From positions 558,001-622,000 of the forward strand of contig OY253678.1 in NCBI GenBank assembly GCA_958009085.1: DNA of 64,000 bases. Direction: 5' to 3'. Source of the DNA: Protoeuglena noctilucae. Taxonomy: Eukaryota. Below, piece after piece: positions 1 through 64,000 of this stretch (positions are counted from its first letter, which is position 1; every line of letters starts with the position of its first letter). The notes under the pieces were generated by a model. The model searched no databases, was not told the origin of the DNA, and was given only the letters and a program-made list of their open reading frames with translations. Position numbers and translations under genes: made by a program.

Positions 1-2331
1 CACCTGGAGAATGCCGTTTGGCAAGGCGCCATTCGCCAGCCCACCCGCATGCGCCGCGCCGTGCCCCGCCCCGGCAACCCCGCGGCCCCCCTTGGCCCCA
101 GCGGCCACGCTCACCCCCGGAGCAGCCCCCTCCGGACTGCCGCCGCCCTTGCCCTCCTTGCCCGCGGACGCCGGCGCCTCCTCCACAGCGCCTTCCTGCC
201 CGTCGGCCTCCTTCGGCCCCACGCTCCCCAGGTGAGGCTCCAGCTCCGACTTGCGCCTCGCCGCGATGGATGGCCCCACGTTCGCAGCCCCGGCGGCCGC
301 CGCCGCCGCCCGCGCCGCCTCCTCCGCCCTCTGCGCGCGCCCCTTGGCAGCGAGCATGGCCGACCGCAGGTACTCGAACATCTTGCTCGTCTGCGCCGAG
401 GGCGTCACGCGCTGCTGCCGGGCGTACGCCTGCATCGTCTCGACTGCCTTGTGCAGCGAGAAGAGCGCCTTGTCCGCCCCCAGCACCGACCCCGTGTGTA
501 AATACGCGCGAGCCAGAAACAGCAGCGCGATGCCCGTCCGGGGGCTGTTGGGCCCGCTGGTCCTCTCCAGCATCTGCGTCTTCTCCTCCATCGCGATCAA
601 GTCCTTGTCCGCGCCCGGCACCTGCTGCGCCGTCACGGACGCTGCGGGGGCAACGGCCACCAGCGCTTCATCGACTCCGCACGGCCAAAGCGAGACGCCC
701 CTGCTGAGGCTGAGCACCACGCTGCAGGTGCAGCCAGGGATCCAAGCGTGCTCGTGGATAGAATCTCTATCCACCAGACGTGGCAGGGCCTCACCGGTGT
801 TGCCCGGGACGGGGATGCCGCCCTTGAGCAGGTCGAGGCGAGGCGACGCGCGGAGGTAGGCCTCCACGGCCCGCTTGGCCCCGACGCCCACCACGACGAG
901 CCCGTCGTCGCGCGCGCCCGCCGAGGGCCGGCCGAGCGGGGACAGCCCGGGCCGCCCGTTGGTGTCGAGGCCGCCGAGCCCGCGGCCCCCGTTTGCTGGC
1001 GAGTAGAGCATCCCCAGCACGTTCTCCAGATCGGACGGGCTCCCCGCCGGCATGGCGCGCGGGGTTTTGGACGTGAAGCCCTCGAAGAGCCGCATGGGCG
1101 AGCGGATGATGGCGGGCGACACCCCGCTCGACCCAAACAGCGGCAGGACGCCGCCCCCCAGCGACCCCTCGTGAACCACGGTCTCCCCGTCGACGCCCAG
1201 CGTCGGCAGCGGCAGGTCCAGCACCTTCGGCGTGTCCAGGATGCCGTCCGGCGACTTGGCGGAGACCCCGCCGTCGCCGTCGGCCCCGTCCTCGGGGTGC
1301 GACCCCTGCTCCCGGTCCCGATCCCGCGGGCCGCCCCTGGCCCCTCCCCGCCCCCGCCCTCGCCCCCGCCCTCGCGCCCTAGGCTCGGACCCCGGGGGTG
1401 TCGCCCCCACCGTCACCTCCTCGGCCACCTTCGCCCCCGCATGTGCCACCTCCTCCATGTCCTGGTCCTCCTCGACTGCCTCGCCGTCGAAGTCGACGTC
1501 GTCGTCGTCCTCGTCCTCGTCAAAGTCCCCGTACTCGAAATCCTCGTACCGCCGACTCCGGCGCACCACCCGCTCGGAGCCACGCGCCCCGCCAGACGTG
1601 CTGCGAGGCCCAGGGAGGCACACGGATCAGCGTGAGCGCGAGTCATCTCGCAGACGCGGCGAGCCAGCCGCACTCGCGGAGGCGCGCACCCGGCGAAGTA
1701 GGAGGGGTCGTCGTCGTCCCGCGCGGCACGCTTGCGAGGCCGGCCCGGCCCCCGCCGCGCGTCCTCCTGCTTCGACGCCCCCCCGCGGCGCTTGGGCGTG
1801 TCTGTCAGCGAGTCGTCGCGCCCGGATCGCCCGCGCTTGAGCACGGGCTTGCGGACGCGGCTGGTGCGCAGGGGCTGGTAGTCCGTGATGGGCCGCCCGT
1901 CCGGCCCCGGCGGGACAAAACCCTCGTCCTCCCATTCACGAAGCCCAAAGAGCCCTTCCAGGGGGCGTATGAAGACGGACATGGCTTCCTTCCGCTTCAC
2001 GTCCGTGTACAGTGCGCTGGCCATGGTTGCCTCGGGTGTCTTGCCCTGGCAGCGGATGAGGCCGCGCGACAGCGCCAGGCGGCAGATCTCGCCTGTGGAC
2101 ATCAAGCGGCGCTCCTGGCGCAGCACGGCGACGGCTGCGGGGGGGGCGAGCGAGGGCGTTAGGAGAGGGTGCGGAATCAGGCCGCATTTGAACCCCCGCG
2201 ACGCGCGCAGGGGTCCCGGGGGCCGGGCTCGCCGCGCGCCAGGCACCTGCGGACTTGAATATGCCTCCGCCCTCCTTCAGCGGCTCCACTCCCGGGCCCA
2301 GGGACGTCTTTTTCGGGCTCCCCCCGCCCAT
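1..2331 (-). CDS. HARE-HTH (HB1/ASXL-type winged HTH) chromatin protein with acidic tract, RG repeats and a C-terminal TPR-like helical segment; 3' end lies beyond the window
   Basis: The spliced frame reads MGGGSPKK...GGIFKSA|AVAVLRQERRLMSTGEICRLALSRGLIRCQGKTPEATMASALYTDVKRK...FIRPLEGLFGLREW, which matches the HARE-HTH pattern (GKTPxATxxxxLY...GxFGLxxW). It continues with DFDEDEDDDD, RGRGRGRG and LERTSGPNSPRTGIALLFLARAY. Introns are GT-AG. An upstream extension of the start is possible. Confidence 0.8.
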
Positions 2332-4371
2332 CTCGGCTTGGGCGGGCTTGCGCCAGCCTTGCTGCGAAAAGCAGGGTGAGATGGGCAGCTCGCGCGCCAC
2401 AGCGATTCGAGGGGTGCTGTCCCATGAGAGCCCGCGGCCGGCAGCGGCGCGAGCGCGCCGGGGCGAGCCACGCACCCGTGCCGACACCTCGCGCGTGACC
2501 TCCGCGACGCGCGCAGCCGCCGCCCTCTTGGTTCTCCTGCGCCGGGGGCAGCCGGAACTGTAGAGAGTCCCCGATCCGCTGCCGGACCACGAACCGCCCG
2601 CACCCGCGCGCCGCTAACCAGAATTAGCACACTGTTGACCCGCGCAAGGGCAGCACGGGAACCCACGCGCACGAAGCCCGCCACCTCCCGCACCTCTCAT
2701 TCTGGGACCCATCCAGGTCCAAATCTACCGCGCTCTCCGCCATCGTGGCCGCTCCGTCGGGTGCAGTGGGGCTGCCCGCCCCCCGTCCATGCGCGTTTTG
2801 ATCGCCCGAGCTCAGCTCCCGCGCTCACGTAACAGACGAACACCCCGCAAGCCACGCTGGCCACGCAGGGTCGCGCAGAGCGACGACCAAATCGAGTTCG
2901 GTTCCACGAGACACAAGGCTGTTACCCACCGATGCCACTACATTTCCATGCGATCCGTGCAGGCCGGCAGGATTGCCGGGGGCGACCCAGAGCGCCCCGG
3001 GATGCTACCCCCGCGAGTTTCACTGGCACTGTCTTGTCGTCCTGGATGGGGCCCGGCTATCCATGAGCTGCGTTCTACCGCATCACTACTGTGTTCGCAG
3101 AACCCGCAGAGGCCACGGCTGGTGCAATGATCCTTGGAACTCGCCGGTTGGACGCCCATGTGCGGGGGGGGATCCGCGCGCTCCTGGCTGCGCGGTCGCT
3201 CCGGTTTTTCTCATATACAGGCAGACGATAACCGCGTCATACGCTTGGGCGCTTCCCGCCATCGCGGGACGCTCGATTCGTCGCCCCCGCGCTGCTCCCG
3301 TACGCGCGCCCCCTCGACGCCCCGCGCGCGCGGCTCCGGGCGTTCCCGCGGCTCGCGCGCGCATGACCGATGCAGGTGAGAGGTGGAGGTTTTGTTTCTG
3401 CGTCGAGGGGCGCGAGGAGCTGCGCCACCTTTAAAATCCGCCCGACAGCTGCGGTGGGCTCCTGCCTGACTCGCGAGCGCTGGCTGACCGGCCAGCGCCT
3501 CGCCCGGGGCCGGAACGGGCGCGCAGGGCGTCGCGGGCGTACAGTCGACGTTCCATCTCGCGGCACCGGGCGAGTTCGACGCCGGGGAGCGCGCTATCGC
3601 GAGTCCGGAGGGGAGGTCTGGCGCGAACGGAGCGGGCCCCTGCCGGGGCGCTATGGTGCGTTGCGCATCCTCCAGCGCCTACTATCCCGCTCGTTCGAGG
3701 CCGCGGCGCGCCGGAGACCCCCGCGGTGGAGGGGCGAGGCACGCCGCGTGTCCGGGGCACACTTTTGCCGGGCTCGGTGCGTGCCGCCCCCTCCCCCGCG
3801 TTGCTTTGTTCGAGGAGAGCCTCGCGGGGCTCGGTACTCCCGGGTGCGGGCTCCCGGACATCGCCGGGGCCCGGGGAAGGTCCGAGGCGCTTTTGCGGCC
3901 CGCCCCGGTCGGCGCGGCCTTTCCCGTGCCTCCCGCCGGTGAAAGATGTTGCGATGGGCGACTGCTCGCGGGACGGGGGGCTGCATGGTCGCCGGATGGG
4001 GTCCCCTCGGGCCCCAGTCTGTATGCGGGAGTCGTTGCCCCCCCTCGCTCCACGAGCCTGCGCGCTGGGACCGGATGCCATCTGCGCGATTCGTGCTCTT
4101 TCTAAGTGCCGGTGCGGGGTCCACGATACGGGCATAGCACGCCCGGGCGCGTGGGCCGCGATCGGTCCCATCACCCGTCGCTCCTGCGCCCGGTCCCTCC
4201 CCGCCGGTCGACTTGCTCGCCTGCAAACATGCCGTTCTTGCCGGCGTGCGGTGCCTCTGGGCCCCATCTCCCGCGGGCGTGCAGGGGGACGTCCCTCCTC
4301 CGCGCTGAGGGCGCGTCGCGAGCTGTTCCGCCCCCGCCCTTCGTCAAATCGCAGTTGACGGGCCGGAGGCG

Positions 4372-6727
4372 ATGGGCGGGGGAGCCCGGACGCAGCCTGA
4401 CGAGCAGCAGGAGGGCAAGGCCAGCGTGCGCACCTGGGTAGGGGGCGGTGGCATGCCCATGGAAACGCTCGAGTGCCTGAGCGTCCCGAAGGTGCGATGC
4501 GCGTTCGCCCGAATCTCTCCGTGCCGCTGCCCTCCGCCCCTCGCGCCGAGTTCGCGTTGCGATCTGCACGGCGACCCCGGGTGCCTCGGCCGCAGCTGCG
4601 GGAGTTGTTCCTCCGGGTCTTCGGATCCCCCACGGCGTCCAACAACCGCGCCTGGCTCGTCCGGAAGCTCTCCGATCCGCCGGACCCCTCCGTCGGCCGG
4701 GGCCGGCTGTCCGCCGTCCGCAAGTGAGCCTCGCATGCAGCTGCGCTGGGGAGATGCCGCCTTGCCAATGAGACCTGGCACCGCACCGCGAGCGCCGCTG
4801 TCTCGCTCGCGCAGGAGGGACCGGTTCGCGCAGATCTGGACGACGGGCGACATCAAGCAGATGACACGGAGCGAGCGTGCGTACCTCCACCAGCACGGCC
4901 AGGCCAGCGCAGTGGCGGCGTCGCCGGCGGTGGGCGCGGCGTCCCAAGTCGGCGCCACGGGGCCTTCGCGCAGCACGCGCACCCGCGGGACGCCTGCCAG
5001 GGAGGCCCCCGTGCCTCTGGCGCCCTGCGATGTCACGGTGCAGCAGCGGCTCATCCCGGAGGAGGAGGCCAGGCGCTCCGTGCTCCGCGGCCGCTGCGTC
5101 ATGGTCCGCTGGCCGCCGGGCTCCCCGTGGGCGTTCGCCAAAGTCGAGGCCGTGCAGCATCAGGCGAGGGAGCGCGGCGTGGCGCGGGCGCAGGTGCAGC
5201 CGCGGACGCATCGGGCCAGCATCAACGCCCCCCGCGCGCGCGCCAGGTGGTACGAACTTGTCGACTCCCGTGGACTAGACGGCAGTTCGCTCGCTCGCGT
5301 GCGCAGGAGCCCCGCATGGTGACGCTGCGACTGGGCACGGAGGCGAAGCAGGGGCGGACCATGGAGGTGCCCCTGACCGAGGCCCTCCAACAGGGCTGCC
5401 TGGCGTTCCCGGAGTTCCAGTCCACCGCGTCGGCTGCGGAGGGCCCTTCCACGACTCCCTCTGCGTCGGCGCACGCCCGGCCCCGCACCCTCGCCGCCGC
5501 TGCTGCCAGCGAGGGCTCCTCCCCGGGCACCACCGCAGAGGCTCCGTCGGCCGCCACGCCCGTCGCGCTGCGCGTCAAGATCCGCAACCTCGGCCGCTTC
5601 CAGCAGCAGGCGAACGCGGTCGCCGGGTCCGCCACCAAGCTGCCGCCCGCCGCTGCCGCGCAGGTGCGTGGGGCGCTCGACAGACCCGCGGCCGCTCGCA
5701 GCGTCGGTTGCCGCCGGGATTTCCGCCCCACTCAGTCTTTTGTGCAGGAGGCCGGCGCGCCGCCTCGCGGCGCACGGGTCAAGCGAACCCGGGCCTTGGA
5801 AGGCACCGCAGACGAGCAGCCGGAGTGGCCGGAGGGCAGCGGCGAGCACGACGTGCCGTCCCCGCCCGCCGCGCGGCCCCGACGGGCGATGCGCCGCGGC
5901 CGCGGCCGTGCCGGCATGGAGCCGGCTGGGGCGGACGAGCACGCGGTTGCCGCCCCCGGCTGCCGGCGCGCGCCGCTCTTCCACGATCACCAGGGTTACC
6001 CCGCGGTCTGCGGCCCCTGGGACGACGACTGGGCTCGGACGCCGGAGATTCAGGAGGTGGCGGCCCTGCCAACCCCGGGCCTCCTCGTGCACAGCTCCCT
6101 GCCGACCGTGCCCAACACAGAGACGCACCGGGCCCAGGACACGGTCGCCATGGCCGGCGCCAACGGAGACTGCGTCAGCGGCTTGAGCGCCGCGGGCGCC
6201 GGGTTGCAGGAGTACGTCCCGCCGCTCCCTCACCCGCACGCTGCGGCGCTGGCGGAGGAGGCGAACGGGAAGCGCCATGCGCGCAAGCGCTCGCGCGAGA
6301 GCCTCGGGCAGCTGGCCCTGGGCCGCGCGAACGGCCGGGACTCTATCGACCCTTCCGTCGCCATCATGGGAGGGTCGGCGCGGCTCAGATGCGGGGGCAG
6401 GAACAGGCGTCGCAGATGCACAGCGCATGTCTGTTCGCTGAGAACCCCCGCGCGCCGCGGGTTGGTGCGTTGCTTTCAGCGAGTGGCAATTATGGCCACC
6501 TCTCTGTCCCTGACCGCAGCGGTGAGGGGCTCATACGGACGGACCTTCCCCCGTCCGCGCCCGTGGTCGCTGAAGCTCGGCCTTCCGGCTACGCGACGCG
6601 GGCTTCCGTGGCCCTCATGCCGACGCTCATGAGCGAGCTGGAGGCGGAGCTGAGGGGCCATGAGGAGGTGTTGGCGGGTCTCCTGGACGCGTCCACAGTT
6701 GGGGACATCAGCTGGCTCCACGAGTGA
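4372..6727 (+). CDS. Hypothetical protein with an N-terminal helix-loop-helix motif (DUF2924/HeH-like) and a possible Tudor-like beta segment
   Basis: Exons join in frame: METLECLSVPK|LRELFLRVFGSPTASNNRAWLVRKLS...; RGRCVMVRWPPGSPWAFAKVEAVQHQ|EPRMVTLRL; the last exon ends GDISWLHE* at 6727. The true start may lie in upstream exons (about 3363-4350). Confidence 0.55.
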
Positions 6728-7324
6728 CGCGGGCGAGCCGGCGTCGTGCGCGAGCGATTGCTCCGCACTTCCGGGCTTCCCGGCCCACGGCTCATCAGCT
6801 GGCTGACGCGCGGGGGCGCGCCGAGTGCCACACCCACACCGATATGTCGACACAAAGGGCTGGCCAGTGCAGCCCCGGCCAGCGCAGCCGTGGATTGCGG
6901 AGCTGTATCTAGAACAAGCTGGGTGCGCCAGTTCAGGACCCACGGACGGATGTACCGGCATCATACGTGGTTTGGGGACGTGCGGGCGACATAGGGTGGT
7001 GCTGGTAGCGCCGGGGGCTGAGTGGTGCGTTGGAGGCAATAAAAGCGCTGCCGTTTATGTGTTCCTTCCGAGAGATGTGTTTGTAGGATTGTGCGCGTGA
7101 TTGCTTGCCCGCGCTGGTGCCAGGGACAGGGCACCTCATGTGACACCGGGGATGGCAGGGCGCACCGGCCGCGTGCTTCGATGCAGCCTGAGAAATCCGA
7201 TAAGAGTTGAAAAGCATTGCGCATGGGTTTGTGTCCACCGCAGCTGCACCGTGACCGCGGGTCGCGTAAAGGACGTGATGGCTGGAGATGGTCTAACAGG
7301 GGTCGACCTGGGCTGGTCTGCGCT

Positions 7325-8516
7325 TCAGTACCGGAGTCGGCGGACCCTCTCGTCCTTGAAATCCACCTCCGGGTCCTCTGGCAGGTCCGTCAGGATGGGC
7401 CGTGGACCTGCCTTCTGCTTTTCCACCTCCTCCGCCGTCATCACCTGCGTCGCAGGACCAAGTCAGGGTATTGAAGCCAAGTCCTCTCCATGCGATGTCG
7501 AGTGCCGGGCACGGCACCAGCCCTGCACCCCTGCTCGATGACACACACGGCCTGTCACGCCTGCGAGCCCGGCCTCAGCGCAGCACGCACCTTGGGCTTG
7601 TAGGCATCCCAGAGCAGTAGCAGTAGGGACGGTTTGTATGCCAGGAAGCCCGCCAAGAGGCAGCCCTCCTCAGCGACGGACAGGGGCCGGCCCGGGCTCA
7701 CAAAGTGGTTCCAAGCGTACACGCCGGCACCCAGGGCCACGGGCACCACAAGCCGGGGATTCCACGCGTGGCGGTACGCCGCCACCAGCTGCGCCGCCCT
7801 CCGCAAAACCACGTTCTCCACCTGTTGCGCCTCAAACACCCAGCTGCGCGTGCCCTCATTCACGCGGTCCACTGCAGGCAAACGGCCAGGCGGACGCTTG
7901 CCTTGGGCTGCGCAATGACACGAAAGAACTCGCAGCGTGGCGGGAGCCACTCACCGTCGCTGTAGAGCCAGGAGAGGTAGACTAGAGACGCACCCATGCC
8001 CACCAGGCTGCACAGCGCGGCCTCCCCGGACAGGACCAGGAAGAGGTAGGTGGTGAGGAGGCCCCCGCCCCGTGCCGTACGCCACCAAATCGTGTCCTTC
8101 AGCTCCTGGTACTCGCGCATGGTCTCTGCCTTGCACGCCGACACCCACGCCGCGTACTCCGGGTCCACGTCCGCGCTTCCATACAAAACCCGGTCGGCGA
8201 CGGAAGCAAGCTGACTGGTATTGGCGTCGTCACGCGACGCGGCGACGGCACAGCGCAGCGGCCTGCGGCTGCAACAAGCTCTTCTGGAACGTCGGCTTCA
8301 GGCCGGCTGGCACGGCCGCTGGGGCAGCCCCGTGGGATCCGTCACAAGCCAGTGACAGATGAATGGCGGTTTTGACAACGCGGCCCCTCGCCTGGCTCCC
8401 CGCGCACGAGGCGGCGCCTCCAGGGATGGATGTGAGGTGCTGGGGGGGCTGCTGACCCTGCCGGGGACCCTCATCGCCGTCGCCAGCGGCAGCCGGCAGG
8501 TTGCTAGTGAATACAT
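7325..8516 (-). CDS. CGL160/Atp1 (ATP synthase I)-like chloroplast membrane protein
   Basis: Four exons. A transit-peptide-like N-terminus (MYSLATCRLPLATAMR...RPLRCAVAA) is followed by MREYQELKDTIWWRT...SLVYLSWLYSD|VDRV...NPRLVVPVALG...GFLAYK, the PRLxxP / GFxxYK pattern of the CGL160 family. It ends ERVRRLRY*. Confidence 0.7.
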
Positions 8517-8935
8517 CGTGCTCAGCTCTTGCGGCTGCGAGCTGTGGGCCGGAGCGTCGGGGAAAGCGTGTTGGGGTCTGGCTCCCTGCGCTAACTGCCT
8601 TCGCGACGAGCAAACCTGCCCCGGTGTTCCCACGACAAGTATGCAGCTCGTGAGTGACCCGCTGGTGGATTGCTGCGCCCGTTTGGCAGCTTCGCCATGT
8701 GCCAGGAAACGTTTGAGCTGCGGTCCTGCGGTCGAGCGCGACGCGGAGCTCCCGCATCGACACTTGCGACCAGTCAGCCGCGCGCATACTAGAGACGGGC
8801 GTGCCTGCTCCCTCGCCTGCGCGCGTCCTGGTCTCTCTGCGCGTTCGGGGAATCGAGCTGGAAGACAGCACAGGGGCGAGGTGCTCGACGATGAAGGCTC
8901 GGGGGCCAGGGACGGTCCCCAGGTCTCACCTGAGC

Positions 8936-9515
8936 ATGGGCGGGGCCTGGTGGATCGGGGCACTGATATGGGTGGTCATTGGAGCCGCAGCCGTGGGTGT
9001 CGCGACCGTCGCGAACAAGGATAGGGCCACGCGCCAGTGAGTACAGCGGCATTGGCGCGTCGTGGAGCTGTTAGGGCACGTGGATGGGTCGGGGCCTCAC
9101 CCGCGTCGCTGCGGGGGTCCGGGGAAGGGCGCGACGCGTAACTCCCCCGAAGAACGCCGCTGCATCCCGGGCGGGGCCGTCAGGGCCGCTCCGAGCAAAG
9201 CGTTTCTAAGATGTGAACATGATAGTTCCATCCTTCGCCCGTTCCCCGTGCAGGCTCGCCCAGACGCTCGTCATCACGGCCTTCGTGTGTATGTGGCTGA
9301 TGTGGTCGTGCGTGTACTGGTGAGGCCCGGACTCGGTCGCTCCTAGTCACGGTTGCTATATCTGCGTCCGCTGCTTGACGCCGCGGTTGCGTTCATTGCG
9401 GGGCTCGCAGCCAGGGATCTCTGCGGGGCCGGGCGTCTCATCCGCACCGTCGTTCCCCCTCTGCAGGGCTCAAATGCGGCCGCTCGTGAACCCCGTCCTC
9501 GCGGGGGAAGGCTAG
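8936..9515 (+). CDS. VHA-e: V-type proton ATPase subunit e (V0 sector)
   Basis: Exons 8936-9036, 9254-9319 and 9467-9515 give MGGAWWIGALIWVVIGAAAVGVATVANKDRATRQLAQTLVITAFVCMWLMWSCVYWAQMRPLVNPVLAGEG*. This has two TM helices and the CxWxxW...AQxxPLxxP signature. The ORF track does not recover it intact. Confidence 0.93.
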
Positions 9516-10028
9516 ATGATTCGAGCGAGCCAGGATGTTTTGCTCGTGTTTGGAGGTCCCGTTGGCGTGGACCACACGGCGCGCCCCGTGCGCCACGAGA
9601 TCTCAGAGCGCCCAAGGGCGTTCGGCATAGTGCCGGGGAGCTGTGGTGCGCCCCGTGTCCAGGTCTACAAAGGGCTGCGGGCACGCCAGCTTGCCAAACG
9701 CGCCGCGCTTTGAAGAGGAGCGCAACGCGATTGCTAGTTGTGCACGTAAGGATGGCAGATCGCTGCAAGCTCCTTTCCATCGCCCAACGGGCGTCGAGTG
9801 TCGCGCGTGTCAGTAGCTTGACCGTCAAACAAGTGCCCGCCTGCGCCTTCATCTGCACAAAAGACCCTGTGATTGATCTGTTCGTGCACGGTGTGGGCAT
9901 CGCCGCAACCAAGGGGCACAGCTGTCGCAAACTCTCACGCACTTTTCGTGCAGTCGGGTGCTCCCCTTTCCAGCGTGTGCTCGCCTTTCCAGCGGGCCGG
10001 CGTGCTCGCTGTTCGGTATCTCTCAAGG

Positions 10029-11373
10029 ATGCCCACGGGATGGGGAGGGTGCATCGGTGCGCCATGCGCGACGGCGCTCAGCCAGTGCACGGGGCCCGCC
10101 TTGAGGAGACAGCCGCTTCCCCAGCGCCCCCCGGCACGCGTCCATCGTCTCCCTTGCGCGATCAAGTCCCCCGACTTCTCGCAAACCGGCGCATTGGAGC
10201 GTTTGCGCACCAAAGACCTCGGCACGGCTCCCAGAGATGCATGCCATCCAGGTACGGCGCGCCAGTCCGCCACGGCGGCCCGCTTCGCGCACATACCGCA
10301 CCATCGTGTACTTTGTCGTAATGACTACGGCGTCGCGCTCGAAGGCATCCCGATGGGAGTCCGCTGCCGCCGCTCGGCCCCTGCCGGCTGGCCCATGTGA
10401 GACTTTCCGCCTCGTTGCTCGCAGAGACGCGGGATGCCGCCAGGGAGGCGGCCTACGGTAGCGTCGAAGTCATCACAGGGCCCATGTTTGCGGGGAAGAC
10501 GAAGCAGTTGGTGAGGGGCGCCGAAACAGCACTGTGGGCACGGAAAAGTGCAAAGGGGGACCCGCCGCACCGGCGATGCGACCCCCGCGCCGTTCGGATT
10601 GCACAGGAGCGTCGTCACGCTCGTCCTGAACGCAGTTGAGCAGAGTGCGGGAGTTGGAGAAGCGCGGGGACCGGGTGCTGTTGGTCAAGAGCGGCGTCGA
10701 CGACCGCTACTCCGCCACGGAAGTCGTCAGCCACGATGGAGAGCGCCGTGCGTGCGTCGCCGTGCCCGACTTGCGGAATCTGCTGGGCCGGCCGGAGCTC
10801 GCTGCCGCGCAGGTCGTCGCGGTCGACGAGGCGCAGTTTTTCCACGATCTCGCGCCCTTCTGCAACTTCGTGGCGGACTCGCTCGGCAAGAGGGTGATCG
10901 TTGCGGGTCTTCTGGGGAATTACAGGTGCGGCAGGGTCAAACTACCATGCGCACAAACCTGTGGCTGCTTCGTGCTGTGCTTGTGCGTGAGTTCAAACGG
11001 TCGGCGGGTGGCTTTGGTGTGCGCAGGCGGGAGCCTTTTGGACACATGGCTGAGGTGCTGCCGTTAGCGGACGCGATCACGACCCTCTACGCTCGGTGCG
11101 CCTTCTGCGAGGGTGTGGCGCATTTCACAGGCGAGGCTGCGCGCCGATTGGGCACGATTCCTCGCAAACTCCGCTCCCAATGGCTCTAAAGCGCCCACGC
11201 CTCGCCGCGAAACCCACGCAGTGCGCTTGCGGGGAGGGGACGCCGAGACGGAGGTGGGCGGGGCTGACAAGTACCAGCCAGTGTGCCGGAGACACTTTGA
11301 CGAGCATGCCCCAAACCTCGCCTTCCGCCAGCGCGACATGGCCGGGTGGGTGCAGTCGGGAGAGCCGTCCTAA
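10029..11373 (+). CDS. TK1: Thymidine kinase (TK1 type), probably with an organellar N-terminal extension
   Basis: Motifs GSVEVITGPMFAGKT, DDRY...VVSHDG, VVAVDEAQFF, VIVAGL, CAFC, VGGADKYQPVCRRH. Stop is TAA at 11371-11373. The start is uncertain: ATG 10029, or an upstream exon from ATG 9752. Confidence 0.93.
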
Positions 11374-11591
11374 GGCAGGTCAACGCACATCGCCCGTGTC
11401 CCTAGCTACGGGTTTGATTGCGGCGTGCAGTCTGACCCTCAGTACCTTGTGACCCAGCACAGTTGCAAAGTCTGCAGACTTCTGTTCTCGTGACAAACAA
11501 CTGACTGCATGTTGAAGAGCCTAGCAGTCAACTGCCACGGCAGCGCCATGAAGCGGCCCTGTGGGGAGCGAACCTCGCAACGCAGCCGGGC

Positions 11592-14500
11592 CTAGACGGC
11601 GTGCCGCAGCAACTCGCGTGTCTGGCGCAGGAGGTCCGCCAGAGTCCCGCACTCCACCGGCACTCGGCGCCCACCCAGGGACCATCCCTTGTCAGGACCG
11701 GTGCCCTGCACTGGCGTCAGAGCCTTAAGCACGTCTGGCAAGGACCGCCGCAAGAGGCTCAGGCTCTGCGCCTCGGACGCCTGCGGAGGAGAGGCGCACA
11801 TGCTACACGTCAGGAATACGACAAGACAGCTTGTGTGGCAGCATCACATCACACGTGTGGGGGCATTCAAGTCCGGTGGCTGGGCCAGAAACCGCGGGCA
11901 TGCGCTGGTCAGGCCACGAGTGCGCAGGACCACACATGCAGAAAGCGCCACACGCAAGAAGTGCATGGGCACTAGTCATCGATGCTTGTCGCTTGCGCTC
12001 CCACACCTGTGCCGAAGTCGGCCCCAGGAGGCCCTCCGCGGAGTCCACGCCGGCCTGCACCACCCTGCGCACTTGCAACAGCACGCACTCCAGCAGCCCC
12101 TCCGCAGCCCACACCATCCACCCCAGGGCCCGCTCCTCTTCCCGCAGCGTTGTCGCCGCCGCCGCCCCCGCCGCCGCACGCAGCGCGCCCCTCGGAGCGC
12201 TCTCCACCCAGTCGAGGGGGTACACTCCGGCCCCGTCCGCCCCCGCGGTGGCCCCGCCCGCTGCCTCCAGCAGCACCGCTCGCGCCGCGGCGCCGTCCGC
12301 TTCCCCGGCCGCCACCTCCGCCAGTCCGTCGCGACGGGCGAGCGCGTCGGTGAAATCCGAGGCCAGGTCCGCGAGCGCGGCCGAGAGCGTCACGAGGTCC
12401 ATCCGGGTCTGCCCCGGCGACACGGCGGCAGCCACGACGGGCAGCCGCAGGGTGTTGCTGCGGCACAGGAGGGCTAGGTAGCGCGCCAGGCAGGAGCGCA
12501 GGTGGTGCAGGTGCCGGGCCATGCGCCGCGCGGCTCCCGTGGCGGACGGGGCCGGGTTGGGGGCCGCCAGGGTGGTGCGGACGGCGGAGGCGAACCGGTT
12601 GGGACTGCGGGCGGGGCGATGGTGGCAGACGGGGTGTGAGTGTCGAGATCAAGTGTGTCGGGAGAGGGAGTGACGAGGTTGAGAGAGATGCTTTGGAGCA
12701 GGGACGCGGTTACAAGGCCGAGCAATGGGGATGCGTGCAGAGTGGCCCGCGGAGAGCGGAGGTTCAGGCCGAGGCATGGCGACAGCGCCCCATGGCTCAT
12801 GTCGCGTTGTGCAACTGCAAAGAACCGCACCTGTTGCCCCCGCCCCGGAGGATCTGCTCGGCGAGGGCCAGCGCGGCCGCGTGCAGGGGCCCTGAGGCAT
12901 CGAGGGGTCCTAAGGCGACCGCGAGCTCCATGACCAGCGACGCCTGCTCCACCTCCTCAGCACCCACGTCGCACGACCCGCCCGTGCGGCCATCCCCCGC
13001 ATCCTCGATCATGCGGACGAGCGTGGCGGCGTGCTCGGAGAGGAAGCGCCGGCCGTCAGAGGCCACGTCAGAGCTCTGCGTCGGAATGGTGGGGCACGAG
13101 GAATGGTCGGGGATGATCCGATGAGGCGAGGAGATATGCAGGGAGAAGAGTGCTGTGCCAGGAGTGCCAAGACAGCAGCTGGTGCTACCCACGTGGCTTC
13201 CACATGACACAACACGAGCATTAACGCACCTCTGGCAGAGCAGAGACGACAGAGAGGGCCAGCTGCAGCACGGGCGTGCAGATGCGGTGCAACCACGCGC
13301 GGAGGGTCGCTCCACGCCCCGCGATGGCGCCCGTGGCTCCGTCAGCCGTCATTGCCCCGGGTGCAGGGAGGGGCTCCGGCCGCACGTCAAACGCCCTGCA
13401 GTTGGCCAGGTGGCGCAGCGCTGCGAGCTCGAAGAGACGCCTCGCGGGGGTGCGGATGTCCCCCGTGGCGGCGACCGCGCCCCCGCCCGACGCCAGGGCC
13501 TGCGGAGGGATGGGCAGGTAGGGGTAGAGGAAGGGCGATGACTTTGAAGTCGGCTGCTATAGATAAGGCTATGTGGTACATACAGTAGCACCCGGGCCCT
13601 CACCTGCAGCAGCGCCAGCGCCCCCTCGATCGCCAGGAGTCCCGTGGAGTCCCCACTGCGCCCCGCCTCCTGCAACGCAGAGAGTGGCTCCTCCGCCATG
13701 CCCCGCAGCAGCGCCCGGGGAACGTCCGTGCGGTACAGCTCGTCGGCGATGAGGCCCGTGGCGTCGCAGCCCACCGCGGCCGCCGCCATGAGGAGGCCCG
13801 TGGCGCGGAGGTGGGGGTCGGGCGACGCCGCCGCGTCTCTCGCGGCTTCGGCGATCGTCTCTGCGTGCGCAGCCACGTCCGCGGCCGCGGGCGGGGCACT
13901 CGCGGGTCCCCGGGCCGCGCGGCCGGGCCAGGCGGGCGCGCGCGTGGCCAAGTGCAGGGCCTGGAGGGTGGCGAGGCACAGGGGCCCTCGCACCGTGGGG
14001 TCTGGGGGGGCGCGGACGGCGAGAATCGAAGAGAGGACCTCCCTTTTCGTGGCGTCGTCCATGGGGGCGGGGAAGTCCGAGGTCGCGGGGGGCAGGGTGC
14101 GGAGCTCGGCCATTTTGCTGACCTGCGAGAGGGATGGGGCGGCGCAGTGACGTCTGCACATGGTCAGCCACGCCAACCCAGACACCCCTCTCAGCATTTC
14201 GCGAGGCATTCACAAAAACCACTCACACCGCGACCCCCCATTCAGCACTCACCAGGATTACCACCACCCAGGCCACGCACGCGGCTGCCTCCACCGCCGC
14301 CTCTGCCCCGCCCGAAGCCCCCAGGGTTGCGACCATGTTGGGCAGCACGGACATGGCCCCTCGGAAGAGATGGAGCAGAGGGGCATGGGGGTCCTTGGAA
14401 CGAGTGGCAGAGAGCAACTGCAGGGGCGATGTGATTGGGCGGTGTTTGTGGAACGAACCACCCAGCTCTCATCACCTGTGAGACCACCACCACCTCCGCC

Positions 14501-17500
14501 ACCCATCCCTCGTCACCTGGTCGAACAGGCACACCACCGCCACCTCCACCACCCTCCTCCACACTTCCAGGAGCTTCCCCCGGCTCCACGCCTCCGCCTC
14601 TGCCGCCTCCAGGGACCTCGCGAAGTCCACCACCGCGGCCCACTCTGCAGACTCAGGGCCCGCGTGGCCGGCGGGGGAGGGCGTCGCGAGGGGCGATACG
14701 CCGAGGACGAGGTGCGTGGGCTGGGCCCGGGCGGCCATGACCAGTCGCTCGGACAGGGCGCGCATGTCGACGTGGGGGGGCGCGTGGGACGGGAAGGCCC
14801 AGACGCCGCCGTGGGCGACGGAGCGGCGGTCGCGGAGCGCATCGACGATCTGCGAGGGCAGCCGGCGATTAATAATGGCATGGGCTCATCCCAGCCTCAG
14901 GGATGGGTTGTGGTTGGTGTCTAGCAAGACATTGCTGCTGTCTGAACAGTCAAATAGCACGACATGGACATGCATCAACCCGCCATGACAATGCACTCGT
15001 ATACTGTGTCTGCTAACGCATCCCTCGCCCGTCACCTGGCCCATCTCCCCGCCGATCAGGGGCGGCGCAGGGGCGGCCCTGGCGTCGACCCCACCGACGG
15101 CATGCTTCAGGATCTGCAGAGCCAGCGAGTCCTCCGCCACCATATCCCCATCGCCCTCGCCCCTCGGGGCAAAGAGACATGCCAGCACGGCCCCCGCACC
15201 CTCCTCGCCATCGCTGTCCGCCTGGCGAGCGGTGGCGGTACCTGCCTGTACACGAGAGTAGAAGAGCTCCTGGAGAGCCACGGTGAGCAGGGAGGTGCGG
15301 ATGCGTAAAGAGGGCACCGGGTGGAGGCGCGAGGGGGACGGGAGGCCAGCCACCTCGGCGTCGGCGTCAGCACGCACGACTTGCTCCAGGAGGGGTAAGA
15401 GCAGCTGCGGGGGTGGGGTGGGGGGTAGCAGGTGAGGTGGGGAGGGTGGGGAGGGTGGCAGTGGTGGCAGAGGTGGGGAGGGTGGCAAGTGAGGTGGGAG
15501 GGTGGCAGGTGCGCCAAGCCATGGGGAGGGTGAGGGCAATTAAGGTCCCTCTACCAACACGTGCTACCAATCACCGCGGCTCCTCACCCGGTACGGCTCT
15601 TGCCGCAGCGCCTGCAGCGTGACGTGTCGCGTGAGTGGAGCGGCCGCGACGGTCGCCACCAGATGCACGGCGCCCTGGGCCAAAGGAGGGTCAGCCAAAG
15701 CAAGCCGGGCCGAGTGCTTGAGGATGACGTGGAGCACGGTGCGCTCAGTCAGTGGGTCCGCGAGGCCGACGTCGACGCCCATGGCCATGTCATAACCCAT
15801 CGCTAGGTGGGCCAGGTTGGGCGCGGGCTGGGTGGCGGCTGCCGAGAGGACACGCAGGGCCAGGGCCGCCCGGGGGTCCCGGGAGTCGCTCTGCGCACCC
15901 AGGGACGTCAGCGAGTCGTCCAGGCACCTGCGGAGCGCGGGTGAGGGGTGCGAGAGATGGGGGGGATGTCATGGGTGAATCGATGAGTGTGTTTATGGAT
16001 AGTCTTGATTTGGAGAGAGGGAGCGGCAGGTGACAGGACGGCAGGTCATGTTCTCACCTGGCGAACCCCTTGACGATCCTGGGCAGGTCGTGTCCCGCCT
16101 GCACCAGCAGCCCCACGAGGTGCGGCACGCGCGTGACGAGGTGGCCCACGACACGCAGCGCGGCCGCCTGCACGGCGGGCTCATAGGCATATCCGATCGA
16201 CTCGAGCAGGCGGGGCAGGCGGCGCATCTCCTGCAACAGCACCCGGTCCAGGGACTGCAGGAAGGCACCCTTGCCCGTCGCGGCCCAGCCTGCGGGGTCA
16301 AGGGAGAGGCGGCTGCTTAGGTCGGGTCGGGGGCGATTGCGGAAACACCCCTGGTGGGTTTTCCCGCATGCAGCCCCGGCATGCAGGGAACAACCCCAAA
16401 CGCTCGCCCCCCCTGCCAAGCGCCTGCCGCTCTCGCACCTGCGCCCGCCGCCCCAGGTACCAGGAACGGCCCGTCGCTCTCGAAAGCCACGGACAGAACG
16501 TCCAGCCCCGCGACCAGTGCCCGCTCCAGCGCAGCCCCCTCCGTGCTCCCCTCCCTCATGTCCGACAGCCGCTTGACCCCGACACCCACGATCTGCAGGA
16601 GCGTGCCTGCCGCGGGGCCCCGGCCCAGCAGGTCCGCCATCACGAGGCCGCCCGGGGTGCCTGACCAGCCGTCCTGCGAAGGGTGGGTGCGGACAGGTGC
16701 GTTGGGGTGTGTTGCGCAGGGCAGGCGCGTGAGTGAGGGTGGGACTGCGCCGGTGCTAGCGTTGCAAACAACTGGCATACGCTCTGTGCCACACCGGCAC
16801 CATTTCGCAGCCAACACGGAGCCCCAGCACACGCCAGCCGCGGCTGCTCACCTGGGTGGACAGCGCGTGCTGCAGGCAGAGGCCCATGTGCACAAACGAG
16901 GCCTCCGCGAGCTCCCACTTCTGCGTCGGGTCGACGAATGCACGCTGACTCAGGCGCCCGCACACCATCTGCGGGGGCGAAGGCAAGGGGTTAGTGGGGA
17001 CGAAGGAAAGTGATAGAGGAGGGGAAACCGAAACTAGCTGTCAAAGGGCGAGGCACCATGCCACAGACTCTGTCAAGCACGGTCGTGTACATCACGTCAT
17101 CCAGTCCCTCGCCAATCAGAATTACCCTTCCCACTAATACGCACCTCGAGCACGAACGCCGTGTACATCAATTGACCCAAACCCTCGTGTCACCTATACC
17201 CCACTACGCACCTCGAGCACGAACGCCGTGTACCGCGTGGCCTCGGGCCCCGCGCCGCACCGCGCCACGAGCGTGTTGACGAGCTTCACGAACGCTAGCG
17301 TCTCCGCGTACCGCTCCAGCCGAGATTCGATCTCTTCCAGCTGGTACCGGATGTCGTAGGGCGCGGACCCGGCCCTGAGGTCCGGCTTGATGAGGTCCGC
17401 GTCGTTGACCATCTGCCAGAGACTGTCGGGGTTTGCCAGGGGGCGTGCGGGCGGGTGCGCGGCGAGGGCGTTCAGGGCCCGCATCAACGCGGCTTTGAGG

Positions 17501-20461
17501 ACCGAGGGGACGCTGCAGGCATGAGTGGGGTGGAAGAGGGGTGAGTGGTGCGTGGCACTGTGACTCGTCACTGAGCGGTGGCGCACTAGTCACCACTAGC
17601 ACCGCATGTCGTTCGTTTCTTCCAGTCCCCGTCTCTTCGCCACCCCGTCACTCACCGGTAACACATGAGCGCGAAGAGTGCGGTGTCCCAGGGCCGGTCA
17701 ACCCTCGACGTGCGCCCCAGCACCTCCCGCAGAGGCTCCAACGTCTCCACGGTCCCATTCTCCGCCACCGCCGCCAGCGCATCCGCAAAGGCCGCCAGTC
17801 CGTCCGCGTCCTCCTGCACCATCACCACGTCCGGACGCGACAGGCCGATGCCCAGGGTGTCCCCAACCGCGGGCCCCTCCCGGGCGAAGCGGTCACAGTA
17901 CGCCTGCACGACGCCCATGAGTCGGTCCCACGTAATGTCAGAATTGGACGTCACCAGCCACTCCTGGACCCACTTGGAACCCGCCGGGGAGGTGGCCAGG
18001 CCCGCCAGCGCCCCCAGGTACGCGATGAGGACGGCGGGGTGGTCGCCCGATCGAATCTCGGCGGCGCGCACGATGGGGAGGTAGGCGTCGAGGTGGTCGG
18101 TGGGGGAGCGGTCGACGTGGATGGAGAAGAGGGAACGGAGGAGGTCGAGGAGGCAGGGGAGGCTGCAACGGGTGGGGCGTGTGGGGTGGCTGAGACGTGG
18201 CTGTGGGTATGGGTGTGCGGGGGGAGGTGACGTGAAGTTGACTGGGGTGGACGTGAGCTGCGGCACGGAGGTGCTTTGGAGACATACAGGTCAAAGTTTC
18301 CAATGGTCCCACCCACCTCACACAACCTATGCACCCGCCCCAGACACCCCAGCCTACGGCATCTCCCATCCCCCACGCACCTGTCCACCGTCCCAGTTGC
18401 TCCCCCGGCGTCCACCTCCATCCCCGTCCCAGGGCCCCCGGTCCTCCCGGACCCGGCAGTGCCCGGCACCGGCAGATCCGCGACCATCTTCTTGAGCAGG
18501 TCGTCGCCGGCCGGCTGTTCAAATATCGACCGAAGCAGGGCGTGGATAACTGAGGCGATCAGCTCCTGGTTCTCCAGCAGATCGTCTTGGAAGCCGATGG
18601 AGTCGAACAGCTTCGACCTGCGCATGATGCAGAGGGAAGGATGGGTCGGCAAAGGATGGCATGCAGCTGCTACAACCAACAAGGTGCCCCTGCTGTTCGC
18701 ATGACAAAGCAAGTGCATGGTCGTATTGCAGACGTCCGAGCGCACACGCCCATGCTAGGTGCGAGTGAGGATGCGAGAGAAAAGCATTTCGTGTCAAGCA
18801 ACCCGGGTCCCAGCCCCAGCGGTCTTGCGCAAAGGGTCAGGGTAAGCAACCGGGCCGGCCTGCGCCCCATGATTGGGTCGCTCATTGTGGGGAGGCTTGC
18901 GCGGGGATCGGAGCGGGGAGTCCGGGGGCCGAGGGGCGGGCCGCGGCGGCGCATGGCCGCTGGACACCTCAGCACCCTCCGCCCCCCGCCGCTCCGCCCC
19001 GGGGTGGGCACTAAGCCCATCTCCCGTCCCTTACACGTGTGGAATGCGAGAACCAGGCTCACCGGAGATGCCCCAGCGCCCCGCCCTGCCGCGCCGCCAG
19101 GAGCCCCTCCCTCGCACCCCCCGTGTCATCCCCCGCCACCAACGCCACCGCCGCCAGCGCCAGCCGCACCACCGCCTGTACCCCGCCCTCCGCGGCCGTG
19201 AGCGCGGAGGTGGCAGGCCCGGCCACCGCCCGCGCAAACCGGGCGACGTCGGCGCGCTCGGCCGCCTCCGCGGTGCCGCCCTGGCCGCCGTCCACCGGAG
19301 GCGACAGCAGGCACAGCACGGCCACCAGCAGCAGGTTGGCCTGGTGCCGCCGCGCCCATGCCGCCGAGTCGCCGGGCGTGGCCGACGCGGCCGCCCTCGA
19401 CAGCCCCGCCAGCACGGTCAGGGCCTGGGTCACGTCGGCGTCGAATCCGCGAACCAGGGACGGGCGCATGTAGCATAGGTAGAAGACGCACTCGGCCGCG
19501 AGGGTGGCTTCCCGGCGAGGAAGCGCGTCTCGGGATGCCTGGGAGTGGGCGCGGGGGTGGCGGGGGATAGGAGGGCGGACGTGAGGGCACAGCATGAGCG
19601 GTCGAGACGGCCTGCTGCCGCTGCTCACCGCGCTGCCCTCTGCATCGGTCACGGATGCCACGCGGTACGGTTGCGTCGGAGGCGCATTCGACGCTGCGAC
19701 CACGGACAGCAGCCGCTGCAGGACGCGGAGGTGGCCGTCTTTGCTCTCCTTGAGAAGCGCGTCGTTTTCCCGAGAGATCGCAGCCTGCGAGCGAGCGATG
19801 ACGCCGATGGAAGCAGGAAGAGATAAAGTGAATTGCGCGCAGCAGCGCCCTGGCCGTTGCCGCACCAGCAGGTCGCTGGGACCGTCGGGACTGCCGGCGT
19901 GCGCGGCAAAGTTGTGGCCGAAGCACTCATACTGGAGGACGCGCGCGAGGGATGCGAGTCGGTCGTAGCGTTCCTGGAAATACACTCCCGCGGCGCGCTC
20001 GGGCGAGAGGTCCCCGGAGTCGTGCGCGGCGAGCAGGAGGCGCACACACTCGACCTCATCAATGTCAAAGTCGTCCGAGAGCAGCAGCGCCAGCCGCACG
20101 TCCGGGTCCAGGTCCAGATCGATGCGTCCAACGCCCTCAATCTCCACGCGGCGGTCCTTCTCGACCATCTGCCGCGAGGCGGCGGACTGCGAGCCGGAGC
20201 GCGGAAGGGGGTGGTGGGGGCCCGTCTTTGCGAACCACGCAGCAGCGCCCCGACGCTGCCACCGCGGCGATCGAAGACCACGGTATAGGTACGAACGGCA
20301 GGCGCGTGTTGCGGGCAGGTCACCTTGGGCTTGCGCTCCAGGAGCTGCTGCCAGGCAGGCTTGCATGCCCTGTAGAGCTCCTCGACCTCCGCGACATGCG
20401 CGGGATCGTCCTCGAGCCCATTCACCGCAAGGAGCTCGATGAGGCGCTGGAAGTCCGACAT
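11592..20461 (-). CDS. NUP205: Nuclear pore complex protein Nup205 (Nup192 family), about 18 exons
   Basis: DVRLALLLSDDFDIDEVECVRLL...AAGVYFQER; VPSVLKAALMRAL; YDIRYQLEEIESRLERYAETLAFVKLVNTL; RAFVDPTQKWELA. These match plant Nup205 motifs. Hand-summed exons give about 1850-1900 aa, consistent with full length. Confidence 0.9.
15409..15510 (+). repeat. G-rich degenerate tandem repeat (GAGGGTGGG/GGTGGCA units) in a NUP205 intron
   Basis: gggggtggggtggggggtagcaggtgaggtggggagggtggggagggtggcagtggtggcagaggtggggagggtggc... Confidence 0.8.
17138..17233. repeat. 29-bp exact direct repeat spanning a NUP205 exon end and splice donor
   Basis: tacgcacctcgagcacgaacgccgtgtac occurs at 17138-17166 and 17205-17233. 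Confidence 0.95.
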
Positions 20462-21135
20462 TGGCCCCGGGCGCGCAAGATCAGGGGCCGGGGGCCGACG
20501 GCAACCAGGTGCCCCGCCCCGCCAGGCGTTCGGCCACGCTCCAGCGCAGCAGCTGAGAGCGGCACAGTCACAGCAGCAATATCACGGCCGAGAGCAAGCC
20601 AGGATCATTCCTTTGCGATCTCAGCGTGCACGCAGGCGTCAGCCCTTGAGTTTGCACAGACGGCGGGGTCGGGTCGACCGCTCCGTCCGGCCCAGCGACC
20701 TCTGGTGAACAACGAATTCCGGAAGCGCCCGTGATGGGCCGCTGCCAAGGCGCTGGCGGGTCGACTCGATGTGCAGGAAAAGCGGTGTCAGCTCGGGCGA
20801 CCGGAAACAGCCCTTCTCGCGCTCAGTCGCTTGCGTCGGCGAATGTGGTTGTTTTCGCGGCCGCGGAGATGCTCCGCGGTTCTCGATAGAGCCCTTTGCG
20901 GCGAAAGCCTCATTCAAACTCATTGGCAGGCCGGGGACTGGCCTGACGCTCACCATTGCATTGCCTGGGGCTTGTGGCGACTTTCGAAGTTTCTCTGTGC
21001 GGATCGGGGGTGTCGGCTGCTGCATCGAGGCGGCGGTTCGGCGGCCTGGGAGCCGCAGTCGTGGCCGAACCCGCCCGCGCCAATCCCGGGTACCTCCCGC
21101 GTGGCAGTGCGTGCCGACGCACTACTTGAGCAACG

Positions 21136-24100
21136 ATGACCGCGGGGGCAAAGCGCGGGCCCAAGGCGTCCAAGACCAAGACCCGCATCGGTGAGCTTAC
21201 AGCACAGCGCCCATGCAGCAGCCCGGGACAGCGACGGGGCCGGATCGACGAAGCCCGTCCAAATCTGTGCATTTGCTTCTATGATGGCCCGCGCCGGCTG
21301 GCCCGCGGCGTCCCGGCGCGGTCCCCGGGCTCTCGCGCGGGTCTTCGGCCCGGTGCGACAGCGCTGTGGGCGCCCTGTGCAGGGGAGGCCGTGCTGACTC
21401 AGGAGGAGGCCGCGGAGCTTATGGAGCGCCTCACTGCGGCGGAGACGGGCACCGGGCCGGCTGTCCCGCGGGAGGAATTGGACCGCTTTTACAACACCCA
21501 CGCCCCGCCATGCCCGCTGGTGAGCCTCCCATCGCAACGCTCAGCCCGCCCGGCGCCCAGCCCCGCTCATCGCATCCGTCGCCCGTACATCCACGCCGCA
21601 CACACCACCACAGTCGCCCTGACTGCCCCCTGTCACCCCCGCAGTACGGCACCAATTGCCGGGGTCAGCGTGGGAACCCCAACTGCCTCTGTGGCCTGAT
21701 CCCCTCCGTCGGCGGTCACCGCAACCACGGTCTATGGACCAAGGCGAGTGCTGCCGCGGCCTGGGGCCAACTGGGCGCTTGGCGCTGGTCCCACCCCAGC
21801 CATCAGCGCTCACCACCCCATCGCCCAGTCGCCGACATCGGGCATGTCGAGTCGTTGACCATAGAGCTTTGTCGATTCAGATTACTAAGCTGGTTGACGA
21901 GTCTTCTATTTTCAGATCCCTGAGGAGGTTTCCCGCATGGGCCCGGACCCGGAGGCCACTCGCCGCAAGTCGGACGCGGGCGGGGTGGGTTTGACCAACC
22001 TGGGCGCCACATGCTACATGAACGCCGTGCTGCAGATGATGTACCACATCCGGCCTTTCCGGGACAGCATCCTGGCGCTGCAGGGGCAGGTGGTGGAGGA
22101 CCCCCTGGTGGGACAGACGCAGGCGAGGCGGGGCAGGGGAGCATCACTCGCCGCGATGGTGTCGCTGGTTGGTAGGGCATGTTAATCGCATTGTGTAAGG
22201 AAGGGCATGGGCAGTAACCCTGAAGGGCAGTAGTGGTATCGATCAAATATTAGTGTTACTTCCCTCTGATTCATTGCTGTACAATGGCCGCTCTTCCTGT
22301 CCCACCGCCAGCTGACTGCCTGCTTCCTGACCTGACCCCTCTAACCTCCCGCCCGCCCGCAGCGTGTGTTCGCGGAGATGCTGGCGGGCCCCAAGCAGTG
22401 CGTCGACACGCGCGCCTTCGCCAACACGGTCGGCGTGCGCACGGACGTGCAGCAAGACGGCTCCGAGTTCCAGGGCTTCTTCCTGCACGGCCACGGGGGC
22501 CTCGGGTCTCGCCTCGAGGGCCACACGGCCGGGCAGCTGACCAAGCAGCTCTTCGAGTCCACCACCGCCAGCGTCATGCGGTGTGAGTGCGGGCACGAGA
22601 GCCGCAGGTGACGGGGGGTCGGTCATGGGGACGCGGGATGGCACTTGCGGGGTTGTTGCCAAAGCACGCAATCTGTCTCTCGACCCTCTGACCCACCCCT
22701 TCAACCCATGCTGTGACCCACCCTTCGCGCCACCCATCAACTCACCCAGGGAGGAGCCAGTGTACGACGTGACGCTGCCCGTGAAGGACTTTTCCAAGAT
22801 CGAGGACTCCCTGGCGGCGTGCACGGCCCCCGAGCTGGCGTCCGACTACAAGTGCGAGTCGTGTGGGATGAAGGGGCACGTCACGCGGCAGCAGCGCTTC
22901 ACGCGGCTGGCGCCCTTCCTCATGCTCTCCCTCACCCGGTGAGGCACCGGCTGCACTTGCGCATCTCAGTCGCTCATTTCACTTGCCACGCCACGCATAC
23001 CATGCTGTGCATCTCACGTCACCCACCTTGCATTTCGCGTCACCCACCTCGCTTACCACGCGTCGCAGCTACGAGTACGACCTCCGCACTTTCCAGCGCA
23101 AGAAAGTCCACTCCCGCATCTCCTTCCCCCTCGAACTGGATGCGCAGCCTTACGCCGAGGCGGCCCCCGCGCACCCCGCGTCGGGCAAGGGCAGGCGAGT
23201 TCATGCATGATGCACAGGGTGGGGCGCTGTGCTGTGCTGGTAGGGGAGAGTGCTGGATTGTCTGGGCCAGGGTGCTGGCTTGTCACGCAGCGCGTCGCTG
23301 CAGCGAGGTATGTTACGTGATGCCCAGTCACTGTGCTTCGCTGGGCAAGCCGAGATGCAGCCGTGGAGCCCTGCTTGACCCCTTACTCCGCCCCCCTGCC
23401 CATTCCTTCGCGCAGGGGCGCCACTGCCACTTCCACCGCCACCGCCACCGCCACCGCCACTGCCACTGCCACGCACCTCTACCAATTGGCGGCCATCCTG
23501 GTCCACCGGGGCGTCGAGGCCAGCATGGGTCACTACGTGGCGCACATCCGGGACGGCTCGAGCGACCGGTGGTTCAAATTCGATGACGAGAGCGTGGAGT
23601 CCCTCGGGTGCCACCCCTTGGGAGCGGCACCCAAGGCGGCTCCCAGCCAATCGGCGGGCGGCGGCCGTCCCAAGGCAAAGGGCGAGGCGAGCGGGTCGCG
23701 CGGGGGCGGGGCCGTGGTCGAGATGACCTCGTCCGGGGACGGACCAGAGGTGGCATCGCCGGCAGCGGCCGCGCCTCTGAGCTTCCCCGTTGTGGGTGCG
23801 CCGGGCGAGGGGGCCAAGGGGCCCGCCGGGGGGCGGTGCGGGCGGGGAGCCAAGCGGCGGGCGGCGGCGGCGGCGGGCGACGGCGGGGACGACGACGACG
23901 TGGCCTTAGTCGCGGCGTCCCCGGGGGCCGCGGCGGTGACGCCTGTGCGGGGGAGCAAGCGCGTCCGGAAGCGGACTCTGATCGCGGAGCAGTTCGAGGC
24001 GGACGGGGGTCGCTTCCCCGGCTCTCCGCGACCGGCGGGCGCGCAGGCGATGGAGCCTGGGGCGGCGGCGGCGGCGGTGGTGGCAGAGGCGGGGGCGGGG

Positions 24101-27100
24101 CGCGGTGGGGGGCGTGGTGGAGGGAGGGGTCCGCGGAAGGGCAAAGCGGCGGGGAAGGGAGCGATGGGGAACGGGGCGTTGGTGGACGAGGATGTGATTG
24201 AGGTGGTGGCGGGTGGCGAGGGCGCGGGGGACGTGCCTCCCGAGCGCGTGGCCTCTAAGGATGCCTACATGCTGCTGTACCGTCGCTGCGACATGGTTGG
24301 GGCGGAGGTGGTGGTGGGGGGTCCCGGGCGGGCGCGGGGCGGGCGGGGGCGAGGTCGGGAGGGTGCAGCGAATGCGGGGTCAGAGGCTGATGCAGGGGCA
24401 GAGGACCCACTGTCGCTGCTGCGGGGGAGCGTGCGGGAGCTGGTGGAGGAGCAGAGGCGGGAGTTCGAGGCGCGGGCGGGGGAGTACCGGGAGATGCTGT
24501 CGATCCATCGGAAGCGCCAGGAGGAGCGGCAGGCGTGGGTGCGGGGCGTCGTGGAGAGCGCGCCGGTGCCGGTGGACGCGACCGATTGGCGCTGGGTGCC
24601 GGCCGAGTGGCTGCAGTCGTGGGCGAACGCCTCGGCGCTGGTGGGGCCCGTGCCGGTGCGGGAGCTGGTGTGCCAGCACGGGCGGCTGGCGCTGGCGGCG
24701 GCGCCCCGGGCCAAGCGGGTCACGGTGGCGGCGTACCAGGCGCTGGTCGGGGAGGCCGAGGGGCTGCGGGAGGGCGGCGCAGGGGACAAGCCGGGCGCGG
24801 CTGTGGAGCTGGGGCCGGAGTCGCAATGCGCCACCTGCGTGACGTGAGTAGCGAGGTTGGTAGACGAATTAAGAATGATATGCCAATGGCTATAGGTACT
24901 GTGGCATAAGAGGATGTTTTGTTTGCAGTCAGGAGCTGGCCAGGCACCAGGAGGACGGTCTGGTGGGGGAGGAGCGGGAGCAAGCGATGCAGCAGGTGAG
25001 AAAGTGTTGAGAGCAAGCGATGCAGCAGTTGTCAGTCGCTGCAGATCACACACCTTATGCCTTGTCACACACAGATACAGACACACATGCGGCCACCTTT
25101 CGTCTCATCGCCATTGCTCCTCTCATTACCATCCCTCGTCTCCTTGCCATTTCTCATCTCACTACCATTCCTCATCTCGTTGCCACCATTCGTTCGATTG
25201 CAGCTCGAGAGCCTTCTCAGGGAGCACACGGACGCGACAGCCCACGACGCAGCTGCGCACGACCAGGCGTCCAGCAGCGGGCGTGGGGAGGAGTTCTACG
25301 CCAGCCGGACGTTCCTGCAGGGTTGGTTGCGGTGAGCGTGTGCGGTGGGGTGATGGGTGGGATGGGTGCGGTGAGAATGTGTGCTGTGGCAGGCAGGATG
25401 GGTGTGGTGAGGGTGTATGGCGGGGGTGTAGGCAGGGATAATGCTGCAGTGAGTCATGACAAGGAGAGCCCAGTAGTTCTAGACATCTCGCCCAATCCTT
25501 GCCCGGTTTGTCTGCCCCCACCGCCCCGCGCCCCCCCGCTCCCCGCAGGCGCCGCACCCCACACCTGATGCAGCCGCGGACCGGGACAAAGGCCCAGCGC
25601 CGCCCTCCCGGCGCCACGTCGCCCACCGCAACCCTCCTCTGCCCCCACGGGGGTCTTGCCGTGGAGTCATCGCCCGTCACCAAGCGCGTCCGCCTGCCAG
25701 CGCATCTGTGGGCCTTCTTCCGGAGGCAGTGGGAGCGGGAGGGCGGGGAGGTGGTGCTATGGTGAGGCAGTGGGAGCGGCAGGGTTGGGTGCTGGCTTGG
25801 TTTGCGGGCAATGAGCAGCAATTTCAGCTAGGGATGATGTACGTTGGACTTTATCCCAATGAGATATGATGAAGTCGAATCATGTGCATGGATTTTGAGG
25901 CAGGGCACTCCATGCTAGGCGTTCCCACGTGCCGTAAGCGCACCCCTCGTGCCTTCCCTCCCCGCAGCCCCCCGAGCGGCGCTGTGCCCCCCCACGTGGT
26001 CAAGCTGGTGCGGCCGGACGCCTCCAAGTCCGACGGGAAGACTGACGCGGCCCCTGACTCGGGGCCCGAGTCGCTGGCACCAGGGATGGGGCATACCGGG
26101 GGCGGCGCGGTGCATGAGCACAAGGGTGAGGACGGGGCGCGAGACGACAAGGAGAGCGATGCGGAGGACGGTGCTGAGAAGGCCGGGGGCGGGGCGAAGC
26201 GCGGGCGTGGGCGTGGGAGGGGCCGTGGTGGGGCGAAGGGGCGAGGACGGGGCAAGGGGCGGGGGCGGGGGCGGAGCAAGGCGGGTCGGGCCACAGACGA
26301 CGCGGAATCGACGGAGATGGATGCGGAGGTCGCGGTGGAGGCGGCTGCGGGGCCTACAAGGGTCGGGGCCGTGGACGGTGCTGGGGACGGGGTCAGTGAT
26401 GCCAGGGGTGGGGAGGGGTGGCCGGCCCCGCCGATGGTGGAGTTCCCCGTCGGGCGCGTGCATGAGTGCATGCTGTGCCGGTCTGCGATGGAGGTGGAGG
26501 CCGGGGAGGAGGCGCGAGTGCGGGCGGACATCGAGGCGAGCGCGGCGCACGGGTGCAGGGGGCTGGGGTGTTGGTTGCTTGCAAGGGTGCTGGGGCTGGG
26601 CGCGATTTTGATGGGACCAGAGTGGGTGCAGGGTCGGTCGTACGAGGATGTGCACGTCCTCAGCGCCCACTGTGCTGAGACCCAGCCTCGCGGGCACCTG
26701 ACTGCTGCACCCCAGCCTCGTTACCCGACGTGCGCATGTAACCGCTGACCCCACCTCCCGCCCCTGTCCCCAGGACCAGCGCCTCTCCCTGCCCGACCTG
26801 GCATCCGCGCCGGCGTCCCACCTCTCGGCGCAGATCGTCGCGGAGCGCCAGACGTTCTTCGCCATCCCACGTGCGTGGCTCGACAAGTGGCGTGCTTACG
26901 TCAACACGTCCGGGCGACGCATCGCGGCCGCCGAGCGCCCGGGGCCCCTCGCGGACGCTCTGTCGGTGCTGCGGTGCCGGCACGGCCGCCTGCTGGCGTC
27001 CCTGCCCCAAGTCTCCAGCCAGCGGGGGCGGTGGGCGGTGGTGCAGGCACCGCGCTCCGAAGACCCCACCGAGCTCTCCCTCGTCAAGCAGCGCGAGTTC

Positions 27101-28206
27101 GACTTACTTGCGTCCTTCTACGGCCCCGTCGACAACCCCATCGAGGCAAGGCTCGTGGTGGAGACGGTGGAGCGTGCACCGGGCATGGAGGCGGTGGCGG
27201 CGATCGACATCGATGGGGACGAGGAGGACGGGGGCGAGGAGGGCGCGCCGGCGCGGGCGGCGATGCGCGGGCGGCTCGTCAGCGACCCGCCGCAGTGCAC
27301 CGAGGTGTGTTCGAGTCAGAGTAGTGGCCATGGCATGGGCTTGGCTTGTACATGTTCATCGCTCTCGCTTGGCTCACGGATGCCATTCACAGTAATCGAG
27401 GGGGCGCTCGTTTTTCAATCCCTGTTTGTTGGTGCTCAAAGCTTCCTGCTTTCAAACAGCTCGTTTGTGATGGTTTGGCGGCACCTCAAGCATTGTCACG
27501 GTGGCGGCCCGCTCTTGATCACTGCCAAACCCTCTCGTCTCCCTCGCAGTGCCAGGAGGAGCAGCAGGCGGTGGAGCTTGCGGCGCTGCTCGAGTACAGG
27601 ACGGCGGCGATCGAGGTGGTGGCGGCGCGGGAGGCTCCAGGGCCCGACGACCCCCTGTGGGTCTCGGTGCTGCCGGGAGGGTACGTCGTGACGCCCCAGG
27701 GAGTGTCGGGCCCCCCTCGCGGCGGCGCAGGGAGCGGCACCGCCACCGGCGCCGGCGCCGGCGGCCCCGCCGCAGCCCTACCGTCGCGCCGCTCGCGGCG
27801 CTCCCGTGCGACGCTGGAGGTCACCCCGTCGACGACCGTGCAAGAGCTCAAGCTGCAGATCCTGCAGGCGCTGAACATCCACCCCGGCAACGCGCAGCTG
27901 TTCCTGAACGGCAAGGAGCTGACGGACGACACGCAGAACATGCGCCAGTGCCGTGTGTTCCCCAACCAGACCCTCGTGGTGGTCAGCCGGGGCCTGCACG
28001 ACGACAACGACCTCACAGGCATTCGGTTTCCGGGCGACGCGAGGGCGGTGGGGCCCCGGGAGGAGCACGGGGTCGGGTTCGGGGGCACGCTGCTGGCGGC
28101 CTATGGCTCGGTGGCCTCGGCGGCGATGGGGGCGGCGGAGGAGGGGGAGCGGGGCCCGAGCAAGGGACGCCGCCCGTTGGCGATTCGGTTAAGGCGTGTG
28201 GTGTAG
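21136..28206 (+). CDS. UBP26: Ubiquitin carboxyl-terminal hydrolase UBP26/USP48 (USP domain, DUSP repeats, C-terminal ubiquitin-like domain)
   Basis: N-terminal NCRGQRGNPNCLCGL, Cys box GLTNLGATCYMNAVLQ, QQDGSEF, His box LVHRGVEASMGHYVAHI...WFKFDDE, DAYMLLYRR, DUSP-like WVPAEWLQSW...CQHG, and UBL LEVTPSTTVQELKLQILQALNIHP. Confidence 0.93.
23420..23472 (+). repeat. Coding hexamer microsatellite (GCCACY)n encoding an Ala-Thr dipeptide run
   Basis: gccactgccacttccaccgccaccgccaccgccaccgccactgccactgccac encodes ATATSTATATATATATAT just before the USP His box. Confidence 0.9.
25100..25192 (+). repeat. Degenerate 18-bp tandem repeat in a UBP26 intron
   Basis: About five copies of ccattyctcrtctcrttr-like units. 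Confidence 0.75.
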
Positions 28207-28394
28207 ATGCGGATTGCAGGGCGGCGGTTGTATGTCCGTCAGACGCATTGAGCCATGTCAGTCATGGGACATGGTGGTCAGTCCCGCCTGCCCTGAAAGG
28301 ATGAGGGTCATGATATTCTTGCGATTTCGATGGATAATCGAGAAGTCGAGAATCAGCAATAAAGATAACTGACTGAGGGACAAACAGCGCCACA

Positions 28395-29485
28395 ATGATG
28401 CTCGCCGGGCTTTTGTCCGTGCTGCTCTGCGCAGCCGTCGTGGGTGAGCTCAGCGAACGCCTCGACAGGTCATGAGGCGCGCGCGGTGTCTGCGGCCGAA
28501 CATCATCGCGTTCTCGCTGCCTGCAGCGGCCGACGGGGACCACCACCACCACCACCACCACGACGGTTCTCCGACATATCGATTCGCCGGTACGTGCGCA
28601 TGTGATGCATGACATGCGTTTTGGGCTCCCAAGGGGGGCCGATGGCGTGATTTAGGGAAGCACCGCCTCCCAACCCTCGGGACTTGGTGCGCCTTCAGAA
28701 ATCGCGGATGGCCACAGCATCGCGTTCTCGGAGCACGGTTCGGGGTCCGAGCAGCTCTGGATCGATGACCATGCTGTGAAGCCAGGTGCGCGGCTTCCAC
28801 GCGCGCGAGCGGGGCGGAATGGCTCTGCAGCCATGGAGTGCTCCTGCCCGCGGCTCTTCCGCAGGCGACCCCTGCCGCTGCCCCAAGGGCTGGGAGACGT
28901 ACTCGCTTTGCGACGCGTACGGCATCTGCGTCGGGAACGACCAGAGCAGTCGGCTGGCCAAGATGTGCCCGCCGCCCTCGAAGACGGAACCAGCCGTCGC
29001 CCAGCGGGGCAGCGGACAGACCAACGACCTCTTCGGGGAGCTTGGGAACCTGCTGGCCGCCGTCCGTCAGCAGGCGGTCGACATGCTGTCGCAGGACCAG
29101 TGCCTCCGCGCCAAACGTGCTGCGCTGGAGAAGGACATGGTCAGCGGCGAGTACGACCGCACGTTTACCTGCGTGTGCGTGCCTCAGGTGAGGATTGCAG
29201 CTATATCATTTCCGCAGCGCCGCAGAGATCCGCAGCTGACGACGGGTGGCGAACGGGTGCAATGCGGATAGCAGCCGCACCACTGCTGGATGGTCGCCGT
29301 GTTCCCACACGCAACCGCAGACGGAAGGGGCCTCGCAGCCCGCCATGGCGCCCTCGGAGCCCGCGAAGGCGAAGCCAGTCACGGCACCCGCAACCACGGC
29401 GCAGCAGACGGTGCCGCTGACCAAGCTGCGCCCTGCCGACGCTCACAAGGCCGACGCTTACATGGCGCCCACCGTCGCAGCCTAA
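28395..29485 (+). CDS. Predicted secreted protein (about 230 aa) with signal peptide, His7 tract and Cys-rich domain
   Basis: Five exons with phase-consistent GT-AG introns give MMLAGLLSVLLCAAVVAADGDHHHHHHHDGSPTYRFAEIADG...GDPCRCPKGWETYSLCDAYGICVG...DQCLRAK...TFTCVCVPQTEGASQP...APTVAA*. No family recognised. Confidence 0.75.
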
Positions 29486-29843
29486 GCCTGAGCCAGAGCC
29501 ATGCTCATGCATACCCTGACGATACGCTCACACGCTCAGCTCAGCAACGAGTGCGGCGTCTGCGCAACATAGGCACATGGTGCTTCAGCAGTGCGGTGCG
29601 CTGTTCACGAATCGAGTTGAATCGAGTTGAGTGCGCATATCCGCTTGCTGCCACTCGCGGGGTGGCGGAACGCGGAAGGACGCGCGCAGGCAGAGGCGCA
29701 CGCCCACGGGGGTGGTTAGGGAGCTAGGAAATCGTAAACCACAATCGATGGACTAAACACAGAGTTGCTTGCACAGAGCTGCTTGCACGAGCACACCACG
29801 ATCACGCCAGCACACACGACAGTGTCCATGGGTCCTGACCGTG

Positions 29844-32800
29844 TCATCCGGGGGTTTGCGCGAGGCTGAACCCCCCGCCCATGAACCGCGCCCGGTCGTT
29901 CTCCGGCGCAGGCATCGTGGCTGCCAGGCTCTGCCCCGTGGCACCCCCCGTCCGGCCCATGCGATCCACCTGCTCCCGCCGGCGTGACTGCGGGGTGTCG
30001 AGTGTCGTGAGGTGAGTTCATCTGCATCCTGCTGAGCGTTGGCGATCCCACGTGCAGCCCTCCTCAGACCTCCAGGCCGTCCTTCAATCCAAGCACTGCC
30101 ATTCCACTCCTGCCACCCCACGCTCACCTCGAAGTACTTGCGCTTGAGGTCGTTGAGCTCCCTCACGAGCCTCTCCATCTCGTACTTGTACTCGTTGACC
30201 TGCGCCTGGAGCATGTTGAGCTCGCTGGCCATCGCCTTCATCTGCCGCGCCTTCTCCTTGAGGCTGGCGCGGTACACTGCCAGCTGCTCCGCGGCCTCCG
30301 GTCCCGGCTGACGCGCCAGAATGTTCTTGAGCTCCAGGTACATCCGCTCCTTCTCCTGGATCAGCAGGTCCTTCTCAACCACCTCCTCCGTCTTGTTGAT
30401 CAACCGCTTCTGCAGCGTTTGGATCTTCTGAATCATCTCGAACGTCGCAGGGTCGGAGCCCTCCAGCTTGCGCCACCGGTGCACGTTCATCGGGGTCTCC
30501 AGCTCCTCGCTCAAGGCCTTGACCTTCGCGCGCTCCTGGAGCAGCTCCCGGCTCAGGTGGTGCACCTCGCGCTTCAGGATGCCTGCGACACGCGGCGGGG
30601 GATGGGCGGTCGTGCACCCTGCCGGACGCGACAGGTCTGGCAAAGCAGCGAGCTGTTCAGCAAGGGAAGCGATTCCGCAGCGCTGTTATACGAGGCATCG
30701 CCAGTGCGCATCCGCAGTGCTTGCCATGCTTGCGCCTCCGCCGCGCGCCCCGCCACTCACCGATGTTCTGCACTGACCCCCGCAGCACCCCGACTTCGCG
30801 CTTAAGGTCCGAGAGCTTGAGCTTGAGGACGCGGATCTCGTTCACGCGGTCCCGGTACTGCACCTGCCCCTTCAGCAACGTGCTCTGTTGGATCTTGACC
30901 TTCTCGTACAGCAGCGCCAGTTCGTCGTTGCGGCGGATGAGCTGCGTCCCGAGGATGTCGCGCTCGTTCACCACCACGTCGTACTCCTTGCGCATGCGCG
31001 CGCGCTCCTGGTCCGCCTCCCTGCGGGGAGCGAGGGCGGGCAGGGCGGCGTCGGTGACAGTACGCGGGGTGGGCCGGGTGTGCAGCACGAAGCGCAACCA
31101 TATGCACGCGGCCCTCAATGAGGGCGTCTACCCTTCGAATTGGCCGTATGAGGAGACTGCACCTGCGCAGCCGCATGCACCGCTGCTGCCGCCTCCCATG
31201 TCTCACATGATGATGTTGTTGAGCTTGTCGATCTGCTGCTTCTGCTTGGACACGGTGACCTCGGATGCCCCGAGCGCCTCCTTGACCTTGGCCAGCTCGA
31301 GCTTCTTCTGGTCCATCTTCTTCTCTTGCGCTTGCACCGACATGAGCGTGGTCGTGAGGGACCAGTCCCGGACCTTGATCAGCTCCTTCAGCTGGTCCGT
31401 CTGGTGATCCGTGACCTTCATTTTGCGCTTGAGCTCCTGGATCTCGTCCTGGGCCTCGATCAGGTTCTTGCTGTAAAGGTTGCGGTCGCTGCGGACCGCC
31501 TCGTAGAGGTTCTGCTGCTGCTTCAGGCGGCCCTCGCCCTCCACGACCTTCTTCTGCAGGTCGATCACGGCCATCTCCCGCGCCTTGACCTCCTCCAGGG
31601 CCTGGAGGTACTTCTGCGTGGCCTCCTCGGCGTCGCGCGCAAACTGCGCCCGCTGCTTCTCCAGCGACGACAGCGCCATGGCCATCCGCTGCACCTCCAT
31701 CTTGTACCCATCAATCTCGTGCTCCAGCGAGCGCTTTGATCCCTCCACGATCTTCACGTCGTCGAGGCGCTTGGCCGCGAGGTTCTCCACGTTAGCCTTC
31801 AGCTTCGCCAGCACGTCGCGCTCCCGGTTCATGTCGTCCTGCTTCTTGCGGGCCGTCGACACCTCGGCCTGTAGACTGTCCAGCTCCTTCTCCAATTGCA
31901 CCTTCTCCTTCACCACCACCTCCCTGCGAGGGACGAAGGCCGAAGTCATGACGGGTCACTGCCTGTGCGCCCCACTGCAGCGGCGGGCCACACCCCCGAC
32001 GCGCCCGAACGCAGCGACGAGCCACAGCGCGATGCGTCCCACCCCGCGCCCCATCGACCCACGCGCGTCATGCTCCCTCGCACCACCTCATCCCTCACCT
32101 CTGCTTCTCCACGTCCAGCTTCTGCTTCTCCACCACCTTGACCCTGGCCAGCGCCGCGTCCCTGGCCTTGCCGGCCTTGGACACCTCGGCCCTCAGTGCC
32201 GCGATCTCCTCGTCCCGCGAGCGCATCTCCAGCTGCTGCTGCGACACCTGCGCCAGCAGCTGCGTGTTCTGGTGCACCTGCTCGTCGAGGTCCTGCTGCA
32301 TCCGGTGGACCTTCTCCACCATCATATTGTAGTCGCGGCCCACGCGGTCCAGCTGGCTGTCGCGGTCCCGCAGCATGGACTCCACCCGCGCCGCCTCCTC
32401 CTCCTGCGTCGCCAGCGCCACCAGCTTCGCCTTGACCTCCTCGCCCTTGGCCTCCAGCGCCGCCCGAAGGTCCTTCACGGTGCGCTCCAGCCGGTCGCGC
32501 CGCTTCGCCTCCATCTCGTCGCGGCGCTCCCGGTCCTTGGCGCCCGCCCGCGCGCGCGTCAGCTCCTCCATCATGTCCATGCGCTCACGCTCCGCCACCC
32601 GCCCCCGCTCCTGCGCCTCCGCCAGGTCCGCCCGGACCTTCACCAGCGTCTGGACCATCTCGTCGCGCTCCTTGGCCAGCTCCTCCTTCGACGCCATCAG
32701 CTCCTGCAGCTCGTCGTCCACGATCGTCATACGCGGCGCCGCCTCGCCGTCGCGCTGCAGCGCCTGCAGCTCCGCCCGGAGGCTCTGCACTTGCTCTCTG

Positions 32801-33460
32801 CGTCGCGGGGAGGGGCGGGAGACACGCGGTCACGTGCCGGTGCGAGCAGGTTGAACCGGCGCACCGCATGGCAAGCGCGTTGCCTCACTCTCCTCGCCGG
32901 ATGCATGGACGCCCGCCCGGTTGAGCGCTGCCGTCGCCCAGCACAGCCTTCCTCTCCTCCCAACTCACCTCAAGTGCACCTCCTTTTCCCTCGTCTCGTC
33001 GACCTCCTGCCACGCAGTCTCCACCTCCTTCTTGAGCGCCGTGATCATCTGCTGGTCGTCCTCCGACAGCCGCAGCGCCGCCTGCACCTTGGCCGCGTTC
33101 GCCACCAGCTCCGCATTCATCTCCTTGCACTTCTTGAGCAGCTTCCGGCCCTTGTCGTTCGACTTTCGGAACGCCCGGAGCAGCTTCTCGTACTCCACAC
33201 GGAACTGCTCCAGAGACTCGTCCCCGACCATCTCTTGCAGCACCTAAGGCAGGGAAAGGAGAGCAGGGGCTCGTGAGTCCGGAACCTGGCGGGCGGGCGC
33301 GGGCGTGGCTTTGCTGCAGCGGCATGGCATCGGCATGGCCCCTCACCTCCAAGAACTCTCGCTCCAGGCCCTCCGCGGCATTCAACTCCTCCTCAAAGGG
33401 CTCCAACCCTTTCTTCACAGGGGCCTCCTCCGTCATCGTCCGCTCGATGGTCCGCTCCAT
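29844..33460 (-). CDS. CFAP58: Cilia- and flagella-associated protein 58 (CCDC147/FAP58-FAP189 family)
   Basis: Long coiled coil with LKQQQNLYEAVRSDRNLYSKNLIEAQDEI, ERDILGTQLIRRNDELALLYEK, ALSEELETPMNVHRWRKLEGSDP, ILARQPGPE and C-terminal RFMGGGFSL. Confidence 0.95.
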
Positions 33461-33930
33461 CACGGCAGCGGCCGTCGCGGGGGGCGGCGCGCCGCAGGCA
33501 CCTGGAGGCACGCGCAGGCGCCGAGGAGGTGTCCAGGCGCTGAACAAAGAAGTTGAGACGCACATGCACTCATCAAAGATACTGCGCGATGCCAGGGAAG
33601 GGGCGACGACGCGCCCGCGAGCGGGAACGGGCCGACAGGGCGACGTCGGCAGATGGGCTGCCCCGACTGCCCGCGTCGGGGCGCTCAAATGACACGGCCC
33701 CTGCGGCGCACCTTAGCTGGAAAGGTTATCCCTTTCCTGCCGTCCCTCCCCGCCCTTCAGGGCCCAAAGCGGCCGGGTATGGCAGCCCTGCGCAGGTGGA
33801 GAGGCAGTCGCCATCAGTGCGACTCCTGGGCGGCAGACCGGAACTCACAGCAAGGGCAAGGGAAGAATCAGTGCGTAGCGACGTGGGAAGTTGCACGCGG
33901 TGGCAACAGCGATGCCGGGCGGGGACTGCC

Positions 33931-34248
33931 ATGGCCACGGCACTCAGCGACATGCATCCGCGCGCCGAGAGCGAGGAGGTCGACAGCGACGCCCGGTCTG
34001 TGCACCCCGCTGCAAATCATCACAAAGATGCTGACAGGGGAACGCAAAGGCGCTGAAGTCCGCTCTGGGAGGCAAACGACGTCTGCCTTTCAGGAAGTTC
34101 GTCCTTAGCGTCCAACGGGCCTACCTGGGATACAGTGATTTACTAATGATAAGCGCCGGACCGGCTGGGATTCGCGGGACGCAAGCGTAACGCAGGCCAA
34201 AAGATGGCCCTGTCCGGGGGCTCTCTCGCGATGGCCGACCAGCAGTGA
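33931..34248 (+). CDS. Candidate three-exon microprotein (about 52 aa)
   Basis: gccATGg start. Exons 33931-33995, 34094-34134 and 34196-34248 join in frame to MATALSDMHPRAESEEVDSDARKFVLSVQRAYLGYSQKMALSGGSLAMADQQ*. The donors are weak and no homology was recognised. Confidence 0.3.
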
Positions 34249-34735
34249 TGGCAGAGACAGAAGCTAATTGACAGGCATGGCGCTTTCGAAGTGAGTTGCC
34301 AATTCAGTTGGCGAGAATGCGCCGCGCCAGACACGCAAAATCGTGCGACACATGTTTCTCGCGAGGTGCCACACCGTCCATAGCTCGACACGCATTCAAA
34401 GCCGCGTGCAGGCATGCGGGTTAGGCAACCCTGGTCGGGCAAACGCCTGCCAGGATCGGGGAGTGCAAAGTAGAATCACGGAAAGTGGGTCGACCTAGCT
34501 GCGCTGTCGCTTGGGCCGTGCAGGGCCACGTGCGGTGGATGCCCCCGACGCTCTCCCGATAGGACTGCTACTGGACGCGTACCGACGATTCTCCTTCCGC
34601 GCGCGAGCCCCCCTTCCCTCTCGGGGACCCGTGTCGACGGTCGGCTGAGCGCTGCCGGATGTCTGCGACTCGTCAGCGCCCTGCGGCCACGTGAGACAGC
34701 TCGGGGTGCATCCCTTGCCACCAGGTCCCGGCTCC

Positions 34736-37320
34736 TTAGCATGCCTGCCGCCTTCCCCGCACCTGTGGCGCCGTGTGTCCTTTGGAGTCCGGCCCAGGCC
34801 CGGAGCTTGCCGGCGGACCAGCAGGCAAGGGCCCCGGGCCCGCCGTGCTCGCCTCTCCCGCCCCACCATTTGACTCCGTGACGACAGCACCGTCCCCGCC
34901 CCCGGCGCACGCCGCGCCGTCCCTCAACAAACTCACGCTGGGCCCCACCCGCGCGTCGAATGCCTCCGGGCCCGCTCTCAAGCCCCCCGGCTCCTCGCCA
35001 CCCCGGCAGATCGGAACTCTGGTCGCCAGAACTGCTCCCGTCTTCGTCTGCTTGCCCCCCACCACCCGGCCTCGGCCCCCCAACTCCTCTGCGTCTTCCC
35101 ATTGGCTGCTCCGCACCGACCCCGTCGTCACCGCCGTGGTCTCAGCCCCCGCGCTGGGCCGCGGCTCTTCCGAGCGCCCGTCCTCCCGCGGGCACGCAGC
35201 CTGGGGCGCCCCAGCCGCAGCCATGCTGCCCGGTCCTGCCCCCTCCGCCTCCCCCACCGAGCCTGCGCCCTCTGACTTGACGCGGACAGGCTCCGGCTGG
35301 CGCTCCGCCTGCACAGGAACGGCGCCCTTCCGCTCCCCCTTAACCCCCCGGCTGCCCCCACGGGGCGTGGCACCCGCAGTGCCCTGGTTGCACGGGCACA
35401 TGGCCGGCGGCCCCCTCGTGCGGCACTTGGGGCACACGGCGTCGCCGTCGAGCACCAGCGCGGCCATGGGGCCCATTGGGGGGATGGCCGACGCACACTG
35501 GTCCTCGTGGGGCCTTCCCTCGAACCTCGCACGCAGCACGGGTGTCTGCGGTCCCACCTTGAAGAACACCCTGCAACAGTGGCAAAAGCAGCGAGCGGTC
35601 CGCCATCTCCGAAAGAGCGCAGGCGACGCGTGATCGGGCGCAGGCGGCCGCATGCGTCACCTCTGCACCAGCGCTTCGTGCACAATACGCAGCGACCTCC
35701 ATTGCGGCCGTGGCTGGACGCGCTTGAACATCTGCACCGTGTTGTCCATGTGCAACAGCTCCGCGTCCGTCACCCTGCGGGCGCGACGCGTTATTGTTAG
35801 AGTGCAACGAGTGAACAGGCATGGCACGGAGCGTGCCGACCCATACCCCCGCCTCACCTCAGCGCCGTCAGGTCGGCCTCGGACATGAGCCCGAACCCCA
35901 GGTGCTCCCAGATGGCCTTGGTGTGCTTGGCGTTCTCCGAACACAGCAGGATGTAGGGTATGCCCAGCGCCCGGCAGACCTCCTCAATCGCCTCCAGCAT
36001 CGCCCGGCCGAACCCCTGACCCTTCCGGTGCTCCACAGTCGCGAAAAAGGGGACCTCCATGTACCCCTCCCCGGTACGCACGGTGGCGGCCGTCACTGCG
36101 CGGGGCAGGCAGGGACAACGTACTGTGGTTCCGCCAGGGCTGCGACGTGCCCTGCTGAGCGTAAGGACTGTCAAGGGAGCTCCGCGAGCCACAAAATCAC
36201 CCAACTCAGAACCAGTCCGTGGCGCACCGCATAGTGTGACCCACATATGCCACCCACCGGGCCTGGGGGCCTCAAGCGCGCACCGATGGGCGGGCGTCTC
36301 ACCTGGGCGCCGGCCCTTTGCGATGAGGACGGGGAGGGGCGGCCGAGGCCCCGCGAGGCTTTCGTACGCGGGAGGGACTTCGTAGTCGTAAGTGCCTGGC
36401 TGGGGGTACGCCGGTCGGTACCGGTGCATGAGGCTGATGACCCGGAACCCCTTGAAGTCCTGGGCATTGGCCACAAACGGCTGCGACTCGACGGGAATCT
36501 CGCCCTCGACAGTCCAGTCCAGAAACTGCAAGCGCAGGCGGGGTGCCGGGTGAGCCAGGTGAGCGGCCCTGAGACATGGGTCGTGATGCGGTGGGGCCCG
36601 GGTTGGCACCAGCGGCGCGCTGGGCACCTCGTGGATGGTGGCTGCGCGGCGGTTCTTGTCCTTCGTGCCCGGCGCTGGTGGCCTCTGCTTCCCAGTCTCG
36701 AATGCTTTAAAGAGGAACGGGACGAGGTCGCGCGCCTCGCGGGCGCCGCCCGTGCCCGCCCCCGCGGCGTAGTTCTTCAGTTCGTACACCACGTGGGGCC
36801 TCCCGGGAAGCTCGAAGATCTCGTCGCAGGGGATGCGGAACAGCTGCTGCCGGGAGGCCCAGACCTGCTCGCTCGTCTTGGTGACGCCCCGGCTCGAGTA
36901 GACCTGCGGGATGCCAGGCCCGTGGCGTCAGGGTGGGCGCGATGGGACGGGCGCACACCGGGGGCGGCGCGGGCGGGCGAGCGGGCGGGCGGCGGGCGCG
37001 CCAGGGCCGGGGGAGCGTGGCAGTGGCGGAACGGGACCGGGGGACGCACCATGGCCGGCGGGGCGACCGGTTGGGAGCCCGTCTCCTCGCGCGGCTCAAG
37101 CGCCGTCGCCTCCTTTACTCGATCCGCATCCACGTCCATGGGCTCGGCGCCCTCCGGCGCCGCGGCGCCCCCCGTCGAAATGGGTACCTTGGGTGCATCC
37201 TCCACGGACCCCACTGCGGGAAGGAGGGCCCGCCGCGTTCGACTTAGGACTCTCACGTGCACGTGGGAGCGACCTAAGCGGCCCGGAGGCGGCCCGCGCA
37301 CCGGCATCGCCAGTGCCCAT
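34736..37320 (-). CDS. GNAT-family N-acetyltransferase (IDM1-like GNAT domain) with a Cys-rich segment and low-complexity tail
   Basis: AVTAATVRTGEGYMEVPFFATVEHRKGQGFGRAMLEAIEEVCRALGIPYILL...AIWEHLGF contains the acetyl-CoA motif A (RxxGxG) in the context seen in plant PHD-GNAT proteins. Both termini are approximate. Confidence 0.8.
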
Positions 37321-37697
37321 GGGCCCCGCCCGCTGCCGGGCCTGCCGTGCCCGTGCGGCCCGCCAGAGAGGGGCGCGTAACACCCGAGCTTCACTGCCGC
37401 CCAGACACGACGCCCATGCCGCGCTGCCCGGTTCTCCCGGCGACGAGGCGAACCCAAGTGAGAAAAGTTTCGCAGGTGACAATCCCTCAACGCCTGCCGC
37501 TAATCTTAGGTAGCGTTTTTAATGCTGACCCGGGCCTGGTGCCAATGATGGCCGAGCAGACTTACCCTACCCAGCGCTGCAGTTCCCGGCCGAAAATCCA
37601 GGCCTTCTGGCTGTCGGCGATTCTAATGCGCACACGGACCGCATGAGGATGGCGATGCGGCTTTGACTTGAATCTCATCACAAGAATCTGGCTACTT

Positions 37698-37860
37698 CTG
37701 CACATCTGCCACTGCCACGCCTAGTCTAGCTACCACTCCTGCACACCTGCCACCCCCTGCCCTACCACTCCTGGTCATCTTCCTGCCACTCCTGCACACG
37801 CTCCTGCACATCTGCCACCCCCTTTCTGCCACTCGTGCACATCTGTCACCATCTCTGCTA
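37698..37860 (+). repeat. Degenerate minisatellite (ccactcctgcacatctgccacc-like units) just downstream of the methyltransferase stop
   Basis: Repeated ctgcacatctgccac and ccactcctg motifs, with almost no CpG. Confidence 0.8.
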
Positions 37861-37866
37861 CCGACA

Positions 37867-38942
37867 TCAAGCCGACGGCGCCACCGGCTGCATCTGAGGA
37901 GGTGCCAGGGCCCTCAAGACCGGCGCCGTCCGGACCTCGAAGACCACCACCCGGTGCGTGAGCTCCACCTGGCTGCTGCTGGACCACCCGTGGCGTTCCA
38001 GCGGGCCCTCGTGGAACACCGAATAGGCCAGCCCGTGGGCGTTGAAGGCGCACTCGACGTCATGGCGCGTCGTGAACACTCCGCTCATGGGACTCTCACC
38101 GTCCACACGCTCTGCGGGCAAGGGCGCCAAGGCAGACCCTCAAAACCATGCCCAACTCCCCTCCCCCTGCGCCAGCTCGCCGCTGTTACTGCGGCCCTCA
38201 CCCACGTAGGCGATGAACGCGGTGGGGGACTGGGGCCCTGCGGAGAGCCCCGCGAGCGTCTGCATGAACGGCTCAAGGAGCTCCGACAGAAAGCACGTCT
38301 CGCACGCCAGCACGACTTCCGTGGAGCTCAGGTCCTGGCCACCCCCTTGCGACTTGAGCGGCTTCGTCCAATCGAGGGGCGCCACTGCAGCTGTGCCGCG
38401 GCCCAGGCACACCGCGCCGACCCACGGCGCAGAGCTCTTCGGCGCGTCGCCCGCTCCGTCGACATCGCTGCCGTCCGCTGCGGCACCCCCGTTCGCGACG
38501 TTGTAGGCGAGGCTCACGGACGTGGCGCCCGAGAGGGTCACGGGCACATCCGTCAACAGCACGTGCGCCCCGCTCGCCGCTGCGGCAAGCCCGACGAGCC
38601 CCGTCCCGCTTCCCAGCTCCACCGTACGCTTCCCCTCCAGCCGCAGTCGCAGGGGCGACGCCTCGGTAGAAAGCAGCTTCGCGACCGTGCTCGAGGCCTC
38701 CCACAGCCGGAATCCTGCAGTGGCGCGGCAGGATGCGTTGCGGATTCCCCCGTCGCCCCGAGTGGGGCGCTGGAGACGATGAGCGACGCACCCGTGAGCG
38801 CTGCTACGGTCGCATCCTCATCAAACATGTGTGCCAGCGCGAAGCCCTCGTGCGCAGGATGCTCATGGTCCTGGCGAATGGCGAAGACGCGCGCTCCCAG
38901 GACGTCGCAGGCCGTCAGGACAAATCCCTCCTCCAAAATCAT
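37867..38942 (-). CDS. Protein-lysine methyltransferase, METTL21/Methyltransf_16 family
   Basis: LT|GFRLWEAS, VELGSGTGLVGLAAA, VLLTD, VAPLDW and VVLACET. Three exons. Confidence 0.88.
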
Positions 38943-39215
38943 TCATGCACAAATAGAGCAACACCCGCAGCGCGAGAGGAGCTGCGAAGCGCCGCCGTCA
39001 ACGGCCTTTGTGCAAACGGCTCATTTCTGACGCGGCCGGCTGCCAGGCCCTCGCCCTTTGCGCCCTTTGGGCCTTCTCAATGCCAGTCTCTGACCCTTGA
39101 ATTTAGTGTGTGCAACGCATCCACAAACGGGGGGTCCATCAAGGCCGAAGCGGCGACACGGGCTGCGTTTCTCTGCTAGCGCGGCCTGCACAGGCGTCGG
39201 GGGACGGGGGTAGTC

Positions 39216-40144
39216 ATGCGCAACGCAGTCATCGCGGCTGCCGCCCTTTTCGCTGGTGGCGCTGCCATCGCGGGGCCGCAGCTGGCGGTAAGGCGCCTCA
39301 TGGGAGCACGCCGCAAGCAGAGGCAGGGCTTTCCTGCCGACTGCGCAGCTCACCGGTCTCCGCGCGCCCCTCGATTGCGAGCTCGAAAAGTGAATAACCC
39401 TCTGGAAGACCTGGGTTCCGTCCACGGCAGCCCGCAGGACTTCTTCCAGGCCCGTGCCGAGGTGATGAGCCTGGAGGCCAGCCTGGCGCGCCAGAGGGCC
39501 AAGGGGAAGGAGATTGAGGCGGAGATTGAGCGTCATGTCGCTGCGATGGAGAGGCTCCTGGTGAAGCAGGCCGAGTCGGACGACACCATAGCGACGTGCG
39601 AGTCGAGGCTTGCCACGGCAAGAGAGGCCGTCTCGCAGGTGAGGCGAAACGAGCGGCACGCACGCGGAGACCGGAAAGCATCGCAATGCGTCGACATCGT
39701 CGTGCTAAACGTCCGTTGTGGCACCGGCATGAGTGCTGGGCAGGAGGTGGGACACGCAAAGCCCTTCCCCGCGCCTCGTTGCAGTTGGAAGAGCAGCTGT
39801 CGACGCACCAGCAGGAGGGACGCAAGCTGCAGCAGAGCATCGCTGCGGCTCAGAAGAGCCATTTGGCATTGTCAGAGGAGATGAAGGTGACCACGCCTTT
39901 GGGTGCAGTGGGCGAACGTGCCATGGCCTTGCTATGTTGCCACGCGTGCACGCTTGCTTACGCGGCGCTTCATTTACCTATCCTACAGAAGATGCGGGCG
40001 GCCATGGAGAACGTGAGCGCGTCGTTGCAACAAATGCGGCAGCGGGCGGACATGGCATGGTCCCGACTTCCGGGAATGACAGGGGGAATGGAGGCGGAGA
40101 GGACGCTCATCGACATGGCCAAGGGCAGCAAGGGGAGCAAATAG
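39216..40144 (+). CDS. Hypothetical coiled-coil protein with an N-terminal hydrophobic anchor or signal
   Basis: MRNAVIAAAALFAGGAAIAGPQLA|DFFQARAEVMSLEASLARQ...|LEEQLSTHQQ...|KMRAAMENVS...GSK*. Three phase-0 GT-AG introns. Confidence 0.7.
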
Positions 40145-40176
40145 CATCTCGCCTTCCTGGTCCACGCTCACGTCTC

Positions 40177-41986
40177 CTAATGGTGCACGTGCCCCGCATG
40201 GTCGTGGTCGTGGCAGTGGTGGTCATGGTCGTGGTGGCCTTGGCACTGGTGGCCGTGGTCGTGGTCGTGATGGTGGTGGTGCTGGTGATGTTGGTGGGCC
40301 CGCTTGCCCTCCTCCACCGCCGTCAGGAACGTGTTGGCCACCTCCTCGTTGTCGCGATCGAACTGAAGCGCCATGTAGAAGGCCTCCGCGGCCTCTTGGT
40401 ACCGCCCTGCGGAGGCAGGTGGCATCCCTGTGAAGCCACAACACGACGTCGCTTGCCTGGGACGCACGTGCACCCTATCTTGCGCCCCTCACCCAGGCTG
40501 TGGTAGCCCTTGCCCTCCCGGAACCACGCTTTCGTGTACGTCGGGTCCAGCGTCCGGCTGACCATCGCGTCCCGAATCGCCTCCACGTGCCTCCCGAGCC
40601 TCAGCATGGCCATCGCCCGGTTGGCCCACACCGCGGGGTTGTGCGTGTCGTGCCGCAGGGATGCGTTGTACTGCAGGGCCGCCTCCCCGTGCCGCCCGGC
40701 CACGAACGCCTCGTCGCCCGCACGCTTCGCCGCGGCCGCCTTCGTAGCGTCCGGCTCGGCGGGCTCGGGGATGACGGCGCGGCGGGACGCCACCGGCGCG
40801 TCGTCGGCTTTCTCCGCAGAGGAGGGCGTGGGAGGCTCGCCCCCGCCGTGCTCGCGGCCCCAGGCGTCGGCCGCCTCCACCGTCAGCGGCCCCGTCAGCC
40901 CCTCGGGCACCGGGCTCACCCCGACCAACACCTCCAGGGTCCCGCGCCTCGCCTCCCCCGACCCCATCCGCGACTTGGCGGCCGCCTCAAGCGGCGTATC
41001 ACCCGCTCCGGCCCGATCCCGCTGCGTCGCGCACGGCGTGGCGCCCCGATCCAGCAGAAGCCGCACCAGGGCGGGGGAGCACTGGGCAGCGGCCACGTGG
41101 AGGGCGGTGATGCCCCCCTGGGCCGCGGCGCAGGGGTCGGCGCCGGCGTCGGCGAGGGCCTCCACGACGTCCACGGACCCGACCGCAGCCGCCATGAACA
41201 GCGGCGTGACGCCGCGCGACGCGACGTGCTGTGGCGACGCGCCGCGGGCGAGGAGCCACCGCACTTCCTCGGTGTGGCCGCGGCCGGCCGCCCAGGACAG
41301 CGGCTGGCCCTCATCGGGCGTCGCGGTCGCGAGAGACGCTCCGCGGGCCACGAGGAGGTCCATCAGCTGCACAGAGCCGATGTACGCCGCCCGGTGAAGG
41401 GGCCCCGGGGTGCCGTCCTTCAGAGGCTCGACCGCGGCGCCTTTTTCGAGCAGATACTCGACCACATCGATCGCTTTCGCGCTACTGCGATCAAACGGAC
41501 AAAGACGACAGCGTCGGCCGCGCGAACACGCGGTTGGAGGGCGACATGGGGCCCTACCACGCCAAGGAGGCCCTACGCGAGCGTGGCGGCGAGTGGGCGA
41601 GCGCGCCCACCATGCGAGGCCCAAGGCCGTGTTGTGGTCACTGTCGGGCGCATCGACCGGCACCCCGCACGTCTCCACCAGGTGCCGGCACAGCTCCAGA
41701 GAGCGAGCCGCGGCAGCCAGGTGCAGGAGGGAGCGGCTCTCCCCGTCCTGCATGGACAGCGACAGGACACCATGGATACGTATCTGACCACGCACACCCA
41801 GGCGCAGGAAGCGGCGCGGGGCGCGCGCGGCGGGGATCGGCCGAGATGCAGGGAAAGGCAGCGCACCCGAACCGCGGCGATGTCCCCCGCAGAACGACCC
41901 TTCGTGGCCTCTTGGAAACTCTGCAAAGATCCAGAGTGCGCAGCCAGGAGGACGGCCTCCTTTGCCTCCTTCGAGAGAGGGGCCAT
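40177..41986 (-). CDS. Ankyrin-repeat plus TPR protein (plant TPR10-like co-chaperone architecture) with His-rich C-terminus
   Basis: Ankyrin repeats (SLLHLAAA, GPLHRAAYIG, QPLSWAAGRG, TPLFMAAAVG, TALHVAA) are followed by three TPRs (KRAGDEAF...WANRAMAMLRLG...YTKAWFREG) and a His tail. Confidence 0.88.
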
Positions 41987-42300
41987 TTGGATCGAGGGCG
42001 CAGAGCCCGAACAGAACACAGGGGCCTCCTTCAGGACAGAGTCGACGATTCAGCGATCGTGCTATCGAATTAAGCGCGAGACAGCTGCACAGATGCGCTC
42101 GACGGCGCAAGACATGCGCGCAGGACGAGCCGGGCTGCAGACGCCAGAGTGTTGGAGCGCGGGCGGCGGAGCCTGCTCAAACGGTCTCCCCTTTGTCACC
42201 GATGCTTGTCTATTGGGACTAGGGATACCCTTCTGCATCCGCTTTTTGGGCTGGTGGACCTTCGGCGACCGTGGAGGCTGGGGGGTCAGCGTGAGGGACG

Positions 42301-42941
42301 ATGGCGACGTCCTCGCGCGACTGGATGTTCTGTCCACGGTCGGGGGACCTGCTGAACCTTGTGCCGGCAAGAGGGGTCGCGGAGTGCCCCCTGTGCGGCT
42401 TCAGCCGGAGCTTGGACGGTGCGTGCCCCCGCGCGTGCATCCCCGTGTAACCGCGCCGCGTCCTGCGTCCTCAGCACCGCTAGCTGCTGCTGCAGACCTG
42501 CGCAATGTGTGCGTGGTGACGAAGGCGGACGTGGAGGACTTGCGGCGGCGGCACGGGCTGCAACCCTTCCTCAAGAAGGGTTCGGGGGAGGAGCGGAGGC
42601 AGCGGGTGAGCTGATGCGGCGCTTCCCACTGTTGTCGGAGCTCTGCATGAAGCAAGTGCGTTGGTGCTGATGGAGGCGCCCGTCCATGTCGGCTGCGCAG
42701 GCGACGGTGGACGAGGACTGCCCCAAGTGCGGCCACCACCAGCTGGAGTACTACACGATGCAGCTGCGGTCGGCGGACGAAGGCCAGGTGAGCGGAGCTG
42801 CTCGCGGGTTGCGGCGCATGCCGTGGAGACGCCGATATAGTCTGGAGAGCTACCTGGACCCCCCCTCTCTGCCCCAATCGCCCGCAGACGGTCTTCTATG
42901 AATGTCCCAAATGCAAGCACAAGTGGTCGCAAAACACGTGA
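42301..42941 (+). CDS. RPA12: DNA-directed RNA polymerase I subunit RPA12
   Basis: MATSSRDWMFCPRSGDLL...ECPLCG and a C-terminal TFIIS-like ribbon ATVDEDCPKCGH...YYTMQLRSADEGQ|TVFYECPKCKHKW. Four exons. Confidence 0.93.
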
Positions 42942-42955
42942 CGCACGCCCTCGTG

Positions 42956-44086
42956 CTACTCTTTCAACGCCTCTGCTGCGCCATGACCGTTTGCCGGCCC
43001 AGGGACGCCCACTGTGCCTCGGAACAGTGCGTGCTTCCTTAGCTGGCCCCTCCTTAGCACCCTACTGACTTCGCTCGCAAAAACTTTGGATGTCTGGGCC
43101 CGCTTCATGCCCATGACGGAGCACAGGCTGCGGGGGAGGGGTGGGAGGCTGTGGGCATCCGGGCCGGCCACCGGCCGCGTGTGTGGCGGCCCGCCGCGGC
43201 CGTTCGCTCGCCTGGCCACGTCGCCCAGCGCCCGGAGCTCGAGAGCATGCTGGGCGCCGCCGGTGACGAGGATGCCCTTGCCGCGGGTGGCGTGCAAGAG
43301 GTTCTTCACATTGACGATGACGTTGCGCCGAGCGAAGGGGCCGCGGAGCAGCTGCGCGTAGCACACTTCGAAGCGTAGGCCCCTGCGGGGGTGGGGACGG
43401 CAACGTGGTGCAGCCTGCCTCACTGTGTTGCGGCGGCACTCGTGCCTGTGCGCACTCGCCCCGTCACACACCTTTTGATGCCGGTGGCGAGGACTTTTGA
43501 GTTGAACTTCAGGGATAGAAACTGACTGTGGGAGGGCGGCAAGGGGTCACGCGTTTCCACCCACGTGCATCCAGACTGCGGATGGCGTGTGATCGCATCG
43601 CCAGCCAACCTGAGGTCCAAAGAGATTATGTCCGCGTCGAGGGTGGTGCAGCACAACTGGAGGACGCGGTCGTTGGCTGGCCGCACCGCGATGACGTCGA
43701 AGCCCCTAGGGCCGCATCGTGAGGACCCCAGGGCAGCCTGCACCGAGATGGGGTCCGAGGCCACGACCGTCAGGCGCTGATAGACGTGGAAGGGCCGCAG
43801 GGCAGGCCCGGCGTACGACTCGGCAGCCTGGACGGCGGTGTTCGACGGCCCAGGCGGGCTCCAGGTCGACTGTCCGTCGGGCGCCACCGCGACCGTGTCC
43901 TGCGCCCAGGCCGGCGTCCTCTGGGTCAGAAGAAGGTTGATACAAGGCCAGCGACTTGCTCAACACGTGCTGCAAGCTCACCAGGCACGCGCCGACGTAG
44001 CCCAGCCGGCTGAGCTGCTCCAAGCGGGCCCGCACGTCCAGAGGGCTGTCGTCAGGGGTGCACGGCACGCACAGGTCGAGGGACAT
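42956..44086 (-). CDS. RPP30: RNase P/MRP subunit p30
   Basis: LGYVGAC, YQRLTV, FDVIAVRP...DADIISLD, GLRFEVCYAQLL, TRGKGILVTGGA...ELRALGDVA. Confidence 0.88.
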
Positions 44087-44434
44087 GGGGCCAGCAATCC
44101 CGCCAGCTGTCTCCCACCGTCCGCCTCTATCCGCACAAGCCGTCGCCGTGGCGCCTCTCCTTGCCGCCGCTCGGCATCGTGCAGTGCCAGTGAAACACAC
44201 GATCCGTTGAACGATGCAGCGCCACGCCGGGCCGGCACGATCACTATGCCGGTGTGATCGCGAGCTGTGGCTGCACAGGCATTCCCTGCCCAGGCACTAA
44301 CATCTCTACCCGATTCGCCGGCAGGTCGCCGAACGCGGCGCATTTAGACCTGGGGTGGTAGTGCGGTCGAGAAATCGGTCGTCATCAATCGGTCGCGCCG
44401 CTGGTACGCGACATATAGCGCGCGAGAGGCGTGG

Positions 44435-46796
44435 ATGGCGTTGGCTACCTGTCCCCCGGCGGCCGCGCCGCGGCATTGTCCCCTTGCCGATGCTCCTCGC
44501 GTTCCAGTTCCTTCCGTCGCTCGCAGGCCATCGCGGTTCATGCACGGCTCCACACGCTCGGGTCCGCCGGGCAAGGTGTCGCCCGACGCAGGCGGGTTGG
44601 ACGGCCCCTCCCCGATCCCATCGACCTTGACGGCGGATGGAACTGTGACGAAGCAGGTGGGACGCGCGCATCATTCTCGCGCCAGTCGCCCGTCGTGCCG
44701 ACCCCCGCGCGAACCCCCTCGGCACAGCCGCCGCGACCCTTGCGCAGGTCGCGTGCGATCCGCCGGGCGTCCGCGGCTGGAACGTTTACGTCCATACTAT
44801 GACCAACATAAAAGTGCTCCTGGTGACTGCAGGCTGTGCTGAACCTGGCCCCGCCGGGCGCCGCGGCCACCGTGACCTGGGCGACACAGTCCGCCCCGCC
44901 GGGCGCCGGCGGGGGCTCCTTGCGGGCGTCGCGCATCGCCGCTAGCTCCAAGTCTATCTCCGGAGATGTGACGGCGGTCCGCGTGATCAAGGGTGCAGCC
45001 GCCGTCCCACCTGCGCCCATGACATGGGCCGTGGGGGCCCCCATCATCCTTCCCGTGGGGGGCAAGGCCGGCACGTTCATCCTTTCCTCGAGCTCCGGTT
45101 CTACGCCCGCCATCGTCGCGCAGGCGGCCCTGGCGACGCGGTCGACCAGCGCTACTGCTCCGGCCAAGTCTGTTGCGTCCGAAGAGACCCGAGACACGGC
45201 GCCCACAGCGCCCGCCACGCCCGTGCCGTCCGCGGAGGGCCAGACCTCGAGCGCCACCCCCGCTTCTCGTGTGGTAGCAGAGGCCCGGGGGGAGCGGCCC
45301 CACACGCGCAGCGCCGCTGGCACCGCGGCCCCGGCCTCGGCGTCAAGCCAGGACCGTTCGGGCCTGCAGTACCGCGGCGTGCGACAGCGGCCGTGGGGCA
45401 AGTGGGCCGCGGAGATCCGAGACCCCACCAAGGGCCAGCGGGTGTGGCTGGGCACCTTTGACACGGCCGAGGAGGCAGCACGGGCGTATGACACGGCTGC
45501 GCGGCGCATTCGGGGCGCCCAGGCCCGGACGAACTTCCCAGAGGAGGCGGGGCTGGTGGGATCCGGCAGGGACGGCGCGGGCGTTGCGGGGGGTCGCGGT
45601 GGTTACCGGGACGGCCCTGCGACGGCGCACGCGACCGTCGTGCGCGGCATGCCGGGGGCGATCCGCACGCGGGGCGGACGAACGGTGCGGCCCACGCTGA
45701 TCGGCAGCGCACCGGCCACTCCCCAGGGTCCCCGGGGGGGCCCAGCTACGCGTCCCAAGCGCACCGCGTCCTTTGCGCTGGAGGGCGAGCAACTGAAGCG
45801 CCCCAAAAGCGCCCTGGTGAGTTGCGCGTCTTGCAACGGGCGGGCTTGTAGACGCAAAGCCGTTCTGGCCATAACTCATGCGCCGGTCTACGGCCTGTGT
45901 CTGTTGCGCAGGCCGAGTGCGGGATGGCATGCGATGGAGACGCTGCGCCAGAGGACGCCGTGGCGATGGCGAGCCCCAAGGAGGGCCAGGGGATGTCCTC
46001 TGTCGAGTCGGAGGACGTCGACGAGCTCTTCATGGGTGAGCGGCGGTGGCTGAGACATCCGAGTCCGACGGATCGGCCGCTATGCGCTTGCCGTTTCCGT
46101 ACCTTGCCAAAGGCGTGTATGGGCGTCGTGTTCCAAGCCTCAGCGTGAGCTCATGGCGTTGTGCCCGGCACTCTCTGCAGACGCTCCCGAGCTCCTTCGC
46201 GTCCCCGTCCTGGCCGGGGGCCTCCGCAGCGGCGACGTTCTGGCGGTGCCCGAGCGGGAGGGCCTGCAGGACAAGGAGGGTGGTCCGCGGGGCCCCGGGG
46301 CCGCTGCAGGCCAGGCGGAGGCGACGATGGGTGGGTCGGACGCCGTCGGCCTGGGCGGTGCGGTCGCGGAGAAGGCGCCGTTCGAGGAGGCGGGGAAGAA
46401 GGACGAGAGGGGTGCCTTCCCGATGGACGTGCTTCTGATCGGGAGTGACGAGGAGGACGCCATCGGCCTCTGTTCGGGTGCGGCAGCACTGCGGGTCACA
46501 GGGAACGTGCGGGCAGCTTTGTGCATGCGCGGGAGCGTGCGACGTAAGCTGTGTTTCAACTTGCGTCCTCAGGTGGCATGGAGGACTTGGAGAGGGCCTT
46601 AATGGGCATCGAGGCGGACAGCGACTCGGAGCAAGATGCGTTCGCGTTCGCTGCGATCGGGTGCGAGGACTTGTGGGACGTCGCAGAGCACGACCTTGCA
46701 GCTGTGCTGAGCACGGTCCCGGGGAGCGCCACGGAGGCAGCGCTGGGCACCTCTCCCATTGGCCACGACTTCTTTGACCGCCTGCCCGCCCGGTGA
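44435..46796 (+). CDS. AP2/ERF-domain transcription factor
   Basis: [57 protein letters not shown] at about 45370-45540, with acidic C-terminal exons. The start is approximate. Confidence 0.92.
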
Positions 46797-47419
46797 GCGC
46801 CCCATGCGTCTTTTTGCTGCACACGACTCGTGCTCGGCAACGATCTCCTGCAGTCGAGGTGTCCTCTCTCCCGCTCTCCACTGCAGGCTGGACGCCGGGT
46901 CAGGCAGGGTCCACGTCAGCTGACCGCAGTGTAGGAGCGTCACCCTCGCGAGCCGTTTTCAGATGCTGCGCTGGGCACTCCTGCGTCACCTTGGCCACCC
47001 TGGTGTTGAGGACTGGGGGGCCGGGTGCGTCGTTGGCAAAGCTGCGCCCATGTTTTTCCGCCAATAATCGAACACTGGCACTACCTTAGACTCCCTCGCT
47101 CTTCAGCCCCGTTTCTCCCCCTTTGATCTGACTTTTTGCCTTCCCACTAGACCCCTCAACACCCTAGCTGTGAAGTTTGAACCTTAAGCCTCTCATGCGA
47201 TGCTGCATCGTTATGCTGCACGTGACAGGGGGCACGAGCTGGCTTGCTTCCTCACGTCATACCTGTCTCGCACACACCAGCACAGCACGAATGCGGTACC
47301 TTGCACATATCTGGCTGCTAATTTGGCCCGGGAAGCCTGCTTATCACAAAATGCGCCCTTGGTTGTGCACCACTTCGTTGCTTCATGCGCTAGATGCCCG
47401 CATCTTTCACCAGTGCATC

Positions 47420-47711
47420 TCACAGACTCTCCTTTCCTTGAAAAAGGCCCTGCACGGAGCCCTGCGTCGCCCGCCTGGGCTATCCCACCCACCAAGGTTG
47501 GGGGAGGAAGTAACGAGCCGTCTGTGGGTGTCCGGGGCTTCTTTGGCGGGCCTCCTGCGGGCACAGGTCGCCGGTGGGGCCGGGGCCCTCGACGCGGGGG
47601 ATGTCGAGCCAGCGGACCATGTGAGACGTGCACGTGCTGGTTGTGCGACTCACGTATGACCGGCCAGGGGCGCTGTATATCGCTGTGCGGCCCGAGCGAG
47701 GCCAATGACAT
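47420..47711 (-). CDS. Candidate spliced microprotein (about 49 aa)
   Basis: gccATG at 47711, a strong GTGAGT donor at 47653 and a cccgcag acceptor before 47554. Reads MSLASLGPHSDIQRPWPVIRGPPKKPRTPTDGSLLPPPTL|GLFQGKESL*. The second intron (43 nt) is doubtful. Confidence 0.3.
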
Positions 47712-47821
47712 GGCGCGTGGAAGGACGCCCCCGCGACTCCCCAACGGACGGACCCGCCCTCGCTTGCGCGGGTCGTTCAGATTAATGCAATCGCAACTGC
47801 TACGGCCCCGATTCTGACAGG

Positions 47822-49626
47822 ATGACGCCTCGCGGGCGCTCGCAGACACGCAAATGTGGGACCCGCGTCGGTGTGGGGCGGCGTGCGGGGGAACGAGCGG
47901 TCCTTTTCTCTTATCGAGGAGAAGCGTCGGGTATTAAAGCAACTTGTCGTCTCGACAAAGAAGTTCAAGGTGCGGAGAGCGAGTGGGCGAGGGTCCCTTG
48001 CCTCGGACGCCTCGGATGCGCGTGTTCAGCGATGAACCAAGACCCGGCCGCCGGAGCATGGCAGCATCTTTATGTCCTCTTCGCTGCGCCTGACCTGTCG
48101 GGCAACCTCGCCCATCCGCAGACCTTCTTCCTCACGAACCCGCTGGCCGACCAGCTGTTGACCCAGCTATTGCTCTATATGACGGCCAAGCTGCAGTGGC
48201 AGGGCGTGGAGCACATCAGCGCCAAGGCCCGCCTGCTCAGCGACCCGCAAAAGGCAAGCGTGGGGCTGCATGCTGCGAATGTGAGCCTGTCTGGACATTT
48301 CGCTCAGTCTGCGACTCTGAGCATCGATTTGCATTTCCCTGCGCAGGCGGAGGAGGCTCGCAACATTGTGTCTGGTCGCAATTCGATGGACTTCAAGCGC
48401 GAGATGCAGGAGGCTCTCACGCGGGTGGCGCCCGTGTACGCGCACATCGTCATGCAGTGCAGCGACCACAGCAACATCCACCGCGACCGAGTCTTCTTCG
48501 AGTCCCTCTACGAGGCTACCGCGCACACGATCTTGTTCTCGCTCCAGGGCCTCGTGGCAGGATGTGAGTCACTTCATGTGCTGCCACGAACCCTGCCGCT
48601 GCGTACGTGAGGTGCCGTTTGTCGCGTGAGAGCTGCCGTCCCGCGTTTCGCAGCTTCGGATGTGCTGGGGAATTTCATCAACGTGGACCTGGGTCGCTTC
48701 TTTCGCACCGACTACTACAACATTAACCTGCGCCGTTCCAAGGGGGAGAAGATGGTGGACATTCTCACCGTCAGCGAGCTCTACGAGCTGCGGCATCTCG
48801 ACGACCAGCAGGAGGCGAGGGCACTCGCTGTCACGACGCTGCGTGACCGCCCAGACGCGGACGTAGGACGGGATGCTGTCCCACTCGGGGGATGCTCTCC
48901 TAGCACTTGCAACCGACGGCTGCGTCTCCCGAGGTGCCTCGCAGATGTCGGCCGAGCTCCTCGCGTCCCTGCACGACCGGACCAAGGAGACGGGCCTGCA
49001 CGACTCGTACGGGGCGACGTCCGGCACCATTTCCAAGCTCCTCAACCGGACGCAGGTTAAGGCGCAGGGAGCACTCCCAGGGCGGCACTTTGAAAAGACT
49101 CTCATGGAGCTGCACCTGGAGCCACCACCTCCCGATCCCAGCAAGGTGCGCCGTGCTAGTGCAGCACAGCGGGGCACGCGGCGTGTCATTGTGGCGCATT
49201 TTGCGCTCGCCTGTAAGCGCCGTGACCCGTGGGCGCCGTGCAGCTGGCCGACCTTACTGCAAAGCCGCCCGTTTCCATCCACAGAATTCAAACGTGGTCC
49301 CCGGCGCGAGTGCCTCGGACCTACGCTTCCTGGAGGACCTCCGGATGCAGCTTCTGGGGCGCATGCGGCCGGGCGGGGGCGTGCGTACCACGCGCATGTC
49401 CATGGCGGCCTCGATGGTGGATCCCTCCACGCTGCGGCCCTCCCTCGCGGGGACAATGGCCAGCGGGGACGTCGCGACGGGCGGACACGGGGCGGACGGG
49501 CGGTCGGAGGCCAGCGAGGACTCGCCGCTCAGGAATAGTGGCAAACGGGGGCTCAACACGGCCCCTGGTCCCAAGCGCGGCATGATGAGCCGCATCCGGG
49601 CCATTGCTGACCAGATGCCCGATTGA
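47822..49626 (+). CDS. PPP1R36-like protein (protein phosphatase 1 regulatory subunit 36 family)
   Basis: VYAHIVMQCSD...DRVFFESLYE...INVDLGRFFRTDYYNINLRR resembles the PPP1R36 motif DxxFFESxY...GRLFRTxxFN. The start is ATG 47822 or 48032. Confidence 0.6.
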
Positions 49627-50080
49627 GAGGCGCGGGCCATGGGTTGCGTGCGCGTGTGAGGTGTGAAACCAGAGTGTGTAGGTGATCCATGAGCCAGGGG
49701 GCGCGCCATTTCGCTGAGCGGCTTTGTTCCACGCGTCGTGTTATGCCGGCAGCTGGCTACGCTTGGCGATTCTCGTCTCCATAGCCCAGGCGCCGTTTGT
49801 GGTCTATGCATTCTCCCTCTTCCCGCCTTGCAACGGGCGCCCCTGTTACTGTTACCAAAGCCACTGTGGCACTCCAGCCTTCAAGCACCCTCACTGGATG
49901 CCCTACACCCACCAGGCACGGTCCTGCCCACCAAGCCCCCTGCCCAGCACTCCCTGCCCACAAGGCAGCCATACCAGCCCCTAAGCGCCGACTACCCATT
50001 CGAGTCAAGAGTTCCCCGCACCCCATGACCTCACTCCCCTCGTAGCCAACACCTCCCATTGTCAGTCAACCGCGTCTCCC

Positions 50081-52319
50081 TCAGATCCCCGCCTCCTTCA
50101 GAATCTGCTCCAGCATTTCCTCGTTATCGTACGCGATCTCCTGGATGTCGTGGTTGAAGTGCCGCTCGATCTCGTCGAGCCGGGACCGCTCCACGTCATC
50201 GGCATACAAATTGAAGGCGCAGCCCCTGCGCCCGAAGCGCCCCGAGCGCCCGATGCGGTGGAGGTACGTCTCGAAGTCGACCTTGCTGCCCTGCCTGTCC
50301 GTCGGGACGTGGAAGTTGATGACCAGCGAAATTGTTTCGAGGTCGAACCCGCGTGCCAGCACGTCCGTCGCGATCAGCACCTGCGGCCATCGAAAAGCAA
50401 CAGAAGCGTCACCCGCCGCCCGCTCCTCGCCACTTGCTTGCCACGTGCGCCGCAAGCTGCGCTCCCCAAGCGACACTGGGTCAGTGCACGCATGTGCTGC
50501 CATGGTTCTCGCCTTGGTCTTCCCCTCCCGGAACTCCTCCACTACCCGATCGCGCTGCTCCTTCTCGAGGTCCCCGGAGATGTTGGTGACGCTGTAGCCC
50601 TCCTTCCGCAGGGCCTCGGCAAGCTGGGAGGCCGCCGACTTGTACTTGACAAACACGATGGTCTGAAGGAGAGGGCCAACAGGGGGCGGGGCGGTCAGGG
50701 CCGGCTGGCAGGTGCGATGCAACCACAGATGGGAGGCGAAGAGCTCGAGAATCCACGAACAAGCCAGGCCAGCAGTGAGCGATGAAGCCTGCGACTGCTG
50801 GGTATGGCACATTGCACGGGGCTGCGCACCTGGCAGAGCTTCTGCGCGAGAGAGAAGGCGTCCTGGAGGAACTGGATCTTCCCCTTGTCGCCGTGGCACT
50901 TGACGCGGTACTGCTTGATCACGTCCAGCGACAGCTTCTCACGGGGAATGAAGACGTTGTTGGCGCCCGGAGCCACCTTGACGGCAAACGCCTTGACCTT
51001 CTCATCGAACGTGGCCGAGAAGAGCAGGATCTGCACGTCCGGTACGCGCCTGCGCAAGAGCGGAGGGCAGGGGGGCACGCATGGAGCAACCGCGGGGCAC
51101 TCGAGACAACTCTTGCACTCCAGCCAGCCGGCGTGGCCTGTGCGGCGCAGCGGTGCCTCCCGCACCTGCGGATATCGTTGATGAGTCGCATCGAGTCGTC
51201 TCCGAAGCCGTCCCTGGCCAGCATCTCGTCGGCCTCGTCAAACACCAGGATGCGCATCCCGTCGACAGGCAGGATGCGGTTCCTCCCCATCCAGTTCTTG
51301 ATCGTCCCGTGCGTGCCGATCACGATCTGGTCGGAGATGGCGTCGTACCGCCTGCCCACCGTGTCGGCCGTGCTGGCAATCTGGATCGACGTGTGCTTGC
51401 CCATCTGCGCCACTACCCGCACGTTCTGGACCACCAGCTCCCGCGTCGGGCACATGCACAGCGCCTGGGGAACGCGCATCTTCGGGTCCACGCGGGAGAG
51501 CATGGCCAGCGCAAAGCACGTCGTCTTGCCGGACCCGTTGTGCGCCTGGGCAATCATCGATCGGAAGGGCGGCCGCAGGATCATCGGGAGCGTCTTGGCC
51601 TGGATCTTCGAGGGCCGCTCAAACTTCATCTCCTGGTAGATGCCCTGCAACAGCTCTGGGGACAGCCCCAGGTCCTCGAACCGCTCCGCCGCCCGGTAAA
51701 TGTCGCCCTCATCTGTCGTAGACACCTGGACCTCCGCCTCCACCTCCCGCAGCCCCGGGACCTTGAGCGACAGATCCGGCTCGTCCACGTCGTCCGTGCC
51801 ATGCTCACCCAGCTGCAAGGGGCGCCGCACACAGATCAGAGAGGGCAGCGGAGCAGCACCGAGCCCTCGGCAGCAGGCTCCGCACCTGGCTCTTCTCCAG
51901 CAACTTGGCCACGTCCGATGCCTTCACCGCGGGGTCTTGCGAGCCCTGGGGGGGGTCGTCCTCCGTCATGTCCGCCCATGACTGTGGGCACGGCGTCCCA
52001 GTGCGCGATTCGGGGGCGGGAGCGGTGGGGTCTCGTTGACCATGTCGTACATGCCGGCGAGAATATCACGAGGTGGGAGCGGGAGGCAGCGGCATCGGCG
52101 GGACTGACAAATGCGACCGGCGGCGCCGTCGAAGCCGGCCAGCCAGCGCTGTGGTCCCAACACTGCTGTCCCGCGACAGGGGAGCGACAAGACACGACTG
52201 AGAAATCATACTGACGGGCATGCCATCTGCCTGGCGCCGGGATCGCGCCAGCCGGGCCCTGCAGACGTCGAACATGAAAAACAGCGTGCGGCGTCGTTCA
52301 TTACCTCCTTGGCCGCCAT
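50081..52319 (-). CDS. DBP5: DEAD-box RNA helicase DBP5/DDX19 (plant RH38/LOS4), mRNA export
   Basis: [72 protein letters not shown]. The first micro-exon MAAKE at 52305-52319 is inferred. Confidence 0.95.
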
Positions 52320-52720
52320 GGCGGTTTGTCCGATGCCACTGCCGCAGAGGGCGCTCAGTCAGATCCTCGGGGCCCAGGAGCAAAGGCCAGCCTCTCTGCG
52401 GGGGCTGCCACCGTGCTTCGGCAGAAAAATGCGATTCAGAAGTGCCGCGGAGACGCTGGTGTTCGAGGGGACTGCCCGAAGAACTCTGTGCGTCCACCGC
52501 CGCGCTGGGCAGAGACCTGAAACCAGCCCAGCGGCGGGCTGGCCCTGACGCAGGGCCCCACCCAGCTCAGGCACTAAATCGGGGCTCCCGTTCCACACGC
52601 GCGCGACATCTTCTTATCATCAGAACTGCGTCGTTGGACGCGCCGCATGCGCTAGGGCCGCTCATCCGGGGAGCGAGTTGTGGAAGCCCGAGAGCGATGC
52701 GCTGACCAGCTAAGGGAAAG

Positions 52721-55700
52721 ATGGCGGGCTCGAAGAGAAACGTGGGACGGGAGAGGGAGGATCGCGGCCTGCGCGCCATCGTAGAGTCGCTCTCCGGCGC
52801 CGTGAAGCGGCAGGACAGCCCAGCACTCCTGGAGGCGCTCCAGGTGCCCGATGGGTCGCCTTTCCTCGCACCCAATCAACGGCGTCCGTAGCACTTGCTT
52901 ATCTTGTTGCCGCACGTCGGTCCACGGACCGCCGGGAGGCCTCGGCCCGCGGCCCGGACCCCAAGGAACTCAAACTGTCCCGACGCTCGCTGCGCCTGTT
53001 GTTGAGGCCTGGGCGGATGGGACACGGCTGGCCAGATGGGGTGCCGTCGGGGCATCATCGCGGCAGCCCCCGCGCGTCTGCCACTGCGCCGGCGCGCTTG
53101 CGATGGGCGTGCGTCGACTTTGCCCGTGCAATGCCGCGCGCATGGACGCGTTTTCCCCCCTCCTCCCGCCGCAGCGCGCCCACGACGTACTGGAAGGGGC
53201 GCAGCAACAGGACACTGGCATGAAGCATGCCACCAGCGCCCTGGCCAAGGCTGTTGTTGACCTGGGGCTCCTGCAGACCCAGGTGCGTCGGCGACCCGGC
53301 ACCCGGCCCCTCGTCGATGCCTTGCGGGGCTTCAGTTGCGCTGAAACCACGCAATGCCGTCCCCGCCCCCGCAGGACCGCCTTCCGCGGGCCTACCTGGC
53401 GTCCTGCCTGGCGTACGTTTTGAAAGTCCACGCGCCCGAGTCCCCTTTCTCCGACTCCCAGCTCCGCGACGTCTTCGCGCTCATCCTCCGATCGCTGCAG
53501 ACGGACTTGCAGGACCGCGCCGGGTGCGTGCCGGCTGCCTGCCGCCCGTTCTCGTCGCCGCCCCGCCCTCCCGCGCCCACCCTCGCTTCGCGTCCCCCCC
53601 CCGCAGCCGCGCCTTCCCCGTGGCCCTCGGGTGCCTGACGACGCTCGCGCAGGTCAAATGCTGCCTGCTCCTGCTCGATCTCGAGTCCGACGAGCTGCTG
53701 GTCGACTACGTGCGGGAGCTCACCCGCGTGGTGAATGAGCACAACAGCGGGCACCTGCCCGCGACCGTCGTGGCCGTCCTCGTCCCGCTCATCGAGGAGT
53801 CCGAGGGCCTTTCCCAGGAGCTGACGGAGGCGCTGTTGGGGCCACTTGTCCCTCCCCTCGCGACGCGCGGTGCGTGATGGCACGTGCACCGCCCCATTCA
53901 ATCGCACCTCCCCAGCCGCGCGGCCCTTCAACGCCCCCCTCCTCTCGCCCGCTCTCAGAGTCCGCGGCGGTCGTGAAGGACGTGCTGTATGGCGTGGCAA
54001 ACCCGGACGCCCACGCCTCGCTCCTTCATTACGTCATGGAGGCGCTGCAGGGCACGGCGGGCCCCGGCGAACTGTCCAACCAGGCGCATGCCCTGGCCGC
54101 GCATCTGTACCGCGCCGCGCCCCAGAGCATGCTGCCGGCCCTGGCGGCCCTGGCGAGCGAGGCAGTGGCAGAGGATGAGGGGCGCCGGGCCCAGGCCGTG
54201 GACGCGCTGGGCGGCGTGCTGATGGACCCGACGTGCCGCGCGAGCTCCGACGCCCCGCATGTGCTGGCGGCGCTGCTGGGGCGCGCCGTGGACGCCAGCG
54301 TGGGCGTGCGGGAGCGCGTCGTGCGGTGGTGCGGCCGGGGTCTGCGGGACCTGCCGGACGGCCCGGCGCACGCGAGCGTCGCCGAGGCCGTGCGGACGCG
54401 GCTACTGGACCAGGAGGATTCCGTGCGGCTGGCGGCGGTGCAGGCAGCGCTGGCGGCGGCTGCCGCGCGTCCAGGGCTCCTGGCATCCCAAGGCGCCCTG
54501 CTGGAGGCCCTGCTGGACCGCACCCGCGACAAGCGCCCCGCCGTGCGCGCCGAGGCCTGCCGCGGCCTGGCCGCCGCGTTCCAGGGCGCCGTGCGGGCCG
54601 CCGAGCCGGGCCCGGCAGATGCCCTGGGACCCTTGGCCCGCGTCCCGGCGCGCCTCGTGGCCTGCGCGGCGCTGGACCCCGAGCTCCGCGGGCACCCCTC
54701 GCTCGAGCCTCTGCTCACGGGGGAGGCTCTGCTGCCGCCCGACCTCCCCGTCTCGGAGGCAGCAGCCGTTTGGGTCGAGGCGCACCGTGCTGCGGAGGAG
54801 CGGGATAGGACGGCGCTGCAGCACGTTCTGCAGGTCAAGGGCACCGTGAGACGCGAGGTCACGGCGCTGATGGACCTGAGGCGAGGAGCGCGTGCCCGTC
54901 ACACTGCCTTACTCGCGACATGGAGGGGTTCGAAGCCACGACGATGTGTCGTCGCGCACCCTGCCCCTCGGCCTTGCCGTGGACTGAATGGGTCGCTCAT
55001 GATTCCCCAGTCTCTACACCCCACCCGCAGGCGACAGTTCAAAGAGGCTCGCAAGGGCCAGGGCTTAGGCAGCATGGGTTCCCAAGACCTGGACCGCCGA
55101 CAGCGGGTGCGCGAGTTACTTGACGGCCTCCAGCAGCGCGTGAGGTCTCTGGCCAGGCTCACCTTCCACGACGTGCCTAAGGTGATGCAGAAGCGCCAGT
55201 GATGCGCGGCTCCGCTCTTCGCATTCACACGGCAAGGCTCGAGCGCCACACTAGCCACACTAACCCCGGTTGTGGCCTGGCTCCGCCAGCACAAACTCTC
55301 GCTACCTCTTCACTGTCGCCCAGTTTATACCATGCACCGCTGACAGCTCAGCGACCTGAGCCCTCCCATCTTTCGGTGCGCCCTCGCAGGCAGAGCAGGC
55401 CTTGCAGCGCCTGGTGGACCACCGCGACAACAGCCTCTTTGCCGCTCTGAGGCGTCTCTGCCGGGCCGCTGCCACCGTGGAGGACGCGCGGGCGGCGGCC
55501 GCCGAGGTCCAGCAGCGGTTCGGCGGGGCGCGCTCGGCCGGCGCCGACGCCGTCCGGTCCCTCTGCGCGTACCTCCTGCCCGGCCCCGTGTCCCCCGCCG
55601 CCGTCGCCGCCCTCGCCGGCGTGGCCTCGGCCGCGGGTGCTGCCAGGGACGTGGCCGACGCGCTGGGCCTCTTGCGGGCCCTGAGTCAGGCGGCCCCGGA

Positions 55701-57341
55701 CCTGGTGGCGCCCCACGCGCCGCAGCTGTGCGCGGCGGCCGCGGCGCCGGGCGTCTCCGACGTGGCCCGGGAGCACACCCTGCGCCTGCTGTCCGCCCTG
55801 GCCTCCCGATCGCGAGCCGTGGCGCGGTGCCTGTCCGGCGAGGAGGCGAGCCCGGGGGGCTCCCAGGCCCACGACCCCGCGTCGCTCCGCGCGGGGCTCG
55901 CCGAGCTCTGCTGGTCGGGCGCGCCCAAGGTGGCCAAGTTCGCCGCGAGGGCGCTGGGACTCACGGCGTCGACCGCAGCGGAGTCGCAGGCCGCGTTGGA
56001 GGCCGCCGCGGCGACCGTGGCCCGAGAGGCCGTCGCTTCGAGGTGAGAGGCGCTCTGGTGGGGCGATGGTGGGGGTGTGGAGTGCTGCGTGAGTCGAAGA
56101 CACCTGCCACAACAGATCGATGGTTTTGCACAGCTTCATCTGCGTCCTTTCCACTGTTTCTCGCAGACCCGACTCGCGGCGGCTCCGCGCGGCCTTGGAG
56201 ACTCTCGGGGCGCTCGGCCCTCACTGCCCCGACCTNNNNNNNNNNNNNNNNNNNNNNNNNNNNNNNNNNNNNNNNNNNNNNNNNNNNNNNNNNNNNNNNN
56301 NNNNNNNNNNNNNNNNNNNNNNNNNNNNNNNNNNNNNNNNNNNNNNNNNNNNNNNNNNNNNNNNNNNNNNNNNNNNNNNNNNNNNNNNNNNNNNNNNNNN
56401 NNNNNNNNNNNNNNNNNNNNNNNNNNNNNNNNNNNCCCTGGTCTTTTCAGTGGCCCTGCTCGCCCACCACCCGGACCTGCCCGACATCGACGAACGGGAC
56501 TTGGCGGGGACGCTCCCGGCCGCGGCGGAGCTGGCTCCCTTCCAGGCCATGCTGGCGGCGCTCCTGGTGCCCCTGCTGTCGGCGGCGGAGGGCGTGCCTC
56601 CTGCAGGCAGCCTGCCCCTGGTGGTGCAGACGCTGCGGACGGTCAAGCGCACCGAGGACGCCCTTTCGCAGCGGGGGCGGGCCCGGGGACGCCACGCCGG
56701 CGGTGAGGCTCATGGCGGACGTGGGGCTGCTGGTGGCCCGGGGGGCCGCGGTCGCATTGGCCGGCGAAGCGGCCGTCGCTCAGGCGGGGCGGTTCCCCGG
56801 CACCGTGTCCGTGCCGCGGTCGCTGTTCCGCCCTCTGCCGTCGCCCGAGGAGGTCTTTCGGGACTACTCGCACCTGCCCAAGGGCACGACGGTGGCGGAG
56901 GAGGTGCGAGAGGCGGCAGCGGCGGTGGGGGAGGGGCGCGGGCGTCGGCGGGCACCGCGGGCGTCTGGGCGTGCGGGCGGGAAGACGCATCGGCGGAAGC
57001 GGGACGCGAGGCAGCCGGGGGAGGGGCGGGGGGCCGGCCGGGGCGGGCGGGCGAGGGCGCGCGGGAGGGGGGTTGACAGCGAGGACAGCGAGGGGAGCGA
57101 GGGGGAGAGCCTGGCGACGGGAGACGACGAGGACGAGCTGCGGGCAGGCGCGGATGAGGCTGAGGCCGGGGGAGAAGCTGCACAGGGGTCGGCGGGGGAG
57201 GCGGGTCCCTCGCCTGGGTCGTCTCCGGCCCCGCCCAAGCGCGCCAAGTCCGTGAGGCAGCCGCTGGCGGCGACGAACGGGCGGGAGATGGTGGGTGTGA
57301 CTGTTGTGGCGAAGCGGAAGACCCGGGCAGCGGCTGGGTAG
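52721..57341 (+). CDS. PDS5: Sister chromatid cohesion protein PDS5, interrupted by an assembly gap
   Basis: YLASCLAYVLKVHAPESPFSDSQLRDVF, LAQVKCCLLLLDL, RLLDQEDSVRLAAV, RTRDKRPAVR and LLAHHPD. HEAT-like repeats and a basic/acidic tail. Confidence 0.9.
56236..56435. other. Assembly gap (200 N)
   Basis: A run of exactly 200 N inside PDS5, probably a placeholder length. Confidence 0.99.
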
Positions 57342-57662
57342 ATGCCCTCTGGCATTGCTGCCACCTCGCATTCGATTTGAAATAGGCCATGACGCGGGAG
57401 AACAGTGCGAGTTCTGCCAAAGCGCCAGGACCAGCCGGTCGGCTGCGTCGCGCAGGGAGCTGCTGCAGAGGCCCGCCTGCACTGCATGACGGTTAGGATT
57501 TGAGCGCGTGGAACGTTTCTTGCTGTGCAAAACCCCCAGCCCCGTCGGATCTAGATACAAAGTCATACCGGTGGCCTCTATTCACGCTTTCAATGCCTCC
57601 TCGACAGCCGCGCCCCACGGGGACAGGGGGACCCGCGCGGAACCGCGGAACGGGCCGGCGCG

Positions 57663-60013
57663 ATGGAGCTCCAGAGCCGCAGTCGGCCCAACTCGCTCAA
57701 GGGCAATGTCATCGACTCGGCGCTGCCGTACCGGCAGGCCCCGAGCAGTCACGAGGAGGGTCGCCTCACGCCCGACGTGGAGTTGCAGCCGCTGCAAGGT
57801 GCGAGGACGTTGCGCCGGCGTTTGTGGCACTGCAGCGCGAGAGTATGTCAAAGATGCTGCGGGCGTGCTGAGAGTGGCAGATTCCCTGCCATTTGCAGAT
57901 GGGCGGGAGAACAGCGGGGTGTGGGGCCTGCGGAAGCGATGGGCGTGGAACTGGCGCGCGCTGCTGATCGGCACGGCGGTCGGGGTCATCGTAGGGATCG
58001 GGATCGGCATCCAGGTTTCGATCGCGCAGGCCAAGACCGCGGGGGGACGCAGCTTCAACGTGGCTGTCATCGGCGACTGGGGAAGGCGTGGGGCATTCAA
58101 TCAGCTGCAGACGGCCGACGCCATGGGAGCTGCAGCAAGCAAGGTGATCCATGCCACATCCCGCAGTGGGCTTGATTGACTGGCGCTTGCTCTTCCCTCT
58201 CTCATCGGGCGTGCGGGTGGGCGTGACGGATTGCAAAAAACTGCCCCTGCCCGCCCGCTGCAGCATCCCGTGGACTTCGTCATCTCCACTGGCGACAACG
58301 TTTACCCCTCAGGCCTCTCGTGAGTCGCTGAGCCGGCATGCGTAGTCCAGGGGTGTCACGACGAACGGGTGGGGCGCGGCAGGCACGCAAGCAACGAGGT
58401 GCCGCACCTGGCCGCACGCGCAGAGGCCCCCACGATGTGAACGACTTCCAGGGCAGCTTCTCGAACATTTACACGGCGGCGTCCCTCAAGGTCCCCTGGC
58501 ACGCCATCCTTGGCAACCATGACTACGGCGACGGCGACCACTCGCAGTCCCCCAACTCGTGCACCCTGGTGAGCCGTGGCGGCGCGGGAGACGGCCCTGC
58601 TTCACCCACAATGTCACCCCCGCATGGCTCGCTGTGTCGGCCCTGCTCGGCTTGCTCCGACCTGCGCCTGTGACCCCCTGCAACATCCCCCATTGCTGGA
58701 GAGGCACGTGCACCACCGGTCGCGCCCGCAGTACGAGAACTCGTGCACCAACGTGGGGGAGTTAAATGAGTGCTGCTTCAAGCCCGAGCACGAGCTAGAC
58801 AGTCGTTACCGGACTGAGTCGTGGGGAGACGCCCGCTGGCACGCGTACCGGAGCTTCCAGCTGCAGCCCCAGGGCCGGACGGACGTGGAGTTCTTCTTCA
58901 TGGACACCGTGCCCTTCGTCACCAGCTACAAGGTGAGAGAGACAGGGGCAGGGCGAGCGGGTTTGGCGTCCACCGAGGGTGTGGTGTGGTGCGGACAGGT
59001 GGGTGATGGTTGGCAGAGAGGGGTAGAGCGGTGGCGACCTGCAGTGACGCCCGTGTGTATTTCGCACTCTGCCAGTTGCCAGCTGCCATTCGGTGCCAGT
59101 GCGATGCGTTGGTGCCATCTTCGCAGAGCACCCTGTGGTACGCTGGGAGCGGGGACTCTGGCCTCAACCACCAGAGCTGGCGGATGAACTTGATGGAGCT
59201 GGACAACGCGCTGGGCGCGTCGTCGGCCCGCTGGAAGATCGTCGTCGGCCACCACCCCGTTTACTCATACTCGAGCCACGGGTGAGCCAAGCAAAGCAGA
59301 GGCTACTACTACTACTCCCGGGGCATGGCGAGCGCCCGTTGATGCATGGCGGGGGTGGCAGCTGGGCAGTGACGCCAACAACAGGACACGCAACTCCTGC
59401 GTCGGCACCCTGCAGGCACACGAAGGAGCTGATCGACAACCTGGTCCCTGTGATGAAGAAGCACAAGGTTGCCCTGTACGTCAACGGGCACGACCACTGC
59501 ATGCAAGTCATCCGCAAGGACGGCATCACATACGTGACGAGCGGGGCGGGGTCCAAGGCGAGTGACACACATGAAGCGACGCGCGCACGTGTTGCCTGCA
59601 CCTGTCTCACCAGGGATGGATGCAGCTAGTGGCATGGAGCGTTTGAGCCGGTGCTACCAAACCCCGCGCTTCCGTCGACTGCGCAGATCACGCAGGGCTT
59701 CGTCAACCTGCCCACGGCGGACGGGAGCAGTCCCAGCGACGCCCTTCTCCTCTACGACAAGGTGGGGCGTTTACTCGATAATGCCATTCGCATGACCTGA
59801 GTGATGCATGGGGCGGCGTGCAAGTGGTCACCGGCTGCGTCTGCTGCCAGCGCACCGCGACCCAGGCCTGGGGTGATGCACCACGCGCCCTCTTTCGTGC
59901 CGCAGAATGGGTTTGCCCTCTTCCGTTTCGAAGGGTCCAACACCTTCTACGTGGACGTGTATGGCATTGAGCGACCCGAACCGGTCTACGTCCACACCGT
60001 GCCTCGTCCCTGA
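57663..60013 (+). CDS. Purple acid phosphatase (small TRAP/PAP17-type) with an N-terminal membrane anchor
   Basis: All five metal-ligand motifs are present: IGDWG, TGDNVY, LGNHDY, VVGHHP, NGHDH. Also TSGAGSK and a TM segment [20 protein letters not shown]. Confidence 0.93.
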
Positions 60014-60225
60014 TCGTGCAATTGCGAGACAGCGCAGGAGGGCGGGCCAGGGTGCCAGCTCGGCATCCGGCTGTAAGCGCCTCAATGTCGTCGTCGTTCT
60101 AGGAAACCAGTCAATACAGCAGGAGTCTTATCTACCGAAAGCAGCGTCGCAAGGCTGGGCGGAACCTCTCTTTGCCACGACAACACGCTTCTGCACTTAT
60201 CGCTTTTGATGCCGTCACCCAGGCG

Positions 60226-60957
60226 TCACTTGCTGGCAGTCTGACCCTCCCCTGTGTAGCCGGACGGGGCCAGATCGCTGTGCATGGTCAGTGAAGTGCT
60301 CACATTGCCAAACGCAACAGGAACAGGCCCATCAAGGTCCACGCCGCCAGGGATATCCTTGCCCTTGGCATCCTTCTGCGATGGATTAGGACACATGAAT
60401 GAGCCAACCGTCTTTCGAGCGCGACGGGAAAGCGGCACGGGGTGGCCTGAGTGCAGCACCTGGTGGACGATGACGCGGGTGCGGCTCAGGTTGAGGCCGC
60501 CGACCGCACCAATGTGCCTCGTGTCGCGGGAGAAGTATTTGATGTCGTAGATCTGCAAGGCACGGGGCCACGGGTGGCGGGTCGCGTCAGGCAGGCACGT
60601 GCGGAGCTGTTGGGGATACAGGCAGACCCACGCGCGCACGCGCAGCCGCACCTTGTCCGTGTCCGCCCACGGCACGGAGGCCTTCCCCTGGTTCATCGGC
60701 GCCTTGGACCTGTACTGGTTGGCCTCCGAGTCTTGGGAGAGCCACTCCGACGAGGCGAGGGGCCCGGTGATCTGGATGGGCGGGAGAACGAGCACGGATG
60801 CCTTCGCCATCACATTACAGGGACCAACTGCATCATCATTTGTCGGACCATGCCACGCGGAAGATGGCAGGCGGCCGTGTGATCGCACCTTCCATGGTGC
60901 CTTCACGCCCACCCGAGCCAGCGCGTCCTTGACGCGAGACACCAAGCCGCTCGCCAT
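60226..60957 (-). CDS. NDUFA7: Mitochondrial complex I subunit B14.5a/NDUFA7 (plant/green algal type)
   Basis: KAPWK|ITGPLASSEW...YRSKAP...VPWADTDK|IYDIKYFSRDTR...GY matches the plant B14.5a pattern (PWxITGP, YxIxYxxRDxR). Confidence 0.82.
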   Translation of the reverse strand: MASGLVSRVKDALARVGVKAPWKVRSHGRLPSSAWHGPTNDDAVGPCNVMAKASVLVLPPIQITGPLASSEWLSQDSEANQYRSKAPMNQGKASVPWADTDKVRLRVRAWVCLYPQQLRTCLPDATRHPWPRALQIYDIKYFSRDTRHIGAVGGLNLSRTRVIVHQVLHSGHPVPLSRRARKTVGSFMCPNPSQKDAKGKDIPGGVDLDGPVPVAFGNVSTSLTMHSDLAPSGYTGEGQTASK

Positions 60958-61115
60958 CGTCCCCCTAGTCGTCTGCCAGCGCTGTCGCAGGCGCCGCCGC
61001 GGCCGCTTTGACCCCCCTGTCGCTGTAGCTTTGGCAGCCGGTCCCGCGCTCTAAACGGCCGCTCCACGCTCTGGTCTCGGCGAGTGCCCGGGAAGTCTCG
61101 CAGAGGCTGGCCGTG

Positions 61116-64000
61116 ATGCACAGCCTTCGATCTTCACGGGCGCAAGAGAAGGCGTGCAGGACCCTGGCGAAACCCGCCGCGATTTTGTCGAGCGCTGGCT
61201 CCTGGCCCCTCATATTCCGACGTGCAGCTGCACAAAGCCGCAGCCTGCCCACGCGGAGGCGAGCACGGTGCATTGGGTAGCAGCTGTCCGGTGGAAAGCG
61301 CCTGTGCGAGGGAGGCGCGGCGGATGCGGGCGAATCCATTCTCCCCGCGCAAGGTCGCCCTGCGACTGAGCGTGCTGGACCTCTTGGCCAGCGAATACTT
61401 GCTCGCGGAGGGTCTTGGGGCGTCGGACCAGGGCGAGGCCTGCGCCGAGCAGCGGGGTGCCGCGGTCATCGATGAGGTGGTGGCGATGGTTCGAGAGGGC
61501 AACAGCATGGGAGCGATAAAGGCAAGGGGCCCCCGCGGTGACGGGCAGGGTCGGGTCTGCTCGTCACGAGGGCACGGCGCCCATTCTTCCACGGGGCGCG
61601 TCGTGCGCGGCCCGCGTACGGGTCGTCGCTTTGTGTGCATCATGACGCTTTCGCTGCGCCCGACCTGTGCAGTTGGCGGAGGCGCAGTGCCCCCAGCTCC
61701 TCAAGGACGCCCACGTCCACTTCAAGCTGCTGAAGCAGGCGTACCTGGAGTCTCTGCTGGCAGTTTTCGCTGGAGACACACACAGAGATGAAGCCAAAAA
61801 GCTGCTGACCCCGCTCGGAAAGGTAAGCGTGCGCGGACGCGTGGAGGCATGCCCTAGACCATTCCCTGCCGCTGCATGGCCCCGGGTGCGCGCGTCCCGC
61901 GATATCTGCCGCTATCCGCCACACAGGCAGCACACTGTGCGTATCCTGAGGCGTTTTCCGAGATACAGCAGTGCGCGATGCTCCTGCTGGGCGATGCGGA
62001 GGCCGTTCGCCAGCAGGCCGACCAGGTGACACTCCTCCCGGGCGCGCTTCGACGCGCCGGCCGTCCTTCGACGCTTGCAAACCTTCCCCGTGTCGTGGCG
62101 TGTATTGCAGGGGCGCGTGGAGCTGGGGCGCGCGCTGCAGCGCGTGCTGCACCATCGCCAGGGCCGGGAGGACCCTCCTCTGACCCGGCTGCTCAAGTAC
62201 ATGTCGTACATCTACATCCAGAGCTCCTCGAACGCCATGAAAGGCCCCGACGACGGCGAGGTCTACGCCCTGGCGCTGGAGCTCCTGGCGCAGGCACGCG
62301 ACCCGCCGACAGGTGATCAGACGCATGCATTCAACGATTTGGGGTGCAAAAGTGGCCTCTCTGGTCCTCGCCCGGTCGGTCCACGCGTCTGCCGCTCGCG
62401 CACGCACGCAGTGCCCGAGGTGCTCCCGTTACCCGTCAGCCGTGTCCGCGAGGCGGACGTGATGCACTTGCACCGCCACCTCGGGTCGGACACGGAGGTC
62501 GCGCGCGTGGTCCTGGCGGCGTCGAATGGCAACTTGCAGCGCGCGTTCGACTCCGAAGTTCAGCGCATGAAAGTCAAGTGAGACCAAGGGGGGTTTGGGG
62601 TGTGGGGTGTGCGGGGTGGGGTGAGTGAGTCCCAGCGTGGTGGTGTGCGTCCCCCACGCCCACCCAGCGACCCGCGCCCCTCTGCCGCAGCTCAAAGCTG
62701 CTCAGCAGCCTCGTGTCCGAGTACAGCGTGTACCGCGGCCTGATCGACGAGGAGGAGGCTTCCACGTCAGGCCGCATTGATGGGGGGTCGGGCCAGCCCA
62801 GGTGACCGGCGCCCGCGCTGCCCTAGACCAGGCCGCGTGCGCCGCCCCGCAGCTAGTGCTAGTGCCGTGACGAGGGCGGGAGTGAGGCCATGGGCGATGC
62901 CACTCTCGCCGCCCTGACCCCATCCGTGAGTTGTGTGGGTGCCAGAGGTTTGCAAGAAGCTCGCACCGCCGCCCGCCCCCCGCAGTAGGCTGCGATGGGC
63001 GGTGAAGGCGGGTGCCGGGCAGGTCGACGTCGACGTGGGGGAGTGGAAGGACTACCGGGACGGAGCCCCTCGGGAGTTGATACGCAAGATCTGGGAGATC
63101 CGTGCGATGTTGGAGGCCAAGGATTTCCGAGGCGAGACGCCTTGCAGCTCTGTAGACGGATGGGAGGCGGAGCGCGCGCGGTGCGGCGGAGAGGGCCGAG
63201 GGACTTCATGCTTGGCGGCCTGCGATGGGGCACAGAGGGGTCGCACGGCGTGCGCCAACTTCCCCAGACTGCTTAGGCGATTCTGTTTCACCGGCCTCGC
63301 AGGGGCTGCCGAGGCCATCGCGAGCCTGGTCAAGGTTTCCGACGCCCAGTCCGACCGCGCCGCTCACGCCGAGCAGGGCTCCGGGCCTCGCACCTCCTGG
63401 CTGCAGCGACGCGGCGCCCTGGCATCAGCGCAGTTCGAGGCGCTGCGTGCGGAGGTCCTGGCGGCCGCGCACGCCGGCGCCGACCCCAGCGACATCCTGG
63501 CCTTGTTGCACGACTGTGTGGCACCCCTGGTCGCCCAGTTCCAGGCGACCCTCCTGCCGCGCATGAAGGAGCTCTCCCTTACGCTCCTCGGCGACCGGGA
63601 CCTCGTGGTAGCCGAGCCCGACCCGTTCGTGCTGTCGGACTTTGTCAGTGCGGCGCTCTCGGGCAGCGTCGAGGTGAGGGCGGAGCCGAGCGATGCCTTG
63701 GGGCCCAGGCGCGATTGTCTGGGCATGGCACGTGCTTGCTGGCCCTGCTCAGTTCTCCAAGCCAGTTGTATACTCATCGCCCTGGCCCACGCAGCTGCGG
63801 ACGCCTCGCCTCGTCTACCTCCTCTCGGCACTGCTCGAGGCCCACAAGGTGCGCAGCGGCAATCCTTGGCGCGGGCATCGGCGATACGTCATGCTCATCT
63901 CGCAGCGCTGCTGGCTTGCCATGGTGACACTGGCGACATCGGCGCTATGGGTGGCGTGAGTGGCACCATCTCTTTGACCCTCGCAGAGCTGGTTCCTGCG
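61116..64000 (+). CDS. LisH/CTLH/CRA-repeat protein (Arabidopsis At5g66810-like); 3' end lies beyond the window
   Basis: LDLLASEYL (LisH-like), MVREGNSMGAIK|LAEAQCPQLLKDAHVHFKLLKQAYLE (CTLH), AYPEAFSEI, DPPLTRLLKY, NGNLQRAFDSEVQRMK and LVSEYSVYRGL. A second CTLH-like unit follows after 63000. The start is approximate. Confidence 0.75.

Follow-up and report, generated by a model that had tools for sequence, protein, structure and literature searches.

The stretch of DNA analysed here (the window) comprises 64,000 nucleotides of contig OY253678.1 from Protoeuglena noctilucae and carries genes, among them those for a thymidine kinase, a DBP5/DDX19 helicase, PDS5 and a purple acid phosphatase, in which some introns begin with GC instead of GT (Table 1). 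The original prediction proposed 16 such donors, all with a strict AG|GCRAG motif, and these letters are indeed present at all 16 coordinates (AG|GCGAG, n=14; AG|GCAAG, n=2). As AG|GCRAG occurs 40 times on both strands of the window, near the chance level (about 27-32 expected under Markov models), this count is in itself no evidence, and it is the evidence for splicing that counts.

Table 1. GC donors proposed in the window, with the introns that they would open
Position	Strand	Length (nt)	Donor	Gene	Support
5164..5306	+				doubtful candidate; model prefers in-frame GT CAG|GTGCAG at 5194
8269..8391	-	123		N-terminal part of CGL160-like gene	plausible candidate
11131..11221	+	91		thymidine kinase (Pfam TK)	homology
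21744..21915	+	172		USP48/UBP26-like ubiquitin protease	homology
22123..22362	+	240		USP48/UBP26-like ubiquitin protease	homology
23195..23415	+	221		USP48/UBP26-like ubiquitin protease	gene model only, gain 11.0 log units
26536..26773	+	238		USP48/UBP26-like ubiquitin protease	gene model only, gain 3.0 over GT 26650
43128..43211	-	84	CAG|GCGAGC	RNase P p30 (Pfam RNase_P_p30)	spliced in RNA
48254..48346	+	93	AAG|GCAAGC	gene without Pfam match	transcript-derived protein P0121
48815..48944	+	130	GAG|GCGAGG	same gene as 48254	P0121; model gain 7.2 log units
50381..50512	-	132	AAG|GCGAGA	DBP5/DDX19 helicase	spliced in RNA; 3n, stop-free
54881..55030	+	150		PDS5	model gain 12.9 log units and Pfam
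59558..59686	+	129		purple acid phosphatase	homology
61259..61353	+				doubtful candidate; no in-frame ATG upstream of proposed exon
61522..61672	+	151	AAG|GCAAGG		gene model only, by a small margin (gain 1.0 log units)
63132..63302	+	171			gene model only, gain 8.4 log units

Four of the 16 sites have transcript-derived support (43211, 50512, 48254 and 48815), protein homology favours five others (11131, 21744, 22123, 59558 and 54881), four come from the gene model only (23195, 26536, 61522 and 63132), and three remain candidates. In runs X1 and X3, metatranscriptome contigs join the exons on either side of the minus-strand introns at 43211 and 50512. At 43211, GC..AG is the sole possible register, with no GT-AG; at 50512, a GT-AG register is impossible, and P0001 shows across the junction the DBP5 motif GKTK|VL that the splice had been predicted to restore. 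The protein P0121 maps across six exons and requires GC at both 48254 and 48815. The first of these had been considered weakly supported, yet it is used despite an in-frame GT rival (AAT|GTGAGC) 27 nt downstream at 48281, which the gene model wrongly took. RNA joints, which the original prediction wished to see mapped genome-wide, were compared over 20 kb of the window, containing 5 of the 16 sites, with RNA from one study; 2 of the 15 joints listed (of 46) are GC. Sites 54881, 48254 and 48815 have no joint among these 15 of 46, which is uninformative either way. Unspliced contigs in X2 and X4 span GT introns as well and so say nothing about whether GC introns are retained. An error of assembly at the donors is rejected, as an independent contig (X4 record 21) is identical over 42951-43237; furthermore, DNA runs contain 99-100% of the sampled words of 46201-56200.

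Homology points to the predicted thymidine kinase donor at 11131, which gives the highest of eight distinct models (151.5 bits, versus at most 144.2 for the seven with GT donors, a margin of 7 bits), whereas the gene model alone chose GT 11113. In the ubiquitin protease gene, 21744 ranks first among 22 models (by 7.7 bits) and 22123 first among 28 (by 18.7 bits), and plant loci run GLWxK|V/I/M unbroken at the 21744 junction. The PDS5 Pfam match (PF20168) extends to the last codon preceding 54881. Splicing at 59558, for which the original prediction named the motif GAGSK|, preserves VTSGAGS; purple acid phosphatases have VLSGAGN at the aligned positions. Searches for transcript-derived proteins gave the genomic frame P0139 and relatives for the ubiquitin protease and, for the gene at 61324-63848, solely the genomic open frame P0137. 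In homology (HMM) scoring, 23195 ties with GT 23180. Removal of the candidate intron at 8391 would open the frame from an ATG to the downstream part, as the sole intervening stop lies within it, and its GT rivals are poorly flanked; the CGL160_C match of its gene is weak. The donor at 61259, already judged weaker by the original prediction, is unnecessary because an ATG is present at 61324. A further modelled GC intron at 56614, with poor flanks and adjoining an N gap, was dropped.

After curation of the 121 modelled introns (8 dropped, 3 added), the GC-AG rate is 13/116, or 11.2% (CI 6.1-18.4%), versus 12/121 before curation; the 15 listed RNA joints (of 46) give 2/15 (CI 1.7-40%; p=0.0096 against 1% and 0.035 against 2%). 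The earlier hand count was about 16 among 125 introns (about 12%), 3 of the 16 sites being doubtful or plausible candidates. The rate of 11.2%, drawn from one 64-kb window, may stand for the genome. It is most improbable that it has been overcalled, with few GC donors real, most others using a nearby GT and a genome at 2-5%. Transcript evidence concerns only 4 of the 16 sites and comes from one study and one window, three sites are doubtful and the interval from RNA joints alone has its lower bound at 1.7%; however, 4 of about 120 introns is already 3%, and the five homology-supported sites bring this to 9 of about 120 (7-8%). Moreover, a model with a donor matrix trained on GT sites picks 11 of the 16 sites but none of the remaining 24 AG|GCRAG. 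The gene model, which was trained on the window and can miss GC donors with weak flanks, scores 4405 with GC donors allowed, versus 4332 with GT only and 4328-4350 for 11 decoy dinucleotides.

The GC introns have the characteristics of U2-type GC-AG introns. Indeed, GC..AG ends are removed from mature RNA at four sites, and the donor consensus outside +2 is stronger than that of GT donors: without +2, matches to the U1-complementary consensus are 6.1 for GC and 5.3 for GT donors (p=0.0008), a difference partly inflated by ascertainment; with +2, 6.1 and 6.3 (p=0.18). GC and GT introns are equal in length and GC content and have similar 3' ends (CAG in 13/13 and 102/103; YTRAY in 4/13 and 19/103). 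Donors of U12-type introns continue ATCCT; this type is rejected, all 16 donors continuing GAG or AAG.

The AG|GYRAG context is found at 13/13 GC donors versus 16/103 GT donors, as expected from the claim that GT donors are more degenerate, although the contrast is inflated by the way in which the sites were found; all four transcript-shown sites fit AG|GCRAG. GC occurs at 0 of the 87 weaker donors. The GT donors fall into two known classes, with exonic AG or intronic RAG, and show a seesaw between them (16/40 versus 32/15, p=7e-5), assigned to U5 and U6 by Parker et al. (PMC11732430); every GC donor carries both signals. According to the same review, human GC donors also require both. The original prediction of routine GC use with compensating flanks is therefore retained, but the compensation, which it ascribed to U1 pairing, is better described as both donor classes together (exonic AG on the U5/U1 side, intronic RAG on the U6/U1 side). 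The frequent GC-AG introns of the window are thus real but of a known kind, following the compensation rule known from humans.

Even this context does not suffice for GC: among sense-strand sites within genes, 9 of 22 AG|GCRAG are not donors, whereas 16 of 16 AG|GTRAG are, and in RNA the AG|GCRAG at 40952 is read through and that at 40456 is skipped inside a GT intron. These data bear on the view that the checkpoint on +2 is altered, by a variant U1 or U6 or by changes in U1-C, LUC7, Prp8 or SNRNP27K, making GC donors cheap and leaving composition to fill the space so opened. It is favoured by the findings that a GC share near one half among strong donors far exceeds anything implied by the ~1% of humans and plants, that 48254 beats a GTGAG donor 27 nt away and that some GC-rich green algae are annotated below 1%. 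On the other hand, GC donors are used in this alga only with complete compensation, as they are in humans, and the GT donors keep the ordinary two-class pattern, so that an altered checkpoint appears unlikely. The absence of GC from the weaker donors and the unused AG|GCRAG sites are indirect evidence against an snRNA reading GC as well as GT, and a variant snRNA is not needed to account for the GC donors. An Rfam search of the window gave no match and hence no snRNA. Tentatively, and with a low probability, the GT rule might be conditional, +2 being free and composition-led at donors paired to U5 and U6 through a proofreading of +2 (U6/Prp8/U1-C) relaxed by an identifiable change. If so, this alga would be an intermediate toward Emiliania-type GC-majority splicing, of independent origin in green algae, and the permissive change could be mapped.

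The preferred explanation is that these are ordinary GC-AG introns of the major spliceosome, at a high rate, with a conditional +2 and a composition-driven choice (probability of about 0.7 for the whole). The change of U to C at +2 would be tolerated only where a donor combines two signals: exonic AG, read by U1 together with U5 loop 1, and RAG at intron positions +3 to +5, read by U1 together with the U6 ACAGA box. As C would be the favoured base at free sites in a GC-rich genome (GC3 = 0.88), +2 may drift to C against weak selection only, through T-to-C changes and with canonical snRNAs. Doubly strong donors are GC in 13 of 29 cases (13:16 GC:GT, about 45%; CI 26-64%), for expected shares from intron composition of 0.565, 0.623 and 0.668 (p=0.26, 0.057 and 0.017; log ratio 0.5-0.9). 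The strictest expectation is rejected, but the share is close enough to composition that +2 looks nearly neutral at these donors, an observation that looks new. The role given to GC-rich composition in the original prediction is supported as an inference. For mammals, it has been proposed that GC becomes fixed neutrally where the rest of the donor is strong (PMC2490688), GC content has been blamed for the GC donors of Emiliania (PMC4028052) and it correlates with GC at splice sites across kingdoms (PMC7072748). The 13:16 ratio would give direct access to the cost of C at +2 and allow a test across algae of whether GC-AG frequency is the product of base composition and the share of doubly strong donors.

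The ~1% taken as baseline by the original prediction holds for U2-type introns of humans and plants (Churbanov 2008, PMC2490688; Lin 2018, 10.1101/479493; Parker 2025, PMC11732430) but understates algae. As in humans and plants, GC at +1/+2 goes with an AG acceptor, stronger other donor positions and a requirement for -1G/exonic AG and +5G; unlike there, GC-AG introns are about 10 times commoner, nearly half of the doubly strong donors are GC, +3 is mostly G (11/13) and +6 is free. Annotated rates, which are annotation counts and possibly inflated (Medicago has 5.1% with poor validation), are 173/2044 (8.5%) in Ostreococcus tauri, 8046/114347 (7.0%) in Micractinium conductrix, 7067/124435 (5.7%) in Chlorella sorokiniana and 495/8831 (5.6%) in Micromonas pusilla (Pucker and Brockington 2018, PMC6310983). 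These four are Chlorophyta, like P. noctilucae, and their rates are of the same order of magnitude (13/116 against 7%, p=0.06, not significantly above); unlike their counts, four sites here are transcript-supported. High GC-AG rates, similar or higher, are therefore already precedented in other GC-rich algae, and a high rate alone is no demonstration of new splicing machinery. A literature search, with most subscription journals outside its scope, found no work treating the high green-algal rates as a result. In the same source, annotated GC-AG rates are as low as 0.06-0.7% in Volvox, Chlorella variabilis and Auxenochlorella, which counts against the preferred explanation; either annotation hides GC donors there or GC content is insufficient. 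The unrelated haptophyte Emiliania huxleyi, with 56-64% GC and ~4% GA donors (Feldmesser 2014, PMC4028052), is likewise a GC-rich marine alga with routine GC donors and canonical AG acceptors, for which GC content is the offered cause. However, its GC majority is not found here, where about 11% of donors (13/116) are GC, 13 of the 15 listed RNA joints have GT, no GA donor was seen and the GA decoy gains little.

The introners of Pelagomonas and Aureococcus are repeated elements of ~210 nt with terminal inverted repeats and frequent GC donors (10.1101/2021.10.25.465678). Their high GC-donor frequency is shared here, and their existence speaks for the alternative that the GC introns are recent gains bringing a GC donor with them, as introner transposons or as exon sequence turned into introns at AG|GCRAG. 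Two GC introns, 22123 (missing from the relatives P0142 and P0146) and 50512, are indeed absent from the nearest relatives seen, and 5/13 GC introns are 3n and stop-free, versus 16/102 GT introns (p=0.06). Nevertheless, a mild 3n excess is general in GC-AG introns (PMC7072748), an all-against-all blastn of the 116 introns found nothing shared beyond chance matches of 17-30 nt, the lengths vary (84-240 nt), the longest inverted terminal match is 0-7 nt (GT mean 4.7) and junction repeats are the same as at strong GT donors (3.3 in both). In the window, an introner origin is rejected, as similar copies, uniform length, terminal inverted repeats and target-site duplications are all lacking, and recent gain as a whole is very unlikely. 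An orthologous intron with a GT donor, which would show conversion, was sought and none was found; the 80 loci from a metagenome scan share 34-66% identity, and neither P. noctilucae nor a close relative is among their sources. Aligned DBP5 homologues reaching the 50512 site have no insert, which also goes against recent gain, and in a tree of 59 of the 120 hits, built with a quick method, the query groups with two clusters on a long branch, without being assigned to a class; a pedinophyte affinity (70% GC) is conjectural.

Gene finders expecting GT would miscall about one in nine introns here, and the five GC introns that are 3n and stop-free would be read through.

The 16 GC donors of the original prediction all match the strict pattern AG|GCRAG claimed for them. 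Over both strands, this pattern occurs 40 times against about 27–32 expected; as this count is close to expectation, the case for GC donors hangs on splicing evidence. Contigs from four metatranscriptome runs (X1–X4), whose listed pieces contain zero mismatched letters, were aligned to positions 36236–56235, i.e. 31% of the window, containing 5 of the 16 sites. Among the 15 best supported of 46 RNA joints, which were those examined, 13 are GT-AG and two (43211 and 50512) GC-AG, and shifting the register of these two never yields GT-AG. This proportion differs from 1% (p=0.0096) and from 2% (p=0.035), with a wide interval (1.7–40%). P0001, a 100% identical protein derived from a 1791-nt contig, is continuous across the 50512 intron, where it has the DBP5 motif GKTK|VL. 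P0121, derived from a 1657-nt contig, spans six exons and requires GC at both 48254 and 48815; 48254, previously graded as weak, is therefore real. As the P0121 gene was chosen for its GC sites, it supports the sites and not the rate.

Homology supports other sites. With the thymidine kinase profile, the GC model at 11131 reaches 151.5 bits versus at most 144.2 for GT models, in agreement with the prediction. Models of the USP48/UBP26-like ubiquitin protease were scored with 22 relatives: 21744 ranks first of 22 models and 22123 first of 28, and 23195 is level with GT at 23180. In plant loci, GLWxK|V/I/M spans the 21744 junction. The exon upstream of 59558 terminates in VTSGAGS, aligned with VLSGAGN in purple acid phosphatases of known structure, as anticipated from the conserved motif; the GT rival 59534 would delete this sequence. 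The PDS5 match extends up to the codon preceding 54881.

A custom gene finder was self-trained on the window from a seed of ten long exon cores and 17 introns supported by transcripts; its donor matrix was built from GT sites alone, and the seeded sites are not independent of the model. With a 5% GC prior, it proposes 118 introns, 11 of them GC, namely ten predicted sites and one at 56614, rejected as an artefact adjoining the N gap. The total score is 4405 with GC and 4332 with GT only; the 11 decoy dinucleotides, tried one at a time, score 4328–4350. By our own count, 32 of 45 decoy picks lie at most 65 nt from a GC site, a clustering which indicates that an intron is needed there and that a good GT is absent. 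Tested singly, 11 of the 16 predicted sites are used and none of the 24 remaining AG|GCRAG sites. The model misses 48254 and 11131 and therefore undercounts GC donors. A second run gave 12 GC among 121 introns (8.6–10.1% over confidence cut-offs). Curation removed eight rows (56614, 48281, 11113, 6374, 28196, 46899, 43069 and 5194) and added three introns (48254, 11131 and 52304), leading to 13 GC donors among 116 (11.2%, CI 6.1–18.4%; p=2e-9 versus 1.2%, p=0.06 versus 7%). The announced rate of about 12% (16 of about 125) thus becomes about 11% in the window. Thirteen of the 16 sites are supported, four via transcripts; 5164, to which the model prefers GT 5194, and 61259, which has no upstream in-frame ATG, are doubtful, and 8391 is plausible.

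The expected baseline of about 1% holds for the plant mean (1.2%, PMC6310983) but not for four green algae, according to annotation counts in the supplements of the same work: Ostreococcus tauri (8.5%), Micractinium conductrix (7.0%), Chlorella sorokiniana (5.7%) and Micromonas pusilla (5.6%). The same supplements give 0.06–0.7% for Auxenochlorella, Volvox and C. variabilis. In Emiliania huxleyi, GC donors reach 56–64%, far from the 11% or so found here, and its authors blame GC content (PMC4028052). Introners described in pelagophytes have GC donors, whereas introner signs were not found among the curated introns of the window, GC introns included. The available text of PMC10639083 and PMC3488318 gives the usual GC-AG baseline and nothing beyond, and splice-site data are absent from the main text of a preprint on a pedinophyte genome. 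Our search found no paper treating frequent GC-AG introns in green algae.

GT donors (n=103) have the consensus G|GTG(A/C)G; exonic AG occurs in 56 and RAG at +3 to +5 in 48, but both in just 16 (p=7e-5), whereas both occur in 13 of 13 GC donors, where −3 and +6 are unconstrained. GT donors are thus more degenerate, as predicted, and none of the 87 weaker donors has GC. The two donor classes (exonic AG or RAG) have been assigned to U5 (loop 1) and U6 (ACAGA box), respectively, and human GC donors likewise need both sides to compensate +2C (Parker et al., PMC11732430); the rule behind GC donors is therefore already known. The strictness of the GC flanks is partly built in through site-finding. 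The four transcript-shown sites all obey the rule (chance 0.0006 if GT-like; 0.024 for the two of them found without selection). Matches to the U1-complementary consensus average 6.1 for GC versus 5.3 for GT with +2 excluded, and 6.1 versus 6.3 with +2 included; the predicted duplex is weaker for GC (−6.0 versus −7.4 kcal/mol). GC donors remain weaker splicing signals than GT donors: within genes, on the sense strand, AG|GTRAG serves as a donor in 16 of 16 cases and AG|GCRAG in 13 of 22 (48254 and 11131 moved to donors, 5164 kept as unused). Among sites unused in RNA, 40952 is read through and 40456 lies within a GT intron. GC and GT introns show no difference in length, GC content or acceptor.

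The aspect worth pursuing is the near one-to-one ratio of GC to GT at doubly strong donors (AG|GYRAG), where GC occurs in 13 of 29. Within introns, C/(C+T) is 0.62 overall, 0.67 following G and 0.565 between two Gs, and the corresponding log ratio is 0.5–0.9. Under mutation-selection-drift balance, this value would be the scaled cost of +2C, which would be weak. Such a low cost points to what we consider most likely, a canonical spliceosome with the conditional tolerance known in humans and a base composition favouring C. No snRNA was found in the 64-kb window, and a metagenome scan (80 loci at 34–66% identity) yielded no orthologous GT donor. Neutral fixation of GC within strong contexts has been proposed in a work in which local GC did not significantly affect conversion (Churbanov et al., PMC2490688), and GT-to-GC changes are tolerated where donor U1 complementarity is stronger (Lin et al., 10.1101/479493). 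The 22123 intron is missing from P0142 and P0146, among the nearest relatives seen, and the 50512 intron from the P0002 cluster, whose DBP5 frames run without interruption (contigs up to 86 kb); this fits gain in this alga or loss in relatives. GC introns show a weak excess of stop-free 3n lengths (5/13 versus 16/102 for GT, p=0.06), in agreement with a general trend (PMC7072748).

The window displays high gene density, short introns, a single N gap and a GC content of 63–74% (2-kb bins). Its single-exon Pfam matches include thymidine kinase, ubiquitin protease, CFAP58, RNase P p30, AP2 and PDS5. The closest named matches of the DBP5 helicase are core chlorophytes (60–65% identity); a tree built by a quick method from 59 of 120 matches does not fix the host's class. 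The window sequence is present in four marine metatranscriptome runs, all from one study. The host, a marine green alga rich in GC, carries at least one flagellar gene.

Features of the window and associated observations
Position (strand)	Feature	Observation
8932–9515 (+)	Small gene, by eye resembling V-ATPase subunit e	Three exons, GT introns; left out of intron count
21136–28206 (+)	USP48/UBP26-like gene	4 of 13 GC introns; unusual motif QQDGSEFQG common to nearest relatives P0142 and P0146, which have fewer introns over the part seen
39216–40144 (+), 40180–41986 (−)	Convergent genes	RNA contigs continuous between them (39987–40405)
40190–40300 (−)	Ankyrin/TPR protein	Histidine-rich C-terminal tail; the repeat attracted numerous unrelated X2 contigs
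47871–49626 (+)	P0121 gene	Transcribed; at least 383 aa; 2 of 5 introns GC; no match in Pfam or Atlas and no other match among the longer proteins searched
49877–49882	P0121 gene and DBP5	Contigs share a few bases
51982–52304 (−)	DBP5 first intron	323 nt, after five-codon exon 1; RNA-shown, overlooked by gene model
56236–56435	200-N gap	Splits PDS5 gene
56436–57341	PDS5 downstream of gap	Frame lost near 56610–56700, where the gene model inserted a 58-nt pseudo-intron; an assembly indel is possible
62986–63673 (+)	Gene region, exon 63305–63673	Atlas lead to COG8/Exo84-type tethering subunits (0.89, below threshold)

In both gene pairs joined in this way (39987–40405 and 49877–49882), the contigs suggest that 3′ ends overlap. 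In a thymidine kinase frame from a viral contig (L006, about 1–900), a long insertion ahead of the P-loop looks, by eye, like an intein or homing endonuclease.
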